From Rhodoferax sp. (lineage in GTDB: Bacteria; Pseudomonadota; Gammaproteobacteria; Burkholderiales; Burkholderiaceae_C): DNA of 64,000 nucleotides. The number at the start of each line of letters is the position of its first letter. The stretch's first letter is position 1. Positions 1 to 64,000 of the stretch are shown here, one piece after another. The notes under the pieces were generated by a model that was not told the DNA's origin, searched no databases, and saw only the letters and a list, made by a program, of their open reading frames with translations. The position numbers and the translations under genes are program-made. Where the stretch lies: contig JBILPS010000004.1 in assembly GCA_044373655.1 (NCBI GenBank), positions 6,902-70,901 of the forward strand. Reading direction: 5' to 3'.

Positions 1-1446
1 CTTAGGATAGTCAGGCACATTGGTGCCGGTAGGTGTCCAAGCCACGCGGGCTGGGCTGCGGTAGAACTCCACCAGTCCACCGAGCTTGGGCGCCATGTCC
101 GTCATAGTTTTGGACTGGATGTCGCTCTCGCGGATAGGGGTCAGGCCCACCACGGTTTTCTTCAGCGAGGTAGTTTTAGCAGTCACGAACTGGGCATAGA
201 GCCAGGCCGCTGCCACTTTGTCCGGATTGTGGTCTTTGAAGAAAGTCCATGAACCCACGTCCTGGTAGCCGTTTTGCATGCCTTGTTTCCAGTAGGGGCC
301 ATTCGGTCCGGGAGCCATGCGCCATTTCGGTGTGCCGTCGGCATTGACCACCGGCAGACCGGGTTTGATCATGTCAGCCGTGAACGCGGTGTACCAAAAA
401 ATTTGCTGCGCGATCTGACCTTGGGCCGGCACCGGACCGGCTTCACCAAAAGTCATGCCAATGGCTTCCTTAGGCGAGTATTTTTTCATCCAGTCGATGT
501 ACTTGGTTAAGGCATAGACCGCAGCAGGCGAGTTGGTCGCGCCACCGCGAGAAACCGAAGCACCCACGGGCGTGCACTTGTCATCGGCTACCCGAATACC
601 CCACTCATCAACCGGCAGACCGTTCGGTATGCCGATATCAGCGGTGCCGGCCATCGACAGCCATGCGTCCGTGAAACGCCAGCCCAGCGAAGGGTCTTTC
701 TTGCCGTAGTCCATGTGACCGTAAATCGGCTTACCGTCGATGTTCTTCACATCATTGGTAAAGAAGGCGGCGATGTCCTCATAGGCGCTCCAGTTCAATG
801 GCACACCCAGGTCATAGCCATACTTGGCTTTAAACTTTTCTTTCAGGTCTTTACGGTCAAACAAATCAGCGCGGAACCAGTACAAATTGGCAAATTGCTG
901 CGTCGGCAGCTGGTAGAGCTTGCCGTCTGGCGCGGTAGTGAAGCTGGTGCCGATGAAGTCTTTGATATCCAGGCCCGGATTGGTGTATTCCTTGCCTGCG
1001 CCGGTCATGTAGTCCGTCAGATTCAAGATCTTGCCGTAGCGGTAGTGGGTGCCGATCAGGTCGGAGTCGCTAATCCAGCCGTCATAAATCGACTTGCCCG
1101 ATTGCATAGAGGTCTGCAGCTTTTCGACCACGTCGCCCTCTTGAATCAAGTCGTGCTTGACCTTGATGCCGGTGATTTCCTCAAAGGCTTTAGCCAATGT
1201 CTTGGACTCATACTCGTGTGTGGTGATGGTCTCTGACACCACCGAGACTTCCTTCACACCCTTGGCTTGCAGCTTTTTGGCCGCTTCGATAAACCACTTC
1301 ATTTCATCCAGCTGCTTTTCCTTGCTCAGCGTAGAGGGTTGGAACTCGCTATCGATCCATTTTTTAGCTGCTGCCTCGTCTGCCCACGCGCTGTTAGCCA
1401 GCAGGCAGGCGACTGCGACAGACACCATTGAATACCGTAACTTCAT
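1..1446 (-). CDS. glpV: Glycerol ABC transporter substrate-binding protein (partial, 3' end beyond the left edge)
   Basis: Not in the ORF track. My translation from ATG at 1446 (RBS AGGAG upstream) gives MKLRYSMVSVAVACLLANSAWADEAAAKKWIDSEFQPSTLSKEKQLDEMKWF...SETITTHEYESKTLAKAFEEITGIKVKHDLIQEGDVVEKLQ, a signal peptide plus GlpV-type SBP. Last gene of the glpSTPQUV order. Confidence 0.88.
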   Translation of the reverse strand, partial: MKLRYSMVSVAVACLLANSAWADEAAAKKWIDSEFQPSTLSKEKQLDEMKWFIEAAKKLQAKGVKEVSVVSETITTHEYESKTLAKAFEEITGIKVKHDLIQEGDVVEKLQTSMQSGKSIYDGWISDSDLIGTHYRYGKILNLTDYMTGAGKEYTNPGLDIKDFIGTSFTTAPDGKLYQLPTQQFANLYWFRADLFDRKDLKEKFKAKYGYDLGVPLNWSAYEDIAAFFTNDVKNIDGKPIYGHMDYGKKDPSLGWRFTDAWLSMAGTADIGIPNGLPVDEWGIRVADDKCTPVGASVSRGGATNSPAAVYALTKYIDWMKKYSPKEAIGMTFGEAGPVPAQGQIAQQIFWYTAFTADMIKPGLPVVNADGTPKWRMAPGPNGPYWKQGMQNGYQDVGSWTFFKDHNPDKVAAAWLYAQFVTAKTTSLKKTVVGLTPIRESDIQSKTMTDMAPKLGGLVEFYRSPARVAWTPTGTNVPDYPK

Positions 1447-1536
1447 GCTATGTCTCCTTGATTGATGACAACCCCCTAATCTCAAAGGCAGCTTCGGCTC
1501 CAGGGGAAGAGGGAGCCGATCCTTCACACGCTCAAA

Positions 1537-1845
1537 TCAACCTTTGCGCATAACCAAGGCCAGCACAGCCATGGACAGTACAAAACTAAACCAGACCGAC
1601 GGGTCTTCCTGCAGACTCAGCAACGCAGCCAAACGCCCGCTCAATCCCAAAAAGGCCAGGTTCACATAAGCGGCGCAAAGCAGACCAATAAACAAGCGGT
1701 CGCCCCGGGTGGTTTCCATGGGCAGGAAGCCTTTGCGCATCAGCGTGGGCGATTTGATTTCCCAGACCGTCATGCCTGCCAGCATCAAGCCGATGCAAAC
1801 AAAAAATACCGCAACCGGTGTCGTCCACGCCATCCACTCAAACAT
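1537..1845 (-). CDS. glpU: Small integral membrane protein of the glycerol ABC system (DUF2160-like)
   Basis: MFEWMAWT...RKGFLPMETTRGDRLFIGLL; start re-called at 1845; lies between the permease and the SBP as in glpSTPQUV. Confidence 0.8.
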   Translation of the reverse strand: MFEWMAWTTPVAVFFVCIGLMLAGMTVWEIKSPTLMRKGFLPMETTRGDRLFIGLLCAAYVNLAFLGLSGRLAALLSLQEDPSVWFSFVLSMAVLALVMRKG

Positions 1846-1870
1846 TGCGCCTCTCCTTATCCATCGCGCC

Positions 1871-2683
1871 CTAGACCCGCCCCATAGCGAAGCCCTTGGC
1901 GATGTAGTTGCGTACAAACCAGATCACGATCGCGCCGGGCACAATCGTCAGCACCCCGGCAGCGGCCAGGGTGGCCCAATCCATACCGGCGGCGGACACG
2001 GTTCGCGTCATAGTGGCCACGATCGGCTTGGCATTGACGCTGGTCAGTGTGCGCGCTAACAGCAACTCCACCCAGCTAAACATGAAGCAAAAGAAAGCGG
2101 CCACACCCACGCCCGCTTTTATCAGCGGCAGAAAAATACGCACAAAAAACCGAGGGAAAGAATAGCCGTCGATATACGCGGTTTCGTCGATCTCGCGCGG
2201 GATGCCACTCATGAAACCTTCCAAAATCCACACGGCCAAAGGCACGTTGAACAAGAGATGTGCCATGGCCACTGCCAGGTGCGTATCCATCAAACCCACG
2301 GTGGTGTAGAGCTGGAAAAACGGCAGCAAAAAAACAGCGGGCGGCGTCATGCGGTTGGTCAACAACCAGAAGAACACGTGCTTATCGCCCAAAAAACTGT
2401 AGCGTGAAAACGCATAGGCCGCCGGCAAAGCTACGGTGATCGACACCACGGTATTCATAGCCACATAAATCAGGCTGTTGATATAGCCGGAATACCAGGA
2501 CACGTCGGTCAGTATCAGGTAGTAGTTTTCCCAAGTGAAGTGCTGGGGGAACAAGGCAAAGCTCGCCAGGATTTCGGTATTGGTCTTAAAGGACATATTG
2601 ACCATCCAATACACCGGCAACAAGGCAAACACCATATAAGCGATCAGAAAGATAGAGCGCTTATGAAACCGCTTCTCATGCAT
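1871..2683 (-). CDS. glpQ: Glycerol ABC transporter permease (CUT1 family)
   Basis: Hydrophobic; EAA-type loop IPREIDETAYIDG; start re-called at MHEKRFHK. Confidence 0.88.
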   Translation of the reverse strand: MHEKRFHKRSIFLIAYMVFALLPVYWMVNMSFKTNTEILASFALFPQHFTWENYYLILTDVSWYSGYINSLIYVAMNTVVSITVALPAAYAFSRYSFLGDKHVFFWLLTNRMTPPAVFLLPFFQLYTTVGLMDTHLAVAMAHLLFNVPLAVWILEGFMSGIPREIDETAYIDGYSFPRFFVRIFLPLIKAGVGVAAFFCFMFSWVELLLARTLTSVNAKPIVATMTRTVSAAGMDWATLAAAGVLTIVPGAIVIWFVRNYIAKGFAMGRV

Positions 2684-3569
2684 GACCGGACTCCTTGGCT
2701 TGGGTGCCGACACGCTGCATCCAGTTGAACAACACAAAGCACATGAGCAAAATAATCAGGAAATAAATCAGCGAGAACGCCGCCGCCGGCCCTAGGTCAA
2801 ACTGGCCTACGGCTTTTTGGGTCAGGAACTGCGACAGGAAGGTGGTGGCATTGCCCGGGCCACCGCCAGTGAGCACAAAGGGCTCGGTGTAAATCATGAA
2901 ACTATCCATAAAGCGCAGCAGCACGGCGATCATCAATACACCGCGCATCTTGGGCAGCTGCACATACCAAAAAACCGCCAGCTTGCTGGCCCCGTCGATG
3001 CTGGCGGCTTGGTAATAGGCGTCTGGTATCGAGCGCAAACCGGCATAGCCTAAGAGTGCTACCAGCGGCGTCCAGTGCCATACATCCATGAGCAACACCG
3101 TCAGCCACGCATGCGTGGCATTGCCGGTGTAGCTGTATTCAATGCCCAAGCCTTGCAGTGCCGCGCCCATGAGGCCAATGTCGGAGCGTCCGAATATTTG
3201 CCAAATCGTGCCCACCACGTTCCAGGGAATCAGCAGCGAGAGCGACACCACCACCAACACTACCGAGGCCCGCCAGCCGTGCGCCGGCATGGACAAGGCC
3301 AGCGCAATGCCCAGCGGAATCTCAATCAACAGCACGGCCAGCGAAAACGTGATCTGGCGCAGCAAAGCACCATGCAACTCTTCATCGCGCATGATGGCGA
3401 CAAACCACTCCGTGCCAACAAAAACACGGCGCTCGGGCGAAATAATGTCCTGCACCGAATAATTCACCACCGTCATCAAAGGCAAGATGGCGGAAAAGGC
3501 CACGCACACTAGCACCGGCAGAATGAGAAACCAGGCCTTCTGGTTGACCGGCTTGTTACTCGCGCTCAT
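2676..3569 (-). CDS. glpP: Glycerol ABC transporter permease (CUT1 family)
   Basis: Hydrophobic; IPDAYYQAASIDGAS EAA loop; overlaps its neighbours. Confidence 0.88.
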   Translation of the reverse strand: MSASNKPVNQKAWFLILPVLVCVAFSAILPLMTVVNYSVQDIISPERRVFVGTEWFVAIMRDEELHGALLRQITFSLAVLLIEIPLGIALALSMPAHGWRASVVLVVVSLSLLIPWNVVGTIWQIFGRSDIGLMGAALQGLGIEYSYTGNATHAWLTVLLMDVWHWTPLVALLGYAGLRSIPDAYYQAASIDGASKLAVFWYVQLPKMRGVLMIAVLLRFMDSFMIYTEPFVLTGGGPGNATTFLSQFLTQKAVGQFDLGPAAAFSLIYFLIILLMCFVLFNWMQRVGTQAKESGHA

Positions 3570-4645
3570 GCCACGATCTCCTCGTTACGGTAAAAGCAGC
3601 TTTTGTCATTGAGCACCTCGCACCACACTGTGCTGCCCACGGCAAAGGGTTCGGACATCATCGCTAAACGCGCTTTGAACACCTGCCCTTGCAGGCTGGC
3701 CGTAACAATAAAGTGGGTGCCCACATCTTGCACCTGCTGCACTTGCATGGGCAGCGCACCTTCAAAGCGGCTAGTGGCGCAGCGCACGTATTCGGGCCGG
3801 ATGCCCAGCTTCAAATCGCCGTGGGGCAAATCGCCTTGCAAAGCACCCAGCGCTAAGGCCATACCGCAGACTTGCAAACCCTGCGGGCCCATTTGCGCAG
3901 GCAAAAAATTCATGCCCGGCGAACCGATGAAATGGCCCACAAAGGTATGCGAAGGCCGCTCGAACAACTGCGCCGCCGTGCCCATCTGCACCGCGCGTCC
4001 GCGCGTCATCACCACCACTTGTTGCGCAAAAGTCAGAGCCTCCACCTGGTCATGCGTGACATAGACCAAAGTGAGTTTCAACTCCCGATGAATTTGCTTG
4101 AGCTTGCGCCGTAACTGCCACTTCAGATGCGGGTCAATGACCGTCAAAGGCTCGTCAAACAACACCGCCGACACATCCGAACGCACCAAGCCGCGGCCGA
4201 GCGAGATTTTTTGTTTGGCATCGGCTGCGAGGCCGGATGCGCGCTGGTTGAGCTGGCCGCTCAAGTCCAGCATCTCGGCGATTTCGCCGACACGCTTGCG
4301 GATTTGCTCAGCCGGCATTTTGCGGTTGCGCAGCGGAAAACCCAGGTTTTCGGCCACTGTCATGGTGTCGTAAATCACCGGAAACTGAAACACCTGCGCG
4401 ATATTGCGCTGCTGCGGTGTGGAGCGCGTGACATCCTGCCCATCGAAATGCACCGTGCCTTGCGAGGGCTGCAGCAAGCCAGATATCAGGTTGAGCATGG
4501 TCGTCTTGCCGCAGCCCGAGGGGCCGAGCAAGGCATAGGCCCCGGCGTTTTCAAAGGACATTTTCAAAGGCAGCAAAGCGTAGTCGCTGTCCTGCTGCGG
4601 ATTGGGTCGGTAGGCGTGGGCCAGATCCAAATCAATGCGGGCCAT
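3566..4645 (-). CDS. glpT: Glycerol ABC transporter ATP-binding subunit
   Basis: Walker A GPSGCGKT, Walker B VLFDEP, C-terminal TOBE-like region; start re-called at MARIDLDLAH. Confidence 0.88.
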   Translation of the reverse strand: MARIDLDLAHAYRPNPQQDSDYALLPLKMSFENAGAYALLGPSGCGKTTMLNLISGLLQPSQGTVHFDGQDVTRSTPQQRNIAQVFQFPVIYDTMTVAENLGFPLRNRKMPAEQIRKRVGEIAEMLDLSGQLNQRASGLAADAKQKISLGRGLVRSDVSAVLFDEPLTVIDPHLKWQLRRKLKQIHRELKLTLVYVTHDQVEALTFAQQVVVMTRGRAVQMGTAAQLFERPSHTFVGHFIGSPGMNFLPAQMGPQGLQVCGMALALGALQGDLPHGDLKLGIRPEYVRCATSRFEGALPMQVQQVQDVGTHFIVTASLQGQVFKARLAMMSEPFAVGSTVWCEVLNDKSCFYRNEEIVA

Positions 4646-4646
4646 T

Positions 4647-5717
4647 TCAACGCACCCCTTCGCGCGTCGGAGCCAAGGCCAGCATACCGGCGCTGTCAAA
4701 CACATACACATCCTGCGGCCGGAAATAGACCGGCATGGCATCGCCCAAATCAAAGTAGTGCACACCAGCCAGCTGCGCCACCATGGCGCCCAGGGCGGTA
4801 TCCAGATGCACAAAAGTATCCGAGCCAGAAATTTCGGCCAGCGCTACGCTGGCCTGGACCGCAACATCACCTTCACGGGCCTGTACGCGCAGTGCGCTGG
4901 CACGCAAACCGGCCGTGACCGGGCCAACGGGCAAGGCACTTGTGAGTATGACGCTGCTGGCATCGGCCAACACCAGCGCCTGGTCCTGCACCCTAGCGGG
5001 AAAGAGATTCATGGGCGGATCACTGAAAGCCGTCGCCACCCGTATCGAGCGGGGCCGCTGAAACACCTCTGCGGTGGGGCCGTACTGCAGCAATTCGCCC
5101 GCGTCCATCACGGCGGTGTAACCGCCCAATAACAAAGCCTCGCCCGGCTCCGTGGTGGCATAGACCACAGTGGAATTGCCCGCCGCGAACAAAGCGCTGA
5201 GCTCGTCGCGCAACTCTTCGCGCAGCTTGTAGTCCAAATTGACCAGCGGCTCGTCCAGCAACATCAAAGGTGCGCTTTTGGCCAGCGCCCGCGCCAGCGC
5301 GACACGCTGCTGCTGCCCCCCAGACAACTCCGAGGGGTAGCGCTCCAAAAACATCTCAATATGCAGCTTGTCCGCCAGCGCATGCACCCGCTCGCGCACG
5401 CCGGTTTCGCCGCGCAAATGCAGCGGTGAGGCAATATTGTCAAAAACCGTCATGGACGGGTAATTGATGAACTGCTGGTAGACCATGGACACATTGCGCT
5501 GTCGCACTGGCACGCCGACGACGTCCACACCGTCCACCACGACGCGCCCGGTGCTGGGCACATCCAAACCGGCCATGATGCGCATCAAACTGGTTTTGCC
5601 CGCTTGGGTGGCGCCGAGCAAGACGGTGACCGCATCCGGACGCAGGTCCATATCCAATGCATACAGCCAGGGCTGCGCACCTACTTTCTTGCTTACTGCT
5701 CGCAGACTTAAGTCCAT
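4647..5717 (-). CDS. glpS: Glycerol ABC transporter ATP-binding subunit
   Basis: Degenerate Walker A GATQAGKT typical of GlpS, LSGGQQQR signature, LLDEP. Confidence 0.88.
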   Translation of the reverse strand: MDLSLRAVSKKVGAQPWLYALDMDLRPDAVTVLLGATQAGKTSLMRIMAGLDVPSTGRVVVDGVDVVGVPVRQRNVSMVYQQFINYPSMTVFDNIASPLHLRGETGVRERVHALADKLHIEMFLERYPSELSGGQQQRVALARALAKSAPLMLLDEPLVNLDYKLREELRDELSALFAAGNSTVVYATTEPGEALLLGGYTAVMDAGELLQYGPTAEVFQRPRSIRVATAFSDPPMNLFPARVQDQALVLADASSVILTSALPVGPVTAGLRASALRVQAREGDVAVQASVALAEISGSDTFVHLDTALGAMVAQLAGVHYFDLGDAMPVYFRPQDVYVFDSAGMLALAPTREGVR

Positions 5718-5724
5718 CTGACAC

Positions 5725-5840
5725 CCTTGATCGTTCGCACCAATTTAGCGCAACGTTAATTCGAATGTGAGAATTATTGTTCGAAATTATTCGTTTTAAC
5801 TAGGTGTTTACCCTAAAACTATTCCTTTCGGTTCGATTTA
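5725..5840. promoter_or_regulatory. Divergent glpS/glpR promoter region with probable GlpR operator half-sites
   Basis: AT-rich; TTCG cores at about 5733, 5760, 5780, 5790, 5827 and 5832 (e.g. TGTTCGAAATTATTCGTT), resembling GlpR operators (ATGTTCG-type). Confidence 0.55.
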
Positions 5841-5883
5841 AAGTGCAGAAGGCATTTTTATCCAAGGCTCGGACACTCTACGC

Positions 5884-6651
5884 ATGAACCCTAATCCACG
5901 ACAAATCAAGCTCTTAAGCGTAGTGCGGGCGCAAGGTTCGGTCACGGTGGAACGCCTGGCCGATACGCTGCAAGTGACGCTGCAAACCGTACGCCGCGAC
6001 GTCCAGCGCCTGGCCGACGAGGGCCTGCTGGCGCGTTTTCATGGCGGCGTGCGCGTGCCGGGCTCCACCGTGGAAAACCTGGCCTATCCGCAGCGCGAAA
6101 TCCTCAACGCGCTGGGCAAAGCACGTATTGCACGTGCCGTAGCCGATGCCGTACCCAATGGCTGCTCGCTGCTGCTCAATATCGGCACCACCACCGAGGC
6201 CATCGCCCGGGCGCTTACCAAGCACGAAGGCTTGCGGGTGATTACCAACAACCTCAATGTGGCCGCCATCCTCAGCGCCAATTCGCAAAGCGAAGTGATT
6301 GTGGTGGGCGGCGTGGTGCGCGGACGCGACCAGGGCATCGTGGGGGAAGCGGCGGTGGACTTTATCCGCCAGTTCAAAGTGGACATCGGCCTGATCGGCA
6401 TCTCGGCCATCGAATCGGATGGCTCGCTGCGCGACTTTGACTACCGCGAGGTGAAGGTGTCACAAACCATCATTTCCCAAGCGCGCGAAGTCTGGTTGGC
6501 GGCAGACGCCAGCAAATTCAACCGCGCTGCGATGGTCGAAGTAGCGCAGCTCTCCAGCATCGACCGCCTGTTCTCGGACGCCATTGCGCCCGAGCCCTTT
6601 ATGGACCTGATGGCCCAAGCACAGGTACGATTTACCCTGGCGGGCGACTGA
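5884..6651 (+). CDS. glpR: DeoR-family glycerol-3-phosphate regulon repressor
   Basis: N-terminal [12 protein letters not shown]...RFHGG, DeoR C-terminal NIGTTTE motif; adjacent to glpK. Confidence 0.92.
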
Positions 6652-6706
6652 TACCGCCTTCGGCCCGTCAACCGCCTTTTCCGCCAACTTTGGACGCCCA
6701 GCCCCC

Positions 6707-8200
6707 ATGACCTACCTGCTCGCTCTTGACCAAGGCACTTCCAGCTCCCGCAGCATCGTGTTCGATGCGCAAGGCCGCATCGTGGCCATGGCGCAGGAGG
6801 AGCTGACGCAGTATTACCCGCAGCCCGGCTGGGTGGAGCACGACCCGCTGGAAATCTGGCGCACCCAGCTGGCTACCGCGCGCGCTGTGCTGGCCAAGGC
6901 CGGCATCAGCGCGCAGCAAGTACACGCCATCGGCATTACCAACCAGCGCGAAACCACCGTGGTCTGGAACCGCAAGACCGGCCAGCCGATCTACAAAGCC
7001 ATCGTCTGGCAGGATCGGCGCGCCGAACCGGCTTGTGTAGCGCTGCGAGAACGCGGCATGGCACCAACCATTCGCCAAAAAACCGGCCTGCTGGTGGATG
7101 CTTATTTTTCAGGCACCAAGCTGCAATGGATTTTGGACCATGTGCCGGACGCCCGCGCGCAGGCCGCCCACGGCGAGCTGGCCTTTGGCACCGTGGACAG
7201 TTGGCTCTTATGGCAATTGACCAACGGCCGTGTGCACGCCACCGATGTGAGCAATGCCGCACGCACCATGCTCTTTAATGTGCACAGCAACACCTGGGAC
7301 CCAGAGCTGCTGCAAGCGCTCAACATCCCCGAGGGCCTGATGCCGCAAGTGCTGCCCTCGGCGGCGCATTTTGGCGACACCGAGCCCGGCCTGCTGGGCC
7401 ACACGATTCCCGTGGGCGGCATGGCCGGCGACCAGCAAAGCGCTTTGTTCGGGCAGGCTTGCTTTAGCGCCGGTATGGCCAAAAACACCTATGGCACCGG
7501 CTGCTTCATGCTGATGCACACCGGCACACAATTCCAAACCTCAACCAATGGCCTGATCACCACCAGCGCGGTGCAGCCTAGTGCCCGACCCGAATTTGCT
7601 CTAGAAGGCAGCGTGTTTGTAGGCGGCGCAGTGGTGCAGTGGCTGCGCGACGGCTTGGGCGCAATCCGCAGCAGCGCAGAAGTGCAAGCCCTGGCGCAAA
7701 GCGTGCCCGACAGCGGCGGCGTGATGCTGGTGCCGGCCTTTACCGGCCTGGGCGCACCCTACTGGAACCCGCAAGCGCGCGGCACCATGACCGGCCTGAC
7801 ACGCGGCAGCACCGTAGCCCATATCGCCCGCGCGGCCTTGGAAAGCATTGCCTTTCAAAGCGCCGCACTCTTGCAAGCCATGGCACGTGATGCGCAACAA
7901 GCCGGGGTCGCCGCTGTAACCGAACTGCGCGTGGACGGAGGCGCCTGCGTCAATGATTTGCTGATGCAGTTTCAGGCCGACTTGCTGGGCATCAGCGTGC
8001 TGCGCCCGCAGGTGACCGAGACCACCGCCTTGGGCGCCGCCTACCTGGCCGGCTTGTCCACCGGCCTGTACCCGGACACCGCATCGCTGAGCCAACTGTG
8101 GCAAGCCGAGCGCCGCTTCGAACCGCAAATCAGCCCCGCCCAAGCCCAAGAACAGATGCAGCGCTGGGAACACGCGGTGCGGCAAACCACGGCTGCCTAG
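6707..8200 (+). CDS. glpK: Glycerol kinase
   Basis: [48 protein letters not shown] motifs. Confidence 0.97.
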
Positions 8201-8265
8201 CTGCGGGGCACCCGTGAAGGCGTAGTTAGACTCTGCTTGCCTTTTCACTTACAGAGGACCCATCC

Positions 8266-9078
8266 ATGCAGCAAGGCATCGCATTCATAGGCGGCGGCAA
8301 TATGGCCAGCGCCATCATCGGTGGCTTGCTAAAGCAAGGCTGGCCTGTCTCCCATATCGACGTCGTCGAGCCCTTTGACGAAGCGCGCGCCAAACTTAGC
8401 AGCCAATTTGGCATTAGCGCCCAGGCCAAGGCCGGCAGCTTTTTAAGCCGCGCCGACCTGGTGGTCTGGGCCGTCAAGCCCCAAACCTTCAAAGACGCCG
8501 CCGCGCAAACGCAAGCCCACACCCACGCCGCCTTGCACCTGAGCGTGGCCGCTGGGATTCGCAGCGACACGATCGCGCAGTGGATGGGAAGCGAACGTAT
8601 CGTGCGAGCCATGCCCAACACCCCGGCGCTCATTGGCAAGGGCATCACCGCCCTGTTTGCCCGCGCCGCTGTCAATGCGGCGGACAAGGCACTGGTGAAC
8701 CAGGTTTTGGGCAGCACGGGCGAGCTGATGTGGGTGGGCGCAGAGGACCAGATCGACGCCGTGACGGCGCTGTCGGGCTCAGGCCCGGCCTACGTGTTTT
8801 ATTTTCTGGAGGCTATGCGTGATGCGGGCGCGGCCATGGGCTTATCGCCCGCGCAGGCTTATCAGTTGGCGCTGGCCACATTTAGCGGTGCAACCGCATT
8901 GGCCGGGGCCTCTAGCGATGGACCTGAAACGCTGCGCCAGCGCGTTACTTCCAAAGGCGGCACCACTTTTGCGGCGCTGACTTCCATGGAGGCCGACGGC
9001 GTGAAGGCGTCCTTCATCGCCGCCATGCGCGCCGCGCAGCAACGCGGCAAAGAATTGGGCGACGAATTCGGGGCCTGA
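8266..9078 (+). CDS. proC: Pyrroline-5-carboxylate reductase
   Basis: IGGGNMA Rossmann motif, RAMPNTP, TALSGSGPAY, VTSKGGTT. Confidence 0.96.
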   Translation: MQQGIAFIGGGNMASAIIGGLLKQGWPVSHIDVVEPFDEARAKLSSQFGISAQAKAGSFLSRADLVVWAVKPQTFKDAAAQTQAHTHAALHLSVAAGIRSDTIAQWMGSERIVRAMPNTPALIGKGITALFARAAVNAADKALVNQVLGSTGELMWVGAEDQIDAVTALSGSGPAYVFYFLEAMRDAGAAMGLSPAQAYQLALATFSGATALAGASSDGPETLRQRVTSKGGTTFAALTSMEADGVKASFIAAMRAAQQRGKELGDEFGA

Positions 9079-9079
9079 C

Positions 9080-9126
9080 TATCAAAAAGTCGCGACTTTT
9101 TGATAAACCTATATACAAAAGTCGCA
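9080..9126. repeat. Perfect 26-bp palindrome plus a third half-site between convergent proC and LysR genes
   Basis: TATCAAAAAGTCG|CGACTTTTTGATA at 9080-9105; AAAAGTCGC repeated at 9117-9125. Confidence 0.8.
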
Positions 9127-9161
9127 AATTAAGAGCAAGTACTCAACGCCCCAACCCGCGC

Positions 9162-10088
9162 TCAATGCCGCGCCGCCGTCCAAAAGCCTTCGCGGCTGTA
9201 GTGCAGTTTCAAGAAATCAATCCACAAACGCAGGCGCAGCGCCATGTGTTTGCGCTCGGGGAATACGGCATAGATGCCGTTGGGCGGGGCGGCAAACTCT
9301 TCCAGCACGGGCACCAGCAGGCCGGCAGCCATCTCGGCCTCTACCTCCCAGGTGCTGCGCCACGCAATGCCCCAGCCGCCCAGGCACCAGTCGTGCAAAA
9401 CCTGGCCATCCGAGCAATCGAGCGGGCCGCTGGGCTTGAGGTGAATTACCTCATTGCCCTCTGCCTTGGCTAGGGTGAAAGCCCAGCCCCGGGTTTGCGA
9501 AGCGTCGCTGGAAAGCGTTAGGCAGTCAAAACGCTGCAAATCCGCAGGCTGCTGTGGCCGCCCATGGCGCGCAAGGTAATCGGGCGTGGCCACGCACATG
9601 CGCCGGTTGTCGGCCAGGCGCACGCTGACCAGGGACGAATCGGGCAAATCGCCCACGCGCACCGCGCAGTCAAAGCCCTCGCCGGCCAGGTTGGTAACCC
9701 GGTCGCTCAGGTTGAGTGACACCGTCACCTCCGGGTGCAGTTCGCGAAACAAGGGCACCAGCGGCGCCACATGGCGGCGACCAAAGCCCGCAGGTGCGGT
9801 CAGGCGCAAATGGCCGCTGGCCTGGATGCCGCCAGCACTCACGCTGGCCTCGGCATTGCCCAAATCGCTCAGCAGGCGCTGACAGTCTTCTAAAAAAGCC
9901 GTGCCCTCGTGCGTCAGCGTCATGCGCCGGGTAGTACGCAGCAGCAGTTTGACGCCCAGGCGTTGCTCCAAAGCGTCGAGCCGCCTGCCCACTATGGCCG
10001 GCGCTACGCCCTCGGCCTTGGCTGCGGCCGTCAAGCTACCGCGCAGCGCCACCGCCACAAAGGACTCCATTTGTTTGAGCTTGTCCAC
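9162..10088 (-). CDS. LysR-family transcriptional regulator (CrgA/DmlR-like)
   Basis: GSLTAAAKAEGVAPAIVGRRLDALE HTH, RTTRRMTLT; C-terminal PPNGIYAVFP. Confidence 0.93.
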   Translation of the reverse strand: MDKLKQMESFVAVALRGSLTAAAKAEGVAPAIVGRRLDALEQRLGVKLLLRTTRRMTLTHEGTAFLEDCQRLLSDLGNAEASVSAGGIQASGHLRLTAPAGFGRRHVAPLVPLFRELHPEVTVSLNLSDRVTNLAGEGFDCAVRVGDLPDSSLVSVRLADNRRMCVATPDYLARHGRPQQPADLQRFDCLTLSSDASQTRGWAFTLAKAEGNEVIHLKPSGPLDCSDGQVLHDWCLGGWGIAWRSTWEVEAEMAAGLLVPVLEEFAAPPNGIYAVFPERKHMALRLRLWIDFLKLHYSREGFWTAARH

Positions 10089-10091
10089 GGC

Positions 10092-11288
10092 TTACTCCTG
10101 CGGCAAGGCCAGGGTTCCGGCTTGCACCATGGCGTTTATCTCGTTATCGCTATAGCCCACACCCAGCAGGACCTCCCGCCCATGCTGGCCCAGGCGCGGC
10201 GGGTCTAAGCGCAGGCCCAGGCGCTCACCGTCCAGCGTCAGGGGCAATAAGGGAACAGAGGTCTCCCGCCCGTCGGGCAGCGTCATGGGGGCCAGGCCAC
10301 CGGTTTGCAGCAAATGCGGGTCGGCAAACAAATGCTGCGGGTCGGTGATCAGGGCAAAGGGCAGGCCTTCGCGCTCGAACACGGCAGACAATTCCTCGCG
10401 GGTGTGCAGGGCCAGGCGTTCGCGCAGCAAAGGCATGAGCCAGGCGCGGGCGCGTACGCGGTCGTTATTCGTCGCAATGCGCGTATCGGCATACAAGTCC
10501 GCAAAGCCAAAGGCCTCGCAAAATACCCGCCACTGGGTATCGCCCACCACCGCCAAAAATATCTGTTCGCCGCCCTGCACGCTAAACACATCGTAAATAC
10601 CCCAGGGCGAAATGCGCTCGGGCATGGGCGCGGCGGGCTGGCCGGTGACCGCAAATTGCAGCATGTGCTGGGCCACCAAAAACACATTGTTCTCAAACAG
10701 CGCGGCCTGCACTTGCTGGCCCTGGCCAGTTTGCTGGCGCTGCATTAGCGCGGCCATAGCGCCCATGGCACCGAACACGCCACCCATGATGTCATTGACG
10801 CTGGAGCCCGCACGCAGCGGGTCGCCAGAGCGACCCGTCATATAGGCCAGGCCGCCCATCATTTGCACCACTTCGTCCAAGGCGGTGCGGTGCTCGTAGG
10901 GGCCGGGTAAAAAGCCTTTGTGGCTGACGTAAATCAGGCGCGGGTGGCGCGCTGACAAAGTCGCGTAGTCCAGGCCCAGCTTTTCCATGGTGGCCGGTTT
11001 GAAGTTTTCACTGACGATGTCCGCCCGCGCCACCAGGCGCGCTACCACTTCGCGGCCCGAGGCGCTTTCCAGGTCCAGGGCAATACTTTTTTTATTGCGG
11101 TTGAACAGCGGATAAAACCCGGCGCCCACGCCCAGTAGCTTGCGCGTGCTGTCGCCCGCCAGCGGCTCGACCTTCACGACATCGGCGCCCATATCGCCCA
11201 ACACCATGCCGCAAGTGGGGCCCATGACCATGTGGGTGAACTCGACAACGCGGATGCCGGACAAGGGCAGAGGCTTGGATGTATTCAT
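10092..11288 (-). CDS. CaiB/BaiF (family III) CoA-transferase
   Basis: PLSGIRVVEFTHMVMGP, GADVVKVEP, NRNKKSIALDL, ENFKPATM; start re-called at 11288. Confidence 0.92.
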   Translation of the reverse strand: MNTSKPLPLSGIRVVEFTHMVMGPTCGMVLGDMGADVVKVEPLAGDSTRKLLGVGAGFYPLFNRNKKSIALDLESASGREVVARLVARADIVSENFKPATMEKLGLDYATLSARHPRLIYVSHKGFLPGPYEHRTALDEVVQMMGGLAYMTGRSGDPLRAGSSVNDIMGGVFGAMGAMAALMQRQQTGQGQQVQAALFENNVFLVAQHMLQFAVTGQPAAPMPERISPWGIYDVFSVQGGEQIFLAVVGDTQWRVFCEAFGFADLYADTRIATNNDRVRARAWLMPLLRERLALHTREELSAVFEREGLPFALITDPQHLFADPHLLQTGGLAPMTLPDGRETSVPLLPLTLDGERLGLRLDPPRLGQHGREVLLGVGYSDNEINAMVQAGTLALPQE

Positions 11289-11405
11289 TTTTGTCACTAA
11301 TGGATTGCTTTTTAGCACCATAGTATGCGTCAAAGTATCGAATAGAGTGGTGCACCGTGTAATTTCTTACGCGCGCTATTCCCTGTCTGTTTCCAAGGAG
11401 CCCCT

Positions 11406-13631
11406 ATGGCCACCGCCCGTACCACTATCGGCCGACTGCATGTCGCCACCGTTTTGCAAAACTTTATCGACACGGAAGTGCTGCCCGGCACCGGCGTCAA
11501 GCCGGCCAGATTCTGGAAAGGCTTTAACGCCATCGTGGCCGATCTGGCCCCTCAGAATGCCGCCTTGCTGGTCGAGCGTGAACGTTTGCAAAACGAAATC
11601 GACACCTGGCACCAAGCCCATCCCGGCCCGATTGCCGACATGAAAGCCTACCAAACCTTCTTGAAAGACATTGGTTATTTGGCACCACTGCCGGCCAAAT
11701 CACGCATCATCACGAAAAACGTAGACGGCGAGCTGGCCATTCAAGCAGGCCCGCAGTTGGTAGTGCCGGTGCTTAATGCGCGCTACGCCCTCAACGCCGC
11801 CAATGCGCGCTGGGGCAGCTTGTATGACGCGCTCTACGGCACCGACGTGATTTCCGAAGACGGCGGCGCCACCAAGCTCAGCGCCAGCGGCAAACCCTAT
11901 AACCCCAAGCGCGGCAAAAAAGTCATTGCCTATGCGCGCAAGCTGCTCGACGAAGTCGCCCCGCTGCGCAAAGGCTCGCACAAAGACTGCCTGGCCTATA
12001 GCGTCAAAAACGGCAAACTGACCGTGGCCCTGAAAGACGGCAGCAACACCAGCTTGGCCCTACCAGCGCAATTCAAGGGCTTTCAAGGCATGGCCAAAGC
12101 GCCGTCTTCGGTGCTGTTGGAGCACAACGGTTTGCACCTGGACATCCTGATTGACCGCGACACCCCCATTGGCAAAACCGACGCAGCGGGTGTGTATGAC
12201 CTGGTAATGGAAGCCGCACTATCCACCATCCTGGACCTGGAAGACTCGGTCGCCGTGGTCGATGCCCAGGACAAAGTGCTGGCTTACCGCAACTGGCTGG
12301 GCATTTTGCAAGGCACGCTCACCGAGACGGTAAACAAAGGCGGCAAGAGCTTTGTGCGCGGCCTCAACCCCGACCGCATCTACACGGGCGCGGACGGCAC
12401 GCCCTTAGTACTGCATGGCCGCTCGCTGCTGTTTGTGCGCAACGTGGGCCATTTGATGAGCAACCCGGCCATCACCTACAGCGCCAAAGACGGCAGCACG
12501 CATGAAATCCCGGAAGGTATTTTGGACGCGGTCGTCACTACCGCCATCGCCATCCACGACCTGCAGCGCACCGATGCCGCTGCGGGCCAGGTGCGCAATT
12601 CGCGCAAAGGTTCGGTGTACATCGTCAAGCCCAAGATGCACGGCCCAGCAGAAGTGGCTTTTGCCGATGCATTGTTTGGGCGGGTCGAAGCCTTGCTGGG
12701 CTTGCCCGAAAGCACCGTCAAACTCGGCATCATGGACGAAGAGCGCCGCACCAGCGTCAACTTGCAAGCCTGTATCGCCGCCGCGCGCAGCCGTGTGGCC
12801 TTTATCAACACCGGCTTTTTAGACCGCACCGGCGACGAAATGCACACCGCCATGCACGCCGGCCCCATGATCCGCAAAGCCGAAATGAAAGCGACACCGT
12901 GGATCGCGGCCTACGAGCGCAGCAATGTGCTCGTCGGACTGGCCTGCGGCCTGCGCGGCAAAGCGCAGATCGGTAAAGGCATGTGGGCTATGCCCGACCT
13001 GATGAAGGCCATGGTGGAGCAAAAAATCGTGCACCCCAAAGCCGGTGCCAACACCGCTTGGGTGCCCAGCCCCACCGCCGCCACCTTGCACGCCCTGCAC
13101 TACCACCAGGTACTGGTCAGCGATGTGCAAAAGCAACTGGAAACCGTGGACTTGCGCAAAGAGCGCGCTAGCCTATTGCGCAACTTGCTGACCATCCCCG
13201 TGGCTACCAACACCGACTGGAGCGAGCAAGAGAAACAGCAAGAGCTAGACAACAATGTGCAAGGCATTTTGGGCTATGTGGTGCGCTGGATCGACCAGGG
13301 CGTGGGCTGCTCCAAAGTGCCCGACATCCACAATGTCGGCCTGATGGAAGACCGCGCCACGCTACGTATTTCCAGCCAGCATATTGCCAACTGGCTGCTG
13401 CACCGCATCGTCACCAAAAAGCAAGTGCAAGCCACTTTTGAGCGCATGGCTGCGGTGGTGGACGGGCAAAACGCGGGTGACCCGCTGTACCAACCCATGG
13501 CCGGCCACTTCAAAACATCCAAAGCCTACAAAGCCGCCACCGATTTGGTGTTCAAAGGCCTGGCCCAACCCAGCGGCTACACCGAGCCGCTGCTGCATGC
13601 TTGGCGTTTGAAGGTGAAGGCGCAGCGCTGA
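11406..13631 (+). CDS. glcB: Malate synthase G
   Basis: 741 aa; [63 protein letters not shown]. Confidence 0.97.
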
Positions 13632-13650
13632 ACGTCTGTGCTTTCGCTTC

Positions 13651-13684
13651 AATAAAAACGGCACCTGAGGGTGCCGTTTTTATT
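13651..13684. terminator. Bidirectional intrinsic terminator between glcB and the convergent ABC ATPase gene
   Basis: AATAAAAACGGCACC-TGAG-GGTGCCGTTTTTATT, a perfect 15-bp stem with A/T tails on both sides. Confidence 0.9.
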
Positions 13685-13701
13685 ACTTCAGGTAGCGCGC
13701 C

Positions 13702-14412
13702 TTACACGCCCAAAAACCCAGCCAGCGCCGGATCGCGCAGCAAGTCCTGGCCGCTACCTTGCAGCACCACCTGGCCTTTTTGCAGCACGATAGCGGTGTC
13801 AGCGCGTTCCAGCACTTTGCGGTAGTCGCGGTCCACGATCAGGGTGGCGATGCCGCTTTGGCGTATGCCTTCGATCACGCGCCAGATTTCGGCCACGATC
13901 AAAGGGGCCAGGCCTTCGGTGGCTTCGTCCAGGATGATGAGTTGCGGATGCGTCATCAAGGCACGGCCTATGGACAGCATTTGCTGCTCGCCGCCCGATA
14001 GTTCGGCGCCCAGATTGGACAGGCGCTCGGCCAGGCGGGGGAAGGTGTCCATTACCCGCGCAAAAGGCCAGTCATTACGCCCGTCGGTGCCTGGGCGTGC
14101 AGCCATCACCAGATTTTCGCGTACCGTTAGGTTAGGGAAAACGCCCCGGCCTTCGGGCACATAGGCCACACCCAAGCGTGCCATTTCATGCGGGCGGCTT
14201 TTCGAAACGTCAACACCGAAAGCGCGGATGCTGCCGCTGCGCTCTGTCACATGCCCTAGCAGGGTGCGAATCAGCGTGCTCTTTCCCATGCCGTTGCGCC
14301 CGAGCAAGCCCATGGTCTGGCCGCGTGCAATGTCCAAATCCACGCCATACAAAACCTGACCCGAGCCGTACCAAGCCTCAATCCCGCGTGCTTGCAAAAT
14401 AGTGCCTTGCAT
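13702..14412 (-). CDS. HAAT-family ABC ATP-binding protein (LivF-like), probably aromatic acid uptake
   Basis: GRNGMGKST, LSGGEQQML, LDEATEGLAP; start re-called at 14412. Confidence 0.9.
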   Translation of the reverse strand: MQGTILQARGIEAWYGSGQVLYGVDLDIARGQTMGLLGRNGMGKSTLIRTLLGHVTERSGSIRAFGVDVSKSRPHEMARLGVAYVPEGRGVFPNLTVRENLVMAARPGTDGRNDWPFARVMDTFPRLAERLSNLGAELSGGEQQMLSIGRALMTHPQLIILDEATEGLAPLIVAEIWRVIEGIRQSGIATLIVDRDYRKVLERADTAIVLQKGQVVLQGSGQDLLRDPALAGFLGV

Positions 14413-15164
14413 CAGTGCTCCCCCAAATAGGCGACGCGCACTTCGGGGCTGTTGCGTACCGCCTCGGGGCTGCCGCAAGCAATGAGTTGTCCGTTCACCA
14501 GCACGGTAATCACATCAGCCACGCGAAACACCGCGTCCATATCGTGCTCGATCAGCAGCATGGCGTGACTGGACTTGAGCGCGGTCAGCAATTCGAGCAT
14601 GCGATCGGTTTCTTCAGCGCCCATGCCGGCCAAGGGCTCGTCCAGCAGCAACACCGAAGGCTGCGTGGCCAAGCACATGGCGATTTCGAGTTGACGCTTT
14701 TGCCCGTGCGACAACAAGCCCGCTTCGCGGCCGAGCAAATCTTGCAAGCCCGCTTGCGCGGCAGCGTGGTGCGCCGCTTGCATGGTTTTGGCACAAGCGC
14801 TAGCGCTGCGCCACCAGGCCCAAGGCCGCTGGTGCATGGCCTGCGCTGCGAGGCGGCAGTTTTCCTGCACGGTGAAGCTGGGATAAATCGTGTTGCGCTG
14901 GTAGCTGCGGCCAAGACCAGCGCGGGCGCGGCGCGGCTGGCTCCAGCGGCTTACATCCTGCCCCAGCAAATGCACCGAGCCGGCTGACGCTTCCAACTCG
15001 CCGGAGAGAATGTTGACCAGCGTGGACTTGCCCGCGCCATTGGTGCCAATGACCGCGTGCACGCTACCGCGCGCCAACTCGATAGACACATTGTCCAAGG
15101 CAGTCAGCCCGCCCCAACGGCGGCTGATGCCGGTGCCGCGCAACACAATTTCAGGGCTATGCAT
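14412..15164 (-). CDS. HAAT-family ABC ATP-binding protein (LivG-like)
   Basis: GTNGAGKST, LSHGQKRQLE, LLDEP, IEHDMD; start re-called at 15164. Confidence 0.9.
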   Translation of the reverse strand: MHSPEIVLRGTGISRRWGGLTALDNVSIELARGSVHAVIGTNGAGKSTLVNILSGELEASAGSVHLLGQDVSRWSQPRRARAGLGRSYQRNTIYPSFTVQENCRLAAQAMHQRPWAWWRSASACAKTMQAAHHAAAQAGLQDLLGREAGLLSHGQKRQLEIAMCLATQPSVLLLDEPLAGMGAEETDRMLELLTALKSSHAMLLIEHDMDAVFRVADVITVLVNGQLIACGSPEAVRNSPEVRVAYLGEH

Positions 15165-16173
15165 GGTCTGCCTTCGCTGGCGCTGTTTGCGCCAAAGCGC
15201 CGCCACTATGCGGGGTGCGCAAAAGGCCGAGCAACTGCGCCGGTATGCCCACCAGGCCGCGCGGCAACAAGGCTACGCTGGCGATGATGGTCAGCCCCAG
15301 GCCCAGATGCCAATGCTTGGCAAACTCGCCAAAGATGGCCTCGGAGCGGAAAAATTCTTGCAACAGGGCAAATGCAAATGCACCTATCAGTGCGCCGCGT
15401 AAATGTCCCAAGCCGCCCAAAATAATGATGATGAGCACCTCACCCGAGATATGCCAGCTCATCATTTCCGGGTTTACAAAACCGTCTTTCACTGCAAACA
15501 AAAAACCGGCCAATCCGGCGATTCCGCCCGACACCACAAAAGCCGCCAGCTTGTAGGGATAGGTAGAAAAGCCGGTGGCGCGCATGCGCTGTTCGTTCAC
15601 GCGGATACCGGCCAAGGCATGGCCAAATTGGGAGCGACCCAACAAGGCCAAAAACACAAAGGTGCCCAGTAGGCAGGCCAGCGTGAAGCGGTACATGACC
15701 AGGGGCTTGTCCAGATCCAGCCAGTCGCCCCATGCCGGTTTCATCATCAGGTAAATGCCGTCGGTACCGCCACCTAAGGGCGTGTCGTGCACCACGTAGT
15801 AGGCCATTTGCGCAAAAGCCAAGGTGACCATGATGAAGTACACACCCTTGGTGCGCAGGGACAGCGCGCCCACCACCAGGGCATAGGCTGCGGCCAGCAG
15901 CACGCACAGAGGCAACAAGGTCGCCAGCGAGGCTGGCCCGTCGGATGGCGATAAAAGCACGGTGGCATAAGCCCCTATGCCAAAAAACGCAGCCTGCCCA
16001 AAGCAGACTAGGCCCGTCTTACCCACCAGCAATTCCAGGCTGAGCGCCAGCACCGAAAAAATCATGATCTTGGTGGCCAGGTCCACGCCGAACTTACTCG
16101 CCACATGCGGGAACACGGCCAGCGCCGCAAAGCTGGCCAGCACGAACAAAAATTTAGGAATCTGCGCTCGCAT
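15157..16173 (-). CDS. HAAT-family ABC permease (LivM-like)
   Basis: LLVGKTGLVCFGQAAFFGIGAY, LRTKGVYFIMVTLAFAQM; start re-called at 16173. Confidence 0.9.
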   Translation of the reverse strand: MRAQIPKFLFVLASFAALAVFPHVASKFGVDLATKIMIFSVLALSLELLVGKTGLVCFGQAAFFGIGAYATVLLSPSDGPASLATLLPLCVLLAAAYALVVGALSLRTKGVYFIMVTLAFAQMAYYVVHDTPLGGGTDGIYLMMKPAWGDWLDLDKPLVMYRFTLACLLGTFVFLALLGRSQFGHALAGIRVNEQRMRATGFSTYPYKLAAFVVSGGIAGLAGFLFAVKDGFVNPEMMSWHISGEVLIIIILGGLGHLRGALIGAFAFALLQEFFRSEAIFGEFAKHWHLGLGLTIIASVALLPRGLVGIPAQLLGLLRTPHSGGALAQTAPAKADHA

Positions 16174-17054
16174 TAGCCAGCCTTGAACAATCCATCGGGC
16201 TTCCACAGCAAGATGACCGCCATCAAGACATAGACCAGCACGCCGGCCACCTGCGGCACCAGCACTTTGCCAAAGGTATCGACTACGCCGATCAGCAAGG
16301 AGGCCAGCAGCGCGCCCCGTATCGAGCCAATGCCGCCGATCACCACCACCACAAAGCAAATAATCAGCACCAAACTGCCCATGCCCGGATAGACCGAGGA
16401 CACGGGCGCGGCCACCATGCCGGCCAACACCGCAATCGCCACCCCGGCGGCAAACACCACACGGTATAAAAACTTGATGTCAATGCCCAGCGACTGCACC
16501 ATTTCGCGGTTGGTGCTACCCGCGCGAATCATCATGCCCAGCCGGGTTTTGGCAAATACAAAGTACATGCCCAGCGCCAGCAAGAGGCACACGCCAGAAA
16601 TAAACAGGCGATACACCGGGTAGGTCATCATGTCACCTAGCGGGATGCTGCCGGACAAAAAATCGGGCGCCTGCACGCCATGCACATCGTCACCGACCAG
16701 CAGGCTGCGCAATTCTTCGAAGACCAAAATCAGGCCATACGTCATCAGCACTTGTTGCAAATGCTCGCGGGTGTACAGAAAGCTGTAAAACGCCCATTCC
16801 AGCAAATAGCCTAAGGCCACTGCCACCACCAAACCCAATAGCAAGGTGGTGAAAAAACCGCCGCCCACCGTAGCTGCGACAAAAGGCGCCAAGGCAAAAG
16901 CCATGTAAGCGCCAATCATGTAAAAACTGCCGTGGGCCAGGTTGATAACCCCCATGATGCCAAAGATGAGCGTCAGACCGGAGGCCACCAGAAACAGCAG
17001 TAAGCCGTATTGCAGCGCATTAAGGCACTGGATCAGAAACGTAGTGAGGTCCAT
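16173..17054 (-). CDS. HAAT-family ABC permease (LivH-like)
   Basis: ASGLTLIFGIMGVINLAHGSFYMIGAY, VVVVIGGIGSIRGA; start re-called at 17054. Confidence 0.9.
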   Translation of the reverse strand: MDLTTFLIQCLNALQYGLLLFLVASGLTLIFGIMGVINLAHGSFYMIGAYMAFALAPFVAATVGGGFFTTLLLGLVVAVALGYLLEWAFYSFLYTREHLQQVLMTYGLILVFEELRSLLVGDDVHGVQAPDFLSGSIPLGDMMTYPVYRLFISGVCLLLALGMYFVFAKTRLGMMIRAGSTNREMVQSLGIDIKFLYRVVFAAGVAIAVLAGMVAAPVSSVYPGMGSLVLIICFVVVVIGGIGSIRGALLASLLIGVVDTFGKVLVPQVAGVLVYVLMAVILLWKPDGLFKAG

Positions 17055-17124
17055 AAAAATACAGGGCCGGCCCCACCGCGCAGGGCGGCGGGGCGCAAGC
17101 CCCAAGCGTCATACCCTGAAAAAA

Positions 17125-18312
17125 TTACATCTTGCAGGCGCGGCCCGGGTCGGCCAGTTTGGCGCTGGCCATGCCCACTACTTTGTTTTCCTTTTCCTTG
17201 GCGCTGGTTTGGCGCAGGTAAAAGTCTTGCACTGGGTTGTGCGAAGCAGAGATGGTGAAAGGGCCGCGCGGGCTGTCAATCGTGGCTTTGCGCAAAGCGG
17301 CAGAAATGTCGGTAGCCTTGGTGGCATCGCCTTTGGTGGCGTTCAGGCCAATGGCCAACATTTGCGCTGCGTCATAGCCTTGCACCGCGTACACATCGGG
17401 CTGCATTCTGTAAGTCTTGGCATAGGTCAGCCGGAATGCGTTGTCACGCTTGGTGTTCAGGCTGTCGGCGTAATGCAAGGCCGTGAACAAGCCGTCGGCA
17501 GAGGCTGCTTGCGCATCCAAAATACCTTCGGTCAGAAAGCCCGATCCGTACAAAGGAATCGTGCCTTTGAGGCCCGCGGCCGCATAGTCCTTCACGAATT
17601 TCACCGCGCCACCGCCGGCAAAGAAGGTAAACACTGCGTCCGGCTTGGTTGCGGCGATCTCGGTAAGCAGGCCTTGGAATTCCACATTGGGGAAGGGTAG
17701 GCTCAACTCTTTGACGACGGTACCGCCGCCTTTTTCAAAGCTTTCCTTGAAGCCTTTCACCGACTCGTCGCCAGCCGCGTATTTCCAAGTAATGGTGACA
17801 ACTTTTTTAATGCCTTTTTTGGCCATGACTTCGCCCATGGCATAGCCCGGCTGCCAGTTGGAGAAGGAGCTGCGGAAAATATTGGGGGCGCACATCGCGC
17901 CGGTCACCGCGTCGGCACCCGCGTTGGGTACGATCAGCAAGGTGCCGCTTTCCTTGGCCGCCTTGGCCATGGCCATGGCCACGCCGGAGTGGACGGTGCC
18001 AACGATGACATCGACCTGGTCGCGCTTGATCAATTTGTTGACGTTGTCGGTGGCTTTGGATGGCTCGGACTCATCGTCCACTTTGAAGTACTCCACCTCG
18101 CGACCGGCAATCTTGCCGCCCAACTCGGTGACATGCTGGCGAAATCCGTTTTCGATCGCCGTGCCCAAAGAGGCAAAGGTACCGGTATACGGCAGCATAA
18201 AGCCCACCTTGAGTTTGCCGGTGGTTTGCGCGCTAGCCAAGCTGGCGCTCAAAGCAGTCACTGCCAAAGTAGCGCCGGTCCAACGGACCAGGGAATTAAA
18301 GTTGCCAAGCAT
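17125..18312 (-). CDS. ABC substrate-binding protein (PBP1 HAAT type), probably benzoate/aromatic acid binding
   Basis: Signal peptide; KVGFMLPYTGTFASLG, DDESEP, GTVHSGVAMAM; co-oriented downstream of benzoate-CoA ligase. Confidence 0.88.
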   Translation of the reverse strand: MLGNFNSLVRWTGATLAVTALSASLASAQTTGKLKVGFMLPYTGTFASLGTAIENGFRQHVTELGGKIAGREVEYFKVDDESEPSKATDNVNKLIKRDQVDVIVGTVHSGVAMAMAKAAKESGTLLIVPNAGADAVTGAMCAPNIFRSSFSNWQPGYAMGEVMAKKGIKKVVTITWKYAAGDESVKGFKESFEKGGGTVVKELSLPFPNVEFQGLLTEIAATKPDAVFTFFAGGGAVKFVKDYAAAGLKGTIPLYGSGFLTEGILDAQAASADGLFTALHYADSLNTKRDNAFRLTYAKTYRMQPDVYAVQGYDAAQMLAIGLNATKGDATKATDISAALRKATIDSPRGPFTISASHNPVQDFYLRQTSAKEKENKVVGMASAKLADPGRACKM

Positions 18313-18323
18313 GCGATGTCTCC

Positions 18324-19115
18324 TTATAGGTGTTGCAAAAACTTAAATACTGCCGCGATCAGTCGCTCTGCTTGATCGCGGTGCGGCTCATGGCCGCATG
18401 CCTCGAATGTTAAGAGCTCAGTTCTCGAATGGTGCCTGGCCAGCGTCTGAATGTGGGCCAGCGTGCCGTATTCATCATCCAATCCCTGCACCGCCAAAAC
18501 CGGGCAGCCCAGAGTCGCGATTGTGTCAGTAATTGCCCAGGGGGCGAAATCGGGCGCCAGCCAAGCCTGACTCCAGCACTGAAAGAGGGCCGGCGCGTCC
18601 CGATGGTGCTTGCCAAGCCGCGCCAACAAAGGTTTACAGACCGCCTGCGCTTGCAAAGCCGCAATGGCGGCGATGGTTTTCGGTTCAACAAACAAATGCG
18701 GCGCCAGCGCAACAACCGCCCGGCAATGTCCCAGATGCATCGCCGCATATAACAGGGCGATCGATGCGCCGTCACTGTGGCCCAGTAACACCGGCGGCTC
18801 ACGCACTTGCAGCGCTTGTAGCAGGGCCGGCAAGACCGCGCAGGCTTGGCGGTGCATAAAGTCGATGCCCCATGGCTGTGCGGGCGCAAGGTCTTGGGAC
18901 TGCCCATAAGCCGGGCGCGAATAGACCAAGCCTCGGCACCCAAGGCGCTGGCAAAGCAGCGCGGGAAAGCCCTTCCACAGGGCCAATGACCCCAAGCCTT
19001 CATGCAAAAAAACTATGACCGAGCCAGGCGCATCGGTGGCGCCTAGCCATTGGTACTCGATGCGGGCCTGGCCGCCGGCATAGGCAATTTCTTGCCATTG
19101 CACCGGCTCGCTCAT
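18324..19115 (-). CDS. Alpha/beta-fold hydrolase associated with the box cluster
   Basis: FLHEGLGS oxyanion motif, GHSDG nucleophile elbow, QGLDDEYG, CGHEPH. Confidence 0.85.
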   Translation of the reverse strand: MSEPVQWQEIAYAGGQARIEYQWLGATDAPGSVIVFLHEGLGSLALWKGFPALLCQRLGCRGLVYSRPAYGQSQDLAPAQPWGIDFMHRQACAVLPALLQALQVREPPVLLGHSDGASIALLYAAMHLGHCRAVVALAPHLFVEPKTIAAIAALQAQAVCKPLLARLGKHHRDAPALFQCWSQAWLAPDFAPWAITDTIATLGCPVLAVQGLDDEYGTLAHIQTLARHHSRTELLTFEACGHEPHRDQAERLIAAVFKFLQHL

Positions 19116-20695
19116 GCCTGCCCCGCCGACAAAGCCCGCAATTTGAAGCGCTGAATTTTGCCCGTAGCGGTCTTGGGCAGTTCGGCCACAAACTCAATCA
19201 TGCGCGGGTATTTGAAGGGCGCCAGCCGGTCTTTGACAAAGGCTTTGAGCTCCTCGGCGCTCACCTCCTGCCCCGCTTTGCGCACTACATAAGCTTTGGT
19301 TTTGGTCAGGCCCTGGGCGTCCAGCACGCCGATCACCGCAGCCTCGAGCACCGCCGGGTGCTCTATCAGCGTGGACTCGACTTCAAACGGCGACACATAC
19401 ACGCCGCTGACTTTGAGCATGTCGTCGCTGCGGCCGCTGTAGGTGTAGCTGCCGTCCGCATTGCGAATGTATTTGTCGCCGCTGCGGGTCCAGGCGCCTT
19501 GAAAGGTCTCGATGGTTTTTTCGCGGTTACCCCAGTACAGCATGGCTGCGCTGGGGCCCCGGATAAACAAGTCGCCCGTCTCGCCGTCGGGCACGGCCTG
19601 GCCGGCGTCGTCGCGCAGCGCGATGTCGTAGCCCGGCACCGGCCAGCCGGTGGTGCCGTAGCGCACCTGGTCGGGCCGATTGGAAAGGTAGATATGCAGC
19701 ATCTCGGTCGAGCCTATGCCATCGACGATATCCACCCCGAAATGCGCTTTGAAACGCTGACCGATGTCAGCCGGTAATGCCTCACCCGCCGAAGAAACCA
19801 GGCGCAAAGCCATGGTCTGGGCCGCAGATAAGGCCGGGGAGGCCAGCATCGCCGCAAACAAGGTGGGCGCGCCGTAAAACGCCGTGGGTTTTTGAGCGCC
19901 CACGCCGCCTTGCAGGCGGTGGAACACCGCATCGGGCGTAGGCCGCTCGGCCATCAAGACGGTGGTCGCGCCCACGCTCAAGGGAAAACTCAGGGCATTG
20001 CCCAGGCCATAGGCAAAAAATAATTTGGCGGCGGAAAAACAGACATCCCCCGCGTGCAAAGCCAGCACATCCTGCCCGTACAGCTTGGCCGTCCAGTAGG
20101 GATTGGCATGGCTGTGGACCGTGGCCTTGGGCCGACCGGTAGAGCCGGAGGAAAACAGCCAAAAGCCCAGGTCTTGCGGATGCGTGAGCGCGCAATGCGC
20201 CAGCACTGGCTGCGTTGCCAGCCAGTCTTCCATCGCTACGCAGCCTTCGGGCAGCGGATGCACAGCGCGCGAGACGACCACCTGGCGTAACTCGTGCAGG
20301 CCCAGGGCCATGGCTTCCAACAAGACCGGCAACAAGGCCTGTGAAACCACGGCCAGTTGCGAGCGGCTTTTTGCCAGCATGTAGGCGTAATCCTCGGCCT
20401 TGAGCAAGGTATTGGCCGCTACCGGCACGCTGGCGCAATACATAGCGCCCAAAAATGCGCAGGGCCAGTCGATGCAGTCGTGCATCAGCAAAAACACCCG
20501 CTCCTCGCGCCGCACGCCAGTGGCCTGCAATGCGGCTGCCACAGCCTGCACCTGGTGGGCCAGTTCGCCATAGCGCAGTTCGCGCTGGTCGTCCACATAG
20601 GCCAGGCGCGCCGCGTGGCCGGTATTGCAGTCCAGCAGGTACTGCGCGAAGTTAAACACTTCACCCTGCGGGTCCATCGCAGTGGTTTCTGCCAT
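19112..20695 (-). CDS. bclA: Benzoate-CoA ligase
   Basis: FSSGSTGRPKATVHSH AMP-binding loop, FSAAKLFFAYGLGN, DGIGSTEMLHI, GRSDDMLKVSG; adjacent to boxR/boxCBA. Confidence 0.93.
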   Translation of the reverse strand: MAETTAMDPQGEVFNFAQYLLDCNTGHAARLAYVDDQRELRYGELAHQVQAVAAALQATGVRREERVFLLMHDCIDWPCAFLGAMYCASVPVAANTLLKAEDYAYMLAKSRSQLAVVSQALLPVLLEAMALGLHELRQVVVSRAVHPLPEGCVAMEDWLATQPVLAHCALTHPQDLGFWLFSSGSTGRPKATVHSHANPYWTAKLYGQDVLALHAGDVCFSAAKLFFAYGLGNALSFPLSVGATTVLMAERPTPDAVFHRLQGGVGAQKPTAFYGAPTLFAAMLASPALSAAQTMALRLVSSAGEALPADIGQRFKAHFGVDIVDGIGSTEMLHIYLSNRPDQVRYGTTGWPVPGYDIALRDDAGQAVPDGETGDLFIRGPSAAMLYWGNREKTIETFQGAWTRSGDKYIRNADGSYTYSGRSDDMLKVSGVYVSPFEVESTLIEHPAVLEAAVIGVLDAQGLTKTKAYVVRKAGQEVSAEELKAFVKDRLAPFKYPRMIEFVAELPKTATGKIQRFKLRALSAGQA

Positions 20696-20825
20696 GTTGC
20701 TTGCTCCTCTTTATTGCTCGCTTGCTGCCTCACTTTGCGAATCGCCGCACGCTTGATGCGCTGCGCCCATGGGTGAGCCCCTATTGCGATCGCTTGCTCT
20801 GGCCCGCTTGCGGCTTCCGAAAAAA

Positions 20826-20888
20826 TGCATTATTGTGCGCAAACGGACCTTAAATTCATTTTTTCATCATGTCAAGCACTATATTGCA
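20826..20888 (-). promoter_or_regulatory. sigma70 promoter of the bclA operon with BzdR/BoxR-type operators
   Basis: Minus strand TTGACA (20875-20870)-N17-TAAGGT (20852-20847); TGCA-N6-TGCT overlaps the -35 (20888-20875); plus-strand TGCA-N6-TGCG at 20826-20839. Confidence 0.7.
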
Positions 20889-21798
20889 TACGGACACAGA
20901 AATCTCTCCTGAAAGCGCAGCACCCGGCGAGGACAAACACCCTTATTTGGTCGGCCTGGGCCAGCGCGTGGGCGCGCTGCGCGCCCGCCGGGGCATGACG
21001 CGCAAAGCCCTGGCAGCGGCGGCGCAGGTGTCCGAGCGGCATCTGGCGAATATGGAATACGGCCTTGGCAATGCCTCGGTACTGGTGCTCTTGCAAGTGG
21101 CCAAGGCCTTGCAGTGCACCCTGGCCGAGTTACTCGGCGATGTCAGCACGTCCTCGCCGGATTGGCTGATGATTCGGGAGATGTTGGAGCAATGCGACGC
21201 GCCCACGCTGCACCGGGTGCGTATCGCCATCGGCGAGCTGCTGGGCACCGGCGGCGCGGCCCAAGAGCGCAGCACCCGCGTTGCGCTAGTAGGCTTGCGC
21301 GGCGCAGGCAAGTCCACGCTAGGGCAGATGCTGGCCGAGGACCTGGGCTACCCCTTTGTCGAGCTGAGCCGGGAAATTGAGAAATTCGCCGGCTGCAGCG
21401 TAGCCGAAATCCAGGCCTTGTACGGTGCCAACGCCTACCGCCGCTACGAGCGCCGGGCCTTGGAGGAAAGCATTCAAATCTACCCCGAGGCAGTGATTGC
21501 CACGCCCGGCGGCCTGGTCTCCGACCCGGCCAGCTTCACCCTCTTGCTGGCGCACTGCACCACACTGTGGCTACAAGCCGATCCGGCGGACCACTTACGC
21601 CGCGTCACCGCCCAAGGCGACTTGCGGCCCATGGCTGCCAGCAAGGAAGCCCTGCAAGACCTGAAAAACATTTTGGATGGGCGCCAGTCCTTTTATTCCA
21701 AAGCCCAATTTGCCATCCATACCAGCGCCCAGGACTTGGAAGCCACTTTCGAGCTGCTGCGCGCCACGGTGCGCGGCTATTTACAGATCGCGCCCTGA
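20869..21798 (+). CDS. boxR: BzdR/BoxR-family regulator (XRE HTH fused to a shikimate-kinase-like domain)
   Basis: RRGMTRKALA...VSERHLANMEYGLGNAS HTH followed by VGLRGAGKSTLG kinase-like P-loop. Confidence 0.92.
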   Translation: MSSTILHTDTEISPESAAPGEDKHPYLVGLGQRVGALRARRGMTRKALAAAAQVSERHLANMEYGLGNASVLVLLQVAKALQCTLAELLGDVSTSSPDWLMIREMLEQCDAPTLHRVRIAIGELLGTGGAAQERSTRVALVGLRGAGKSTLGQMLAEDLGYPFVELSREIEKFAGCSVAEIQALYGANAYRRYERRALEESIQIYPEAVIATPGGLVSDPASFTLLLAHCTTLWLQADPADHLRRVTAQGDLRPMAASKEALQDLKNILDGRQSFYSKAQFAIHTSAQDLEATFELLRATVRGYLQIAP

Positions 21799-21800
21799 AC

Positions 21801-21875
21801 TGCAAAAAAATGCTTGACGGGTTTGAATTTTGTGCACTATTATGCATTAATGCAAGTCGTATGCATTTTTATGCG
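21801..21875 (+). promoter_or_regulatory. sigma70 promoter of boxC with TGCA-N6-TGCA operators
   Basis: TTGACG (21814-21819)-N18-TATTAT (21838-21843); TGCA-N6-TGCT at 21801-21814, TGCA-ctatta-TGCA at 21833-21846, TGCA-N6-TGCG at 21862-21875. Confidence 0.72.
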
Positions 21876-21895
21876 TATCCCAAACTGAGTCCGCC

Positions 21896-23554
21896 ATGAA
21901 CCCTGAATCCTTTGTCAGTTACCAGACCAAACCCGGCCAGTACCGCCATTGGGCGCTCAGCTTTGAGGGCCCGGTGGCCACGCTCAAAGCCGATTTCGCC
22001 GAGGACGGCGGCCTGCGCCCCGGCTACAAGCTCAAGCTCAATAGCTACGACCTGGGCGTGGACATTGAGCTGCACGACGCTATCAACCGCATCCGCTTTG
22101 AACACCCCGAGGTGCGCAGCGTGGTCATCACCAGCGCCAAAGAGAAGGTGTTTTGCTCGGGCGCCAACATTTTCATGCTGGGCCTGAGCAGCCATGCCTG
22201 GAAAGTGAATTTCTGCAAATTCACCAACGAAACGCGCAACGGCCTGGAAGATTCCTCGGCGCATAGCGGCCTGAAGTTTTTGGCGGCGGTCAATGGCGCA
22301 TGTGCCGGTGGTGGCTACGAGCTGGCTCTGGCCTGCGACGAAATTTTGCTGGTAGATGACCGGTCCTCAGCCGTCAGCCTGCCCGAAGTGCCTTTGCTGG
22401 GCGTGCTGCCCGGCACCGGCGGCCTGACCCGCGTGACCGACAAGCGCCGCGTGCGCCATGACCTGGCCGATGTGTTTTGCACCAGTGCCGAAGGCGTGCG
22501 TGGCCAAAAGGCCAAGGATTGGCGCCTGGTGGATGGCCTGGCCAAGCCCGCAGAGTTTGCAGCCCGCGTGCGCGAACGCGCGCTCGCCCTGGCCGCGCAA
22601 AGCGACCGACCCGAAGCTGCCCAAGGCGTCGCACTCACGCCCCTGCAATGCACCCGCAGCGCGGACGCCCTGCACTACAGCACACTCACAGTGGAAATAG
22701 ACCGCGCCAAGCGCAGCGCGGTATGGACTATTGCGGCCCCGCAGGGCGCGCAGCCTTCCACCATCACCGAGTTGGAGGCCCAAGGCGCGCAATGGTTCCC
22801 CTTACGCATGGCGCGCGAGCTGGAAGACGCGATCTTGCATATGCGCACCAACGAGCTGGACATTGGCATCTGGCTCATCAAAACCGAAGGCGATGCCGCT
22901 GCGGTGCTGGCCATGGACGAGGTACTACAAGCGCAGGCTGGCCACTGGCTGGTGCGCGAAACCACCGGCTTGCTGCGCCGCAGCTTCAGCCGCCTGGACC
23001 TGTCCTCGCGCAGCCTGTTCGCGTTGATCGAGCCGGGCTCTTGCTTTGCCGGGAGTTACCTGGAATTTGCGCTGGCCTGTGACCGCAGCTACCAGCTGAT
23101 GCTGCCCGACGATGCCGCGCGCACCCCCCACATCACCGTGGGCGAGCGCAACTTTGGCGTGTACCCCATGGCCACCGGCCAAAGCCGTTTGCAACGCCGC
23201 TTTTATGAAGAAGCCGGCCCGCTGGAGGCCGTGCGCGCCGCTACCGGCAAGGCGCTCGATGCCGACGCCGCTTTCGCGCTGGGCTTGGTGACTGCCGCGC
23301 CCGATGACATCGACTGGGCTGACGAAGTACGCATCGCCATTGAAGAGCGGGTCTCCATGTCGCCCGACGCCATGACCGGCCTAGAAGCCAATTTGCGTTT
23401 CAACGGCAAAGAGACCATGCACACACGCGTCTTTGGTCGCTTAAGTGCCTGGCAAAACTGGATTTTTCAGCGCCCCAATGCGGTGGGCGACAAAGGCGCG
23501 CTCAAGGTCTATGGCAAAGGCGAACGCGCCGCCTTTGACTGGAACCGCGTTTAA
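21896..23554 (+). CDS. boxC: 2,3-epoxybenzoyl-CoA dihydrolase
   Basis: LKLNSYDLGVDIELHDA, FCSGANIFML, CKFTNETRNG, FGRLSAWQNWIFQRPNAVG; double crotonase fold. Confidence 0.97.
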   Translation: MNPESFVSYQTKPGQYRHWALSFEGPVATLKADFAEDGGLRPGYKLKLNSYDLGVDIELHDAINRIRFEHPEVRSVVITSAKEKVFCSGANIFMLGLSSHAWKVNFCKFTNETRNGLEDSSAHSGLKFLAAVNGACAGGGYELALACDEILLVDDRSSAVSLPEVPLLGVLPGTGGLTRVTDKRRVRHDLADVFCTSAEGVRGQKAKDWRLVDGLAKPAEFAARVRERALALAAQSDRPEAAQGVALTPLQCTRSADALHYSTLTVEIDRAKRSAVWTIAAPQGAQPSTITELEAQGAQWFPLRMARELEDAILHMRTNELDIGIWLIKTEGDAAAVLAMDEVLQAQAGHWLVRETTGLLRRSFSRLDLSSRSLFALIEPGSCFAGSYLEFALACDRSYQLMLPDDAARTPHITVGERNFGVYPMATGQSRLQRRFYEEAGPLEAVRAATGKALDADAAFALGLVTAAPDDIDWADEVRIAIEERVSMSPDAMTGLEANLRFNGKETMHTRVFGRLSAWQNWIFQRPNAVGDKGALKVYGKGERAAFDWNRV

Positions 23555-23602
23555 GTACGGGCGCAGCGCCCACCCCCATTTGTAAATTAACTGGAGTCCC
23601 TT

Positions 23603-25030
23603 ATGTCAGCCATCAACTACAGCGAAAAAATTCCCAACAACGTGGATCTGGGCGGCGACCGCACCTTGCAGCGCGCCCTGGAGCAGTGGCAGCCCAACTT
23701 CATCAACTGGTGGGATGACATGGGCCCCGAAGGTACGACGGACAACGAGGTGTATTTGCGTACCGCTGTCAGCGTGGACCCGCAAGGCTGGGCACAGTTC
23801 GGCCACGTCAAGATGCGCGACTACCGCTGGGGCATTTTTCTGAACCACGGCGAGGCCGACCGCAATATCCATTTCGGCGACCACAAAGGTGAGAAAGCCT
23901 GGCAGGACGTGCCCGGCGAACACCGCGCCAATTTGCGCCGCATCATCGTCACCCAAGGCGATACCGAGCCGGCTTCGGTGGAGCAGCAACGCCACCTAGG
24001 CAAGACCGCGCCCAGCATGTACGACTTGCGTAATTTGTTTCAGATCAACGTAGAAGAAGGCCGCCATCTGTGGGCCATGGTGTATTTGCTGCATAAGCAT
24101 TTCGGTCGCGATGGCCGCGAAGAAGCCGAAGCGCTGCTTGAGCGGCGCAGCGGTCAGGAAGACAACCCGCGCATTTTGCAAGCCTTCAATGAAGAAACGC
24201 CTGACTGGTTGAGCTTCTTTATGTTCACCTACTTCACCGACCGCGACGGTAAGTTCCAGTTGTGCGCACTGGCGGAAAGCAGTTTCGATCCGCTGGCGCG
24301 TACTACCAAGTTCATGCTGACCGAAGAGGCGCACCATATGTTTGTCGGCGAATCGGGCATCAGCCGCATTATTCAGCGTACCTGCGCCAAGATGAACGAA
24401 CTCAAATCGGATGACGTGGGACTGCTGCGCGCAGCAGGCGTGATCGACTTGCCGGTCTTGCAGCGTTATTTGAATTTTCACTTCAGCGTCACCATCGATT
24501 TATTCGGCGCCGACGAGTCCAGCAACGCAGCCACGTTTTATTCCACCGGCATCAAAGGCCGCTATGAAGAGACCAAGCGCGATGACGACCATGTGTTGCG
24601 CGGCCAGACCTATAAGGTGCTCAACGTGGTCAACGGCCAGTTGCAGGAAAAAGAAGTGCCCATGCTCAATGCACTCAACGAAGTGCTGCGCGACGACTTC
24701 ATCAAAGACTCGGTCGGCGGCGTAGAACGCTGGAACCGCGTCATCGAGAAAGCCGGTTTACCGCACCGCCTGAGCGTGCCGCACAAAGCGTTTCACCGCA
24801 ACATCGGCGCATTGTCCCGTGCCAAGGTGTCGCCTGACGGGCGCGTGCTGTCAGAGCAGGAGTGGGGCGCCAAGGTGGGCGACTGGTTGCCCACCGCAGA
24901 GGACCGTGCCTTTGTGCAAAGCCTGATGGGCCGGGTGGTCGAGCCCGGTAAATTTGCCAACTGGATCGCCCCGCCGGCCATCGGTATCAACCGCCAGCCG
25001 GTGGATTTTGAGTATGTTCGGTTTAACTGA
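23603..25030 (+). CDS. boxB: Benzoyl-CoA 2,3-epoxidase subunit B (diiron)
   Basis: INYSEKIPNNV, QGDTEPASVEQQ, VEEGRHLWAM, TEEAHH diiron motifs. Confidence 0.97.
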   Translation: MSAINYSEKIPNNVDLGGDRTLQRALEQWQPNFINWWDDMGPEGTTDNEVYLRTAVSVDPQGWAQFGHVKMRDYRWGIFLNHGEADRNIHFGDHKGEKAWQDVPGEHRANLRRIIVTQGDTEPASVEQQRHLGKTAPSMYDLRNLFQINVEEGRHLWAMVYLLHKHFGRDGREEAEALLERRSGQEDNPRILQAFNEETPDWLSFFMFTYFTDRDGKFQLCALAESSFDPLARTTKFMLTEEAHHMFVGESGISRIIQRTCAKMNELKSDDVGLLRAAGVIDLPVLQRYLNFHFSVTIDLFGADESSNAATFYSTGIKGRYEETKRDDDHVLRGQTYKVLNVVNGQLQEKEVPMLNALNEVLRDDFIKDSVGGVERWNRVIEKAGLPHRLSVPHKAFHRNIGALSRAKVSPDGRVLSEQEWGAKVGDWLPTAEDRAFVQSLMGRVVEPGKFANWIAPPAIGINRQPVDFEYVRFN

Positions 25031-25103
25031 TTTGCGCTTTTATTGCTGAAACCGTGGGGCGGCAGAAGATTAGTGCTGCGCGGCATACTGAGCTTCTGAG
25101 CAC

Positions 25104-25396
25104 GCGTGGCGGCAAGGGCAGGCGGGGTTCCTCACACGCAGGCTTAACGTTCGTCACCCCGCCTGCCCCTACCGCCACGCTGCGAACGAGCTTGTCGGTT
25201 CGCCCGCTAATTCGGATTGCGATTGCAGTCGAAAAAAGGTCGAGCTGTTGGGGCTTTCACCGTAACAGCCGTATTTGCCGGGATCTCTATGTACCGCGCC
25301 CCCACCAGCCTTTTCGCAGAGGCTACGCAGGCCGGGGCCGGGCGACGAACGATTAGCCTGCGTTGTGAGGAGCCCGGCCCCGGCCTGCGTGGCCTC
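25104..25396. repeat. Structured intergenic element: two long hairpins with different stems and near-identical loops in inverted orientation
   Basis: Hairpin 1 arms 25104-25127 and 25157-25180 (22/24 paired); hairpin 2 arms 25319-25343 and 25372-25396 (24/25). Loop 1 TCCTCACACGCAGGCTTAACGTTCGTC is the reverse complement of loop 2 GACGAACGATTAGCCTGCGTTGTGAGGA at 25 of 28 positions. Confidence 0.85.
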
Positions 25397-25472
25397 GGGC
25401 TCAGCAAAATAGCAGAACAGCAAGATAGAAATTAAAGACACAATTGCAGTAACGAGACCAAGAAACGATGCC

Positions 25473-26762
25473 ATGAGCACAGATACCGCCGAACTGCTAC
25501 AGCAACACGTGATCGACCCCGAGGTCTGCATACGCTGCAACACCTGCGAAGCTACCTGCCCGGTGGGCGCGGTGACGCATGACAGCCGCAACTACGTGGT
25601 CGATGCAGACAAATGCAACCACTGTATGGCCTGCGTACCACCCTGCCCAACTGGCTCGATAGACCATTGGCTGCCGGTGCTGCGCAGCAAGGCCTACACA
25701 CTGCAAGAGCAGTTGTCCTGGGACGAATTGCCAGCCCCGCAAACCCATGATGCGGCGCAAGACGCTTCCACCATTACGCAGATGTCCGGCAGCACGGCGT
25801 TTGAAACGACCAGCAGCTCCTTGCAAACTGCTACCAGCGCGCAGGCCGCACTGCCGGAGTCCGACAATTGGAGCGCCATGGGTGCCACCCTGCCGCCCTG
25901 GTCCGCAGCGCACCCGTACACCAATTTGCATGGCCCCAAGTCGCCCACTATCGCTACCGTGGTGGGCAATATGCAGGTCAATGAAGCGGGCACCGACAAC
26001 GAAACGCACCATATCGTGCTGGACTTTGGCAGCATGCCCTTTCCGGTACTCGAAGGCCAGTCGATTGGCATCGTTCCGCCCGGTGTCGATGCCAGTGGCC
26101 GGCCGCACCACGCACGCCAATATTCCATCGCCAGCCCGCGCAACGGCGAGCGCCCCGGCTATAACAATCTCTCGCTCACGGTCAAGCGCGTGGTGCAAGA
26201 CCACCAGGGGCAGGCGGTCAAGGGCGTGGCGTCCCACTATTTGTGTGACCTGAAAACTGGCGACGCGGTGCAGGTGATTGGCCCCTTTGGCAGCAGCTTT
26301 TTGATGCCCAACCATCCGGGCAGCCATATCGTCATGATTTGCACCGGCACCGGCAGCGCGCCCATGCGCGCCATGACCGAATGGCGTCGCCGCCTGCGGG
26401 CCAGTGGCAAGTTTGAAGGCGGCAAGCTGCTGCTGTTTTTCGGCGCACGGACGCAGCAGGAACTCCCGTACTTCGGGCCGCTGCAAAAACTACCCCAAGA
26501 TTTCATCGATATCCACTTTGCGTTTTCGCGCACGCCGGGTCAGCCCAAGCGCTATGTGCAAGACGCGATGCGCCAAGCCTCAACGCCCTTGGTCGCCTTG
26601 CTGCAAGACCCGCAAACCCATTTTTATGTCTGCGGCTTAAAAAGCATGGAAGAAGGCGTGTTGCAAGCGCTGCGCGATATTGCGCTGGAGGCTGGCCTGA
26701 ACTGGACCGCACTAAAGCAGGACTTGAAGCAGCAAGGCCGCTTGCAGTTGGAAACCTATTGA
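25473..26762 (+). CDS. boxA: Benzoyl-CoA 2,3-epoxidase subunit A (ferredoxin-FNR reductase)
   Basis: [11 protein letters not shown] and [12 protein letters not shown] ferredoxin motifs, RQYSIAS FAD motif, [13 protein letters not shown]. Confidence 0.97.
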
Positions 26763-26817
26763 GTCATCCTTGGCCAATACCCCCTCATTTACTCCAGAAC
26801 AAAAAATCTCCATTGCA

Positions 26818-28332
26818 ATGAACCCCACCCTCGCCACCACAAAAGTCCTGGTCGTCGGCGCGGGCATCATGGGCGCGGGCATCGCGCAAGTGGCGGCGCA
26901 GGCCGGGCATAGCGTGTACCTGATGGATGTGCGCGAAGGCGCTGCGCGCCAAGCCTGCGCCAAGCTGCGCGAAAGCTTGGATGCGCTGCTTGCCAAAGGC
27001 AAATTTACCCAGGACCAAGTGGGCGGTGTGTTGGCGCGCATCCAGCCAGTCGATAGCTTGGCCGATGCAGCGGATGCCGGTTTGGTGATTGAAGCCATCG
27101 TAGAAAACCTGGATGCCAAGCGCGCCTTGTTCACCGAACTAGAGTCTCTGATAGGCGCGGACTGTGTGCTGGCCAGCAACACCTCATCTTTGTCGATTAC
27201 CGCCATCGCCAAGGGCCTGCGCGATCCGAGTCGGATGGTGGGAATGCATTTTTTCAACCCCGTGCCTTTGATGAAGCTGGTGGAAGTGGTCTCGGGCTTG
27301 CAAACCGCGCCTGGCGTGGCGCAGGCGATTTTTGATCTGTCCAAAGCCTGGGGCAAGGTGCCGGTGCATGCCCGCTCCACGCCTGGCTTTATCGTCAACC
27401 GTATTGCCCGGCCTTTTTATGCCGAAGCGCTGGCACTCTTACACGAACAAAGTACCAGCGCCCAGGTGATCGATGCTTGCCTGCGCGCCATCGGCTTTCG
27501 CATGGGGCCTTGCGAGCTGATGGACTTGATCGGCCATGACACCAATTTTGCGGTGACGCAAGCAGTCTATGCGGCCAACTTCTTTGACAAGCGCTACGCG
27601 CCCTCTTTGTTTCAAAGTGCGCTGGTCGATGGCGGCATGTTGGGGCGCAAAAGCGGGCGCGGTATTTACGACTACAGCGCGGGCAGCAAGCCGCCAATAG
27701 CGGACCCGCAGACCCTGCCCCTGCCCGCCATTAGTCAATTGCAATTGCACAGTCGCGCGCAAGACGCACCAACCATGGCCGACTGGCAAGTGCGCCTGCA
27801 AGCGGCAGGCCTTGCCACGGACTTCGTAACTACGAGCGAGTGGACCGGCCTACAAACCGGCGACCTGCACCTGCGCCAGACCGATGGCCGCCCTGCTTCC
27901 GCTTTGGGCGCGCAGGTGGTGGTGTATGACTGGCATCTGCCGCAGGGCGGCGCACCGGTGCTGGCTTTTGCGGCTTCCAGCGGCGCGTCAGTTGACAACA
28001 TCGCACTGGCACAAGCGCTGCTGGGCGCGCTGGGCTTTGCGCCGCAACGCGTGGCCGATCAACCCGGGTTGGTGGCGGCGCGCACGCTGGCCATGCTGGT
28101 CAATGAAGCCGCCGACGCGGTGCAACAAGGCGTGTGCGATCCGGCCGGTGCCGATGCCGCGATGAAGCTGGGCGTGAACTACCCCGCAGGCCCGTTTGAA
28201 TGGCTGGCGCGCTGGGGCGCACCGGCGGTGGTGCAGGTGCTCGAAGCGCTCGATGCCCATTACCGGGGCGAGCGCTACCGCGTCAGCCCCTGGCTGCGCC
28301 ACGCGCTGTGGCAAGCGCAACACGCTGCTTGA
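26818..28332 (+). CDS. paaH: 3-hydroxyacyl-CoA (3-hydroxyadipyl-CoA) dehydrogenase
   Basis: VVGAGIMGAGIA, IEAIVE, ASNTSSLSI, GMHFFNP, GFIVNR; ATG at 26818 preferred over TTG at 26770. Confidence 0.9.
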   Translation: MNPTLATTKVLVVGAGIMGAGIAQVAAQAGHSVYLMDVREGAARQACAKLRESLDALLAKGKFTQDQVGGVLARIQPVDSLADAADAGLVIEAIVENLDAKRALFTELESLIGADCVLASNTSSLSITAIAKGLRDPSRMVGMHFFNPVPLMKLVEVVSGLQTAPGVAQAIFDLSKAWGKVPVHARSTPGFIVNRIARPFYAEALALLHEQSTSAQVIDACLRAIGFRMGPCELMDLIGHDTNFAVTQAVYAANFFDKRYAPSLFQSALVDGGMLGRKSGRGIYDYSAGSKPPIADPQTLPLPAISQLQLHSRAQDAPTMADWQVRLQAAGLATDFVTTSEWTGLQTGDLHLRQTDGRPASALGAQVVVYDWHLPQGGAPVLAFAASSGASVDNIALAQALLGALGFAPQRVADQPGLVAARTLAMLVNEAADAVQQGVCDPAGADAAMKLGVNYPAGPFEWLARWGAPAVVQVLEALDAHYRGERYRVSPWLRHALWQAQHAA

Positions 28333-28372
28333 GCCAGCGCGCGATTTCCCCGTTTTCACTGCGAGACAAACC

Positions 28373-29575
28373 ATGCAAGACGCCTTTATCTGTGACGCCA
28401 TCCGTACCCCCTTTGGCCGCTATGGCGGCGCGCTGTCCTCGGTGCGCACCGACGACTTGGCGGCCATCCCCATCCGCGCGCTCATGGAGCGTAACCCCGG
28501 CGTGGACTGGGCGGCGCTGGATGATGTGTTCTACGGCTGTGCCAACCAGGCCGGCGAAGACAACCGCAATGTGGCGCGCATGGCCGCTTTGCTGGCAGGT
28601 TTGCCGGTGGAGGTGCCCGGCGCCACGATGAACCGCTTATGCGGCTCCAGTCTGGATGCGGTGGGTAGCGCGGCGCGCGCCATAAAGAGCGGCGAAGCGC
28701 AATTGATGATTGCCGGCGGCGTCGAAAGTATGAGCCGCGCGCCTTTTGTGATGCCCAAGATGGACAGCGCCTTTGGCCGCAACAACGCGGTCTATGACAC
28801 CACCATCGGCTGGCGCTTTATCAACCCGCTCATGAAGCAGCTGTATGGCGTGGACTCCATGCCTGAGACGGCTGAGCACGTGGCGCAGCAATTTGGCATA
28901 GAGCGGCAAGCCCAAGACCGCATGGCCTTGCGCTCGCAAGAAAACGCGGTGCGCGCCCAAGGCGAAGGCTTCTTTAATGCCGAAATCACACCGGTCAGCA
29001 TTGCCCAAAAAAAAGGCGATGCCTTGCTGGTGGCGCGGGACGAACATCCGCGCAGCACGTCCTTGGAAGCGCTGTCCAAACTCAAACCCATCGTCCATCC
29101 CCAAGGCTCAGTCACCGCGGGCAATGCCTCGGGTGTGAACGATGGCGCATGCGCGCTTTTGTTGGCCAGTGCCAGCGCGGCAAAGCAACACGGCCTTAAG
29201 CCCCGCGCCCGCGTGCTGGCTATGGCGACCGTGGGCTTGGCGCCACGCATCATGGGCTTTGGTCCGGCGCCTGCGGTGCGCAAAGTACTGGCACAGGCCG
29301 GGCTGACGCTGGCGCAGATGGATGTGATCGAACTCAATGAAGCTTTTGCCGCCCAAGGCCTGGCGGTTTTGCGCGACCTGGGACTGGCCGACGACGACGA
29401 GCGCGTCAACCCCAATGGCGGCGCCATCGCCCTAGGCCACCCCCTGGGCGCCAGCGGGGCACGCCTAGTTACCACTGCGCTCAACCAGTTGGAACGCAGC
29501 GGCGGACGCTATGGACTGTGCACCATGTGCATCGGCGTGGGTCAGGGGATCGCGCTGGTAATTGAGCGTGTGTAG
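28373..29575 (+). CDS. pcaF: 3-oxoadipyl-CoA thiolase (PcaF/PaaJ/BoxE type)
   Basis: GCANQAGEDNRNVARM, NRLCGSS, NEAFA, GHPLGASG, CIGVGQG; start re-called at 28373. Confidence 0.94.
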   Translation: MQDAFICDAIRTPFGRYGGALSSVRTDDLAAIPIRALMERNPGVDWAALDDVFYGCANQAGEDNRNVARMAALLAGLPVEVPGATMNRLCGSSLDAVGSAARAIKSGEAQLMIAGGVESMSRAPFVMPKMDSAFGRNNAVYDTTIGWRFINPLMKQLYGVDSMPETAEHVAQQFGIERQAQDRMALRSQENAVRAQGEGFFNAEITPVSIAQKKGDALLVARDEHPRSTSLEALSKLKPIVHPQGSVTAGNASGVNDGACALLLASASAAKQHGLKPRARVLAMATVGLAPRIMGFGPAPAVRKVLAQAGLTLAQMDVIELNEAFAAQGLAVLRDLGLADDDERVNPNGGAIALGHPLGASGARLVTTALNQLERSGGRYGLCTMCIGVGQGIALVIERV

Positions 29576-29603
29576 TGCCTGCATTGTCCACAAGCTTTAT
29601 CGG

Positions 29604-29637
29604 TGATGTTTGATGCGTGATGTGCTAGCATCAAACA
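29604..29637 (+). promoter_or_regulatory. Probable autoregulatory operator of the TA pair
   Basis: Inverted repeat TGTTTGATGC (29607-29616)/GCATCAAACA (29628-29637); TGATG direct repeats at 29604, 29611 and 29618. Confidence 0.65.
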
Positions 29638-29656
29638 CCAACCCACAAGGTGCACC

Positions 29657-29935
29657 ATGCGAACGACCCTAGATATTGCCGACGATGTGCTTTTTGCCGC
29701 CAAGGAAATTGCGCGGCGCGAAAAAAAGTCGCTGGGCCAAACGATTAGCGAACTCGCACGCCGCGCTTTCACGCAGCCCCCTCTTGTAAACGGCCTGAAC
29801 CCAGCGCACGCACCCAGCGGCGCCTTGCTGGCGTCTGAACGCTTGGCGAGCTACGGCATTAGCCCCCTGCCCGCCCGGGGCGGCATTGTCAGCAACGAAC
29901 TGATTGAGCGCTTGCGCGATGCCGAAGGCGTTTGA
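29657..29935 (+). CDS. vapB: Ribbon-helix-helix antitoxin (VapB-like)
   Basis: MRTTLDIADDVLFAAKEIARREKKSLGQTISELARR; stop overlaps the PIN gene start (TGATG). Confidence 0.85.
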   Translation: MRTTLDIADDVLFAAKEIARREKKSLGQTISELARRAFTQPPLVNGLNPAHAPSGALLASERLASYGISPLPARGGIVSNELIERLRDAEGV

Positions 29936-30363
29936 TGCGCGCACTGCTCGATATCAACGTACTCATTGCCCTGCACGACCGCGATCACATCCACCACGAA
30001 CGCGCCGCGCTGTGGCTAGAAGCGCACATCGCACAGGGCTGGGCCAGCTGCCCACTGACCCAAAATGGCTGCTTGCGCATCATGAGCCAGTCCGGTTACA
30101 GCAAGCCCCAGCCTTTGTCTGCGCTGGTAGTCATGTTGCAAGGTTCCACCGCTACGACTTTTCATCAGCTGTGGGCCGACGACATTAGTGTTTTGGATGC
30201 TGGGCGCTTTCACCACCCACATATCCATGGGCCGCGGCAATTGACCGACTTGTATCTACTGGGGTTGGCCGTGAAGAACGCGGGTCGATTCGTGACCTTC
30301 GATGCACGCATTCCCTTAAGCGCTGTGCATGGAGCCCGCCCTGAGCATTTGGTCACTTTGTAA
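29935..30363 (+). CDS. vapC: PIN-domain ribonuclease toxin
   Basis: LLDINVLIAL, CPLTQNG, LTDLYLLGLA, TFDARI acidic PIN residues. Confidence 0.88.
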   Translation: MRALLDINVLIALHDRDHIHHERAALWLEAHIAQGWASCPLTQNGCLRIMSQSGYSKPQPLSALVVMLQGSTATTFHQLWADDISVLDAGRFHHPHIHGPRQLTDLYLLGLAVKNAGRFVTFDARIPLSAVHGARPEHLVTL

Positions 30364-30413
30364 GTAAACCGAACACCTAGGCGATGGCAAGCTACCCAAG
30401 GCACAATCGCCGC

Positions 30414-31907
30414 ATGAACCATCAGCCGCCGTTTATCGCCCCGCAAAAATTTAGCTCTGCCGCCCAGGCTTTGGCGCAGGTACAAAGTATTTACGCCCAA
30501 AGCATTGCCCATTTGCGCGCCTGCATGCAGACCTTTGTAGCCGGTGATGATGCCTTGGGCCATGTGCGCGCTTTTTACCCCTTGGTACGCGTGCATACGG
30601 ATACGGTGTCGCGCACCGGCAAGACCGAGGGCACGGGTTTGAGTTACGGCTTTGTGGCCGGGCCAGGGCGTTTTGAGACCACGCTCACGCGGCCTGATTT
30701 ATATGGGCGCTATTACCTGGAACAATTTCAGTTGCTACTGAACAACCATGCGGTGGAACTGGAAATTTGCACCAGCACCCAACCCATACCGGTGCACTTT
30801 TCTTTTGCCGACAACGACCACCTAGAAGGCGATATGGGCGCCGAGCGCCGCGCCCGCATGCGCGATGTGTTTGACCTGCCGGACCTGGCCGCCATGGACG
30901 ACGGTATTGCCAACGGCACCTACGCGCCCGGCCCCGGTGAGCCCCAGCCGCTGTCGCTGTTTACCGCGCCGCGCGTGGACTATTCCTTACACCGCCTGCG
31001 CCACTACACCGGCACGCTGCCCGAGCATTTTCAGAACTTTGTGCTGTTTACCAATTACCAGTTTTATATCGACGAATTTGTCGCCCTGGGCCGCGCCGCC
31101 ATGGTCGACCCGAACAGCCCCTACAGCGCCTTTGTAGAACCGGGCAACCTGACGACACGCCGCGCCAGCAGCGCTGGTGCGGCACCCCATACCGAGGGCC
31201 ACAGCCCGCCGCGCCTGCCACAAATGCCGGGCTACCACCTGGTGCGTGAAGACGGCAGCGGCATCAGCATGGTCAATATCGGCGTGGGCCCTGCCAACGC
31301 CAAAAACATCACCGACCATATTGCCGTGCTGCGCCCGCACGCCTGGATCATGCTGGGCCACTGCGCCGGCCTGCGCAACACCCAGCGATTGGGCGACTAC
31401 GTGCTGGCGCATGGCTATGTGCGCGAAGACCATGTGCTGGACGAAGAACTGCCGCTGTGGGTGCCCATCCCCGCGCTGGCCGAAATCCAGGTGGCGCTAG
31501 AGCAAGCCGTGGCGGACGTAACCGGCCTGCAGGGCAGCGCCCTGAAAAGTATTTTGCGTACCGGCACCGTAGCCAGCACCGACAACCGCAACTGGGAACT
31601 GCTGCCCGACAACCAGCCCCAGCGCCGCTTTAGCCAAAGCCGCGCCGTGGCGCTAGACATGGAGAGCGCCACTATCGCCGCCAACGGCTTTCGCTTTCGT
31701 GTCCCCTACGGCACATTACTGTGCGTCAGCGACAAACCGCTGCACGGCGAAATCAAACTGCCCGGCATGGCCAACCACTTCTACCGCGAACGCGTGGACC
31801 AGCACCTGCGTATTGGTATGCGCGCCATCGAACTGATGCGCGAACGCGGCCTGGACCAGCTGCACAGCCGCAAACTACGCAGCTTTGCGGAGGTGGCGTT
31901 TCAGTAA
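30414..31907 (+). CDS. amn: AMP nucleosidase
   Basis: RVDYSLHRLRHYTGT, LFTNYQFYIDEF, NIGVGPANAK, LDMESATIAANG; start re-called at 30414 (30384 possible). Confidence 0.95.
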   Translation: MNHQPPFIAPQKFSSAAQALAQVQSIYAQSIAHLRACMQTFVAGDDALGHVRAFYPLVRVHTDTVSRTGKTEGTGLSYGFVAGPGRFETTLTRPDLYGRYYLEQFQLLLNNHAVELEICTSTQPIPVHFSFADNDHLEGDMGAERRARMRDVFDLPDLAAMDDGIANGTYAPGPGEPQPLSLFTAPRVDYSLHRLRHYTGTLPEHFQNFVLFTNYQFYIDEFVALGRAAMVDPNSPYSAFVEPGNLTTRRASSAGAAPHTEGHSPPRLPQMPGYHLVREDGSGISMVNIGVGPANAKNITDHIAVLRPHAWIMLGHCAGLRNTQRLGDYVLAHGYVREDHVLDEELPLWVPIPALAEIQVALEQAVADVTGLQGSALKSILRTGTVASTDNRNWELLPDNQPQRRFSQSRAVALDMESATIAANGFRFRVPYGTLLCVSDKPLHGEIKLPGMANHFYRERVDQHLRIGMRAIELMRERGLDQLHSRKLRSFAEVAFQ

Positions 31908-32126
31908 GGTCTGAGGGCCGGAAGGTCTTCATCGCGCGTCGCTAGTGCAGGTGTGCCAAAAGCCGTCCATGGGCTGCGGCCGTGCGCCGTCGCCAAAGCG
32001 TTACACGAGGGCCTCGGCCCCGCCAAGAAGGGACGCTTTGGGAAACCACTTATGGTGAAGTGCGTACTCGCTCGCGTCTTAGCGTTTCCAAAGTCCCCGT
32101 CACACCAATCCACGACAATCTCCCCC

Positions 32127-33065
32127 ATGCCCCACCCCAGCCCCAGCACCGCGCTGTTTTCCGCGCAGCATTTATCCAAGCGCTTTGGCGCTAACACCGT
32201 TGTCGATGACTTGTCATTTGAAATTGCGCCGGGCGAATGCCTGGGGGTGATCGGGCCCAATGGGGCGGGCAAGACGACCACGGTGCGTATGTGCCTGGGG
32301 CTGACGGCGCCCGATGGCGGCAGCATCAGCGCGCTGGGGCTGCAGATGCCGCGCGACGCGCTGGCCATCAAGGCGCAGATCGGGGTGGTGACGCAGCTCG
32401 ATACCCTGGACCCAGACTTCAATTGCGAAGAAAACCTGCTGGTTTATGGCCGTTATTTCGGGCTGAAGGACCGTGACATTCAAAAACGTATTCCGGCGCT
32501 CTTAGAGTTTGCCTCGCTCACCAGCAAAGCCAAAGCCAAGCCGGGCGAGTTGTCGGGCGGCATGAAGCGGCGCCTGAGCCTGGCGCGCGCCCTGGTCAAC
32601 GACCCCCGCCTTTTGCTGCTAGATGAGCCCACCACCGGCCTAGACCCGCAAGCCCGCCACCTGATGTGGGAGCGCCTGCAAGCCCTGCTGCAACAAGGCA
32701 AGTCGATTTTGCTGACCACCCACTTTATGGACGAGGCCGAGCGCCTGTGTTCGCGCCTCTTGGTGCTGGACCACGGCAAAAAGATTGCGGAAGGCAAGCC
32801 GCGCGATTTGATCGCCCAGCACCTCGAGCCCGATGTGGTGGAAGTGTTTGGCATAGGCGCGCTGCAAGTGCGCGAAGGCCCGCTGCGCGCCTTGGCTGCG
32901 CGTGTGGAGGTGAGTGGCGAGACGGTGTTTTTCTACACCGAGCAGGCCGGTGCACTTTTGCAAGCCCTGGCGGGCTACCCCCAATTGCGCACCCTGCACC
33001 GCCCGGCCAACCTGGAAGATTTGTTCCTGAAACTGACCGGACGCCAGATCCGCGAGGACGCTTGA
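32127..33065 (+). CDS. nodI: ABC-2 exporter ATP-binding protein (NodI-like)
   Basis: GPNGAGKTT, LSGGMKRRL, LDEPTTGLDPQARHLMW, RPANLEDLFLKLTGR; start re-called at 32127. Confidence 0.85.
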   Translation: MPHPSPSTALFSAQHLSKRFGANTVVDDLSFEIAPGECLGVIGPNGAGKTTTVRMCLGLTAPDGGSISALGLQMPRDALAIKAQIGVVTQLDTLDPDFNCEENLLVYGRYFGLKDRDIQKRIPALLEFASLTSKAKAKPGELSGGMKRRLSLARALVNDPRLLLLDEPTTGLDPQARHLMWERLQALLQQGKSILLTTHFMDEAERLCSRLLVLDHGKKIAEGKPRDLIAQHLEPDVVEVFGIGALQVREGPLRALAARVEVSGETVFFYTEQAGALLQALAGYPQLRTLHRPANLEDLFLKLTGRQIREDA

Positions 33066-33066
33066 T

Positions 33067-33891
33067 ATGCCCGACTCCCCCGCTTTCACCCCCCAAATCC
33101 AAAGCCCCTGGCGCGCACCGCGCTTAAGCCTGCGCTTTTGGCCGGTGTTTTTACGCAATTTGCTGGTCTGGCGCAAGCTGGCCATTCCCAGCTTGCTGGG
33201 CAATATCGCCGAGCCGCTAATGTGGCTGGTCGCCTTTGGCTACGGCATGGGCGCGCTGGTGGGGCAGCTCACCATCGACGGGCAGACTGTGCCCTACATC
33301 TTGTTTCTGGCGAGCGGCAGCATCTGCATGAGTGCGATGAACGCCGCTTCGTTTGAGGCGCTGTATTCGGCCTTCTCGCGCATGCATGTGCAAAAGACCT
33401 GGGACGGCATCATGAACGCGCCGGTAGGTCTGGACGATATCGTGTTGGCCGAAATGCTGTGGGCCGCGTTCAAGGCGCTGTTTACCGTGACGGCGATTTT
33501 GGGCGTAATGCTGGCGCTGCAAATCAGCCACAGCCTCAAGTTGCTGGTGGCTTGGCCGGTGCTGCTCGGTGTGGGCATTACCTTTAGCTCGATGGCGCTG
33601 GTGTTTAACGCGCTGGCCAAGGGCTATGACTTTTTTACCTATTACTTCACGCTGTTCCTCACGCCATCCATGTTTTTAGGCGGCGTGTTTTTCCCGCTGG
33701 AGCAATTGCCGCCCGTGGTGCGCGCGGTAGCCGACTGGCTGCCGCTGGCCAACGCGGTGGCCTTGGTGCGGCCTTTGTTTATGGACCAGTGGCCTAGCAA
33801 TGTGCTGCACCACGGCGGTGTGCTGGTGGCCTATGCCGTGGTTTCTTTCTGGCTGGCGCTGGGCCTGACGCGCAAACGTTTCGGGCAATAG
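33067..33891 (+). CDS. nodJ: ABC-2 exporter permease (NodJ-like)
   Basis: VFLRNLLVWRK, FEALYSAFSRM, YDFFTYYFTL. Confidence 0.85.
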   Translation: MPDSPAFTPQIQSPWRAPRLSLRFWPVFLRNLLVWRKLAIPSLLGNIAEPLMWLVAFGYGMGALVGQLTIDGQTVPYILFLASGSICMSAMNAASFEALYSAFSRMHVQKTWDGIMNAPVGLDDIVLAEMLWAAFKALFTVTAILGVMLALQISHSLKLLVAWPVLLGVGITFSSMALVFNALAKGYDFFTYYFTLFLTPSMFLGGVFFPLEQLPPVVRAVADWLPLANAVALVRPLFMDQWPSNVLHHGGVLVAYAVVSFWLALGLTRKRFGQ

Positions 33892-33980
33892 GCCTAGGCC
33901 GCTCTTAGCATCTCCAGATGGGTGCAAAGATGAGGGCATTTGCTCGCCGTGCGGCCGAGGGTACATAGGGTAGGCATTTG

Positions 33981-35129
33981 CTAGCCCCGCAGCTCGGTGC
34001 CTATGGCGCTGGCTAGCGCTTCATAGTCCGCAGCGCTGTTATACAGCTGCCCGCAAACCCTGAGGTAGTAGGCCCCGGCACAGGTGGTTATCGCAGTCTC
34101 GACCCGATATACCTCCCCCAAACGCTTTTGCAAGGCGGCGCAGGCGGCGCGACCACCTTCCATGCGGGGTAATGGCACCAGGCCCATAGCGACCGCGTCG
34201 GGCGGCAGCGTGTCTTTCGAAAGGCCTAAAGCTGCCAACACCATTTCACGCCCGTAACGCATGCGTGCTTGGTTCGCCGCGCGCACTCGCTCCCAGCCCA
34301 GACGGTTAAAGAAATCAATCGCAGCAGGCGCTGCCAACCAGGCGCTGATATCCACGGTACCCAGCATGTCCCAGGGTGCGGGATAGTCCTCTGCATCGCG
34401 CCAAGAAACGATCAGCGGACGCATGCGCGCCTGCCAGCGCGGCGCAATGCGGTAGACCGCACTACCCAGTGGCGCGCACACCCATTTGTGCAAATTTCCA
34501 AACCAAAAATCGGCATCTAGACGATCCAAGTCTAGGTCCAGTTGCCCAGGCGCATGCGAGGCATCCACGGCGATCGCAATACCATGCGCCCTGCATACAT
34601 CTGCCAGTTGCTGCACTGGCAATATGCGCGCGGTGGCTGAAGTTATGTGGTCCACCACCAGCAAACGGGTACGCGTGTTGATCGCCGCCTCCACCCGGGC
34701 CACGATCTGCGCAGCATCATCATCCATGGAAATGGCTACTTCCCGCAAAATTCCGCCCGCGCTGGCCAAAGCGCGTTGCACGGCATACACCACGGCGCCG
34801 TATTCTTGGTCCAACACAATCGCCTCATCGCCGGGCTCCAATGGAAATCCACGCAAGGTGGTGCTGGCCGCTTCAGTAGCGTTGCGCACCAATGCAATTT
34901 GGTCGGGCTGTTGACCCAGAAAGGCTGCAATTTTTGCCCGCGCAGCGGCCACTTGGTCTTGCGCTTCGCGGGCAAAAAAGCGCACCGGGTTTTGTTGTAC
35001 CCGGTCCTGCACTGCCCGCTGCAGGTCCCGCACCGTCGATGGCACCGCGCCATAGGAACCGTGGTTGCAATGGTGAACAAGCGGGTCGAGCGTCCAAGCG
35101 TCGCGCTGTTCCTCTAAATCAAAAACCAT
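33981..35129 (-). CDS. PLP-dependent class V enzyme (CefD/Egt2/cysteine desulfhydrase-like)
   Basis: NHGSYGAVP, VDHITSAT, VDASHAPG, GNLHKWVCAPLGS with the Schiff-base Lys. Confidence 0.85.
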   Translation of the reverse strand: MVFDLEEQRDAWTLDPLVHHCNHGSYGAVPSTVRDLQRAVQDRVQQNPVRFFAREAQDQVAAARAKIAAFLGQQPDQIALVRNATEAASTTLRGFPLEPGDEAIVLDQEYGAVVYAVQRALASAGGILREVAISMDDDAAQIVARVEAAINTRTRLLVVDHITSATARILPVQQLADVCRAHGIAIAVDASHAPGQLDLDLDRLDADFWFGNLHKWVCAPLGSAVYRIAPRWQARMRPLIVSWRDAEDYPAPWDMLGTVDISAWLAAPAAIDFFNRLGWERVRAANQARMRYGREMVLAALGLSKDTLPPDAVAMGLVPLPRMEGGRAACAALQKRLGEVYRVETAITTCAGAYYLRVCGQLYNSAADYEALASAIGTELRG

Positions 35130-35186
35130 AAAAACCTGTCACAAATAACACTGGTGAAAACGCAGCTCAATCCAAGTGCAGGCGCA

Positions 35187-36632
35187 TTACCAGCCCCGCG
35201 CCAGCCTTGCGTTACTGACCCAGGTGGCATGAAAGCCATTGGGTACGCGCTGGGGTAATGCGATGCGGGCGACAGGCCCTTGGGCCACCTTAGCCGCATC
35301 AAAAATACTCACATAGGAGCGCTCCTCTTTGGCGTCCCACACAAAGCCGACCAGGTAGCCGTCGTCTTCGTTGATGTGTTGATCTTTGGGGGCGAAGCTG
35401 TGTTCGCTTAGCCACTGGTGCATGCCGCCGTGGTAGGCGGTGCAAGTGCCGTCTTGCCGGTCGTGGCGCGCGATGCCGCAAAAGCGCGGGTCTTCGGGCT
35501 GCTCGCTGCTGCCCATCAGAATGTTCCAGGTGTAGCGCGTGGGCTCACCCATGCGTGCGCTGTTGATGATGGGAAATTCTTGATTCAGCACATCGTCGAG
35601 CACGCGCTCGCGGGTTTGGCCGGTGCGCAAATTAAAGCGCCATTCGTACAACATGCAATCGATACCCAGTTGCGCAATCAACCGTGGCAGGCCCGTGGCA
35701 TCGGGCTGGCCACGGTTATCGCGCTGGGGTTTAAAGGGCGTGCCGGTCATGACGATTTCGACACCACCCTGGCCGTCGTCCTCTTCCCAAGCATTGGCGA
35801 CGTGGTACATATAAGTGGGGCTGGCCTCAAACCAGCGAATGTCTTGGGTGCTGCCATGGCGCGGGACGACGCCAAAGCGCGCAGGCAGCTCGGGGTAAAA
35901 GGCCAGTTTGTGGCGCCCGGCAGCAGCGGCCACCGGGTCTTGGAACAGAGGCAAATCATGCAGCACGGTGTAGTTGCGCGTGATAGCCATGTCGTGCGGT
36001 AGGCGCGGGCCGGGCAGGGGCACGGGGATCAGCGTTTTGAGCACGCCGCTTTTATCGAGCACGCCGTAGTGCATATAAGGCGGCTCTTTGCCGTAGCAAA
36101 AAAAGATGAATTCGCCGGTGCGCTCATCGACCTTGGAATGCGCCGAGATATGCAAACCAGCCAGGCGCGGGTCCAGCGCCAAGGTGTCCACGGTGGCCAG
36201 GTCGCCCGGCCGCACGCGATAGACCTCGCCGCCCAGATACCACATGGCCAGCAAATGGCCGGCAAAGTATTTGACGTCGGTATTGGCCGTGTTCTTGAGC
36301 GGCATGTCGGGCCGGTCTTTGCGCGGCGGGTCTTTGATGCCCTGCCACAGGGCGTGGCCCGCCTGGGTTTCTTCTTGCAAGCCTTGGGTGTGAATCCAGC
36401 GGTTTTGGTAGTAGGCGCGCCCGCCTTCAAAGCGCACCGCGTGCAGCATGCCGTCGCCGTCAAACCAGTGGTAACGCCCCGGCGCCTCGAAGCGGCGGTT
36501 GGGGCCGTTGCGCACATGCATACCGTGCAGGTCGCGCGGGATCTGGCCTTGCACCTGTGTCAGTTCGACCGTGATCTCTTCTTCCACCGGGGCAAAGCCC
36601 CCTTGCAGGGTGATGACGTCGTTAAATCCCAT
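35187..36632 (-). CDS. Carotenoid oxygenase / lignostilbene dioxygenase (RPE65/CCD) family protein
   Basis: RNGPN, YHWFDGDGMLH; four Fe-ligand His (SAHSK, PHDMA, YHVAN, FHATW); QEFP; start re-called at 36632 (RBS GGAG). Confidence 0.92.
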   Translation of the reverse strand: MGFNDVITLQGGFAPVEEEITVELTQVQGQIPRDLHGMHVRNGPNRRFEAPGRYHWFDGDGMLHAVRFEGGRAYYQNRWIHTQGLQEETQAGHALWQGIKDPPRKDRPDMPLKNTANTDVKYFAGHLLAMWYLGGEVYRVRPGDLATVDTLALDPRLAGLHISAHSKVDERTGEFIFFCYGKEPPYMHYGVLDKSGVLKTLIPVPLPGPRLPHDMAITRNYTVLHDLPLFQDPVAAAAGRHKLAFYPELPARFGVVPRHGSTQDIRWFEASPTYMYHVANAWEEDDGQGGVEIVMTGTPFKPQRDNRGQPDATGLPRLIAQLGIDCMLYEWRFNLRTGQTRERVLDDVLNQEFPIINSARMGEPTRYTWNILMGSSEQPEDPRFCGIARHDRQDGTCTAYHGGMHQWLSEHSFAPKDQHINEDDGYLVGFVWDAKEERSYVSIFDAAKVAQGPVARIALPQRVPNGFHATWVSNARLARGW

Positions 36633-36713
36633 AGCAAACTCCAATTTCTGCGGGCCAGTTGCACATTTTTGGAAGCAAGCCTAGAGCATGCGTGTAGGGC
36701 TGACAATCAGGGT

Positions 36714-37736
36714 ATGCACCATGTTTTTGAAACGCTGACGCCCGATCTGGTCCTGGACGCCCTGGAATCGGTCGGTCTGCGCGGCGACGGCCGCCTGACC
36801 GCCTTGTCCTCCTATGAAAACCGGGTCTATCAAGTGCAGCTGGAAGACGGTAGCGCCGTGGTGGCCAAGTTTTACCGGCCCGGGCGCTGGAGCGAAGTGC
36901 AGATTCTGGAAGAACATAGTTTTGCAGAGGAGCTGATGCAGGCAGAAATTCCAGCCATCGGGCCGCTGCGCCTGGCCGGGGCCACGCTGCACCACTTCGG
37001 CGGCTTTGGCTTTAGCGTCAGCCCGCGCCGGGGTGGACGAGCGCCCGAGCTGGATGACGAAGAAGTGTTGGAATGGATTGGCCGCTTTCTGGCGCGCATG
37101 CACACCGTGGGCGCGCGCAAACCCTTTACCAGCCGGCCGGCGCTGGACTTGCAAAGCTTTGGGCAAGAGTCCCGCGACTGGTTGCTGGGACAGGACATGA
37201 TTCCACTGGACGTGCAAAGCGCTTGGGCCCGGCACTGCGATGAGGCCCTGGCCATGGTGGCGGCTTACCCATCGCTCTGCGGCAAAAAGGCAAGCCCCGG
37301 TGAGGCGCAAATTCGCCTGCTGCGCCTGCATGGTGATTGCCACCCGGGCAATATTTTGTGGACGCCCACCGACGCAGCCGCCAGCGCCGGGCCCGGCCCC
37401 CATTTCGTGGACCTGGACGATGCGCGCACCGGCCCTGCGGTGCAGGACTTGTGGATGCTTGCCAGCGGCGACCGGCGCCAGCGCAGCCGCCAACTGGGTT
37501 TTCTGGTGGATGGTTACGAACAATTCCGGGAGTTTGACCGCGACGAGCTGGCACTGATAGAGCCGCTGCGCACGCTGCGCCTCATCCACTACAGCGCCTG
37601 GCTAGCACGGCGCTGGAGCGATCCGACCTTTGTGCAAAACTTCCCCTGGTTTGGCAGTAGCGACTACTGGCAGGGTCAGGTGTTGATGCTGCAAGAGCAA
37701 TGCGAAGCCATGCAGGAAGCGCCTTTGGTGGTCTAA
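36714..37736 (+). CDS. srkA: Stress response Ser/Thr kinase (SrkA/RdoA/YihE)
   Basis: LSSYENRVYQ, AKFYRPGRWS, LHGDCHPGN, DLDD, QDLWML; start re-called at 36714. Confidence 0.93.
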   Translation: MHHVFETLTPDLVLDALESVGLRGDGRLTALSSYENRVYQVQLEDGSAVVAKFYRPGRWSEVQILEEHSFAEELMQAEIPAIGPLRLAGATLHHFGGFGFSVSPRRGGRAPELDDEEVLEWIGRFLARMHTVGARKPFTSRPALDLQSFGQESRDWLLGQDMIPLDVQSAWARHCDEALAMVAAYPSLCGKKASPGEAQIRLLRLHGDCHPGNILWTPTDAAASAGPGPHFVDLDDARTGPAVQDLWMLASGDRRQRSRQLGFLVDGYEQFREFDRDELALIEPLRTLRLIHYSAWLARRWSDPTFVQNFPWFGSSDYWQGQVLMLQEQCEAMQEAPLVV

Positions 37737-37754
37737 GAGTGGCCAAGCCCTCGG

Positions 37755-38339
37755 CTACTGCTCCTTTGCCGGCTCCTGCAACACCGCCGGGTCAAAGGGC
37801 TGGCGGGCAAACACCTGGCGCAGCAGGGGCGCGAAGTGCGCCAGCGCGCGGCTGGGGTAGGCGGGGTCAAACGCCGTCTGGTCATACAGCGCGCAAAAGC
37901 GCTGGCAGCTGGCAAACCACGGGTGCTGGGCGTAGGCCAGGTGCCCGTCGTTCGGTTTGCCCAGATGGTGGGCATAAAACTGCATTTGAAACAGGCCGTG
38001 CATTTCTACCACCCAGGTCACCTCGGCGCGCACATAGGGCCTCAAAATAGCGGCGGCCATTTGCGAATGGTTGTCTGGCGCCAGCACGTCGCCAATGTCG
38101 TGCAAGAGCGCGGCCACCACCATGTCGATGTCGGCGCCATCGTCCTCGGCCCGGCTGGCGCTTTGCAGCGAGTGCTCTAGGCGGCTGATCTGGTAGCCCG
38201 GCAAAGATTCGCTCAAGTCTTGCAAAGCCGCCAGCAAGCGGTCGGGCAGCGTGCGGATATAAGCCTGCTCCAGGCGGTGCAGCAACTGGTAGTCCTCTGC
38301 CGTGCCGTCTTGCATTTGGGTGAATGTCACGTGTTGCAT
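37755..38339 (-). CDS. HD-domain protein with a PhnZ/MIOX-like diiron ligand pattern
   Basis: H56 (RLEHSLQ), H80-D81 (LLHDIGD), H91 (DNHS), H114 (EMHG), D153 (YDQ). Confidence 0.8.
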   Translation of the reverse strand: MQHVTFTQMQDGTAEDYQLLHRLEQAYIRTLPDRLLAALQDLSESLPGYQISRLEHSLQSASRAEDDGADIDMVVAALLHDIGDVLAPDNHSQMAAAILRPYVRAEVTWVVEMHGLFQMQFYAHHLGKPNDGHLAYAQHPWFASCQRFCALYDQTAFDPAYPSRALAHFAPLLRQVFARQPFDPAVLQEPAKEQ

Positions 38340-38405
38340 ACGCGTCTTTCAGATGGGGGGGCTCATCGGTCCAGCGCGATTGTGCACCCCCCGCGGACTC
38401 TGCCC

Positions 38406-39665
38406 TTATTCGGCATCCTGCGGCAAGGCACGCGGATCCATTTGCAGAGCCGCTTGGGAGCTGGCGTCCATCATCACGTAGTCGGAGCGCGGCGCGGCCG
38501 TCTCGATGTGCAGACTTTGGCCCAACATAAAGTAGCGCACCGTGCCCGCCAGCGCCAGCAGCACCAGCGCAAAGTACAGCATCAGGCTCTCGGGGCCCAG
38601 GTAGTCCATCATGCCGCCAGCCATGGTCGGACCCAGGGTGGCGCCTATGCCGTAGAGCAGCAGCAGGCCGCCGGTGGTTTCCAATACTTTGGAAGGCTCG
38701 ATCAAGTCATTGGTGTGCGCCACGCTCAGGCCGTAAATCGAAAACGAAAGCGCGCCGTACAAAATACCCAATATCACCAGCAGGTTTTCATATTCGCGGG
38801 CCAGGTAAAAACCCACGGCAGCGAGCAAGCCAGAGATCAGGCAAACCCAGACCAGCATCCAGCGCCGGTCGTAACGGTCGGACAAATGCCCCACCGGGTA
38901 CTGAAATGCGGCGCCGCTCAAAATCGTGGCGGCCATAAAGGTCGCGGTGTGGCTGTCGCTAAAGCCCACGCCCGCACCAAACACATTGCCCAGGCTGTAA
39001 AAAGTGCCGCTGATCAAACCCGAGCCCATGGAGGCGATGGCGCCAATCGGCGAAATGGCGAACAAGTGCACCAGGCTCATGGACGGTGCATGGGCTTGCT
39101 TGGGTTCGCGGATGGTCGTCATGGTGGTGGGCACCAGGGCGAAGGAAAACAAAATGGAGACAAAAGCAAAAGGCACAAAGCCGAAGCGGTCGCCCGCCAG
39201 AATCAGCCACTGTCCCAGCGCAGTAGACACGCCGGTGACCGCCATATAGGCCGCAAACACCTTGCCCCGGCTTTCACGTCCGGCCACCACATTGAGCCAG
39301 CTCTCAATCACCATATACAGCCCCACAATGCACAGCCCCGTGATAAAGCGCAGCAAGCCCCAGAACCAGGGGTTGGTCCACAAAGCATGCAGCACCGGCA
39401 GGGCCGAGGCCACCGAGGCCATGACGGCAAAAGCACGGATATAGCCCACACGCCGAATCAGGCCTGGGCAGGCATAGGTGCCATAGACAAAACCGGCGAA
39501 ATAGGCCGACATAATCATGCCAGTGACCAGGCCCGAATACTTGGCCAGACCGGCCTGCGCGCCAATCGCCACGGTCAGTAGCGCAATGCCTACGACCAAC
39601 AAACTGACGCCCGACAGCAGGGACGCCAAGGGTAGCGTTAGCGGGGAAAAACGAGGGAGTTGCAT
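38406..39665 (-). CDS. MFS transporter (YcaD-like)
   Basis: About 12 hydrophobic segments; IESWLN, GHLSDRYDRR MFS motif; start re-called at MQLPRF. Confidence 0.88.
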   Translation of the reverse strand: MQLPRFSPLTLPLASLLSGVSLLVVGIALLTVAIGAQAGLAKYSGLVTGMIMSAYFAGFVYGTYACPGLIRRVGYIRAFAVMASVASALPVLHALWTNPWFWGLLRFITGLCIVGLYMVIESWLNVVAGRESRGKVFAAYMAVTGVSTALGQWLILAGDRFGFVPFAFVSILFSFALVPTTMTTIREPKQAHAPSMSLVHLFAISPIGAIASMGSGLISGTFYSLGNVFGAGVGFSDSHTATFMAATILSGAAFQYPVGHLSDRYDRRWMLVWVCLISGLLAAVGFYLAREYENLLVILGILYGALSFSIYGLSVAHTNDLIEPSKVLETTGGLLLLYGIGATLGPTMAGGMMDYLGPESLMLYFALVLLALAGTVRYFMLGQSLHIETAAPRSDYVMMDASSQAALQMDPRALPQDAE

Positions 39666-39743
39666 AGAAAAACGAGGGCAGGCGATCGCAAGACAGCGAA
39701 GCCTCGATGGTGACACAGCCGTGCAAGGCCCAGCCCCCAAAAG

Positions 39744-39839
39744 GCGACGTATTGCGCACTCAGCGGGACAATTCCTTCGATTGGCGTAGCGAAAAAGGGG
39801 CAAGGCGCAGCAGGTCGCTTTTGGCTGAAAATGCGTCGC
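39744..39839. promoter_or_regulatory. Two outward-pointing tandem half-site pairs with 21-bp spacing (AraC/GlxA-type operators)
   Basis: Plus strand GGTCGC (39813) and CGTCGC (39834); minus strand TGTCCC (39770-39765) and CGTCGC (39749-39744). Confidence 0.5.
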
Positions 39840-39898
39840 ACCTTTAGCACCCCGGTGCAAACAGTCGCCCTACAGTGGCATTTAGACGGAAACCCTGC

Positions 39899-40642
39899 AT
39901 GCACCCACAAGCCCTGCTGACCCCTGAGCGCATCGACTTGGCCGCTGCCTTTCGCTGGGCCGCGCGCTGGGATATGCATGAGTCCATCGCCAACCACTTC
40001 AGCCTGGCAGTCTCCGAAGGCGGCAAGCAGTTTTTACTCAACCCGGTGGGCAGCCATTTTTCGCGCATCCGCGCCAGCGATCTGCTGCTGCTTGATGCAG
40101 ACCACAGTGGCGAGGACATCGCCGCCCTGGGCGCCGACCCCACCGCCTGGAACCTGCACGCCACGCTGCACCAGCGCCTGCCGCAAGCGCGCTGCATCTT
40201 GCACACCCACATGCCCTATGCCACCGCGCTGTGCTGCCTACAAGATTTTGAATGGCTGGCGCTGGACCAAAACGCCTGCCGCTTTTACGGCCGCATCGCC
40301 TATGACCGGCATTACGCGGGAATGGCTTTAGACGCATCGGAAGGCGAACGCGTGGCCGCCCTGCTGCAAGACGGCAAAAACGTGCTCTTTCTGGGCAACC
40401 ACGGCGTGATCGTCATGGGCCCGAGCGTGGCGCAGGCCCTGGACGAACTCTATTACCTGGAAAAAGCCGCCAAAGTGCAGGTGCTGGCCCTGTCCACCGG
40501 CCGGCCGCTGGCTCTGATACCGGACGCGGTGGCGCGCCAGGCCTGCGCCCAATGGAACGATTACCCTAGCGACTCCTGCGCCCTGCACTTGCAGGCGCTC
40601 AAAGCCATCCTTGACCTCGAAGAAACGGACTACGCACTATGA
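39899..40642 (+). CDS. Class II aldolase/adducin-family metalloenzyme
   Basis: [39 protein letters not shown] metal-binding His motifs; start re-called at 39899. Confidence 0.88.
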
Positions 40643-41526
40643 ACCCCAACGTCATCATCACCTGCGCCCTGACGGGAGCGGGCGACACCGTCGGCAAACA
40701 CCCGGCTATCCCTGTCACGCCCACCCAGATCGCGGCAGCGGCGGTAGAGGCGGCTAAGGCCGGCGCCACCGTGGTGCACTGCCATGTGCGCAACCCCGAG
40801 AACGGCAAATTCAGCCGCGACCCGGCGCTGTATGCCGAGGTGATGGACCGCATCCGCGATTCGGGTGTCGATGTCATCGTCAACCTGACGGCGGGCATGG
40901 GTGGCGACCTGGAAATCGGCCCCGGCGAGCACCCGACGCAGTTTGGCCCCAACACCGACCTGATTGGGCCCATGGCGCGCCTGATCCATGTGGAGCAATT
41001 GCTGCCCGAAATTTGCACCCTGGACTGCGGCACGCTCAACTTCGGCGATGGCGACACGATTTATGTCTCCACCCCGGTCGCCCTGCGCGCGGGCGCAAAG
41101 CGCATTACCGAGTTAGGCGTGAAAGCCGAACTCGAAATCTTTGACACCGGCCACCTCTGGTTTGCCAAGCAAATGATCAAAGAAGGCCTGTTGGAGAACC
41201 CGCTGTTCCAACTGTGCCTGGGCATTCCCTGGGGTGCACCGGCCGATACCACCACCATGAAAGCCATGGTGGACAACCTGCCGCCGGGCGTGGTGTGGTC
41301 AGCGTTTGGTATTGGTCGCTCGCAAATGCCGATGCTGGCGCAGTCGGTGATTTTGGGTGGCAATGTGCGTGTCGGCCTGGAAGACAACCTCTGGCTGGAC
41401 AAAGGCGTGCCCGCCAGCAATGGCTCGCTCACCGAGCGGGCGGTGGAAATCATCACCCGCCTGGGCGGCAAGCCCATGACACCGGCCGAAGGCCGCGTGG
41501 CCATGGGCCTGAAAAAGCGCGGATAA
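40639..41526 (+). CDS. cdhC: Beta-keto acid cleavage enzyme (BKACE/DUF849), 3-dehydrocarnitine cleavage type
   Basis: [44 protein letters not shown]; immediately upstream of carnitine dehydrogenase. Confidence 0.87.
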
Positions 41527-41539
41527 ACCAAGGAAAACT

Positions 41540-42505
41540 ATGTCGTTTGTTACTGAAATCAAGACTTTTGCTGCGCTAGGCACCGGCGTGATTGGCAGCG
41601 GTTGGGTGGCGCGCGCGCTGGCCCACGGCCTGGACGTGATCGCCTGGGACCCGGCCCCCGGCGCCGAAGCGGCGCTGCGCGAGCGCACCGCCAAAGCCTG
41701 GGGGGCGCTGACGGCGCAAGGCCTGGCACCGGGCGCTTCGCAGTCGCGCCTGAAGTTTGTCGCCACCGTAGAGGAATGTGTGGCGCAGGCCGACTTCATC
41801 CAAGAAAGCGCGCCCGAGCGCCAAGACTTGAAGCTGGCGCTGCATGCACAAATCACCGCCGCCGCGCGCCCCGATGTGCTGATTGGCTCGAGCACCTCGG
41901 GCCTCTTGCCCAGCGATTTTTATGCCGATGCAAAGCACCCCGAGCGCTGCGTCGTGGGCCACCCGTTTAACCCGGTGTATTTGCTGCCTTTGGTGGAAGT
42001 AGTGGGCGGCGTCAACACGGCGCCCGAGGCGATACAAGCGGCCATGCAGGTGTACCGGTCTTTGAGCATGCGCCCCTTGCATGTGCGCAAAGAGGTGCCC
42101 GGCTTTATCGCCGACCGCCTGTTAGAGGCCATGTGGCGCGAGTCGCTGCACCTGGTCAACGACGGCGTGGCCACCACCGGCGAAATTGACGACGCCATCC
42201 GCTTTGGCGCCGGTATGCGCTGGTCGTTTATGGGCAGTTTTTTGATTTATACGCTGGCCGGTGGCGACGCGGGTATGCGCCACTTTATGGCGCAGTTCGG
42301 CCCGGCGCTCAAACTGCCCTGGACCAAGCTGGAGGCGCCCGAGCTCACCGACAGCTTGCTCGACGCGGTGGCCGACGGTAGCGAAGTGCAACTCGACGGG
42401 CGCAGCATCGCCGACTGGGAGCGTTACCGCGACGATTGCCTGATGGCGGTGCAAGCGGCCATTAAAGCCACCAAACTCAAACACGGTATCGCGCCCGATG
42501 CCTGA
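41540..42505 (+). CDS. cdhA: L-carnitine 3-dehydrogenase
   Basis: [68 protein letters not shown]. Confidence 0.92.
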
Positions 42506-42983
42506 GACCTTGCTCACCTTCGAAACCCCGGTCATCAGCGACTGGGTGGACTTCAACGGCCATTTGCGCGATGGCTTTTACATGGTCTTGTTCAGCTACG
42601 GTGTCGATGGCCTGATGGACCAGATCGGCCTGGACGCCGCCGGGCGCCAAGCCACCGGGCACTCTTTCTTTACGCTGGAAGCGCACGTGAATTTTTTGCA
42701 CGAGGTCAAGCTCGGGGCCCAAGTGCAGGTCTATTGCCAGGTACTCGGCCATGACGCCAAACGCCTGCATGTCGGCCTGGCCTTGCACATCAAAGGCAAT
42801 TCCACTGTGATGGCCTACAGCGAGCAAATGCTGCTGAACGTGGACATGGACGGGCCGCGTGCCAGCCCCTTTGCCCCAACCGTGGCGGCGCGGGTGCAGA
42901 TGCTGGCCACCGCGCAGCGCAGCCTGCCGCGACCGTCCTACGTGGGGCGGGTGATCAGCCTGCCTGCGGCCAAAGCCGCCTAG
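42498..42983 (+). CDS. cdhB: Hotdog-fold thioesterase (betainyl-CoA thioesterase, CdhB-like)
   Basis: [36 protein letters not shown]; overlaps the cdhA stop. Confidence 0.85.
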
Positions 42984-42986
42984 GCC

Positions 42987-44081
42987 ATGGCCGCAGCCGC
43001 CCTGCTCCCGGAGCGCATGCACGGCGTGCTGTTGACCGGCTTTGGCGGCCCCGAGCAATTGCAGTACCGCGAGGACTTGCCCGTGCCGCTGCCGCGCGCA
43101 GGGGAAGTGCTGATCCGGGTGGCGGCCAGTTCGGTGAACAACACCGACATCAATACCCGCGTCGGCTGGTACTCCAAAACCGTGGGCGGGCCGACGCAGC
43201 ACGCCTCGGTGGGCTTTGATGCCGACAATGACTCAGCGCCTTCTTGGGGTGGCGCGGCCTTGCAGTTTCCACGCATCCAAGGCGCCGATTGCTGCGGGCA
43301 CATCGTGGCCGTGGGCACGGGCGTGGACAGCGCACGCATTGGCCAGCGCGTGCTGGTGCGCCCGGTGCTGCGCAAGGCCGGTGCCGCCAGCTACGACTTT
43401 GACTACTTCGGCTCGGAATGCGACGGCGCTTTTGCGCAATACACACGCGTGGCCGCCAGCGCCGCCATGGCAGTGCAAAGCACATTAAGCGATGCCGAAC
43501 TGGCCTGCCTGCCCTGCGCCTGTTCCACCGCCGAGAACCTGCTGACACGTGCCGGCGTAAAAGCGGGCGAGCGCGTACTGATTACCGGCGCCTCCGGTGG
43601 CGTGGGCAGTGCGGCAGTGCAACTGGCCCACTTGCGCGGTGCGCAGGTGATTGCGCAGGCCGATAGCAGCAAACACGCCGTCCTGAACACGATTGGCGCA
43701 AAGCACACCCTGGCCCGCGACGCCGATGCGCTGCAGGCCCTGGGCAAAGACAGCGTAGCCGTGGTGATCGACTTGGTGGGCGGGCCGGCCTGGCCATCGC
43801 TCTTAGAGGTGCTGCAACGCGGCGGGCGCTACGCCACAGCCGGGGCCATCGCCGGCCCCTTGGTGACTTTGGATTTGCGCACGCTCTATCTCAAAGATTT
43901 ACAACTGCTGGGCTGCACCTGGCAGGAGGATGCGGTGTTTGAACAATTGCTTGGCTATGTGGAGCGCGGCCAACTGACACCCCTCTTGGCGCGCACTTAC
44001 GATTTACGCGACATGGCGCAAGCGCAGGCCGAGTTTGTGGCCAAGCGCTTTGTGGGCAAGATCGCAATCAAGATTCCTTAA
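42987..44081 (+). CDS. MDR-superfamily oxidoreductase (alcohol dehydrogenase/quinone reductase-like)
   Basis: SVNNTD, IQGADCCG, ITGASGGVGSAAVQLA, RFVGKIAI. Confidence 0.85.
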   Translation: MAAAALLPERMHGVLLTGFGGPEQLQYREDLPVPLPRAGEVLIRVAASSVNNTDINTRVGWYSKTVGGPTQHASVGFDADNDSAPSWGGAALQFPRIQGADCCGHIVAVGTGVDSARIGQRVLVRPVLRKAGAASYDFDYFGSECDGAFAQYTRVAASAAMAVQSTLSDAELACLPCACSTAENLLTRAGVKAGERVLITGASGGVGSAAVQLAHLRGAQVIAQADSSKHAVLNTIGAKHTLARDADALQALGKDSVAVVIDLVGGPAWPSLLEVLQRGGRYATAGAIAGPLVTLDLRTLYLKDLQLLGCTWQEDAVFEQLLGYVERGQLTPLLARTYDLRDMAQAQAEFVAKRFVGKIAIKIP

Positions 44082-44138
44082 GCGCAGCTTGGCCCCAGCC
44101 ATGTTTGTCATTGACCACACCCCGTAAGGACTCGCACC

Positions 44139-44699
44139 ATGTCCAGCCCCCCCAAACGCCTGAGTACGCCGCTAGAAGGAACCCCCGCCAAGGCCTGGGA
44201 CGCTAGCGCCGCGATTACAGCGCCCCTGTGTTTGCACCAGCCCCATGTCCTAGCTGAATGGGTGGACTACAACGGGCATATGAGCGAGTCCTGCTTTTTG
44301 CTGGTGTTTGGCGACAACTCGGATGCGTATTTCCGCTTTATCGGCATTGACGAAAGCTACCGCGATCTGGACAAGAAATCTTTTTACACCGTGCAAACCC
44401 ATATTCACAATATCCGCGAAGTGGCCGAAGGGGAGCCTTTGCGCCTGACGCTGCAGGTGCTAGACATGGACGACAAGCGCATGCATATTTTTCATGCGAT
44501 GGTCCACGGCACAGACGGCTATTTAATAGCCACCGGCGAGCAAATGCTGGTGCATGTGGATATGGCGCAAGGCCGCGCGGCACCCATGCCTGATGCGCTG
44601 CACCAGCGCGTTGCCGCTGTGCACCGCGCGCACAGTGCCCTTCCCCGCCCCGCGCAGGCCGGACAGCCACTGGGCATACGGCGCAAGACGCTCACTTAA
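44139..44699 (+). CDS. Second hotdog-fold thioesterase, similar to the C-terminal domain of fused carnitine dehydrogenases
   Basis: EWVDYNGHMSES, SFYTVQTHI, ATGEQMLVHVD. Confidence 0.8.
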   Translation: MSSPPKRLSTPLEGTPAKAWDASAAITAPLCLHQPHVLAEWVDYNGHMSESCFLLVFGDNSDAYFRFIGIDESYRDLDKKSFYTVQTHIHNIREVAEGEPLRLTLQVLDMDDKRMHIFHAMVHGTDGYLIATGEQMLVHVDMAQGRAAPMPDALHQRVAAVHRAHSALPRPAQAGQPLGIRRKTLT

Positions 44700-44762
44700 G
44701 CGCGTACCGCAGCCACTTTTTTTACCTACTCAAACACCTCTACCCCCGCGAAAAGGCCCCCC

Positions 44763-45935
44763 ATGCAATTTGCCCTGAGCCATGAACAAACCATGATCGT
44801 GGATACCGTCCGCGCCTTTGTGGAAAACGAGCTGTACCCGCACGAAGACCTGGTAGAGCGCACCGATGCCATACCGGCGGAGCTGGTGCAGTCCATCCAG
44901 GCCAAAGCCATTGAAGTGGGTTTGTACGCAGCCAATATGCCCGCTGAATTAGGCGGCGGCGGGCTGGACAATTTCACCGTGGCGCTGCTCGAACGCGAGC
45001 TGGGGCGTGCATCGTACGGACTGCAGATGCTGGTAGCGCGGCCCAGCAATATTTTGCGTGCCTGCCAGGGTGCGCAGATTGAGGAATACCTGCTGCCCAC
45101 GATACGCGGCGAGCGCCACGATTGCCTGGCCATGACCGAGCCCAATGCCGGCTCCGACGTGCGCGGCATGCAAACCCGCGCCAGCCGTGACGGCAGCGGC
45201 GAAAACGCCGACTACCTGATCAACGGCACCAAGCACTTCATCAGCCACGCCGATATGAGCGACTTTGTGGTGCTGTTTGCCGCCACCGGCGTAGAAGACA
45301 CCAGCCACGGGCCGAAGAAAAAAATCACCGGTTTTCTGGTGGACCTGAACTCGCCTGGCCTGACGGTGCGGCGCGGTCCGGCGTGTGTGTCCCACCGGGG
45401 CTACCACCAGTGCGAATTGTTTTTTACCGACTGCCGCGTACCCGCCTACAAGCGCTTGGGCGAGGAAGGCCGGGGCTTTGATTTGATGGGCGAATGGCTG
45501 GGCGCCACGCGCCTGACGGTGGCCGCCACCAGCGTAGGGCGCGGTCAGCGTGTCATGGAAATGGCCACGCAGTGGGCCGCCACACGCAAGCAATTTGGCC
45601 AGGCGATTGGCAAGTTTCAGGGTACGGGTTTCAAGCTGGCCGACATGGCCACCGAGCTGGCCGCCGCCGAGTTACTGACCTTGCAAGCGGCCTGGAAATG
45701 CGACCAGGGCACCATGAGCGATTCGGACGCGGCCATGGCCAAGCTGTTTGCATCGGAAGCGCTGGCGCGGGTGACCGATAACGCGCTGCAAATTTTTGGT
45801 GGCATGGGGCTGATGGACCAATTGCCCATAGAACGCTTCTGGCGCGATGCGCGGGTGGAGCGCATTTGGGACGGCACCAGCGAAATCCAACGCCACATTA
45901 TTTCGCGCGCCATGTTGCGCGTGCATGGCGGTTAA
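44763..45935 (+). CDS. Acyl-CoA dehydrogenase (candidate gamma-butyrobetainyl-CoA dehydrogenase)
   Basis: AMTEPNAGSD, NGTKHFIS, RKQFGQAIGKFQG, RVERIWDGTSEIQR. Confidence 0.9.
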   Translation: MQFALSHEQTMIVDTVRAFVENELYPHEDLVERTDAIPAELVQSIQAKAIEVGLYAANMPAELGGGGLDNFTVALLERELGRASYGLQMLVARPSNILRACQGAQIEEYLLPTIRGERHDCLAMTEPNAGSDVRGMQTRASRDGSGENADYLINGTKHFISHADMSDFVVLFAATGVEDTSHGPKKKITGFLVDLNSPGLTVRRGPACVSHRGYHQCELFFTDCRVPAYKRLGEEGRGFDLMGEWLGATRLTVAATSVGRGQRVMEMATQWAATRKQFGQAIGKFQGTGFKLADMATELAAAELLTLQAAWKCDQGTMSDSDAAMAKLFASEALARVTDNALQIFGGMGLMDQLPIERFWRDARVERIWDGTSEIQRHIISRAMLRVHGG

Positions 45936-45937
45936 GC

Positions 45938-48085
45938 ATGGCCACGGTGGCCGAGTCCAAAGCACTGCGGCGTTTGTTTTCGCCGCGCCATATTGCGGTG
46001 TTTGGTGGCGCATCGGCCCAAGAGGTGGTGCGCCAGTGCCAAGCCCTGGGCTTTGACGGGCCCATTTGGCCGGTGCACCCCACTCGCAAAGCGATGGAAG
46101 GCCTGGCCTGCTTTGCCAGTGTGCACGACCTGCCCGAGGCGCCAGATGCCAGCTTTGTGGCGGTTCCGCGCCAGGCCACGGTGGACATCGTTCGCCAGTT
46201 AGCAGCGCGCGGCGCCGGTGGGGCGATTTGCTATGCCTCGGGCTTTGCCGAGGTCGGCGGCGATGGCGTCGCGTTGCAAGCCCAATTGGTGCAGGCGGCG
46301 GGCGGCATGGCGCTGATCGGCCCTAATTGCTACGGCATGCTCAATTACCTGGACGGCGTGGCCCTGTGGCCGGACCAGCACGGCGGCCAGCGCCAAAGCC
46401 AGGGCGTGGCACTGATCACCCAAAGCGGCAATATCGGCCTGAACCTGACCATGCAAACCCGTGGCCTGCCACTCGCCTACCTGATAACCGTGGGCAACAA
46501 AGCGGGCAACAGCATGGAGAGCCTGGTCGAGAGCCTGCTGTCAGACCCGCGGGTGACGGTGATAGGCCTGCATATTGAAGGCCTGGACGATGTGGCCGCG
46601 TTTTCCCGCGTGGCCCTGAAAGCCTTGCGACAGGGCGTGCCGCTGGTCGCTTTGAAAGCCGGTTCCTCCATGCTGGGCGCGCAAACCGCCATGAGCCACA
46701 CCAGTTCGCTGGCCGGACCGGACGCGCTGTACGACGCCTTGTTTGCCCGCTGCGGCATCGCCCGGGTGCGCGACCCGGCGGGCCTGATCGAGACCTGCAA
46801 GTTTTTGCATGTGCACGGACCGCTGGCGGGCAAGCGCATTATTTCGGCCAGTTGCTCGGGCGGCGAAGCCTCGCTGGTGGCCGACCTGGCACAGCCACGC
46901 GGCCTGGAGATGCCAGCCATACCCCCCGCCGCCGACCTGCGCCTGCGCGCCGTACTGGGCGATAAAGTGAGCGTGGCCAACCCACTGGACTACCACACCT
47001 ATATCTGGGGCGATCTGGCCGCGCAGACCGAATGCTTTGCCGGCCTGATGGATTGCGGTTTTGACGCCACCCTCCTGGTGCTGGACTACCCGCGCCTGGA
47101 CCGCTGCAGCGCCGACAGCTGGGGCACGACGGTAGATGCTTTTGCGGCGGCGGCAAGCAGCGGGGGCCACGGCGCCACGGTGGTCGCCTCCCTGCCCGAG
47201 GACTTGCCAGAGCACTACGCCCACTCGCTCATGGCCCAAGGCATAGCCCCCATGCACGGAATTCCCGATTGCCTGGATGCAATTGCGCATGCAGCGCGTA
47301 TAGGCGCGGCGCGTGCCCGTTCTTCGGAATTGCATCCGCTAACAGACTTGGTACCGCTGGTTTGGCAGGCCACCAACGCGCTGGTTGCTGCAGCAGCTGC
47401 GCCTGCGGCGCCAAACCAGGCAGCAAGCGCAACTCCTTCGCACACGCTGGACGAAGCTGCGGGCAAACAGGCCTTGGCGGCTTTCGGCCTGCCGGTGCCA
47501 CGCGGCTTGCTAGTCAGCGCCGCAGAGGCGCCGAATGTCGCCGATAGCCTGGGCTACCCGGTGGTGGTCAAAGCGGTTTCGGCGCAGCTGGCCCATAAAA
47601 CCGAGGCCGGCGGTGTGCAACTCAGCGTGCAAAACGCCGAGGGCGTACGCGCTGCCGTAGCGCGTATGGCCGCGCTGTCTGACCGCTTTCTGGTCGAGCA
47701 AATGGCCACGCAGGTGGTAGCCGAAATTATTGTCGGCGTGCAGCGCGATGCGCAGTTTGGGCTCTCGCTCACGCTGGGCGCAGGCGGAATTTTGGTGGAA
47801 TTGCTCCAAGACGTGCAAACGCTCTTGTTCCCCGTGGCCCGAGCGGATGTGCAAAGCGCGCTGCGCGGACTCAAAGCCTGGCCACTATTGGCCGGCTTTC
47901 GGGGCAAGGCGGCGGGTGATGTAGAGGCACTGGTCGATGGCGTGCTGGCCGTTGCCGCCTATGCCCAGGCCAATGCGCACAGACTGCTGGAGCTGGATGT
48001 AAACCCCGTTTTGGTAATGCCCGAGGGCCAGGGCGTGCTGGCCGTCGACGCCTTGATTCGTTTAGCTGGAGAAGCCCATGGCTGA
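45938..48085 (+). CDS. ADP-forming acyl-CoA synthetase (fused CoA-binding and ATP-grasp domains)
   Basis: [47 protein letters not shown]; start re-called at 45938. Confidence 0.9.
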
Positions 48086-48860
48086 AGCCGTCACCTGCAT
48101 GGCCCAAGGCGGCGTGCTCACCATCACCCTGGACAGGCCCAAAGCCAATGCCATCAATGTGGCTACCAGTCTGGCGCTCTACGCCGCATTTCAGCAACTG
48201 CGGGACGATCCCGCGCTGCGCGTGGGCATCATTACCGGCACCGGACGCTTTTTCTCAGCGGGCTGGGACCTGGCCGGCGCCACCGAGGGCGAGGCCATAG
48301 ACGCCGACCACGGACCAGGCGGCTTTGCCGGACTGACCGAGTTTTTTGGTCTGGGCAAACCGGTCATCGCGGCAGTCAACGGTCTGGCCATGGGCGGCGG
48401 CTTTGAGTTGGCGCTGGCCGCCGACCTGATCGTGGCCAGTGAAAACGCTGAATTTGCGCTGACCGAGGTCAAACTAGGCATGGTGGCCGACTCGGGCGGC
48501 GTGCTGCGCCTGCCTCAGCGCCTGCCGCGCGCGATCGCGCTGGAATTGCTGCTGACCGGGCGGCGCATGGGCGCTGCCGAGGCGGCGCGCTGGGGGCTGG
48601 TGAACCAGGTGGTGGCGCCCGATGCTTTGATGGACGCTGCCAGCGCCCTGGCACAGCAAATCGTGCAAGCGGCACCGCTGGCGGTCGGCGCGGTGATGGA
48701 AATTGTGAAAGCCACGGCGGGCATGCCGATACCGCAGGCCTACCAGCAGCTGCGAGGGGGCGCTTTGCCGGTGTACCAGGCCATGCTGCGCTCCGAGGAT
48801 GCCGCCGAAGGCCCAATTGCTTTTGGAGAAAAGCGCCCTGCGCGTTGGGTCGGGCGTTAG
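48078..48860 (+). CDS. caiD: Carnitinyl-CoA dehydratase / crotonobetainyl-CoA hydratase (crotonase family)
   Basis: [45 protein letters not shown]. Confidence 0.82.
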
Positions 48861-49097
48861 GCACCATGCTGGTGCAACTGCGCCCAGGGGCTCAATTTCA
48901 GGAATTGTCTAAGCGGCCTTAGATTGGCAAAAACCTAGGGAATATGCCCATGGCTTTGGCTGGAGCGGGGCCACTTATTGGATTACTATGCCTGCGGAGC
49001 GCAAAGCTTATTGCACTTCGACTCCGCGTGGCCCGTATCGTTTGGCTGGCCGGCGGAGACCTGTTTATAAATCTGCTTGGACTGGAGAACTTCAAAA

Positions 49098-50672
49098 ATG
49101 GCAAATGTCGAACACAACAGCGACGCAGGCATCATCCTGGACCGTCGCCAAATCATTCTCGGAGCTTCGGCCGTTGGCTTAGCATCCACTTTGGGTGTAT
49201 CTCCCGCCATGGCGCAAAGCGCGCCGAAAAAAGGCGGCACGCTGCGCATGGGCATGGAAGGGGGCTCGCCGTCGGACAGCCTGGACCCCGTGACCTATGC
49301 AGACTCCATCCCCATCACCATGAGCCTGATGCTGTGGAACAACCTGGTGGAAGTGGGCGACAACGGCGACGCAACCCCCGAATTGTTCGAGAGCTGGGAT
49401 GTCAAGCCCGGCGCTGCCGACTGGACCTTCAATGTGCGCAAGGGCATCACGTTCACATCCGGCAAAACGCTGGACGCTGATGACGTGATCTATTCTCTGA
49501 ACATGCATCGCGGTGAGACCAAATCGCCTGCCAAAGCACTTTTGGCCGACATCAAAGAGATCAAAAAGCTGTCTGCCACCCAGGTACAAATCACCATGAA
49601 CAAGGGCAACGTGGATCTGCCCTTCAACCTGAGCGACTACCACATCATCGTGGTGCCCAACGGTTTCAAAGACTTCAGCAAGCCCGATGGCACCGGTGCC
49701 TTCACGCTGGACGAATTCCAGCCTGGTGTGCGTGCGACCTTCAAGCGCAAGCCTGGCAACTACTGGAAGCCCAACCGTGGCAACTTTGACCGTGTTGAAC
49801 TGATTTACATCCAAGATGCCAACCAACGCACCACCGCTTTGCAAACCGGCACGGTCGACATCATCAACCGGGTGAGCCCCAAGACCGCTGCCTTGTTGGC
49901 CAAAAACTCGGCGATCAAAGTCTCGCGCACCCCCGGCATGGGCAACCGCTTCTGCTTTGTCGCGCACACCGACAAGTCGCCCTTCAACAACCAAGACGTG
50001 ATGCTGGCACTGAAGTACGGCGTTGACCGCCAGAAAATCGTGGACAACGTCTATAGCGGCTACGCTTCTATCGGTAACGACAACTGCGTCGGACCGAAGA
50101 TGAAGTTCTACAACCCCAACCAGACCATGAACCGCTTTGACCCAGAAAAAGCCAAGTTCCACATGAAGAAATCAGGCCATACGGGCGCGATTGAATTGCA
50201 AGTGTCCGAAGGCGCGTTTTCGGGCGCCACCGATGCAGGTCAGATCTTCCAGGAATCGCTGTCCAAGGCCGGTATCAACCTGGACTTGAAGCGCGTCTCG
50301 GGCGACGGCTACTGGGACAATGTCTGGCTCAAGCAGCCTTTCTGCGCGGTGTACTGGGGCAACCGTCCCACCATCGACAACCAGCTCACCTCGACCTTCT
50401 ACGGCGGCTTGGGCAATCCCTGGAACGACAGCCATTTTGTCAACGCGGAATTCAGCAAGGCGCTGGAAGCAGCCCGTATCGAAATCGACCAGAAGAAGCG
50501 TCAAGACCTGTACTCTCGTTGCCAAGAACTGGTGTCGCAAAACGCCGGCATGATCAACTACGCAGTGCAGGATTACCTTGACGCGCACAGCACCAAGCTG
50601 CAAGGCCTGACGCCATCGGGCCGCTACGACATGGGTGACGACCGTATCCCTGAAAAAGGCTGGTTCGCCTAA
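49098..50672 (+). CDS. Family-5 (Dpp/Opp-type) ABC substrate-binding protein with Tat signal
   Basis: DRRQIILGASAVGLAS twin-arginine leader, KKGGTLRMG, SDSLDP, RKGITF.SGKTLDADDVIYS; start re-called at 49098 (RBS GGAGA). Confidence 0.9.
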   Translation: MANVEHNSDAGIILDRRQIILGASAVGLASTLGVSPAMAQSAPKKGGTLRMGMEGGSPSDSLDPVTYADSIPITMSLMLWNNLVEVGDNGDATPELFESWDVKPGAADWTFNVRKGITFTSGKTLDADDVIYSLNMHRGETKSPAKALLADIKEIKKLSATQVQITMNKGNVDLPFNLSDYHIIVVPNGFKDFSKPDGTGAFTLDEFQPGVRATFKRKPGNYWKPNRGNFDRVELIYIQDANQRTTALQTGTVDIINRVSPKTAALLAKNSAIKVSRTPGMGNRFCFVAHTDKSPFNNQDVMLALKYGVDRQKIVDNVYSGYASIGNDNCVGPKMKFYNPNQTMNRFDPEKAKFHMKKSGHTGAIELQVSEGAFSGATDAGQIFQESLSKAGINLDLKRVSGDGYWDNVWLKQPFCAVYWGNRPTIDNQLTSTFYGGLGNPWNDSHFVNAEFSKALEAARIEIDQKKRQDLYSRCQELVSQNAGMINYAVQDYLDAHSTKLQGLTPSGRYDMGDDRIPEKGWFA

Positions 50673-50681
50673 ATTTGCAAG

Positions 50682-50760
50682 GACGCCGCTCTGACAACCG
50701 GCGGCGTCGTTTTGTGAATGATAAAAAAGGGCTTGGGCTTTCGCCCAGCCCTTTTTTTTA
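50682..50760 (+). terminator. Two tandem hairpins after the SBP gene, the second a strong intrinsic terminator
   Basis: GACGCCGC (50682-50689)/GCGGCGTC (50701-50708), then AAAAAAGGGCTTGGGC-TTTC-GCCCAGCCCTTTTTTT (50723-50759). Confidence 0.75.
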
Positions 50761-50847
50761 TGCTTTCTTTGGTAAGCTTGTCATGGCGTTATGCTATGCG
50801 TAGCGGTGCAATTGCCGCCTCTTATTTTTAACTAACGATAGCTCGTC

Positions 50848-51795
50848 ATGGCCAAGTTGATTGTGTACCGGCTGCTTTTGGGGATACTGACCCTGTTTGC
50901 AGTTTCGGTGTTGATTTTTGTGTGTACGCAAATTTTGCCGGGCGATGTCGCTTCGGCCGTGCTGGGACAAGGCGCAACACCCGAGGCGCTGATCGTGTTT
51001 CGCCGCGAACTGGGCTTGGATGTTCCCGCCCACCTGCGCTACTGGAATTGGCTGGTCGGCGCGCTGCACGGCGACCTGGGTGTGGCACTGACCAATAAGC
51101 GCGTCATCATCGACGATCTGCTGCCGCGCTTGCGCAATACCTTGTTTTTGGCCGGCTATGCAGCCGTCGTCGCCATTCCCCTGTCTGTCGGTCTGGGCGT
51201 GCTGGCAGCTATCAATGAAGGCAAACTGTCAGACCGCCTGTCCAATATCCTGACCTTGATTGCCATCTCGCTGCCTGAATTTTTTATCGCCTACTTGCTC
51301 ATCATATTTTTCTCGGTACAGTTTCAGTGGTTCCCCTCCTTGGCCATGGTGTCCAACAGCATGAGCTTCGGTGACCGTGTGTTCCAAACCACGATGCCTG
51401 CGATTACGCTCACGCTCTTGGTCGCTGCGCACATGTTGCGCATGACGCGCAGCTCGGTGCTCTCGGTCATGTCCACGCCTTATATCGAAATGGCCTTTCT
51501 CAAAGGCGCACCGCGTAAACGCGTCATCGTGACCCATGCCCTGCCCAATGCGGCTGCGCCCATCATCACCGTGATCGCGCTCAATATGGCCTACCTGGTG
51601 GTCGGTGTGGTGGTGATCGAAGCGGTGTTTGTCTATCCCGGCCTGGGTCAGTACATGGTCGATGCCGTGTCCAAACGCGATGTACCGGTGATTCAGGCCT
51701 GCGGCCTGACGTTTGCCACCGTCTTTGTGCTGCTCAACACGCTGGCCGACATCCTGGTCATTCTGGTCAATCCGCGTCTGCGCCACCAGCGCTAA
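50848..51795 (+). CDS. Dpp/Opp-type ABC permease (DppB-like)
   Basis: ILPGDVA, RYWNWL...GDLG, RMTRSSVL, VSKRDVPVIQA. Confidence 0.92.
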   Translation: MAKLIVYRLLLGILTLFAVSVLIFVCTQILPGDVASAVLGQGATPEALIVFRRELGLDVPAHLRYWNWLVGALHGDLGVALTNKRVIIDDLLPRLRNTLFLAGYAAVVAIPLSVGLGVLAAINEGKLSDRLSNILTLIAISLPEFFIAYLLIIFFSVQFQWFPSLAMVSNSMSFGDRVFQTTMPAITLTLLVAAHMLRMTRSSVLSVMSTPYIEMAFLKGAPRKRVIVTHALPNAAAPIITVIALNMAYLVVGVVVIEAVFVYPGLGQYMVDAVSKRDVPVIQACGLTFATVFVLLNTLADILVILVNPRLRHQR

Positions 51796-51818
51796 GCCAT
51801 TTTCGATTCGCTAAAGCC

Positions 51819-52652
51819 ATGAAACTCTTCGGACACAAACTCACCGCCTCTGCCGCCTTTGGCATCGCGGTGGTCAGCCTTTTTGTATTTATATCGGTGT
51901 TCACGCCGTGGATCGCACCGTATTCCGAATCGGCCAATGTCGGCGGCACCTGGGACGAGCCTTCCGCGAAGATGCTCTTCGGCGCGGACCAGATCGGGCG
52001 CGACATGCTCACCCGCATGATGTACGGCAGCCGCATGACGATTGGCGTAGCGCTGGCGATTACCGCCTTGTCTTTTTTGATCGGCATCCTGACCGGCCTG
52101 GTCAGCGCCGTAGTAGGCGGGGTGGTGGATGTGTTTTTCACCCGCTTAGTTGATGTGATGCTGTCCATCCCCAGCCTGATTTTTGCGCTGATCATTCTGG
52201 GCGTTTTTGGCTCCAGCATCCCCACCTTGATTTTGACGATTGCGGTGCTGGACTCCACCCGCGTATTTCGCCTGGCGCGCGCTCTGGGCATGAACCTGAC
52301 GGTGATGGAATATGTGGAAGCCGCGCGCCTGCGTGGCGAAGGCCTGTGGTGGGTGATTACCCGCGAAATCCTGCCCAATGCCTGGGCGCCGCTGGTCTCC
52401 GAATTCGGTCTGCGTTTTTGCTTTAACTTTTTGTTTATCGCCGGCCTGTCCTTTCTGGGCCTGGGTATCCAACCCCCCTATGCCGACTTAGGCGGCATGG
52501 TGCGCGAGAACGCCGCTGCGATTAACTTCGGCATGATGGCGCCGATTTACCCTGCGACAGCGATTGCGCTGCTGACCGTGTCGGTCAATCTGGTGGTGGA
52601 CTGGATGCTGTCGATTGATGCGCGCCCTTCTGGCGCTCAGGCTGAACTCTAA
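51819..52652 (+). CDS. Dpp/Opp-type ABC permease (DppC-like)
   Basis: FGADQIGRDMLTR, YVEAARLRGE, GLSFLGLGIQPP. Confidence 0.92.
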   Translation: MKLFGHKLTASAAFGIAVVSLFVFISVFTPWIAPYSESANVGGTWDEPSAKMLFGADQIGRDMLTRMMYGSRMTIGVALAITALSFLIGILTGLVSAVVGGVVDVFFTRLVDVMLSIPSLIFALIILGVFGSSIPTLILTIAVLDSTRVFRLARALGMNLTVMEYVEAARLRGEGLWWVITREILPNAWAPLVSEFGLRFCFNFLFIAGLSFLGLGIQPPYADLGGMVRENAAAINFGMMAPIYPATAIALLTVSVNLVVDWMLSIDARPSGAQAEL

Positions 52653-52667
52653 GAAAGACCGAAGGGT

Positions 52668-54284
52668 ATGGTTGATTCCACTATTTTGCGTATCAGCGGC
52701 TTGCGGCTGGTCAGCGTCACAGGCAATGTCATTGTGGACAATGTAGATCTGCAATTGCAGCGCGGCGAGGTGCTCGGCCTGATCGGCGAGAGCGGTGCTG
52801 GCAAATCCACCATCGGCTTGTCCAGCATGTGCTACGCCCGTGCCGGTTTGCATATTGCGGGCGGCGAAGTCGTGCTCGATGGCGTCAACATCCGGGCCTT
52901 AGATGCCGAAGGCCGGCGCCAGGTGCGCGGCAAGCGCATTGCCTATATCGCCCAATCCGCTGCGGCCGCCTTCAACCCGGCCCACAGCCTGATGGACCAG
53001 GTCTGCGAAGCGCCGGTGCTGCACAAGCTGATGACCCGCTCTCAAGCTGAGGCTTGGGCACGCGAATTGTTTGTAGCGCTTGACCTGCCAGACCCACAAA
53101 ACTTTGGCAGCCGCTACCCGCACCAGGTCTCGGGCGGGCAATTGCAGCGCGCCATGGCGGCCATGGCCATGTCTTGCCGCCCTGATGTATTGGTGCTGGA
53201 CGAGCCCACCACCGCGCTGGATGTGACCACCCAAATTGAAGTGCTGATTTTGCTCAAGTCCCTGATCCGCCAGTACGGCACAGCGGCTTTGTACATCACC
53301 CATGACTTGGCGGTGGTGGCCCAAGTGGCCGACCGCATCAAGGTGCTGCGCCACGGCAAAGAAGTCGAAGAAGGGCTGACGCCGCAAATCCTGCACGAGG
53401 CACGGCAGGACTACACCGCACGCCTGGTAGCGGTGCGCGGTGCGGCAGCCAGCGAGCGCGCCGTCGGCGCCACGGTACAGCCAGAAACCGTGTTGAAAGT
53501 ACAAGACTGCCACGCCTATTACGGCGACTTCCATGTGGTGCGCGGCGTATCCTTGGACGTGCAGCGCGGCGAAACCGTGGCCGTGGTCGGCGAATCGGGT
53601 TCGGGTAAATCGACATTGGCGCGCATCATCACCGGCCTGTTGCCCCCGCGCAGCGGACAAATTCTGTTCCAGGACAAGGCGCTTCCCGCCATGCTCAAAC
53701 AACGCAGCAAAGAGCTTAAACGCACGATTCAGCTGGTCTACCAAATCCCAGATGTGGCGATCAACCCGCGTCAGACCTTACGCGAAATCATCGGCCGGCC
53801 GGTGGAGTTTTATTTCGGTGTCGGACGCGCCGAGGTCAACGCGCGTGCAGAAGAACTCATGACGCTGGTGGAGTTACCCCAGGACTACCTGGAGCGCCGC
53901 CCGGGCCAGTTGTCCGGCGGGCAAAAGCAGCGCGTTTGCATCGCCCGCGCGCTGGCGGCCAAGCCCGACCTCATCATCCTGGACGAGCCCACCTCAGCCC
54001 TGGACCCACTGGTCGCCGAAGAAATATTGACGCTGCTGCGCAAATTGCAGCGCGAGCTAGGCCTGTCCTACATCCTGATCACCCACGACCTGGACGTGGT
54101 GCACCGCATCGCCCACCGCACGGCGGTGATGTTGCAAGGCCAGTTTGTGGCCTTTGATACCACCGACAAAATCTTCGAAAACCCCGAACACCCCTACACC
54201 CAAAAACTGATCACCGCCGTGCCGGAAATGCGCGTCGATTGGTTGGACGAGGTGTTGGCTAAGCGGCAAAAAATCGCGGCTTAA
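52668..54284 (+). CDS. Fused double ATP-binding subunit (DppD/F-like)
   Basis: Two Walker A (GESGAGKS, GESGSGKS) and two signature motifs (VSGGQLQR, LSGGQKQR). Confidence 0.93.
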   Translation: MVDSTILRISGLRLVSVTGNVIVDNVDLQLQRGEVLGLIGESGAGKSTIGLSSMCYARAGLHIAGGEVVLDGVNIRALDAEGRRQVRGKRIAYIAQSAAAAFNPAHSLMDQVCEAPVLHKLMTRSQAEAWARELFVALDLPDPQNFGSRYPHQVSGGQLQRAMAAMAMSCRPDVLVLDEPTTALDVTTQIEVLILLKSLIRQYGTAALYITHDLAVVAQVADRIKVLRHGKEVEEGLTPQILHEARQDYTARLVAVRGAAASERAVGATVQPETVLKVQDCHAYYGDFHVVRGVSLDVQRGETVAVVGESGSGKSTLARIITGLLPPRSGQILFQDKALPAMLKQRSKELKRTIQLVYQIPDVAINPRQTLREIIGRPVEFYFGVGRAEVNARAEELMTLVELPQDYLERRPGQLSGGQKQRVCIARALAAKPDLIILDEPTSALDPLVAEEILTLLRKLQRELGLSYILITHDLDVVHRIAHRTAVMLQGQFVAFDTTDKIFENPEHPYTQKLITAVPEMRVDWLDEVLAKRQKIAA

Positions 54285-54301
54285 AAAAAACACACTCCAA
54301 C

Positions 54302-54330
54302 AAAAAAGGCTCGCAATTGCGAGCCTTTTT
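54302..54330. terminator. Bidirectional terminator between the transporter operon and mttB
   Basis: AAAAAGGCTCGC-AATT-GCGAGCCTTTTT perfect palindrome. Confidence 0.88.
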
Positions 54331-54367
54331 CATGTTGCCAAACCCATGAGGCGCATGCGCTACATCC

Positions 54368-55954
54368 TCAGATATTAGAGTCTGGAAACGAAGCCTTGCG
54401 CCGGTTGACGTAGTCCAGCACGGCCTCGTCGGCGGCCGGGTCCAGGGCCGGGGCTTCGTACTCCGCCAGGTTTTTCTTCCACAGGGAATTGGCGCGCACT
54501 GACAGGTCCACGCCGCCTTCAGCTTCCCATTGCTCAAAGCTGTTGTTGTCAGTTATCGGCGAGCGGTAAAACGCGGTTTCGAAGTTGGCCTGGGTGTGGG
54601 CGCAACCCAAAAAGTGTTTGCCCGGGCCGACTTCGCGGATGGCGTCCATGGCCTGGCCGTTTTCGCTCATGTCCACACCAGCCATCAAGGTGTGCATCAT
54701 GCCGGCCTGGTCGCAGTCCATGATGAATTTTTCATAGCCCATGGACAAGCCGCCTTCGAGCCAACCGGCGGTATGCAGCACAAAGTTGACGCCGGCCAGG
54801 CAGGTGGGAATCATGGTGTTGGCCGATTCGGAGGCGGCTTGCGCATCGGCAATTTTGGAGCCGCACAAACCACCACCGGAGCGAAAGGGCACGCCCAGAC
54901 GGCGCGCCAGGGCGGCCATCACATACAGCACCAGCGCCGGTTCCGGCGTACCAAAAGTGGGTGCGCCCGACTGCATAGACACCGAAGACGCAAAACTGCC
55001 CAGCACCACCGGCGCGCCGGGGTTGACCAGTTGCACAAAAGCCATACCCGCCAGGGCTTCGGCCAGGGTTTGCGCGCAGGTGCCGGCCACGGTGACCGGC
55101 GACATGGCGCCAGCCAAAATAAAGGGCGTGATGATGGTGGCCTGGTTGGCCCGCGCATAGACCTTGGCCGCGCCCAGCATGGTCTCGTCAAAGGTCATGG
55201 GCGAGTTGGCGTTGATCAGGCTGATGCAGACGGTGCGGTTTTTACCCGTGGCCGGGTCGATAAAGTTGTCGCCAAACAGTCGCGCCGCCATTTCCACCGT
55301 GTCTTGCGCACGCTCAGGTTTGGTGACCGAGCCCATAAAGGGCTTATCGCTGTACTTCATGTGCGCATAGACCATGTCGAAATGGCGCTTGTTCACCGGC
55401 AGGTCCACCGGCTCGCAAATCGTGCCACCGCTGTGGTGAATGGAATTGGCCATATAGGCCAGCTTCACAAAGTTTTCAAAGTCATGCAAGGTGGCGTAAC
55501 GCCTGCCTTTGTCCAGATCGCGCACAAAGGGTGAGCCATAGGAGGGGGCAAACACGGTGTTCTTGCCGCCGATGACGACGTTATGCGCCGGATTGCGCGC
55601 GTATTGGGTAAATTGGCGCGGCGCGCTGGCTTGCACAATGGCGCGGCACATGCCACCAGGAAAGCGCACGCGCTCGCCCGTGACTTCAGCCCCGGCTTTG
55701 CGCCAGATGTCCAGCGCTTCAGCGTCGTCACGAAAATCGATGCCGACTTCTTCCAAGATCGTGTTGGCATTGCGCTCGATGATGGCCAGGCCTTCTTCGT
55801 CCAGCACTTCGTAAAAGGGAATGTTGCGCGTAATAAAAGGCGCGGCTTGTGCGCTGCGGGCAGAACGCAAGGCGCGCTTGGCTTCACGGCCTCCGGCACT
55901 GCGGCGGGTGCGCGGCGCGCTGTCGGCGTCAGTCAGGGTCACACTATCGTCCAT
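54368..55954 (-). CDS. mttB: Trimethylamine methyltransferase family protein without pyrrolysine (MtgB-like, candidate betaine demethylase)
   Basis: ILEEVGIDF, GSPFVRDLD.GRRYAT, INANSP, MQSGAPTFGTPE, HTAGWLEGGL; open frame with no in-frame amber; start re-called at 55954. Confidence 0.87.
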   Translation of the reverse strand: MDDSVTLTDADSAPRTRRSAGGREAKRALRSARSAQAAPFITRNIPFYEVLDEEGLAIIERNANTILEEVGIDFRDDAEALDIWRKAGAEVTGERVRFPGGMCRAIVQASAPRQFTQYARNPAHNVVIGGKNTVFAPSYGSPFVRDLDKGRRYATLHDFENFVKLAYMANSIHHSGGTICEPVDLPVNKRHFDMVYAHMKYSDKPFMGSVTKPERAQDTVEMAARLFGDNFIDPATGKNRTVCISLINANSPMTFDETMLGAAKVYARANQATIITPFILAGAMSPVTVAGTCAQTLAEALAGMAFVQLVNPGAPVVLGSFASSVSMQSGAPTFGTPEPALVLYVMAALARRLGVPFRSGGGLCGSKIADAQAASESANTMIPTCLAGVNFVLHTAGWLEGGLSMGYEKFIMDCDQAGMMHTLMAGVDMSENGQAMDAIREVGPGKHFLGCAHTQANFETAFYRSPITDNNSFEQWEAEGGVDLSVRANSLWKKNLAEYEAPALDPAADEAVLDYVNRRKASFPDSNI

Positions 55955-56030
55955 GGCAAATCTCCAGTCAGTACAAAGCTCCGAGCATCGATGAGTATCT
56001 CTAGTGCCCAAGCCTAGCCCAAGTCATACT

Positions 56031-56091
56031 GCGACACCTACTTGCATCTAAACGCCAGAGGTCCTGTCGCACATGTATCCTGGCGCGTCGT
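56031..56091. promoter_or_regulatory. 21-bp-spaced half-site pair upstream of sdaA, plus a single site toward mttB
   Basis: Plus strand TGTCGC (56065) and CGTCGT (56086); minus strand TGTCGC at 56036-56031. Confidence 0.45.
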
Positions 56092-56159
56092 ATGGCGAAC
56101 AATAGGCAGGTGCGCGCCCAATTCACAATCTCTGTCTGCGGCTTTATAGGGTTACATCC

Positions 56160-57563
56160 ATGTCTTTAAGCGTTTTTGACCTTTTCAAGATCGGAATCGG
56201 CCCCTCGTCTTCGCACACCGTAGGGCCGATGAAGGCGGCCGCCATGTTCGCCAAAGCGCTGGCGCAGGACGCCATGCTGGCCGCCACCGCGCGGGTGGAA
56301 GTGCGTTTGTACGGATCGCTGGGCGCCACCGGCAAAGGCCACGGCACCGATACCGCCGTGATGCTGGGTCTGGAAGGCCTGATGCCCGATAGCATAGACC
56401 CGGACAGCATCGATGCGCGGCTGAAGAAAATACGCAAAGAAAAAGTCCTTCAGCTGCACGGCAGCCACCCGATTGCCTTCGCTGAAAAAAGCGATGTGCT
56501 GTTTTTGCGGCGCGAAACCCTGTCCTTCCATCCCAATGGCGTGAAGTTCATGGCTTTGGACGCGGCAGGCGGCCTGCTGCAAGAGCGGCGTTATTTTTCG
56601 GTGGGCGGCGGATTTGTGGTCTCACAGGAAGACGCCGATGCCGAACACGCCGCCACCCAGGAAGCACCGCGCATCGTGGCCGACCGCACCGTGCTGGCCT
56701 ATCCATTCTTAAGCGGCGACGCCTTGCTAGACATCACCGCCAACACCGGCATGTCGATTGCCCAGGTGATGCGCGCCAACGAGCACGCCTGGCGCACCGA
56801 TGAAGAGGTCGATGCCGGCTTGGATGCGATTTGGGACGCCATGAAGGCCTGCGTGGCACGCGGCATACGCACTGATGGCCATCTGCCCGGCAACCTGATG
56901 GTCAAGCGCCGGGCTGCCGAATTGCACCGCAGCCTGAGCAGCCGCCCCGAAGAGGCGCTGCGCGACCAATTAACGATTTTGGACTTTGTCAACGTCTATG
57001 CCATGGCGGTGAACGAAGAAAACGCTGCGGGTGGCCGGGTAGTGACGGCGCCCACCAATGGTGCGGCCGGCATCATGCCGGCAGTCATGCACTACTACGA
57101 GCGCTTTATTTCCGGCGCTAACCAGCAAGGCATACGCGACTTTTTGCTCACCGCTGGGGCCATTGGCATCCTGTACAAAGAAAACGCTTCTATTAGCGGC
57201 GCCGAAGTGGGCTGCCAGGGCGAAGTGGGCGTAGCCTGCTCGATGGCAGCGGCCGGGCTGGCAGCCGTAATGGGCGGCACACCGGCCCAGGTAGAGAACG
57301 CGGCTGAGATCGGCATGGAACACAACCTGGGCTTGACCTGCGATCCGGTCGGCGGACGGGTGCAGATTCCCTGCATCGAGCGCAACGCCATGGGCTCGGT
57401 CAAAGCGCTGAACGCGGCCCGCATGGCTATGCGCGGCGACGGCACGCACTTTGTGTCGCTGGACCAGGTGATTAAAACCATGCGTGATACGGGGCGTGAC
57501 ATGATGACAAAATACAAAGAGACCAGCCGGGGCGGGCTGGCCGTCAATGTAATCGAGTGCTAA
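56160..57563 (+). CDS. sdaA: L-serine ammonia-lyase (Fe-S)
   Basis: [67 protein letters not shown]. Confidence 0.97.
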
Positions 57564-57571
57564 CCATCCGT

Positions 57572-57961
57572 ATGCTTTCGCTAAAAATTCTGAGACCTTG
57601 GCTGCTCCTGGGCCTTTGCGCGCTCACCGCTGCGTCTGCCGCCCTAGCCCAAGAGGGAGAGGCTTGCCGCAGCCTGTGCCGCTCGGAAAAAGCGCAATGC
57701 AGTAAAAATAATGGTCCCAGCGCCTGGCTGGGCGCAGCGACCTTGTTTTTGCACGACTCCCTGAGCGCGTGGCGCACGCGCAGCGGCACGCTGACCGACT
57801 CTTCGCAATGGCTGCAGCAACGCAGCGACAACAACAGCGACCGCAAAAGCGCCACCCAAGAACTGCAACAGCAGTGTGAAAACCAATTTATGCAATGCGC
57901 GCAGGCCTGCACAGCCAGCACTGTGCCCGCCGCGCCGTCTTCATCACCTCAGCCGCAATGA
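57572..57961 (+). CDS. Small secreted hypothetical protein with mirror-image Cys motifs
   Basis: Signal-peptide-like N-terminus ending ALA-QE; C-X3-C-X6-C and C-X6-C-X3-C; fills the sdaA-soxB gap on the coding strand. Confidence 0.65.
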
Positions 57962-57971
57962 AAGTATTCCT

Positions 57972-59222
57972 GTGAGCCATTTTTCTATTTTTGCGCTGGC
58001 GCGCAACGCCATGTCTTACCACGAGAACTGGCAAAAACAATGGCGCAGCCCCGAACCTAAAGCCAGCTATGACGCCATCATTGTCGGCGGCGGTGGACAC
58101 GGTTTAGCCACCGCCTATTACCTGGCCAAAGAACACGGCATGCGCAATATCGCGGTCGTAGAGCGCGGCTGGCTGGGCGGCGGTAATACCGCGCGCAACA
58201 CCACCATCGTGCGTTCCAACTACCTGTGGGATGACGCCACGCACCTGTATGAAAAAGCCTTGCAACTGTGGGAAGGTTTGTCGCAAGACCTGAACTACAA
58301 CACCATGTTCAGCCAGCGCGGCGTGATGAATGTGGGCCACTCCCTGCAAGACATGCGCGACATCGAACGCCGCGTCAATGCCAACCGCCTAAATGGCGTC
58401 GATGGCGTGGTGCTGACGCCCGCGCAAATCAAGGCCATGGTGCCCATCATGAACACCAGTGACAGCCTGCGCTATCCGGTCATGGGCGCATCCTTTCAGC
58501 CGCGCGGCGGCGTGGCCCGCCACGACGCCATCGCCTGGGGCTTTGCCCGCGCTGCCGATCGCCTGGGCGTGGACATCATCCAAAACTGCGAAGTCATTGG
58601 CGTGCAGCGCGAAGGCGACCAGGTGGTGGGCATCGAGACCACACGCGGCGTGATCAAGAGCAAAAAAATCGGCGTGGTGGCAGCGGGCCACAGCAGCGTG
58701 ATTGCCAGCATGGCCGGTATCCGCCTTCCGCTGGAAAGCCATCCGCTGCAAGCGCTGGTGTCCGAGCCCATGAAGCCGATTTTGCATACGGTCGTGATGT
58801 CCAACGCCATCCACGCCTACGCCAGCCAGTCGGATAAAGGTGACTTGGTGATCGGCGCAGGTATCGACTCGTATGTGGGCTACGGCCAGCGCGGCAGCTT
58901 CCCCATCATTGAGCACACGCTGCAAGCGATTTGCGAACTCTTCCCCATCTTTCGGCGCGTACGCATGAACCGCCAATGGGGCGGCATTGTGGACGTGGCA
59001 CCGGATGCCTGCCCGATTATTTCCAAGACCCATATTAAAGGCCTGTACTTCAACTGTGGCTGGGGCACCGGCGGCTTCAAAGCCACCCCCGGCTCGGGCT
59101 GGGTGATGGCGCACACCATGGCGCAGGACCGGCCCCATGCACTCAATGCGGCTTTTGAACTCAATCGCTTTAACACCGGGCACCTGATTGATGAGCATGG
59201 TGCGGCGGGTGTGGCGCATTGA
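57972..59222 (+). CDS. soxB: Heterotetrameric sarcosine oxidase beta subunit
   Basis: [61 protein letters not shown]; GTG start at 57972. Confidence 0.96.
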
Positions 59223-59518
59223 GGTTTGGATATGTTTGAAAATTTTCCCTGCGGGACCTTTGTTTATCCCCCGCTTCCCCCCCCGCCCCTTCACCCCCGC
59301 CGGGGTGAAGGGGAGCTTGAACAGCCCATTTCTTTTTTTTGGCCTGTTAGAGACTTTGGTGCGAGCGCTTGCGATACGGATTTGCGTGCTGAGATGGGTG
59401 GGCGCGGCGGTCGTAGTCAATGGCTTGGGGCTTGGCTACTTTCTTTTGGCGAAGCAAAAGAAAGTAGCTCGGCCAACCGGCCAAAACCAGTATTCAAAAA
59501 CATTAAACAAAAACTAAC
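59223..59518. repeat. ~296-bp palindrome-rich insert between soxB and soxD (MITE/REP-like)
   Basis: Perfect 12-bp stem CCCCTTCACCCC/GGGGTGAAGGGG (59286-59313); perfect 14-bp stem GCTACTTTCTTTTG-GCGAAG-CAAAAGAAAGTAGC (59435-59468); poly-C and poly-T tracts. Confidence 0.7.
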
Positions 59519-59815
59519 ATGCTAAAAATTACCTGCCCCTGGTGCGGCCCGCGCGCCGAAAGTGAATTTAGCTGCGGCGGCGAGGCGCATATTGCGCGGC
59601 CGCTGGATACCGATGCCCTGACGGATGCGCAATGGGGCGACTATTTGTTCATGCGCAAAAATCCCAAAGGGCTGCACCGCGAACAATGGTTGCATGCAGC
59701 CGGTTGCCGCCGCTGGTTCAATGCCGAGCGCAACACCGTGAGCTACCAATTCAGCAAGTTTTACAAACCCGGCGAAAACCCTGACGCAGCGCCCGGCGCA
59801 GGAGCAGCACCATGA
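59519..59815 (+). CDS. soxD: Sarcosine oxidase delta subunit
   Basis: ITCPWCGPR.ESEF, WGDYLFMRKNPKG, HAAGCRRWFN Zn site. Confidence 0.95.
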   Translation: MLKITCPWCGPRAESEFSCGGEAHIARPLDTDALTDAQWGDYLFMRKNPKGLHREQWLHAAGCRRWFNAERNTVSYQFSKFYKPGENPDAAPGAGAAP

Positions 59816-62814
59816 GCGGGCAACGTGTACCGAACCTGGGCAGCCGCATCGACCGCAAAGCCCCGCTCCGCTTCACCTTCAATGGCCGCAGCTTTAGCGG
59901 CTATGCCGGCGACACCCTGGCTTCGGCCTTGCTGGCAGCCGGCGAGAGCTTGTTTTCGCGGTCCTGGAAATACCACCGCCCGCGCGGCATCGTCACCTCG
60001 GGCATTGAAGAGCCCTCGGCATTGGTGCAGGTGGAGCGCGGTGCGCACACCATCCCCAATGCCAAGATGCCCGAAGTCGAGTTGTATGAAGGCTTGTATG
60101 CCGAGAGCGTGAACGGCTGGCCCGGTTTGCTCTCGCGCCTACTGAGCCCCAACCGCTGGGGCACGCCCCTGTTTCCGGCGGGCTTTTATTACAAAACCTT
60201 TATGTGGCCGGCCAAGGCCTGGATGTTTTACGAGCGATTTATCCGCAAGGCCGGTGGCCTGGGCGCAGCGCCTGAAGTGGAAGACACCGCACACTATGTG
60301 CACCAGAACATCCATTGCGATGTGTTCGTAGCTGGCGGCGGTATCGCCGGTCTGGCCGCCGCCCTGGCTGCAGGACGCAGCGGCGCGCGGGTTATCGTGG
60401 CCGAGCTGCAAGCCGAGCTCGGTGGCGCAGCGCACCGCTGCACCGGCACCATAGACGGCCAAGCGGCTAGCGACTGGGCGCGCGCTGCGGTGGCCGAACT
60501 GCAGGCCATGCCCGATGTGCGCATCATCCGCCGCGGCGTAGTGTTTGGCTACCATGACTACAACTTCCTGACCGTGCGCGAAGCGCTGAGCGACCACCTG
60601 CCTCTGGCAAAGCGCCAAGGCTTTCGCGAGCGCCTGTGCCGTGTGCGCGCAAGCCAAGTGGTGCTGGCCACCGGTGCGCATGAGCGGCCCATGGTGTTTG
60701 GCAATAACGACTTGCCCGGTGTGATGCTGTCCTCGGCGCTGGCTGACTACGCCACGCTCTATGGCGTACTCGCTGGCAAAAACATCGTGTTGCTGACGAA
60801 TAACGACAGCGCTTATGCCGACGCACTGGTGCTGCGTAAGGCCGGTGCAAACGTGAGCGTGGTCGATGCCCGCGCAAGCAACCCACCTGCTGGCGGTTTG
60901 GCGGAGCAAGCGCAAGACGCCGGCGTCATGGTGCTACGCAACCATGTGCCGGTGCAAGCCCATGGCAGCGTGCGCGTGAGCAGCATCGAACTGGCCGCGA
61001 TGAGCGGTGGCAAGGCCAGCGGCGCACGGCGCGTGCTAGCCTGCGACACCCTGGGCATGGCTGGCGGCTGGAACCCGGCGATCCATTTGTATTCGCACTC
61101 CGGCGGCAAAGCGGTGTGGAACGAGGCCTTGTGCTGCTTCACACCCGGTGCGGCGATTGCCGACCAACAGATTGTGGGCGCAGGCGCCGCACAGTTCGGT
61201 TTGGCGCAGACACTGCAAACGGCCAGCCAGGCCGGTGCGCTTGCTGCGCAGCGTGCTGGCTTTGTCGCGCAGGCCAGCAGCTACCCAGTCAGCGAAGCAG
61301 CGGGCGAAGCGATTGCAGCCTTTTGGATTGCCGAGACCGGCGAGCCGGTGTCACGCCGCAGCAAAGCCTTTATCGATTACCAAAACGATGTGGGCGCATC
61401 AGACATTGAGTTGGCAGTGCGCGAGGGCTTTGAATCCATAGAGCACATCAAGCGTTACACCGCCATGGGTTTTGGCACTGACCAGGGCAAGTTAGGCAAT
61501 ATCAACGGCATGGCGCTGGCCGCGCGCGCACTGGGCAAGCCCATCGGCCAGGTAGGTACCACCACCTTCCGGCCCAATTACATCCCCATCACTTTTGGCA
61601 CCTTGGCCGGTGTGGACCGGGGCGATTTGTTCGATCCAGCGCGCCACACCAGCCCACACCCGTTGCATATCGCCGCCGGTGCCTTGTTTGAGGACGTGGG
61701 CCAGTGGAAACGCCCCTGGTACTTCCCCAAGGGCAATGAAGATATGCACCAGGCAGTGCACCGCGAAGTGATGGCGGTGCGCGAAGGCGTGGGCATCATG
61801 GATGCATCGACGCTGGGCAAGATTGATATCCAAGGCCCGGACGCGGCCAAGCTACTGAACTGGATGTACACCAACCCCTGGCTCAAGCTAGATGTAGGCA
61901 AAGCGCGCTATGGCCTGATGCTGGACGAAAACGGCATGGTCTATGACGACGGCGTCACCGTGCGCCTGGGCGAGAACCATTTTGTGATGACCACCACCAC
62001 CGGCGGCGCTGCGCGTGTGCTCGGTTGGATGGAGCGCTGGGTGCAAACCGAATGGCCCGACATGCAGGTCTATATGACCAGCGTCACCGACCACTGGAGC
62101 ACCTTCGGCTTGGTCGGCCCCAAGGCACGTGCAGTGCTGGAAAAAGTCTGCAAAGACGTGGACCTGTCGCTGGCCGCTTTCCCGTTTATGAGCTACCGCG
62201 AAGGCACGGTGGCAGGTGTAGCGGCGCGCATTATGCGCATTAGCTTTTCGGGTGAGTTGTCGTTTGAGGTGAACGTGCCTTCGCACTATGGCGCTGCGGT
62301 CTGGGCCGCACTGATGGCAGCGGGCGAAGCGTTCAACATCACGCCCTACGGCACCGAAACCATGCACGTGCTGCGTGCGGAAAAAGGCTACATCATTGTC
62401 GGCCAGGATACCGATGGCTCAGTGACCCCGCACGACTTGGGCATGGGCGCCATGGTGTCCAAGACCAAAGACTTTTTGGGCCGCCGTTCGCTGTCGCGCA
62501 GTCATACCGCAGGCCCCAACCGCAAAGAACTGGTGGGCTTGCTCACCGAGGACCCGGCCGTAGTGCTGCCCGAAGGCGCACAAATCACGGAGGTGGGCGC
62601 GCCCGTTACCACGCCGGTGCCTATGCTGGGCCATGTGACTTCCAGCTACTACAGCCCCGCGCTCAAGCGCTCGATTGCCATGGCGCTGGTGCGCAATGGC
62701 CAGCAGCGCAGCGGCCAGCAAGTGCAAATACCGCTGGCCGATGGCCGCACCGTGCGCGCCACCGTAGGCAGCACGGTGTTTTACGATCCTGAAGGGAAAC
62801 GCCACCATGTCTGA
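59812..62814 (+). CDS. soxA: Sarcosine oxidase alpha subunit
   Basis: GDTLASALLA, KYHRPRG, GFYYKTFMWP, KRYTAMGFGTDQGK, GcvT-like C-terminus. Confidence 0.96.
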   Translation: MSGQRVPNLGSRIDRKAPLRFTFNGRSFSGYAGDTLASALLAAGESLFSRSWKYHRPRGIVTSGIEEPSALVQVERGAHTIPNAKMPEVELYEGLYAESVNGWPGLLSRLLSPNRWGTPLFPAGFYYKTFMWPAKAWMFYERFIRKAGGLGAAPEVEDTAHYVHQNIHCDVFVAGGGIAGLAAALAAGRSGARVIVAELQAELGGAAHRCTGTIDGQAASDWARAAVAELQAMPDVRIIRRGVVFGYHDYNFLTVREALSDHLPLAKRQGFRERLCRVRASQVVLATGAHERPMVFGNNDLPGVMLSSALADYATLYGVLAGKNIVLLTNNDSAYADALVLRKAGANVSVVDARASNPPAGGLAEQAQDAGVMVLRNHVPVQAHGSVRVSSIELAAMSGGKASGARRVLACDTLGMAGGWNPAIHLYSHSGGKAVWNEALCCFTPGAAIADQQIVGAGAAQFGLAQTLQTASQAGALAAQRAGFVAQASSYPVSEAAGEAIAAFWIAETGEPVSRRSKAFIDYQNDVGASDIELAVREGFESIEHIKRYTAMGFGTDQGKLGNINGMALAARALGKPIGQVGTTTFRPNYIPITFGTLAGVDRGDLFDPARHTSPHPLHIAAGALFEDVGQWKRPWYFPKGNEDMHQAVHREVMAVREGVGIMDASTLGKIDIQGPDAAKLLNWMYTNPWLKLDVGKARYGLMLDENGMVYDDGVTVRLGENHFVMTTTTGGAARVLGWMERWVQTEWPDMQVYMTSVTDHWSTFGLVGPKARAVLEKVCKDVDLSLAAFPFMSYREGTVAGVAARIMRISFSGELSFEVNVPSHYGAAVWAALMAAGEAFNITPYGTETMHVLRAEKGYIIVGQDTDGSVTPHDLGMGAMVSKTKDFLGRRSLSRSHTAGPNRKELVGLLTEDPAVVLPEGAQITEVGAPVTTPVPMLGHVTSSYYSPALKRSIAMALVRNGQQRSGQQVQIPLADGRTVRATVGSTVFYDPEGKRHHV

Positions 62815-63391
62815 TGCTGTTTTGCAAAGCCCCCTGGCGCCCTTGTTAGGCGCGGGCGACAAGTCTTTGGTGGTCGATGGTCAAGCCGTCGCGCTGGGCG
62901 AAGCGCCCTTAATGGATATGCTCAATTTGCGCGGCGATCCGGCAGACGCACGCTTTTGCAGCGCAGTGCACACGGTGACCGGCCTGGCACTGCCCTTAGT
63001 AGCCAATACCGCCAGTATGGGCACAGATCGCCAACTACTCTGGCTGGGTCCAGACGAATGCTTGCTGCAATGCCCAATAGGGCAAGGTGATGCGCTCGAA
63101 GCCGCATTGCGCGAAGCGATGCCCGGGCAGCACATGGCAATCGTGAACGTGGGCCATGGCAATACCGTGCTGCGGGTCCAAGGCCCGGGCGCGGCGGACT
63201 TGCTCTCGCGCGGCTGCCCCTTGGATTTTCACGCCCGCGTGTTTGCCGCCGGTCAGGTCGCCCAAAGCCATATCTCGCGCGCTAACGCGACGATTCTGTG
63301 CAAACAGGCCGGCAGCCACTATGAAGTCACCGTGCGCCGCAGCTTTGCCGACTACCTGTTTCGCTGGCTTTGCGCCGCAGCTGGTGCATGA
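62807..63391 (+). CDS. soxG: Sarcosine oxidase gamma subunit
   Basis: LNLRG, LWLGPDECL, LLSRGCPLDFH, VRRSFADYLFRWL. Confidence 0.93.
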   Translation: MSDAVLQSPLAPLLGAGDKSLVVDGQAVALGEAPLMDMLNLRGDPADARFCSAVHTVTGLALPLVANTASMGTDRQLLWLGPDECLLQCPIGQGDALEAALREAMPGQHMAIVNVGHGNTVLRVQGPGAADLLSRGCPLDFHARVFAAGQVAQSHISRANATILCKQAGSHYEVTVRRSFADYLFRWLCAAAGA

Positions 63392-64000
63392 GCTTTTCGC
63401 TCGGGATAGATACCGGCGGCACCTTTACCGACGCGGTGCTGCTCAATGCGGCGCGCGAGGTGGTGGCGGCGTCCAAAAGCCTAACTACCCGCTTTGATTT
63501 GGCGCAGGGCATAGCCGCGTCTTTGGACGGTCTGCCGCAAGATTTGTTGGCGCAAGTGGATTTGGTCTCCCTGTCCACCACGCTGACCACCAACTCGGTG
63601 GTCGAAGGCAAAGGCGCGCCGGTCTGCGCGCTGCTGGTGGGCTATGACGCGCAGCAAATCAAAACCAGCGGGCTTGCCGACTTACTGGGCCTGGACGCGA
63701 TTGAAAGCCTGGCCGGCGGACATGATGCAGCAGGCTTGCCTCTGTGCGCGCTGGACGAGGTGGCCTGCCGCGCCGCCATTGCCAAGCACGCGGGGCGGGT
63801 ATCGGCGTTTGCGATTTCGGCCACCTTTGCGGTGCGTAACCCGGCGCATGAAAACCAGTTACGCGCCTGGGTGCAGCAACACTGCGACACGCCGGTCACC
63901 TGCGGGCATGAGCTGGCCTCCAGCCTGGGCGCGCCGCGCCGGGCCCTAACAGCCGCGCTCAATGCACGCATGATTTCGCACGTCAAAACCCTGATCGATT
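63388..64000 (+). CDS. Hydantoinase/oxoprolinase (HyuA-like) family protein (partial, runs off the right edge)
   Basis: Not in the ORF track. My translation gives MSFSLGIDTGGTFTDAVLL...STTLTTNSVVEGKG...NPAHE...TCGHELASSLGAPRRALTAALNARM; the ATG overlaps the soxG stop (ATGA). Confidence 0.88.
   Translation, partial: MSFSLGIDTGGTFTDAVLLNAAREVVAASKSLTTRFDLAQGIAASLDGLPQDLLAQVDLVSLSTTLTTNSVVEGKGAPVCALLVGYDAQQIKTSGLADLLGLDAIESLAGGHDAAGLPLCALDEVACRAAIAKHAGRVSAFAISATFAVRNPAHENQLRAWVQQHCDTPVTCGHELASSLGAPRRALTAALNARMISHVKTLID

Follow-up and report, generated by a model that had tools for sequence, protein, structure and literature searches.

A conserved loop and foot on drifting stems: a family of structured intergenic repeats from freshwater Comamonadaceae, present between boxB and boxA

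The boxB–boxA spacer of the window (the whole 64-kb stretch of Rhodoferax sp. DNA analysed here) carries two units of a family of hairpin repeats that is real, non-random and previously undescribed, and that is closest in kind to the structured intergenic repeats of the REP/BIME type. In the genomes and metagenomes searched, this family is restricted to Rhodoferax-like MAGs that form a narrow freshwater clade of the Comamonadaceae. As a rule, it is the stem of a structured bacterial repeat that is conserved and recognised; the reverse pattern found here points to a different reader, i.e. a factor that would recognise a long single-stranded loop carried by a rigid 25-bp stem. The element has come between an oxygenase gene and a reductase gene of benzoate degradation that are normally tightly coupled, and the same arrangement of units also frames a variable slot with candidate anti-phage genes; it bears on the re-tuning of operon stoichiometry after an insertion and on the organisation of defence-gene hotspots. 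Its general importance is uncertain, since the family is confined to uncultured lake Comamonadaceae and apparently present in few copies.

Two outward-pointing units between boxB and boxA

The spacer lies in a cluster with the gene order boxR-boxC-boxB-[spacer]-boxA-paaH-like-pcaF-like, preceded by a benzoate-CoA-ligase-like gene. Upstream of the spacer, boxB (23603–25030, plus strand) encodes benzoyl-CoA 2,3-epoxidase subunit B (NCBIfam TIGR03225, E = 3.6e-268) and, downstream, boxA (25473–26762, plus strand) encodes the benzoyl-CoA 2,3-epoxidase reductase subunit (NCBIfam TIGR03224, E = 8.7e-213). The original prediction placed between them two GC-rich hairpins with nearly the same loop on opposite strands, and this was borne out when arms, loops and strands were re-measured: hairpin 1 is formed by two arms of 25 nt (25104–25128 and 25156–25180; 92% complementary on the plus strand) that enclose a loop of 27 nt, and hairpin 2 by arms at 25319–25343 and 25372–25396 (96% complementary) that enclose a loop of 28 nt. 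The loop motif, GACGAACG-N3-AGCCTGCGT, has exactly two matches in the 64-kb window, one per strand, compared to 0.29 expected by chance.

The two strands of each hairpin are not equivalent. As predicted, all three stem mismatches become G·U (or G·T) pairs on the strand whose loop has the sequence GACGAAC…GTGAGGA; on this strand both stems are completely paired, with two G·U pairs in hairpin 1 and one in hairpin 2, and the folding energies are -69.2 kcal/mol (z = -9.6) and -73.1 kcal/mol (z = -8.7), respectively. The complementary strands fold less stably (-55.4 kcal/mol for hairpin 1 and -61.7 kcal/mol for hairpin 2). The predicted complementarity of the two loops in the box mRNA was also recovered: in the plus-strand RNA they are complementary over 25 of 28 nt (duplex energy, -42 kcal/mol).

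The loop had been taken to be what the hairpins share. It is indeed shared, but the conserved part turned out to be larger, as it includes two foot motifs common to both hairpins, a 5' one (TTCGCA) and a 3' one (GGGCTCAG). Each hairpin is the core of a unit of ~94 nt, made up of TTCGCA, a 25-bp stem, a loop of 27–29 nt, the return arm and GGGCTCAG. Unit A (25096–25187, minus strand) consists of GTTCGCA, the 25-bp stem, the 27-nt loop and GTGCTCAG; read on the minus strand, its arms come in the order 25156–25180 and 25104–25128, its loop (25129–25155) is GACGAACGTTAAGCCTGCGTGTGAGGA and its G·U pairs fall at stem positions 14 and 16. Unit B (25312–25405, plus strand) consists of TTTCGCA, the 25-bp stem (the arms of hairpin 2), the 28-nt loop (25344–25371, GACGAACGATTAGCCTGCGTTGTGAGGA) and GGGCTCAGC. 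The covariance model described below gives 123 bits to unit A and 141.6 bits to unit B.

Units A and B are arranged 5' end to 5' end, each pointing outward, an arrangement that we call a bracket; its centre (25188–25311, no strand assigned) evolves fast. On the boxB side, a truncated outer end of a unit, A' (25043–25064, minus strand; also recorded as direct repeat D1 and inverted repeat I3), reads TTGCTGAAACCGTGGGGCGGCA and corresponds, in reverse complement, to ...GGGCTCAGCAA followed by the first bases of the arm. When the spacer RNA is folded in silico, positions 25043–25060 of A' pair with the 3' foot of unit B and close the insert. On the boxA side, an AT-rich leader (25406–25472, plus strand) runs from unit B to the boxA start codon and ends with a two-codon mini-ORF, ATG CCA TGA (25468–25476), whose stop codon overlaps the boxA ATG. 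The window contains no further repeat family and no further long palindrome.

Distribution, covariation and constraint

The loop was searched for in one genome per species (185,579 species) and in the JGI metagenomes, a true copy being a loop with flanking stems. This search beyond the window, which had been proposed as a check, brought up further true copies, and only in a narrow freshwater clade: they occur in lake metagenome contigs and in Comamonadaceae MAGs that bear the labels Rhodoferax, 'Comamonas sp. lk' or Comamonadaceae bacterium. The loop motif is present in about nine Comamonadaceae MAG contigs from the 185,579 species genomes and in 10 metagenome contigs. Nine of the 18 matches of the motif scan lay outside the Betaproteobacteria and had no flanking stem, and were thus dismissed as chance matches (Verrucomicrobia, Chthonomonadales, two Acidobacteriota, Ahniella, Marmoricola, two Streptomyces and an unclassified member of the Pseudomonadota); a tenth, in a Rhodoferax MAG, also lacks the hairpin and was treated in the same way. 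BLAST of the element against plasmids and phages, and a scan of viral contigs with the loop motif, returned nothing meaningful, and no trans target complementary to the loop was found in the 351 kb of collected sequence. A search of Rfam 15 (E ≤ 10) yielded only chance matches to microRNA precursors (16–32 bits, compared to thresholds of 46–100 bits), in keeping with the earlier statement that the element could not be assigned to a named family.

A covariance model was built on 24 copies and run over the collected loci and the window. It recognised 35 units in the collected sequence and, in the 64-kb window, the two already known and no more. Copy number appears low: no genome fragment set has more than about six units, the 64 kb have two, and the DNA depth over unit B is only 2.5–4 times that of its flanks. 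In the aligned copies, (T/G)TCGCA precedes the stem and GGG(C/T)TCAG follows it in every case.

The original prediction saw a conserved loop and proposed, as a check, to see if the stems vary while staying paired; the covariation analysis upholds both. Among the 35 units, 97% of the 842 stem cells are paired, as against 37–46% when the partner is slid by 1–3 columns, and 14 of the 25 stem pairs have changed on both sides, several of them showing three to five pair types. The accompanying idea of interchangeable stems stood only in part. The two window stems, placed in register, are identical at 12 of 25 positions, compared to ~9 expected from composition. As originally stated, they have no significant similarity, but a common descent with compensatory change is plausible. 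The stems are, however, not freely interchangeable: they fall into two families, A and B, the latter with at least four variants in its outer 8 bp, and none of the 35 units combines an A arm with a B arm.

The stem mismatches bear on the predicted strand specificity, which they support: G·U-type mismatches outnumber A·C-type mismatches (17 versus 7 kinds, 48 versus 9 cells), although the test is only modestly significant (one-sided p = 0.03), and the G·U kinds are common to more lineages than the A·C kinds. As the bias is seen in both units despite their opposite genomic strands, it is intrinsic to the unit and indicates that one specific strand of each unit folds, be it RNA or ssDNA; since ssDNA also tolerates G·T wobbles, the bias does not tell the two apart.

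The bracket is present in the box spacer of the window and of five other loci (L006, L009, L013, L023 and L027). We compared six orthologous box spacers and counted the variable columns region by region. The loops are almost invariant (2 of 55 columns, 3.6%), in the midst of a left spacer and a bracket centre with 34% and 39% variable columns, respectively (70 of 189 for the two together); the stem arms are intermediate (12–20%). The foot of B is invariant (0 of 16 columns), 5 of the 15 columns of the foot of A vary, and the 67-nt leader (25406–25472) has 6% variable columns. From these counts, the loops and the foot are under purifying selection in the vertically inherited copies of the box locus, and the operon-sense unit (B) is the more constrained of the two. 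The loops are intact in orthologous copies whose neutral surroundings have diverged by ~17%, which points to a function at each locus, rather than to fossil transposon ends. Not every copy is indispensable, since some have decayed (the B remnant of L020, the last A unit of L051 and the A' remnants).

Insertion sites and candidate roles of the units

Units were found at only two kinds of site, the boxB–boxA junction and one variable hotspot, and they are mostly paired as A(-)…B(+), 5' end towards 5' end. At the box locus, the comparison with relatives that had been suggested revealed empty sites: in related lake populations (metatranscriptome and metagenome contigs), which are far more abundant than the lineage with the 442-nt spacer, only 4–10 nt separate the boxB stop from the boxA start. 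Because close relatives have the site empty, the 442-nt spacer is an insertion into a formerly tight boxB–boxA junction, the whole bracket having been copied in. No target-site duplication is visible at the box junction (TGA/TTTGCGC ... ACGATG/CCATG) or at the hotspot junctions. Across the box cluster, the window is 90–93% identical to three of the MAG contigs with true copies, and it recurs in lake metagenomes. In metatranscriptome contigs, the coverage of the spacer and of the units is about that of boxA, these being assembled contigs without read direction; the units do not accumulate in them as abundant RNA.

The hotspot adjoins the 3' end of a gene of the mandelate-racemase/muconate-lactonising family, with radA or a liv-type ABC operon on its other side; synteny breaks at the hotspot units, the left neighbour being radA or livF. 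The units are intergenic and often lie between convergent genes. The hotspot is found in several states: without any unit, with a 40-nt spacer (L042–L044, where the neighbouring gene is 90% identical), with a solo B unit (L011 and L018), with an empty bracket (L001, L012 and L019), with a bracket around one AAA_14/DUF4143 ATPase gene (L022 and L028), or with the arrangement B-gene1-A-gene2-B-A (L021+L024, L026, L051 and L052); some of the cargo genes are pseudogenised. With respect to the adjacent genes, hotspot units are found in either orientation, and the two units of a pair may be separated by a gene and over 1.4 kb. Altered copies also exist: in L020 the palindrome is deleted and a B remnant is left, the last A unit of L051 has a damaged loop, and the unit of L008 is chimeric, with a box-type 5' arm and a hotspot-type 3' arm. 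At the hotspot of L026 and L019, unit A likewise has the A' remnant on its left; as this remnant is common to the two sites, the copied block was larger than the bracket.

The hotspot ATPases match the PADLOC candidate defence family PDC-S01. Their homologues of 80–86% identity lie after purH or hemY, next to GmrSD or ParDE, without such units, and since these contexts are unrelated and free of hairpins, we rejected the possibility that the hairpins are the AAA_14/DUF4143 gene's own mobile module. The possibility that the bracket centre is what remains after deletion of such a gene was also discarded: no similarity extends beyond about 27 nt beside unit A. The earlier view that the pair forms the inverted ends of an inserted gene-less element is supported, given the junction of 4–10 nt in relatives and the recurrence of the bracket at a second locus, where it can enclose genes.

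Several simple identities were rejected. The units are not intrinsic terminators: there is no U-tract on either side, the loops are of 27–28 nt, the tails read CGGGCUCAG... or CUGCGAA..., and a terminator scan found none at the units, while the same genome has a canonical terminator at 13651–13684. They are not ordinary promoters, having no sigma-70-like site, nor an invertible promoter switch (inverton), given that there is no promoter-like site, no recombinase among the genes scanned and no mixed-arm unit among the 35; no strand-changing joint was seen at the units in the assembled contigs, which would not reveal rare variants. An internal mini-stem of the loop was dismissed because the observed loop variants break it instead of compensating. 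On inspection, the loop has no resemblance to a dif/Xer-like 28-bp site, an IHF site, a sigma-54 site or a BoxR-type operator. Finally, the bracket has the inverted ends of a classical MITE, but shows no target-site duplication and apparently has a low copy number.

Our leading explanation, which we put forward tentatively, is that the units form an element of the REP/BIME kind whose active form is a single strand, probably of RNA, with the loop and the foot as the parts that are recognised. REPs inside operons are able to stabilise upstream mRNA segments or to attenuate transcription. A rigid helix of free sequence that carries a fixed loop and fixed feet suggests recognition of the folded single strand by a sequence-specific factor: each unit would work as the folded GACGAAC…GTGAGGA strand, a putative factor would read loop and foot, and the stem would serve as a rigid spacer only. 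We favour a role in cis at the RNA level because the orthologues are conserved, the sense unit and the leader are the most constrained parts, and the spacer is transcribed at about the boxA level. At the box locus, the working form would most likely be the operon mRNA, in which unit B (sense) and the conserved leader may constitute a new 5' region of boxA, and unit A (antisense) a 3' hairpin of boxB. The two hairpins could then divide the transcript into a boxB segment and a boxA segment, each stabilised or processed on its own, which would make up for the lost translational coupling and determine the ratio of the two subunits. We infer that RNA is the working molecule, that a binding factor exists and that boxB/boxA expression is affected. 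Several observations go against this explanation: the units do not accumulate as abundant RNA, some copies have decayed, the orientation of the units varies at the hotspot, which excludes a single 3'-UTR or 5'-UTR role, and unit A is antisense to the operon yet has a conserved loop, which needs antisense transcription, loop–loop pairing or a role in ssDNA.

According to the main rival reading, which we consider less probable, the bracket is a non-autonomous mobile or cassette element whose inverted ends, the units, are read as folded ssDNA, through loop and foot, by an enzyme (HUH/Y1-type or other) encoded elsewhere in the genome, with room for cargo between the ends; it comes close to the first idea of the original prediction. 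This reading would explain why the bracket is found at two unrelated sites, both empty in close relatives, and always ends-out, whether empty or filled with one gene or with two genes and an extra bracket; it would also accommodate the solo units and truncated remnants, the synteny breaks (radA or livF on the left) and the strand-specific G·T bias, which suits ssDNA recognition, and different end stems would avoid one unstable palindrome of ~100 bp. However, the ssDNA-acting (HUH/Y1-type) transposase to which the original prediction linked the hairpins did not turn up: no HUH/Y1, RAYT, IS200/605 or IS91 gene, or other transposase or integrase gene, was found in the window ORFs scanned (most ORFs of at least 190 codons), among the hotspot genes scanned or under the Pfam labels precomputed for the loci of relatives, L051 and L052 included. 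The fossil or mobile-end version of the proposal is further weakened by the placement of the hairpins on opposite strands, unlike in IS200/605, by a copy number that appears very low (up to about six units in a genome fragment set, with only two kinds of site occupied) and by the lack of a target-site duplication, with blurred boundaries across which A', outside the bracket, was copied along. Besides, cargo-gene homologues occur elsewhere without hairpins, and the loops are kept in vertically inherited copies whose neutral flanks are ~17% different, where dead ends would have decayed. A mobile end and a functional repeat are not mutually exclusive, if REPs, which are both mobile and functional, are a guide. 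It is unlikely, in our view, that the units are sites of an undescribed single-strand-specific recombination or transposition system that reads loop and foot, captures and exchanges cargo, here candidate defence genes, and can seed itself into operons; if it were so, they would represent a new cassette platform, distinct from integrons and REPIN-RAYT. We give an even smaller chance to a reading in which they are the recombination sites of a cassette-exchange hotspot, attC-like in action, with genes gained or lost between them, the box-locus copy being a stray empty bracket. The content does vary among close relatives (nothing, gene1, gene1 and gene2, pseudogenised versions), the cargo consists of candidate defence genes that reside in different islands in other bacteria, and the chimeric unit of L008 also speaks for it, but this chimera may have arisen in assembly, over an exact repeat of about 60 nt, no unit of the 35 has mixed A/B arms, the orientation of the units alternates, no integrase gene is nearby, and stems that are 97% paired have no attC cores, extrahelical bases or central spacer.

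The proposed loop–loop switch, in which the A loop would pair with the B loop, compact the 370-nt insert and tune the translation of boxA versus boxB, is physically possible (25 of 28 complementary positions, -42 kcal/mol), agrees with the predicted closure of the insert by A' and the B foot, and involves two loops that are both conserved at the box locus. We nevertheless hold it to be improbable: partner loops differ from each other at 0–4 positions, and these differences are independent and uncompensated, without covariation; L011 and L018 have solo units; hotspot units can be separated by a gene and more than 1.4 kb; and pairing would explain that the loops are complementary, not that the same sequence is kept across all loci and lineages. 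Finally, the units might be selectively neutral palindromic DNA or an unusual terminator, with a loop that nothing specifically recognises. An intergenic location, often between convergent genes, a very stable hairpin on either strand and the decay of some copies would suit this explanation, which the variability counts of the box spacers already disfavour: the loops are ~10 times less variable than the adjacent non-coding DNA, the foot motifs are conserved, and neutral palindromes would not hold a 28-nt loop constant across paralogues. The absence of a U-tract on either side, in a genome that has canonical terminators, is also against it, and we regard it as very improbable.

Comparison with known systems

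MITE-type repeats such as the Correia elements of Neisseria, ERIC/IRU and RUP/BOX are gene-less, have inverted ends and lie between co-transcribed genes, where they fold as long mRNA hairpins that can be RNase III substrates or alter the expression of the neighbours; they are characterised by conserved terminal inverted repeats, target-site duplications and a high copy number. By contrast, each end of the bracket is itself a hairpin, no duplication is visible and the copy number appears very low. The HUH hairpin origins of geminiviruses, circoviruses and rolling-circle plasmids carry a conserved nick sequence in the loop, and the ends of IS200/IS605 are also hairpins. The units resemble them by a conserved single-stranded loop or foot on a variable stem and by strand-specific recognition. 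HUH origins and ends, however, have loops of 3–12 nt with a known nick motif, whereas the loops of the units are of 27–29 nt, contain no known motif and are chromosomal and low-copy. In IS200/605 and its PATE-type derivatives, the sub-terminal hairpins of both ends lie on the same strand, and autonomous copies have a tnpA (Y1) and/or tnpB gene; the two hairpins described here are on opposite strands and are thus not an IS200/605 end pair, and no tnpA/tnpB was found at the loci scanned.

The attC sites of integrons are strand-specific folded ssDNA hairpins whose stem sequence is free and which bound variable cassettes (PMC5027507, PMC7439510). Strand-specific folding, free stem sequence and variable content between sites are found here as well, but the units are not attC sites: attC has R''/R' cores (RYYYAAC ... 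GTTRRRY), extrahelical bases and an unpaired central spacer, none of which is present in stems that are 97% paired; its terminal loop is variable, whereas that of the units is fixed; and attC sites are in one orientation, next to intI/attI, whereas the orientation of the units alternates and no integrase was found in the window and hotspot loci scanned.

The closest parallel is provided by REP/BIME and REPIN-RAYT, i.e. extragenic GC-rich hairpin repeats in which two different types are paired in inverted orientation around a linker, Y with Z REPs in BIMEs and as REP doublets in REPINs (PMC3116915, PMC3337134). The units share this architecture, as they form extragenic inverted pairs (A(-)-centre-B(+), with the centre as linker) at the box locus and at the hotspot, and they also share the frequent location between convergent genes or inside operons, the vertical inheritance and the restriction to a clade. 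They are not REPs or REPINs in the strict sense, given their reversed conservation, their apparently low copy number and the fact that no RAYT was found among the genes scanned. Indeed, REPs and REPINs conserve the stem, together with a 5' tetranucleotide of the GTAG type, and leave the loop or spacer free, whereas in the units the stem drifts, the foot is TTCGCA / GGGCTCAG instead of GTAG and the loop hardly varies. A genome has tens to hundreds of REPs, compared to two units in the 64-kb window, and REPs are far smaller than the units, with their 25-bp stem and 28-nt loop. REPIN-RAYT has a cognate Y1 gene, typically flanked by the repeats; here, the scanned ORFs gave no Y1_Tnp match and the genes flanked by units encode AAA_14/DUF4143 ATPases. 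What is novel with respect to REP/BIME is the inverted logic of conservation, together with a bracket architecture that is able to enclose genes.

Units at the hotspot

Two relatives' loci (L011 and L018) carry a unit whose conserved foot contains the stop codon of the adjoining mandelate-racemase-family gene (L011:4652-4654), the foot CTCAG reading C-TGA-G on the opposite strand. In both loci the last four codons of this gene differ from those of L042, a relative devoid of a unit at the hotspot; the unit thus took the place of the 3' end of the gene.

At a third locus (L008:536-712, in a MAG), the unit B lying between radA and the racemase-family gene is composite: its 5' arm is of the box type, as are 74 nt of the centre, but its 3' arm is of the hotspot type. 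This unit is either a true recombinant of the box and hotspot loci or an assembly chimera; in the latter case, the misjoin would have occurred within the inner stem and loop that the two loci have in common (about 60 nt).

The boxA leader and other features of the window

The AT-rich leader that precedes boxA (25406-25472) is more conserved than the adjoining coding sequence, with 6% variable columns as compared to 7% for the end of boxB and 18% for the start of boxA. No obvious Shine-Dalgarno sequence was found for boxA; the 3' end of the leader forms a two-codon mini-ORF (ATG CCA TGA, 25468-25476) whose stop codon overlaps the boxA ATG. Over 23600-26800, metatranscriptome contig depth in RNA runs X23-X26 was in the tens to hundreds for boxB and mostly 0-25 for boxA, a ratio that is only suggestive because the figures are contig-based and pool lineages with and without the box insertion.

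Elsewhere in the window, a perfect 15-bp hairpin, AATAAAAACGGCACC TGAG GGTGCCGTTTTTATT, flanked on both sides by A-/T-tracts (13651-13684), is a canonical bidirectional intrinsic terminator located between the malate synthase G and ABC ATPase genes. Short ORFs at 2060-2728 and 16690-17019 have a third-position GC of 0.35-0.49, much below the value of about 0.7-0.8 seen elsewhere; Pfam gave no match for either of the two ORFs scanned, and these ORFs may be recently acquired genes or non-genes.

The ATPase genes enclosed by hotspot brackets

The hotspot brackets enclose AAA_14 + DUF4143 ATPase genes of two paralogous kinds, which share 54% identity (L022:7576-8745, L028:8689-9858, L024:651-1829, L026:1196-2365, L051:3501-4664 and L051:5073-6260). 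Some copies are pseudogenes, owing to an internal deletion (L021) or to truncation at residue 215 (one in L026). In every genomic context the DUF4143 gene is accompanied by an upstream AT-rich inverted repeat, TTTGCAAATTTAAA…TTAAATTTGCAAA (L029:2960-3005, L032:2958-3008, L028:9860-9890), which is probably a promoter or operator belonging to the gene itself.

Many of the proteins (P0001-P0035) are encoded on metagenome contigs of 1.4-1.7 kb that carry the DUF4143 gene and typically end in the loops of the flanking units, as exemplified by L053 (whole contig, 1510 nt). The unit palindromes break short-read assemblies, and the hairpin element is therefore probably under-represented in MAGs.

Both paralogues match the PADLOC candidate defence family PDC-S01 (E = 1e-105), and homologues at other sites adjoin GmrSD (L054) or ParDE (L039).

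Follow-up and report, generated by a model that had tools for sequence, protein, structure and literature searches.

Does the quaternary-amine gene region in this DNA encode a known catabolic pathway with separate additions, or do its extra genes make up a further pathway of their own? The window (the whole 64-kb stretch that was analyzed) comes from a lake-water member of the Comamonadaceae, a Rhodoferax-like betaproteobacterium. The region occupies positions 37755-64000, and the genes at 1-37 kb have functions unrelated to it. An earlier note had described it as a quaternary-amine funnel; every gene class named there was found within 37755-64000, the host is betaproteobacterial as supposed, and the gene families across the region bear out the funnel. 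Here, we propose that the region is probably a mosaic quaternary-amine island, in which the known butyrobetaine/carnitine pathway is accompanied by separate accessory modules. The core pathway is already characterized in Sinorhizobium meliloti and Pseudomonas. Gene families, gene order, and conservation were observed directly, and the substrates named below are all deduced from family and context.

The core is an operon of nine genes (39896-48860), in which neighboring genes overlap at their start and stop or are separated by at most 63 bp:

39896-40642, + strand, Ald2, class II aldolase/adducin family (NCBIfam PRK07490, 322 bits; Pfam Aldolase_II PF00596, 142 bits)
40639-41526, + strand, BKACE (Pfam PF05853, 313 bits)
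41540-42505, + strand, L-carnitine 3-dehydrogenase CdhA (NCBIfam PRK07066 equivalog, 610 bits, cutoff 414)
42498-42983, + strand, thioesterase TE1 (4HBT_2; match to PRK07531, a fused carnitine dehydrogenase model, in its C-terminal thioesterase domain)
42987-44081, + strand, MDR-superfamily oxidoreductase (match to PDB 4j6f, E 1e-85)
44139-44699, + strand, thioesterase TE2 (4HBT_2; PRK07531 thioesterase domain, 159 bits)
44763-45935, + strand, acyl-CoA dehydrogenase (four ACAD Pfam domains)
45935-48085, + strand, fused ADP-forming acyl-CoA synthetase, 716 aa (CoA_binding_2, Succ_CoA_lig, and ATP-grasp_5)
48078-48860, + strand, crotonase, CaiD-like hydratase (NCBIfam PRK03580, 363 bits, cutoff 500)

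The locus was compared with 80 related loci anchored on the fused ADP-forming ligase. Because the order BKACE, carnitine dehydrogenase, two thioesterases, acyl-CoA dehydrogenase, ligase, and hydratase is seen again in dozens of related loci (Burkholderiales and also Oricola), the clustering is not a matter of chance. CdhA exceeds the PRK07066 cutoff across its full length, as expected for a CdhA/LcdH member. The BKACE gene adjoins the carnitine dehydrogenase gene here and in all loci with both, and this adjacency together with the BKACE domain suggests a member of the CdhC subgroup, a putative dehydrocarnitine cleavage enzyme. TE1 is a candidate CdhB-like betainyl-CoA thioesterase. For the butyrobetaine half, the fused ADP-forming architecture of the synthetase, whose operon also encodes an acyl-CoA dehydrogenase and a crotonase, suggests a BcoAB-like gamma-butyrobetaine-CoA ligase. 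The acyl-CoA dehydrogenase, conserved at 82-98% among the Burkholderiales loci and far under the CaiA cutoff in the family-model search, would be a BcoC-like gamma-butyrobetainyl-CoA dehydrogenase. The crotonase is a putative crotonobetainyl-CoA hydratase of the CaiD/BcoD type; PRK03580 outscores every other family for it by >100 bits, yet the score stays under the cutoff of this CaiD equivalog, and we class the protein as CaiD-like by context and not as an ortholog of Escherichia coli CaiD. The acyl-CoA dehydrogenase, ligase, and hydratase genes are kept together in nearly all related loci of sufficient length, and in every Burkholderiales locus the gene for TE2, the predicted L-carnitinyl-CoA thioesterase, is conserved just ahead of that for the acyl-CoA dehydrogenase.

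The bco/cdh cluster of S. meliloti (Bazire et al. 2019, J Bacteriol 201:e00772-18) reportedly leads from gamma-butyrobetaine to L-carnitine and glycine betaine. Compared by what citing papers and general background say of it, the two clusters would rely on shared enzyme families and follow one scheme, from the ligase through BKACE cleavage; bcoAB is described as the butyrobetaine-CoA ligase, and the fusion of carnitine dehydrogenase and thioesterase is reported to be bifunctional. In S. meliloti, one thioesterase domain is fused to the dehydrogenase, whereas two free-standing thioesterase genes are present here. The present operon also differs in embedding Ald2 and MDR, in its flanking MFS and Opp-type ABC transporter genes, and in its betaproteobacterial host. 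Pseudomonas aeruginosa and P. putida possess cdhCAB together with CdhR (Wargo and Hogan 2009; Meadows and Wargo 2018), and the three Cdh enzymes turn carnitine into glycine betaine. Genes of these three kinds, for a carnitine dehydrogenase, a BKACE, and a thioesterase, are also found here, but the CoA-dependent butyrobetaine genes share its operon, and the window contains neither a CdhR-type regulator nor a CaiX-type binding protein. No transcription regulator of any kind was found within 37755-64000; sister loci of the window do carry a CdhR/GlxA-type regulator.

Two transport systems flank the operon:

38406-39665, - strand, MFS transporter (Pfam MFS_1)
49098-54284, + strand, Opp/Dpp/Nik-family ABC importer (family-model matches), with the components below
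49098-50672, + strand, ABC SBP
50848-51795 and 51819-52652, + strand, ABC permeases
52668-54284, + strand, ABC fused double ATPase

The MFS gene is divergent from the carnitine operon and adjoins it in 23 of the 33 informative related loci. The ABC system follows the hydratase gene in 27/28 close loci and 7/18 more distant ones, and a homologous system comes after Ald2-BKACE on a Shinella plasmid. From this setting, the importer is predicted to take up betaines of the carnitine/butyrobetaine type. Prb of S. meliloti is an Opp-like ABC transporter for proline betaine (Alloing et al. 2006), that is, a peptide/nickel-family importer serving a betaine, and a transporter of this family therefore need not carry peptides. 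The present importer is likened to Prb by family alone, and its ligand is deduced only from the bco/cdh linkage.

In the proposed pathway, gamma-butyrobetaine, crotonobetaine, or carnitine would be taken up by the Opp-type ABC system, the MFS transporter, or both. The fused ligase would form butyrobetainyl-CoA, which the acyl-CoA dehydrogenase would oxidize to crotonobetainyl-CoA and the CaiD-like hydratase convert to L-carnitinyl-CoA, from which TE2 may free L-carnitine. Carnitine dehydrogenase would then produce 3-dehydrocarnitine, and BKACE would convert this compound and acetyl-CoA to betainyl-CoA and acetoacetate, the products reported for BKACE. Finally, TE1 would free glycine betaine from betainyl-CoA. 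TE2 and the transporters, which the earlier note had counted among the extra genes not needed by the known pathway, would thus serve the core; its description still suits Ald2 and, less surely, MDR.

The following genes lie downstream of the ABC importer:

54368-55954, - strand, non-pyrrolysine MttB-superfamily methyltransferase (closest solved structure 4yyc, 762 bits)
56160-57563, + strand, SdaA, L-serine ammonia-lyase (TIGR00720, 693 bits, cutoff 345)
57557-57961, + strand, small ORF, Cys-rich, N-terminus resembling a signal peptide
57975-59222, + strand, soxB (TIGR01373, 700 bits, cutoff 529)
59519-59815, + strand, soxD (TIGR01374, 117.4 bits, cutoff 116.5)
59812-62814, + strand, soxA (TIGR01372, 1342 bits, cutoff 1164)
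62807-63391, + strand, soxG (TIGR01375, 117 bits, under the cutoff of 144; position as expected)
63388-64000, + strand, hydantoinase-A-like protein, N-terminal 204 of ~690 aa, clipped at the window end

The sox genes stand in the order B-D-A-G of a heterotetrameric sarcosine oxidase, with soxB, soxD, and soxA over their cutoffs and soxG under. SoxBDAG would oxidize sarcosine, and SdaA would deaminate serine. The small Cys-rich ORF had no family match and is weakly conserved (37-43% by tblastn) at the same position in four other loci. The MttB gene follows the ABC ATPase gene in 17/20 loci. MtgB of Desulfitobacterium hafniense, a glycine betaine:corrinoid methyltransferase (Ticak et al. 2014; Picking et al. 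2026), likewise belongs to the MttB superfamily without pyrrolysine and is 45% identical to the present protein. Of its glycine-betaine-binding residues, Y97, R312, and H348 are conserved here, and F356 is replaced by Gly. The MttB-family protein may demethylate glycine betaine or another acidic betaine in a corrinoid-dependent manner. The setting differs from that of MtgB, as the present host is an aerobe and the closest structure, 4yyc, is that of an uncharacterized protein. No corrinoid protein, corrinoid:THF methyltransferase/MtgA, or reductive activase (RamA/RACo) is present among the annotated genes at 33-64 kb. ETF, a corrinoid protein, a dimethylglycine-oxidizing enzyme, GlyA, and a regulator are all absent from the 64-kb window, and the funnel is therefore incomplete here.

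The earlier note had further suggested that the HD, Ald2, MDR, TE2, hydantoinase-like, MFS, and ABC genes may make up one undescribed upstream branch feeding a further trimethylammonium compound into the pathway. This reading, which we consider very unlikely, has in its favor that all of the genes lie in one contiguous region and that Ald2 and MDR are embedded in the operon. The hydantoinase-like gene speaks against it. A full-length homolog (96% identity) contains Hydant_A_N and a partial Hydantoinase_A, with no HyuB partner or domain, and a 244-aa ORF without family match is conserved behind it; more distant homologs (46-49%) lie ahead of MttB-corrinoid-DUF1638 genes in four metagenome loci. 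On these neighborhoods, which tie it to MttB/corrinoid clusters and to soxBDAG, we assign the gene to the MttB/sarcosine side, not to an upstream branch, and the ORF that follows it in relatives would go with the same end.

The HD gene bears on the question in a different way:

37755-38339, - strand, HD-domain protein (Pfam HD; weak Phn-HD/TmpB matches)

A gap of 66 bp separates it from the MFS gene upstream. The AlphaFold model of the protein (pLDDT 87) has PhnZ and TmpB as the top full-length folds in Foldseek (TM 0.62-0.70 and 0.60-0.65, respectively, over 174-185 columns; next hits E 0.02 or worse), and the aligned folds share ~20% sequence identity. The protein is under both equivalog cutoffs (TmpB NF049941, 29.5 versus 300 bits; Phn-HD TIGR03276, 42 versus 215 bits). 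As judged from the model, it is an oxygenase of the PhnZ/TmpB fold, of the mixed-valent diiron type. The two-gene TmpA/TmpB system of Leisingera caerulea converts trimethylaminoethylphosphonate to glycine betaine and phosphate (Rajakovich et al. 2019). The HD protein resembles TmpA/TmpB and PhnY*/PhnZ in its fold and in the gene order of its relatives: homologs at 70-76% identity are always encoded directly after a TmpA-like dioxygenase gene (380-405 bits on the TmpA model), a partner found in seven loci. HD itself is present in 12 of 23 related loci, and in sister loci the MFS, TmpA-like, and HD genes adjoin the operon, as a single branch would have it. In contrast, the 64-kb window contains no TmpA-like sequence anywhere, and the TmpB model score is low. 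HD may be the C-P-cleaving member of a TmpA/TmpB-like pair that forms glycine betaine from a trimethylaminoethylphosphonate-type compound, and in this lineage it would stand without its hydroxylase. For HD, then, the phosphonate betaine among the substrates guessed in the earlier note is a guess of the right kind, given the partners of its homologs.

Across the 80 related loci, the orphans are gained and lost independently, and they are therefore not one branch; moreover, TE2, the transporters, and HD correspond to known kinds of step. MDR is missing from all 21 loci at 55-70% ligase identity, which retain the rest. The expected co-occurrence with cdh/bco genes holds widely in Burkholderiales for Ald2, MFS, the Opp-type ABC system, and MttB, and for Ald2 and ABC on the Shinella plasmid. 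Lake metatranscriptomes contain transcripts of the region, as seen in related populations matched at >=90% identity, for which contig depth is a crude measure. By this measure, the ABC SBP gene has the greatest depth in the region, and MttB is highly represented. The depth of the genes assigned to the single branch differs by >10-fold; such uneven expression does not support a single branch.

The mosaic reading leaves one enzyme, perhaps two, worth testing: Ald2 and, less surely, MDR. Their homologs occur in quaternary-amine neighborhoods of Alphaproteobacteria and on a Pseudomonas plasmid, as a shared branch would predict, but their partners differ: Ald2 homologs stand beside BKACE or a BBOX-like dioxygenase gene, and MDR homologs beside an MR/MLE gene and one for a betaine SBP. 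Alternatively, both may be passengers with general cellular roles, rearranged into the operon and without a quaternary-amine function. Such an origin seems rather unlikely to us, although both genes are patchy in related loci (Ald2 in 19/37) and have low metatranscriptome depth. Ald2 homologs also occur among cytochrome oxidase genes (70% identity), beside unrelated genes (74%), and in a purine-catabolism context (45%), and one adjoins a GMC oxidoreductase gene with no cdh genes there. Since homologs adjoin cytochrome oxidase or GMC oxidoreductase genes, the role of Ald2 may not be carnitine-specific. Ald2 opens the operon. Against a passenger, its stop shares 4 bp with the start of BKACE, an overlap also present in 5/7 sampled homologs. 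Homologs in Beta- and Alphaproteobacteria adjoin BKACE or BBOX/TmpA-like dioxygenase genes; Ald2-BKACE or Ald2-BBOX-like pairs are found on Shinella, Sulfitobacter, and Paracoccus plasmids and were reported in an Arctic SAR11 island. Ald2 is the sole orphan with cross-class linkage to carnitine genes that no assigned step explains. The Aldolase_II domain and the expected histidines make it a class II aldolase/adducin member: the HxH, NHG, and NHFS motifs are invariant, with the HxH/NHG histidines unchanged in eight diverse homologs. These histidines are presumably metal ligands, as in the class II aldolase family. Our best guess is that Ald2 is metal-dependent and uses carnitine or 3-dehydrocarnitine as its substrate, in a reaction of the beta-keto-acid decarboxylase or C-C lyase type.

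The MDR gene lies between TE1 and TE2 and starts 3 bp past the TE1 stop, and its product retains 66-93% identity across its clade, both of which argue against a passenger. It is present in 24/25 loci with a ligase identity of ~70% or more and is an insertion limited to this sub-clade. In Agrobacterium vitis and Antarctobacter, the neighbors of MDR homologs are uninformative, as those of a passenger might be. Homologs at 55-57% identity occur together with an MR/MLE gene and an SBP gene of the glycine-betaine type. No classical zinc motif was seen by eye in MDR, and the protein is probably a reductase or dehydrogenase that depends on NAD(P)H and has a betaine as its substrate.

The gene identities in the window rest on an ORF listing with translation, followed by NCBIfam and Pfam scans. 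All the gene classes that the earlier note had named in 37755-64000 were found in this way, and its observation is thereby confirmed. The HD-domain and MFS genes on the minus strand are divergent from a tight plus-strand operon, the genes of which overlap or are separated by gaps of 63 bp or less.

Genes of the region (window coordinates, strand, identity)
37755-38339, minus, HD-domain gene (NCBIfam/Pfam scans)
38406-39665, minus, MFS gene, 66 bp from the HD gene
39896-40642, plus, class II aldolase-like gene (PRK07490, 322 bits)
40639-41526, plus, BKACE (inferred dehydrocarnitine cleavage enzyme)
41540-42505, plus, L-carnitine dehydrogenase, CDH (PRK07066, 610 bits, cutoff 414)
42498-42983, plus, thioesterase TE1
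42987-44081, plus, MDR oxidoreductase
44139-44699, plus, thioesterase TE2
44763-45935, plus, acyl-CoA dehydrogenase (ACAD)
45935-48085, plus, fused ADP-forming CoA ligase
48078-48860, plus, CaiD-like crotonase, hydratase (top family crotonobetainyl-CoA hydratase at 363 bits, under its 500-bit cutoff)
49098-54284, Opp/Nik-type ABC system, past the operon end
54368-55954, minus, MttB-superfamily gene
Beyond the MttB gene, sdaA, a small Cys-rich ORF, soxB, soxD, soxA, and soxG
Window end, hydantoinase-A-like gene, first 204 codons only

The core of this region matches the pathway of Sinorhizobium meliloti. Papers that cite the S. meliloti work confirm that its bcoAB is employed as a butyrobetaine-CoA ligase, its dehydrogenase/thioesterase fusion is bifunctional, and the products of BKACE are betainyl-CoA and acetoacetate. 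Whereas the thioesterase is one fused domain in S. meliloti, it is represented by two separate genes in the window. Because TE1 and TE2 both hit PRK07531, the model of the fused carnitine dehydrogenase, in its C-terminal thioesterase domain (121 and 159 bits), the "second thioesterase," previously counted among the genes beyond the known pathway, would map by this match and by its position to a known step. A natural inference from position and family is that TE2 would act on L-carnitinyl-CoA and TE1 on betainyl-CoA. A single metatranscriptome contig from run X24 (window 42506-44247) connects the CDH end to residue ~36 of TE2, omitting TE1 and MDR. Some populations might thus lack the MDR insertion, but with only 29 letters on one side, the contig was set aside as too weak.

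A search with the ligase against one genome per species gave 80 loci, the closest of which were lake-water Comamonadaceae/Rhodoferax MAGs (82-94% identity); the metagenomes containing the window sequence were from lakes and freshwater only. All window proteins were compared with these loci in a tblastn matrix, and counts are given as present/informative loci. The conserved core (BKACE-CDH-TE1-TE2-ACAD-ligase-hydratase) occurs throughout Burkholderiales, and it is also present in the alphaproteobacterium Oricola, with a single thioesterase-like stretch. The extra genes vary independently around this core. MDR was present in 24/46 loci, namely 24/25 at a ligase identity of ~70% or more and 0/21 at 55-70%, where TE2 directly follows TE1. 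The aldolase-like gene (19/37) was invariably immediately upstream of BKACE, the divergent MFS gene adjoined the operon in 23/33, and HD (12/23) was confined to closer clades. The ABC system was found in 34/59 loci (27/28 among the close ones), and the MttB gene followed the ABC ATPase gene in 17/20. Given this independent variation, the proposal that the extra genes form a single undescribed upstream branch is unsupported. The region is a Comamonadaceae version of the known pathway cluster in which the thioesterases are split, the importer is of the Opp type, and several accessory modules were acquired independently of one another. What survives of the proposal is that one or two embedded genes (aldolase-like and MDR) may encode uncharacterised enzymes tied to carnitine metabolism.

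In most of the listed sister loci, a DJ-1/PfpI plus AraC-HTH regulator of the GlxA/CdhR type lies between the hydratase and SBP genes (L016, 12858-13853; also L018, L021, L070, L056, L029, and L053). The full 64 kb contain no such regulator, and control in this lineage has to come from another source. Among the genes of 37755-64000 there is no regulator. No quaternary-amine genes or regulators were found in window 1-37 kb, and riboswitches or other RNA elements tying the genes together appeared only as sub-threshold chance matches.

The sequence matches of the HD protein to PhnZ and TmpB are local and weak, but in its AlphaFold model (pLDDT 87), these two proteins were the only full-length matches (TM 0.60-0.70). 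In other Burkholderiales, homologs (70-76% identity) invariably lie immediately behind a gene of the TauD family scoring 393-405 bits on the TmpA model of NCBIfam (cutoff 400), and in four related loci (L016, L018, L077, and L179), a TmpA-like gene lies between the MFS and HD genes, adjoining the carnitine operon. The phosphonate betaine suggested as a substrate is apt for HD with regard to its fold and these neighbors in relatives, but no TmpA-like gene was found anywhere in the window, and the score on the TmpB equivalog model (29.5 bits versus 300) is below the cutoff. The window HD is an orphaned, divergent PhnZ/TmpB-family member. TmpA and TmpB together turn trimethylaminoethylphosphonate into glycine betaine and phosphate, so a feeder step of this type is already known.

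The HxH and NHG histidines and the NHFS motif of the aldolase-like protein are kept in all eight homologs compared. Among seven sampled homologs with 70-89% identity, five overlap the BKACE gene exactly as in the window; the other two lie in a cytochrome oxidase context and beside a GMC oxidoreductase. A homolog of ~50% identity adjoins BKACE in Shinella. In Sulfitobacter, the neighbor is a BBOX/TmpA-like dioxygenase beside cdh/bco genes, and in Paracoccus it is again such a dioxygenase, here with betaine-transport and choline-type genes around it; a Pseudomonas plasmid has a homolog surrounded by choline-type genes, and a 45% homolog has a purine context. An Arctic SAR11 island is published with ADH, CDH, BKACE, a class II aldolase, and a thioesterase listed together. 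The pairing with BKACE or a BBOX-like dioxygenase is thus shared by freshwater Betaproteobacteria, Rhizobiaceae, plasmids of the Roseobacter group, and, according to the published list, Arctic SAR11. Apart from the SAR11 gene list, the literature searched describes neither an enzymatic dehydrocarnitine decarboxylase nor a class II aldolase step in carnitine catabolism. The non-sugar members of the superfamily are, by family names, mostly decarboxylases of beta-keto-acid-like substrates, and our best guess is therefore that the aldolase-like protein acts on 3-dehydrocarnitine. Decarboxylation would give trimethylaminoacetone, for example, and C-C cleavage would give betaine aldehyde. We regard as possible, though rather doubtful, the wider reading that it is an unrecognised carnitine/gamma-butyrobetaine enzyme, with 3-dehydrocarnitine or a closely similar compound as the substrate of a new metal-dependent reaction, and that the Opp-family ABC system is a dedicated carnitine/butyrobetaine importer.

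On plasmids of Paracoccus seriniphilus (L085, 7991-10886) and Sulfitobacter (L175, 5826-7681), the partner of the aldolase-like gene is a TauD-family dioxygenase gene, on which the TmpA and gamma-butyrobetaine dioxygenase models score equally (~250-260 bits each). A HIBADH-like dehydrogenase gene accompanies the Paracoccus pair, and aldolase, dioxygenase, and dehydrogenase may be an unassigned three-gene quaternary-amine module.

The MDR protein was considered as a zinc alcohol dehydrogenase, D-carnitine dehydrogenase for instance; the classical Cys/His zinc motif was not seen by eye. The families that match it best, none of them at cutoff, are quinone oxidoreductases and enoyl-CoA reductases by type, and its closest structure is the uncharacterised 4j6f. 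In Paracoccus, Shinella, and Leisingera, the partners of homologs with 55-57% identity are an MR/MLE gene resembling cis-3-hydroxyproline dehydratase and a glycine-betaine-type SBP gene; other contexts were uninformative. MDR looks like a betaine-related reductase/dehydrogenase that a single Comamonadaceae sub-clade has recruited.

Prb of S. meliloti is an earlier example of an ABC importer of the peptide family that serves a betaine. A Shinella sumterensis plasmid carries, in order, hydratase, ligase, and CDH-like genes, then the aldolase-like gene, BKACE, a homologous SBP (38% identity to that of the window), permeases, and a fused ATPase (52-55% for the membrane and ATPase parts), and this gene order would lend independent support to a betaine role of the importer. 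Contig depth in four lake metatranscriptomes, a crude proxy of expression that mixes related populations, was highest for the SBP gene (48-267), followed by MttB (35-177); it was intermediate for BKACE-CDH-TE1 (5-45) and low for the MDR-to-hydratase stretch and HD/MFS/aldolase (0-17). The region is transcribed in situ, unevenly, with the binding protein and the MttB homolog among its most represented transcripts.

Among osmolytes, carnitine, gamma-butyrobetaine, and glycine betaine are abundant and rich in nitrogen. Their degraders and degradation routes shape carbon and nitrogen turnover in lakes and the sea, as well as trimethylamine formation in the gut. The S. meliloti-type CoA-dependent route is now placed in abundant freshwater Comamonadaceae and is transcribed there in situ. 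Assigning the recurrent genes that have no step as yet (the aldolase-like protein, the MDR reductase, the Opp-type importer, and the hydantoinase-like partner of MttB clusters) would refine annotation across thousands of genomes.

The MttB homolog shares 45% identity with MtgB, and its nearest structure is the uncharacterised 4yyc (762 bits). Three of the four glycine-betaine-binding residues of MtgB (Y97, R312, and H348) are kept, but F356 aligns with Gly, and no corrinoid protein, methyl-THF transferase, or activase gene was found near the window MttB gene. The MttB-type demethylation proposed earlier is therefore plausible but unproven.

The hydantoinase-like protein is ~690 aa long in a 96% homolog, and its gene is followed by a conserved 244-aa ORF that has no family match and was found in seven loci. 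Upstream lies soxBDAG, as also in L094. Homologs (46-49%) precede MttB, corrinoid protein, and DUF1638 genes in four metagenome loci, two of which continue with an MTHFR-C-like gene. These neighbors place the gene at the methyl-group end of the island, not in an upstream branch, and suggest a recurrent role for the protein in MttB systems, of which no description was found in the literature searched. In the soil/peat contigs L104 (3419-8564 and 11142-13373) and L117 (9992-16049), hydantoinase-A-like, MttB, corrinoid, DUF1638, and MTHFR-C-like genes are consecutive, and L104 also encodes a homocysteine S-methyltransferase and a RACo-type activase. A function as corrinoid reductive activase was ruled out, as the L104 cluster already has that activase, and an N-methylhydantoinase feeding sarcosine is unsupported because there is no HyuB partner.

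The small ORF between sdaA and soxB (57557-57961, 134 aa) has a signal-peptide-like start and several cysteines; it had no family match in the NCBIfam and Pfam scans, and 37-43% matches occupy the equivalent position in four related loci. The soxB-soxD spacer (59226-59518) is unusually long (293 bp), with low coding potential, and contains a GC-rich hairpin, CCCCTTCACCCC-GCCG-GGGTGAAGGGG, that looks like a REP-like element or internal terminator. Window 1-37 kb contains sugar ABC, glycerol-kinase-like, malate synthase G, benzoyl-CoA (box), and nodIJ-like genes. At 33981-36644, just upstream of srkA, lie genes for a cleavage dioxygenase of the carotenoid/lignostilbene type (RPE65 family) and, next to it, a class V aminotransferase; the close relative L001 keeps the dioxygenase without the adjoining aminotransferase gene. 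The box-type benzoyl-CoA oxygenase cluster (19112-29575), which has no relation to the carnitine finding, comprises an AMP-forming ligase, a BoxC-like 552-aa crotonase, a PaaA/BoxB-like oxygenase, a BoxA-like ferredoxin reductase, and a shikimate-kinase-fused HTH regulator, with a branched-chain-type ABC system adjoining.
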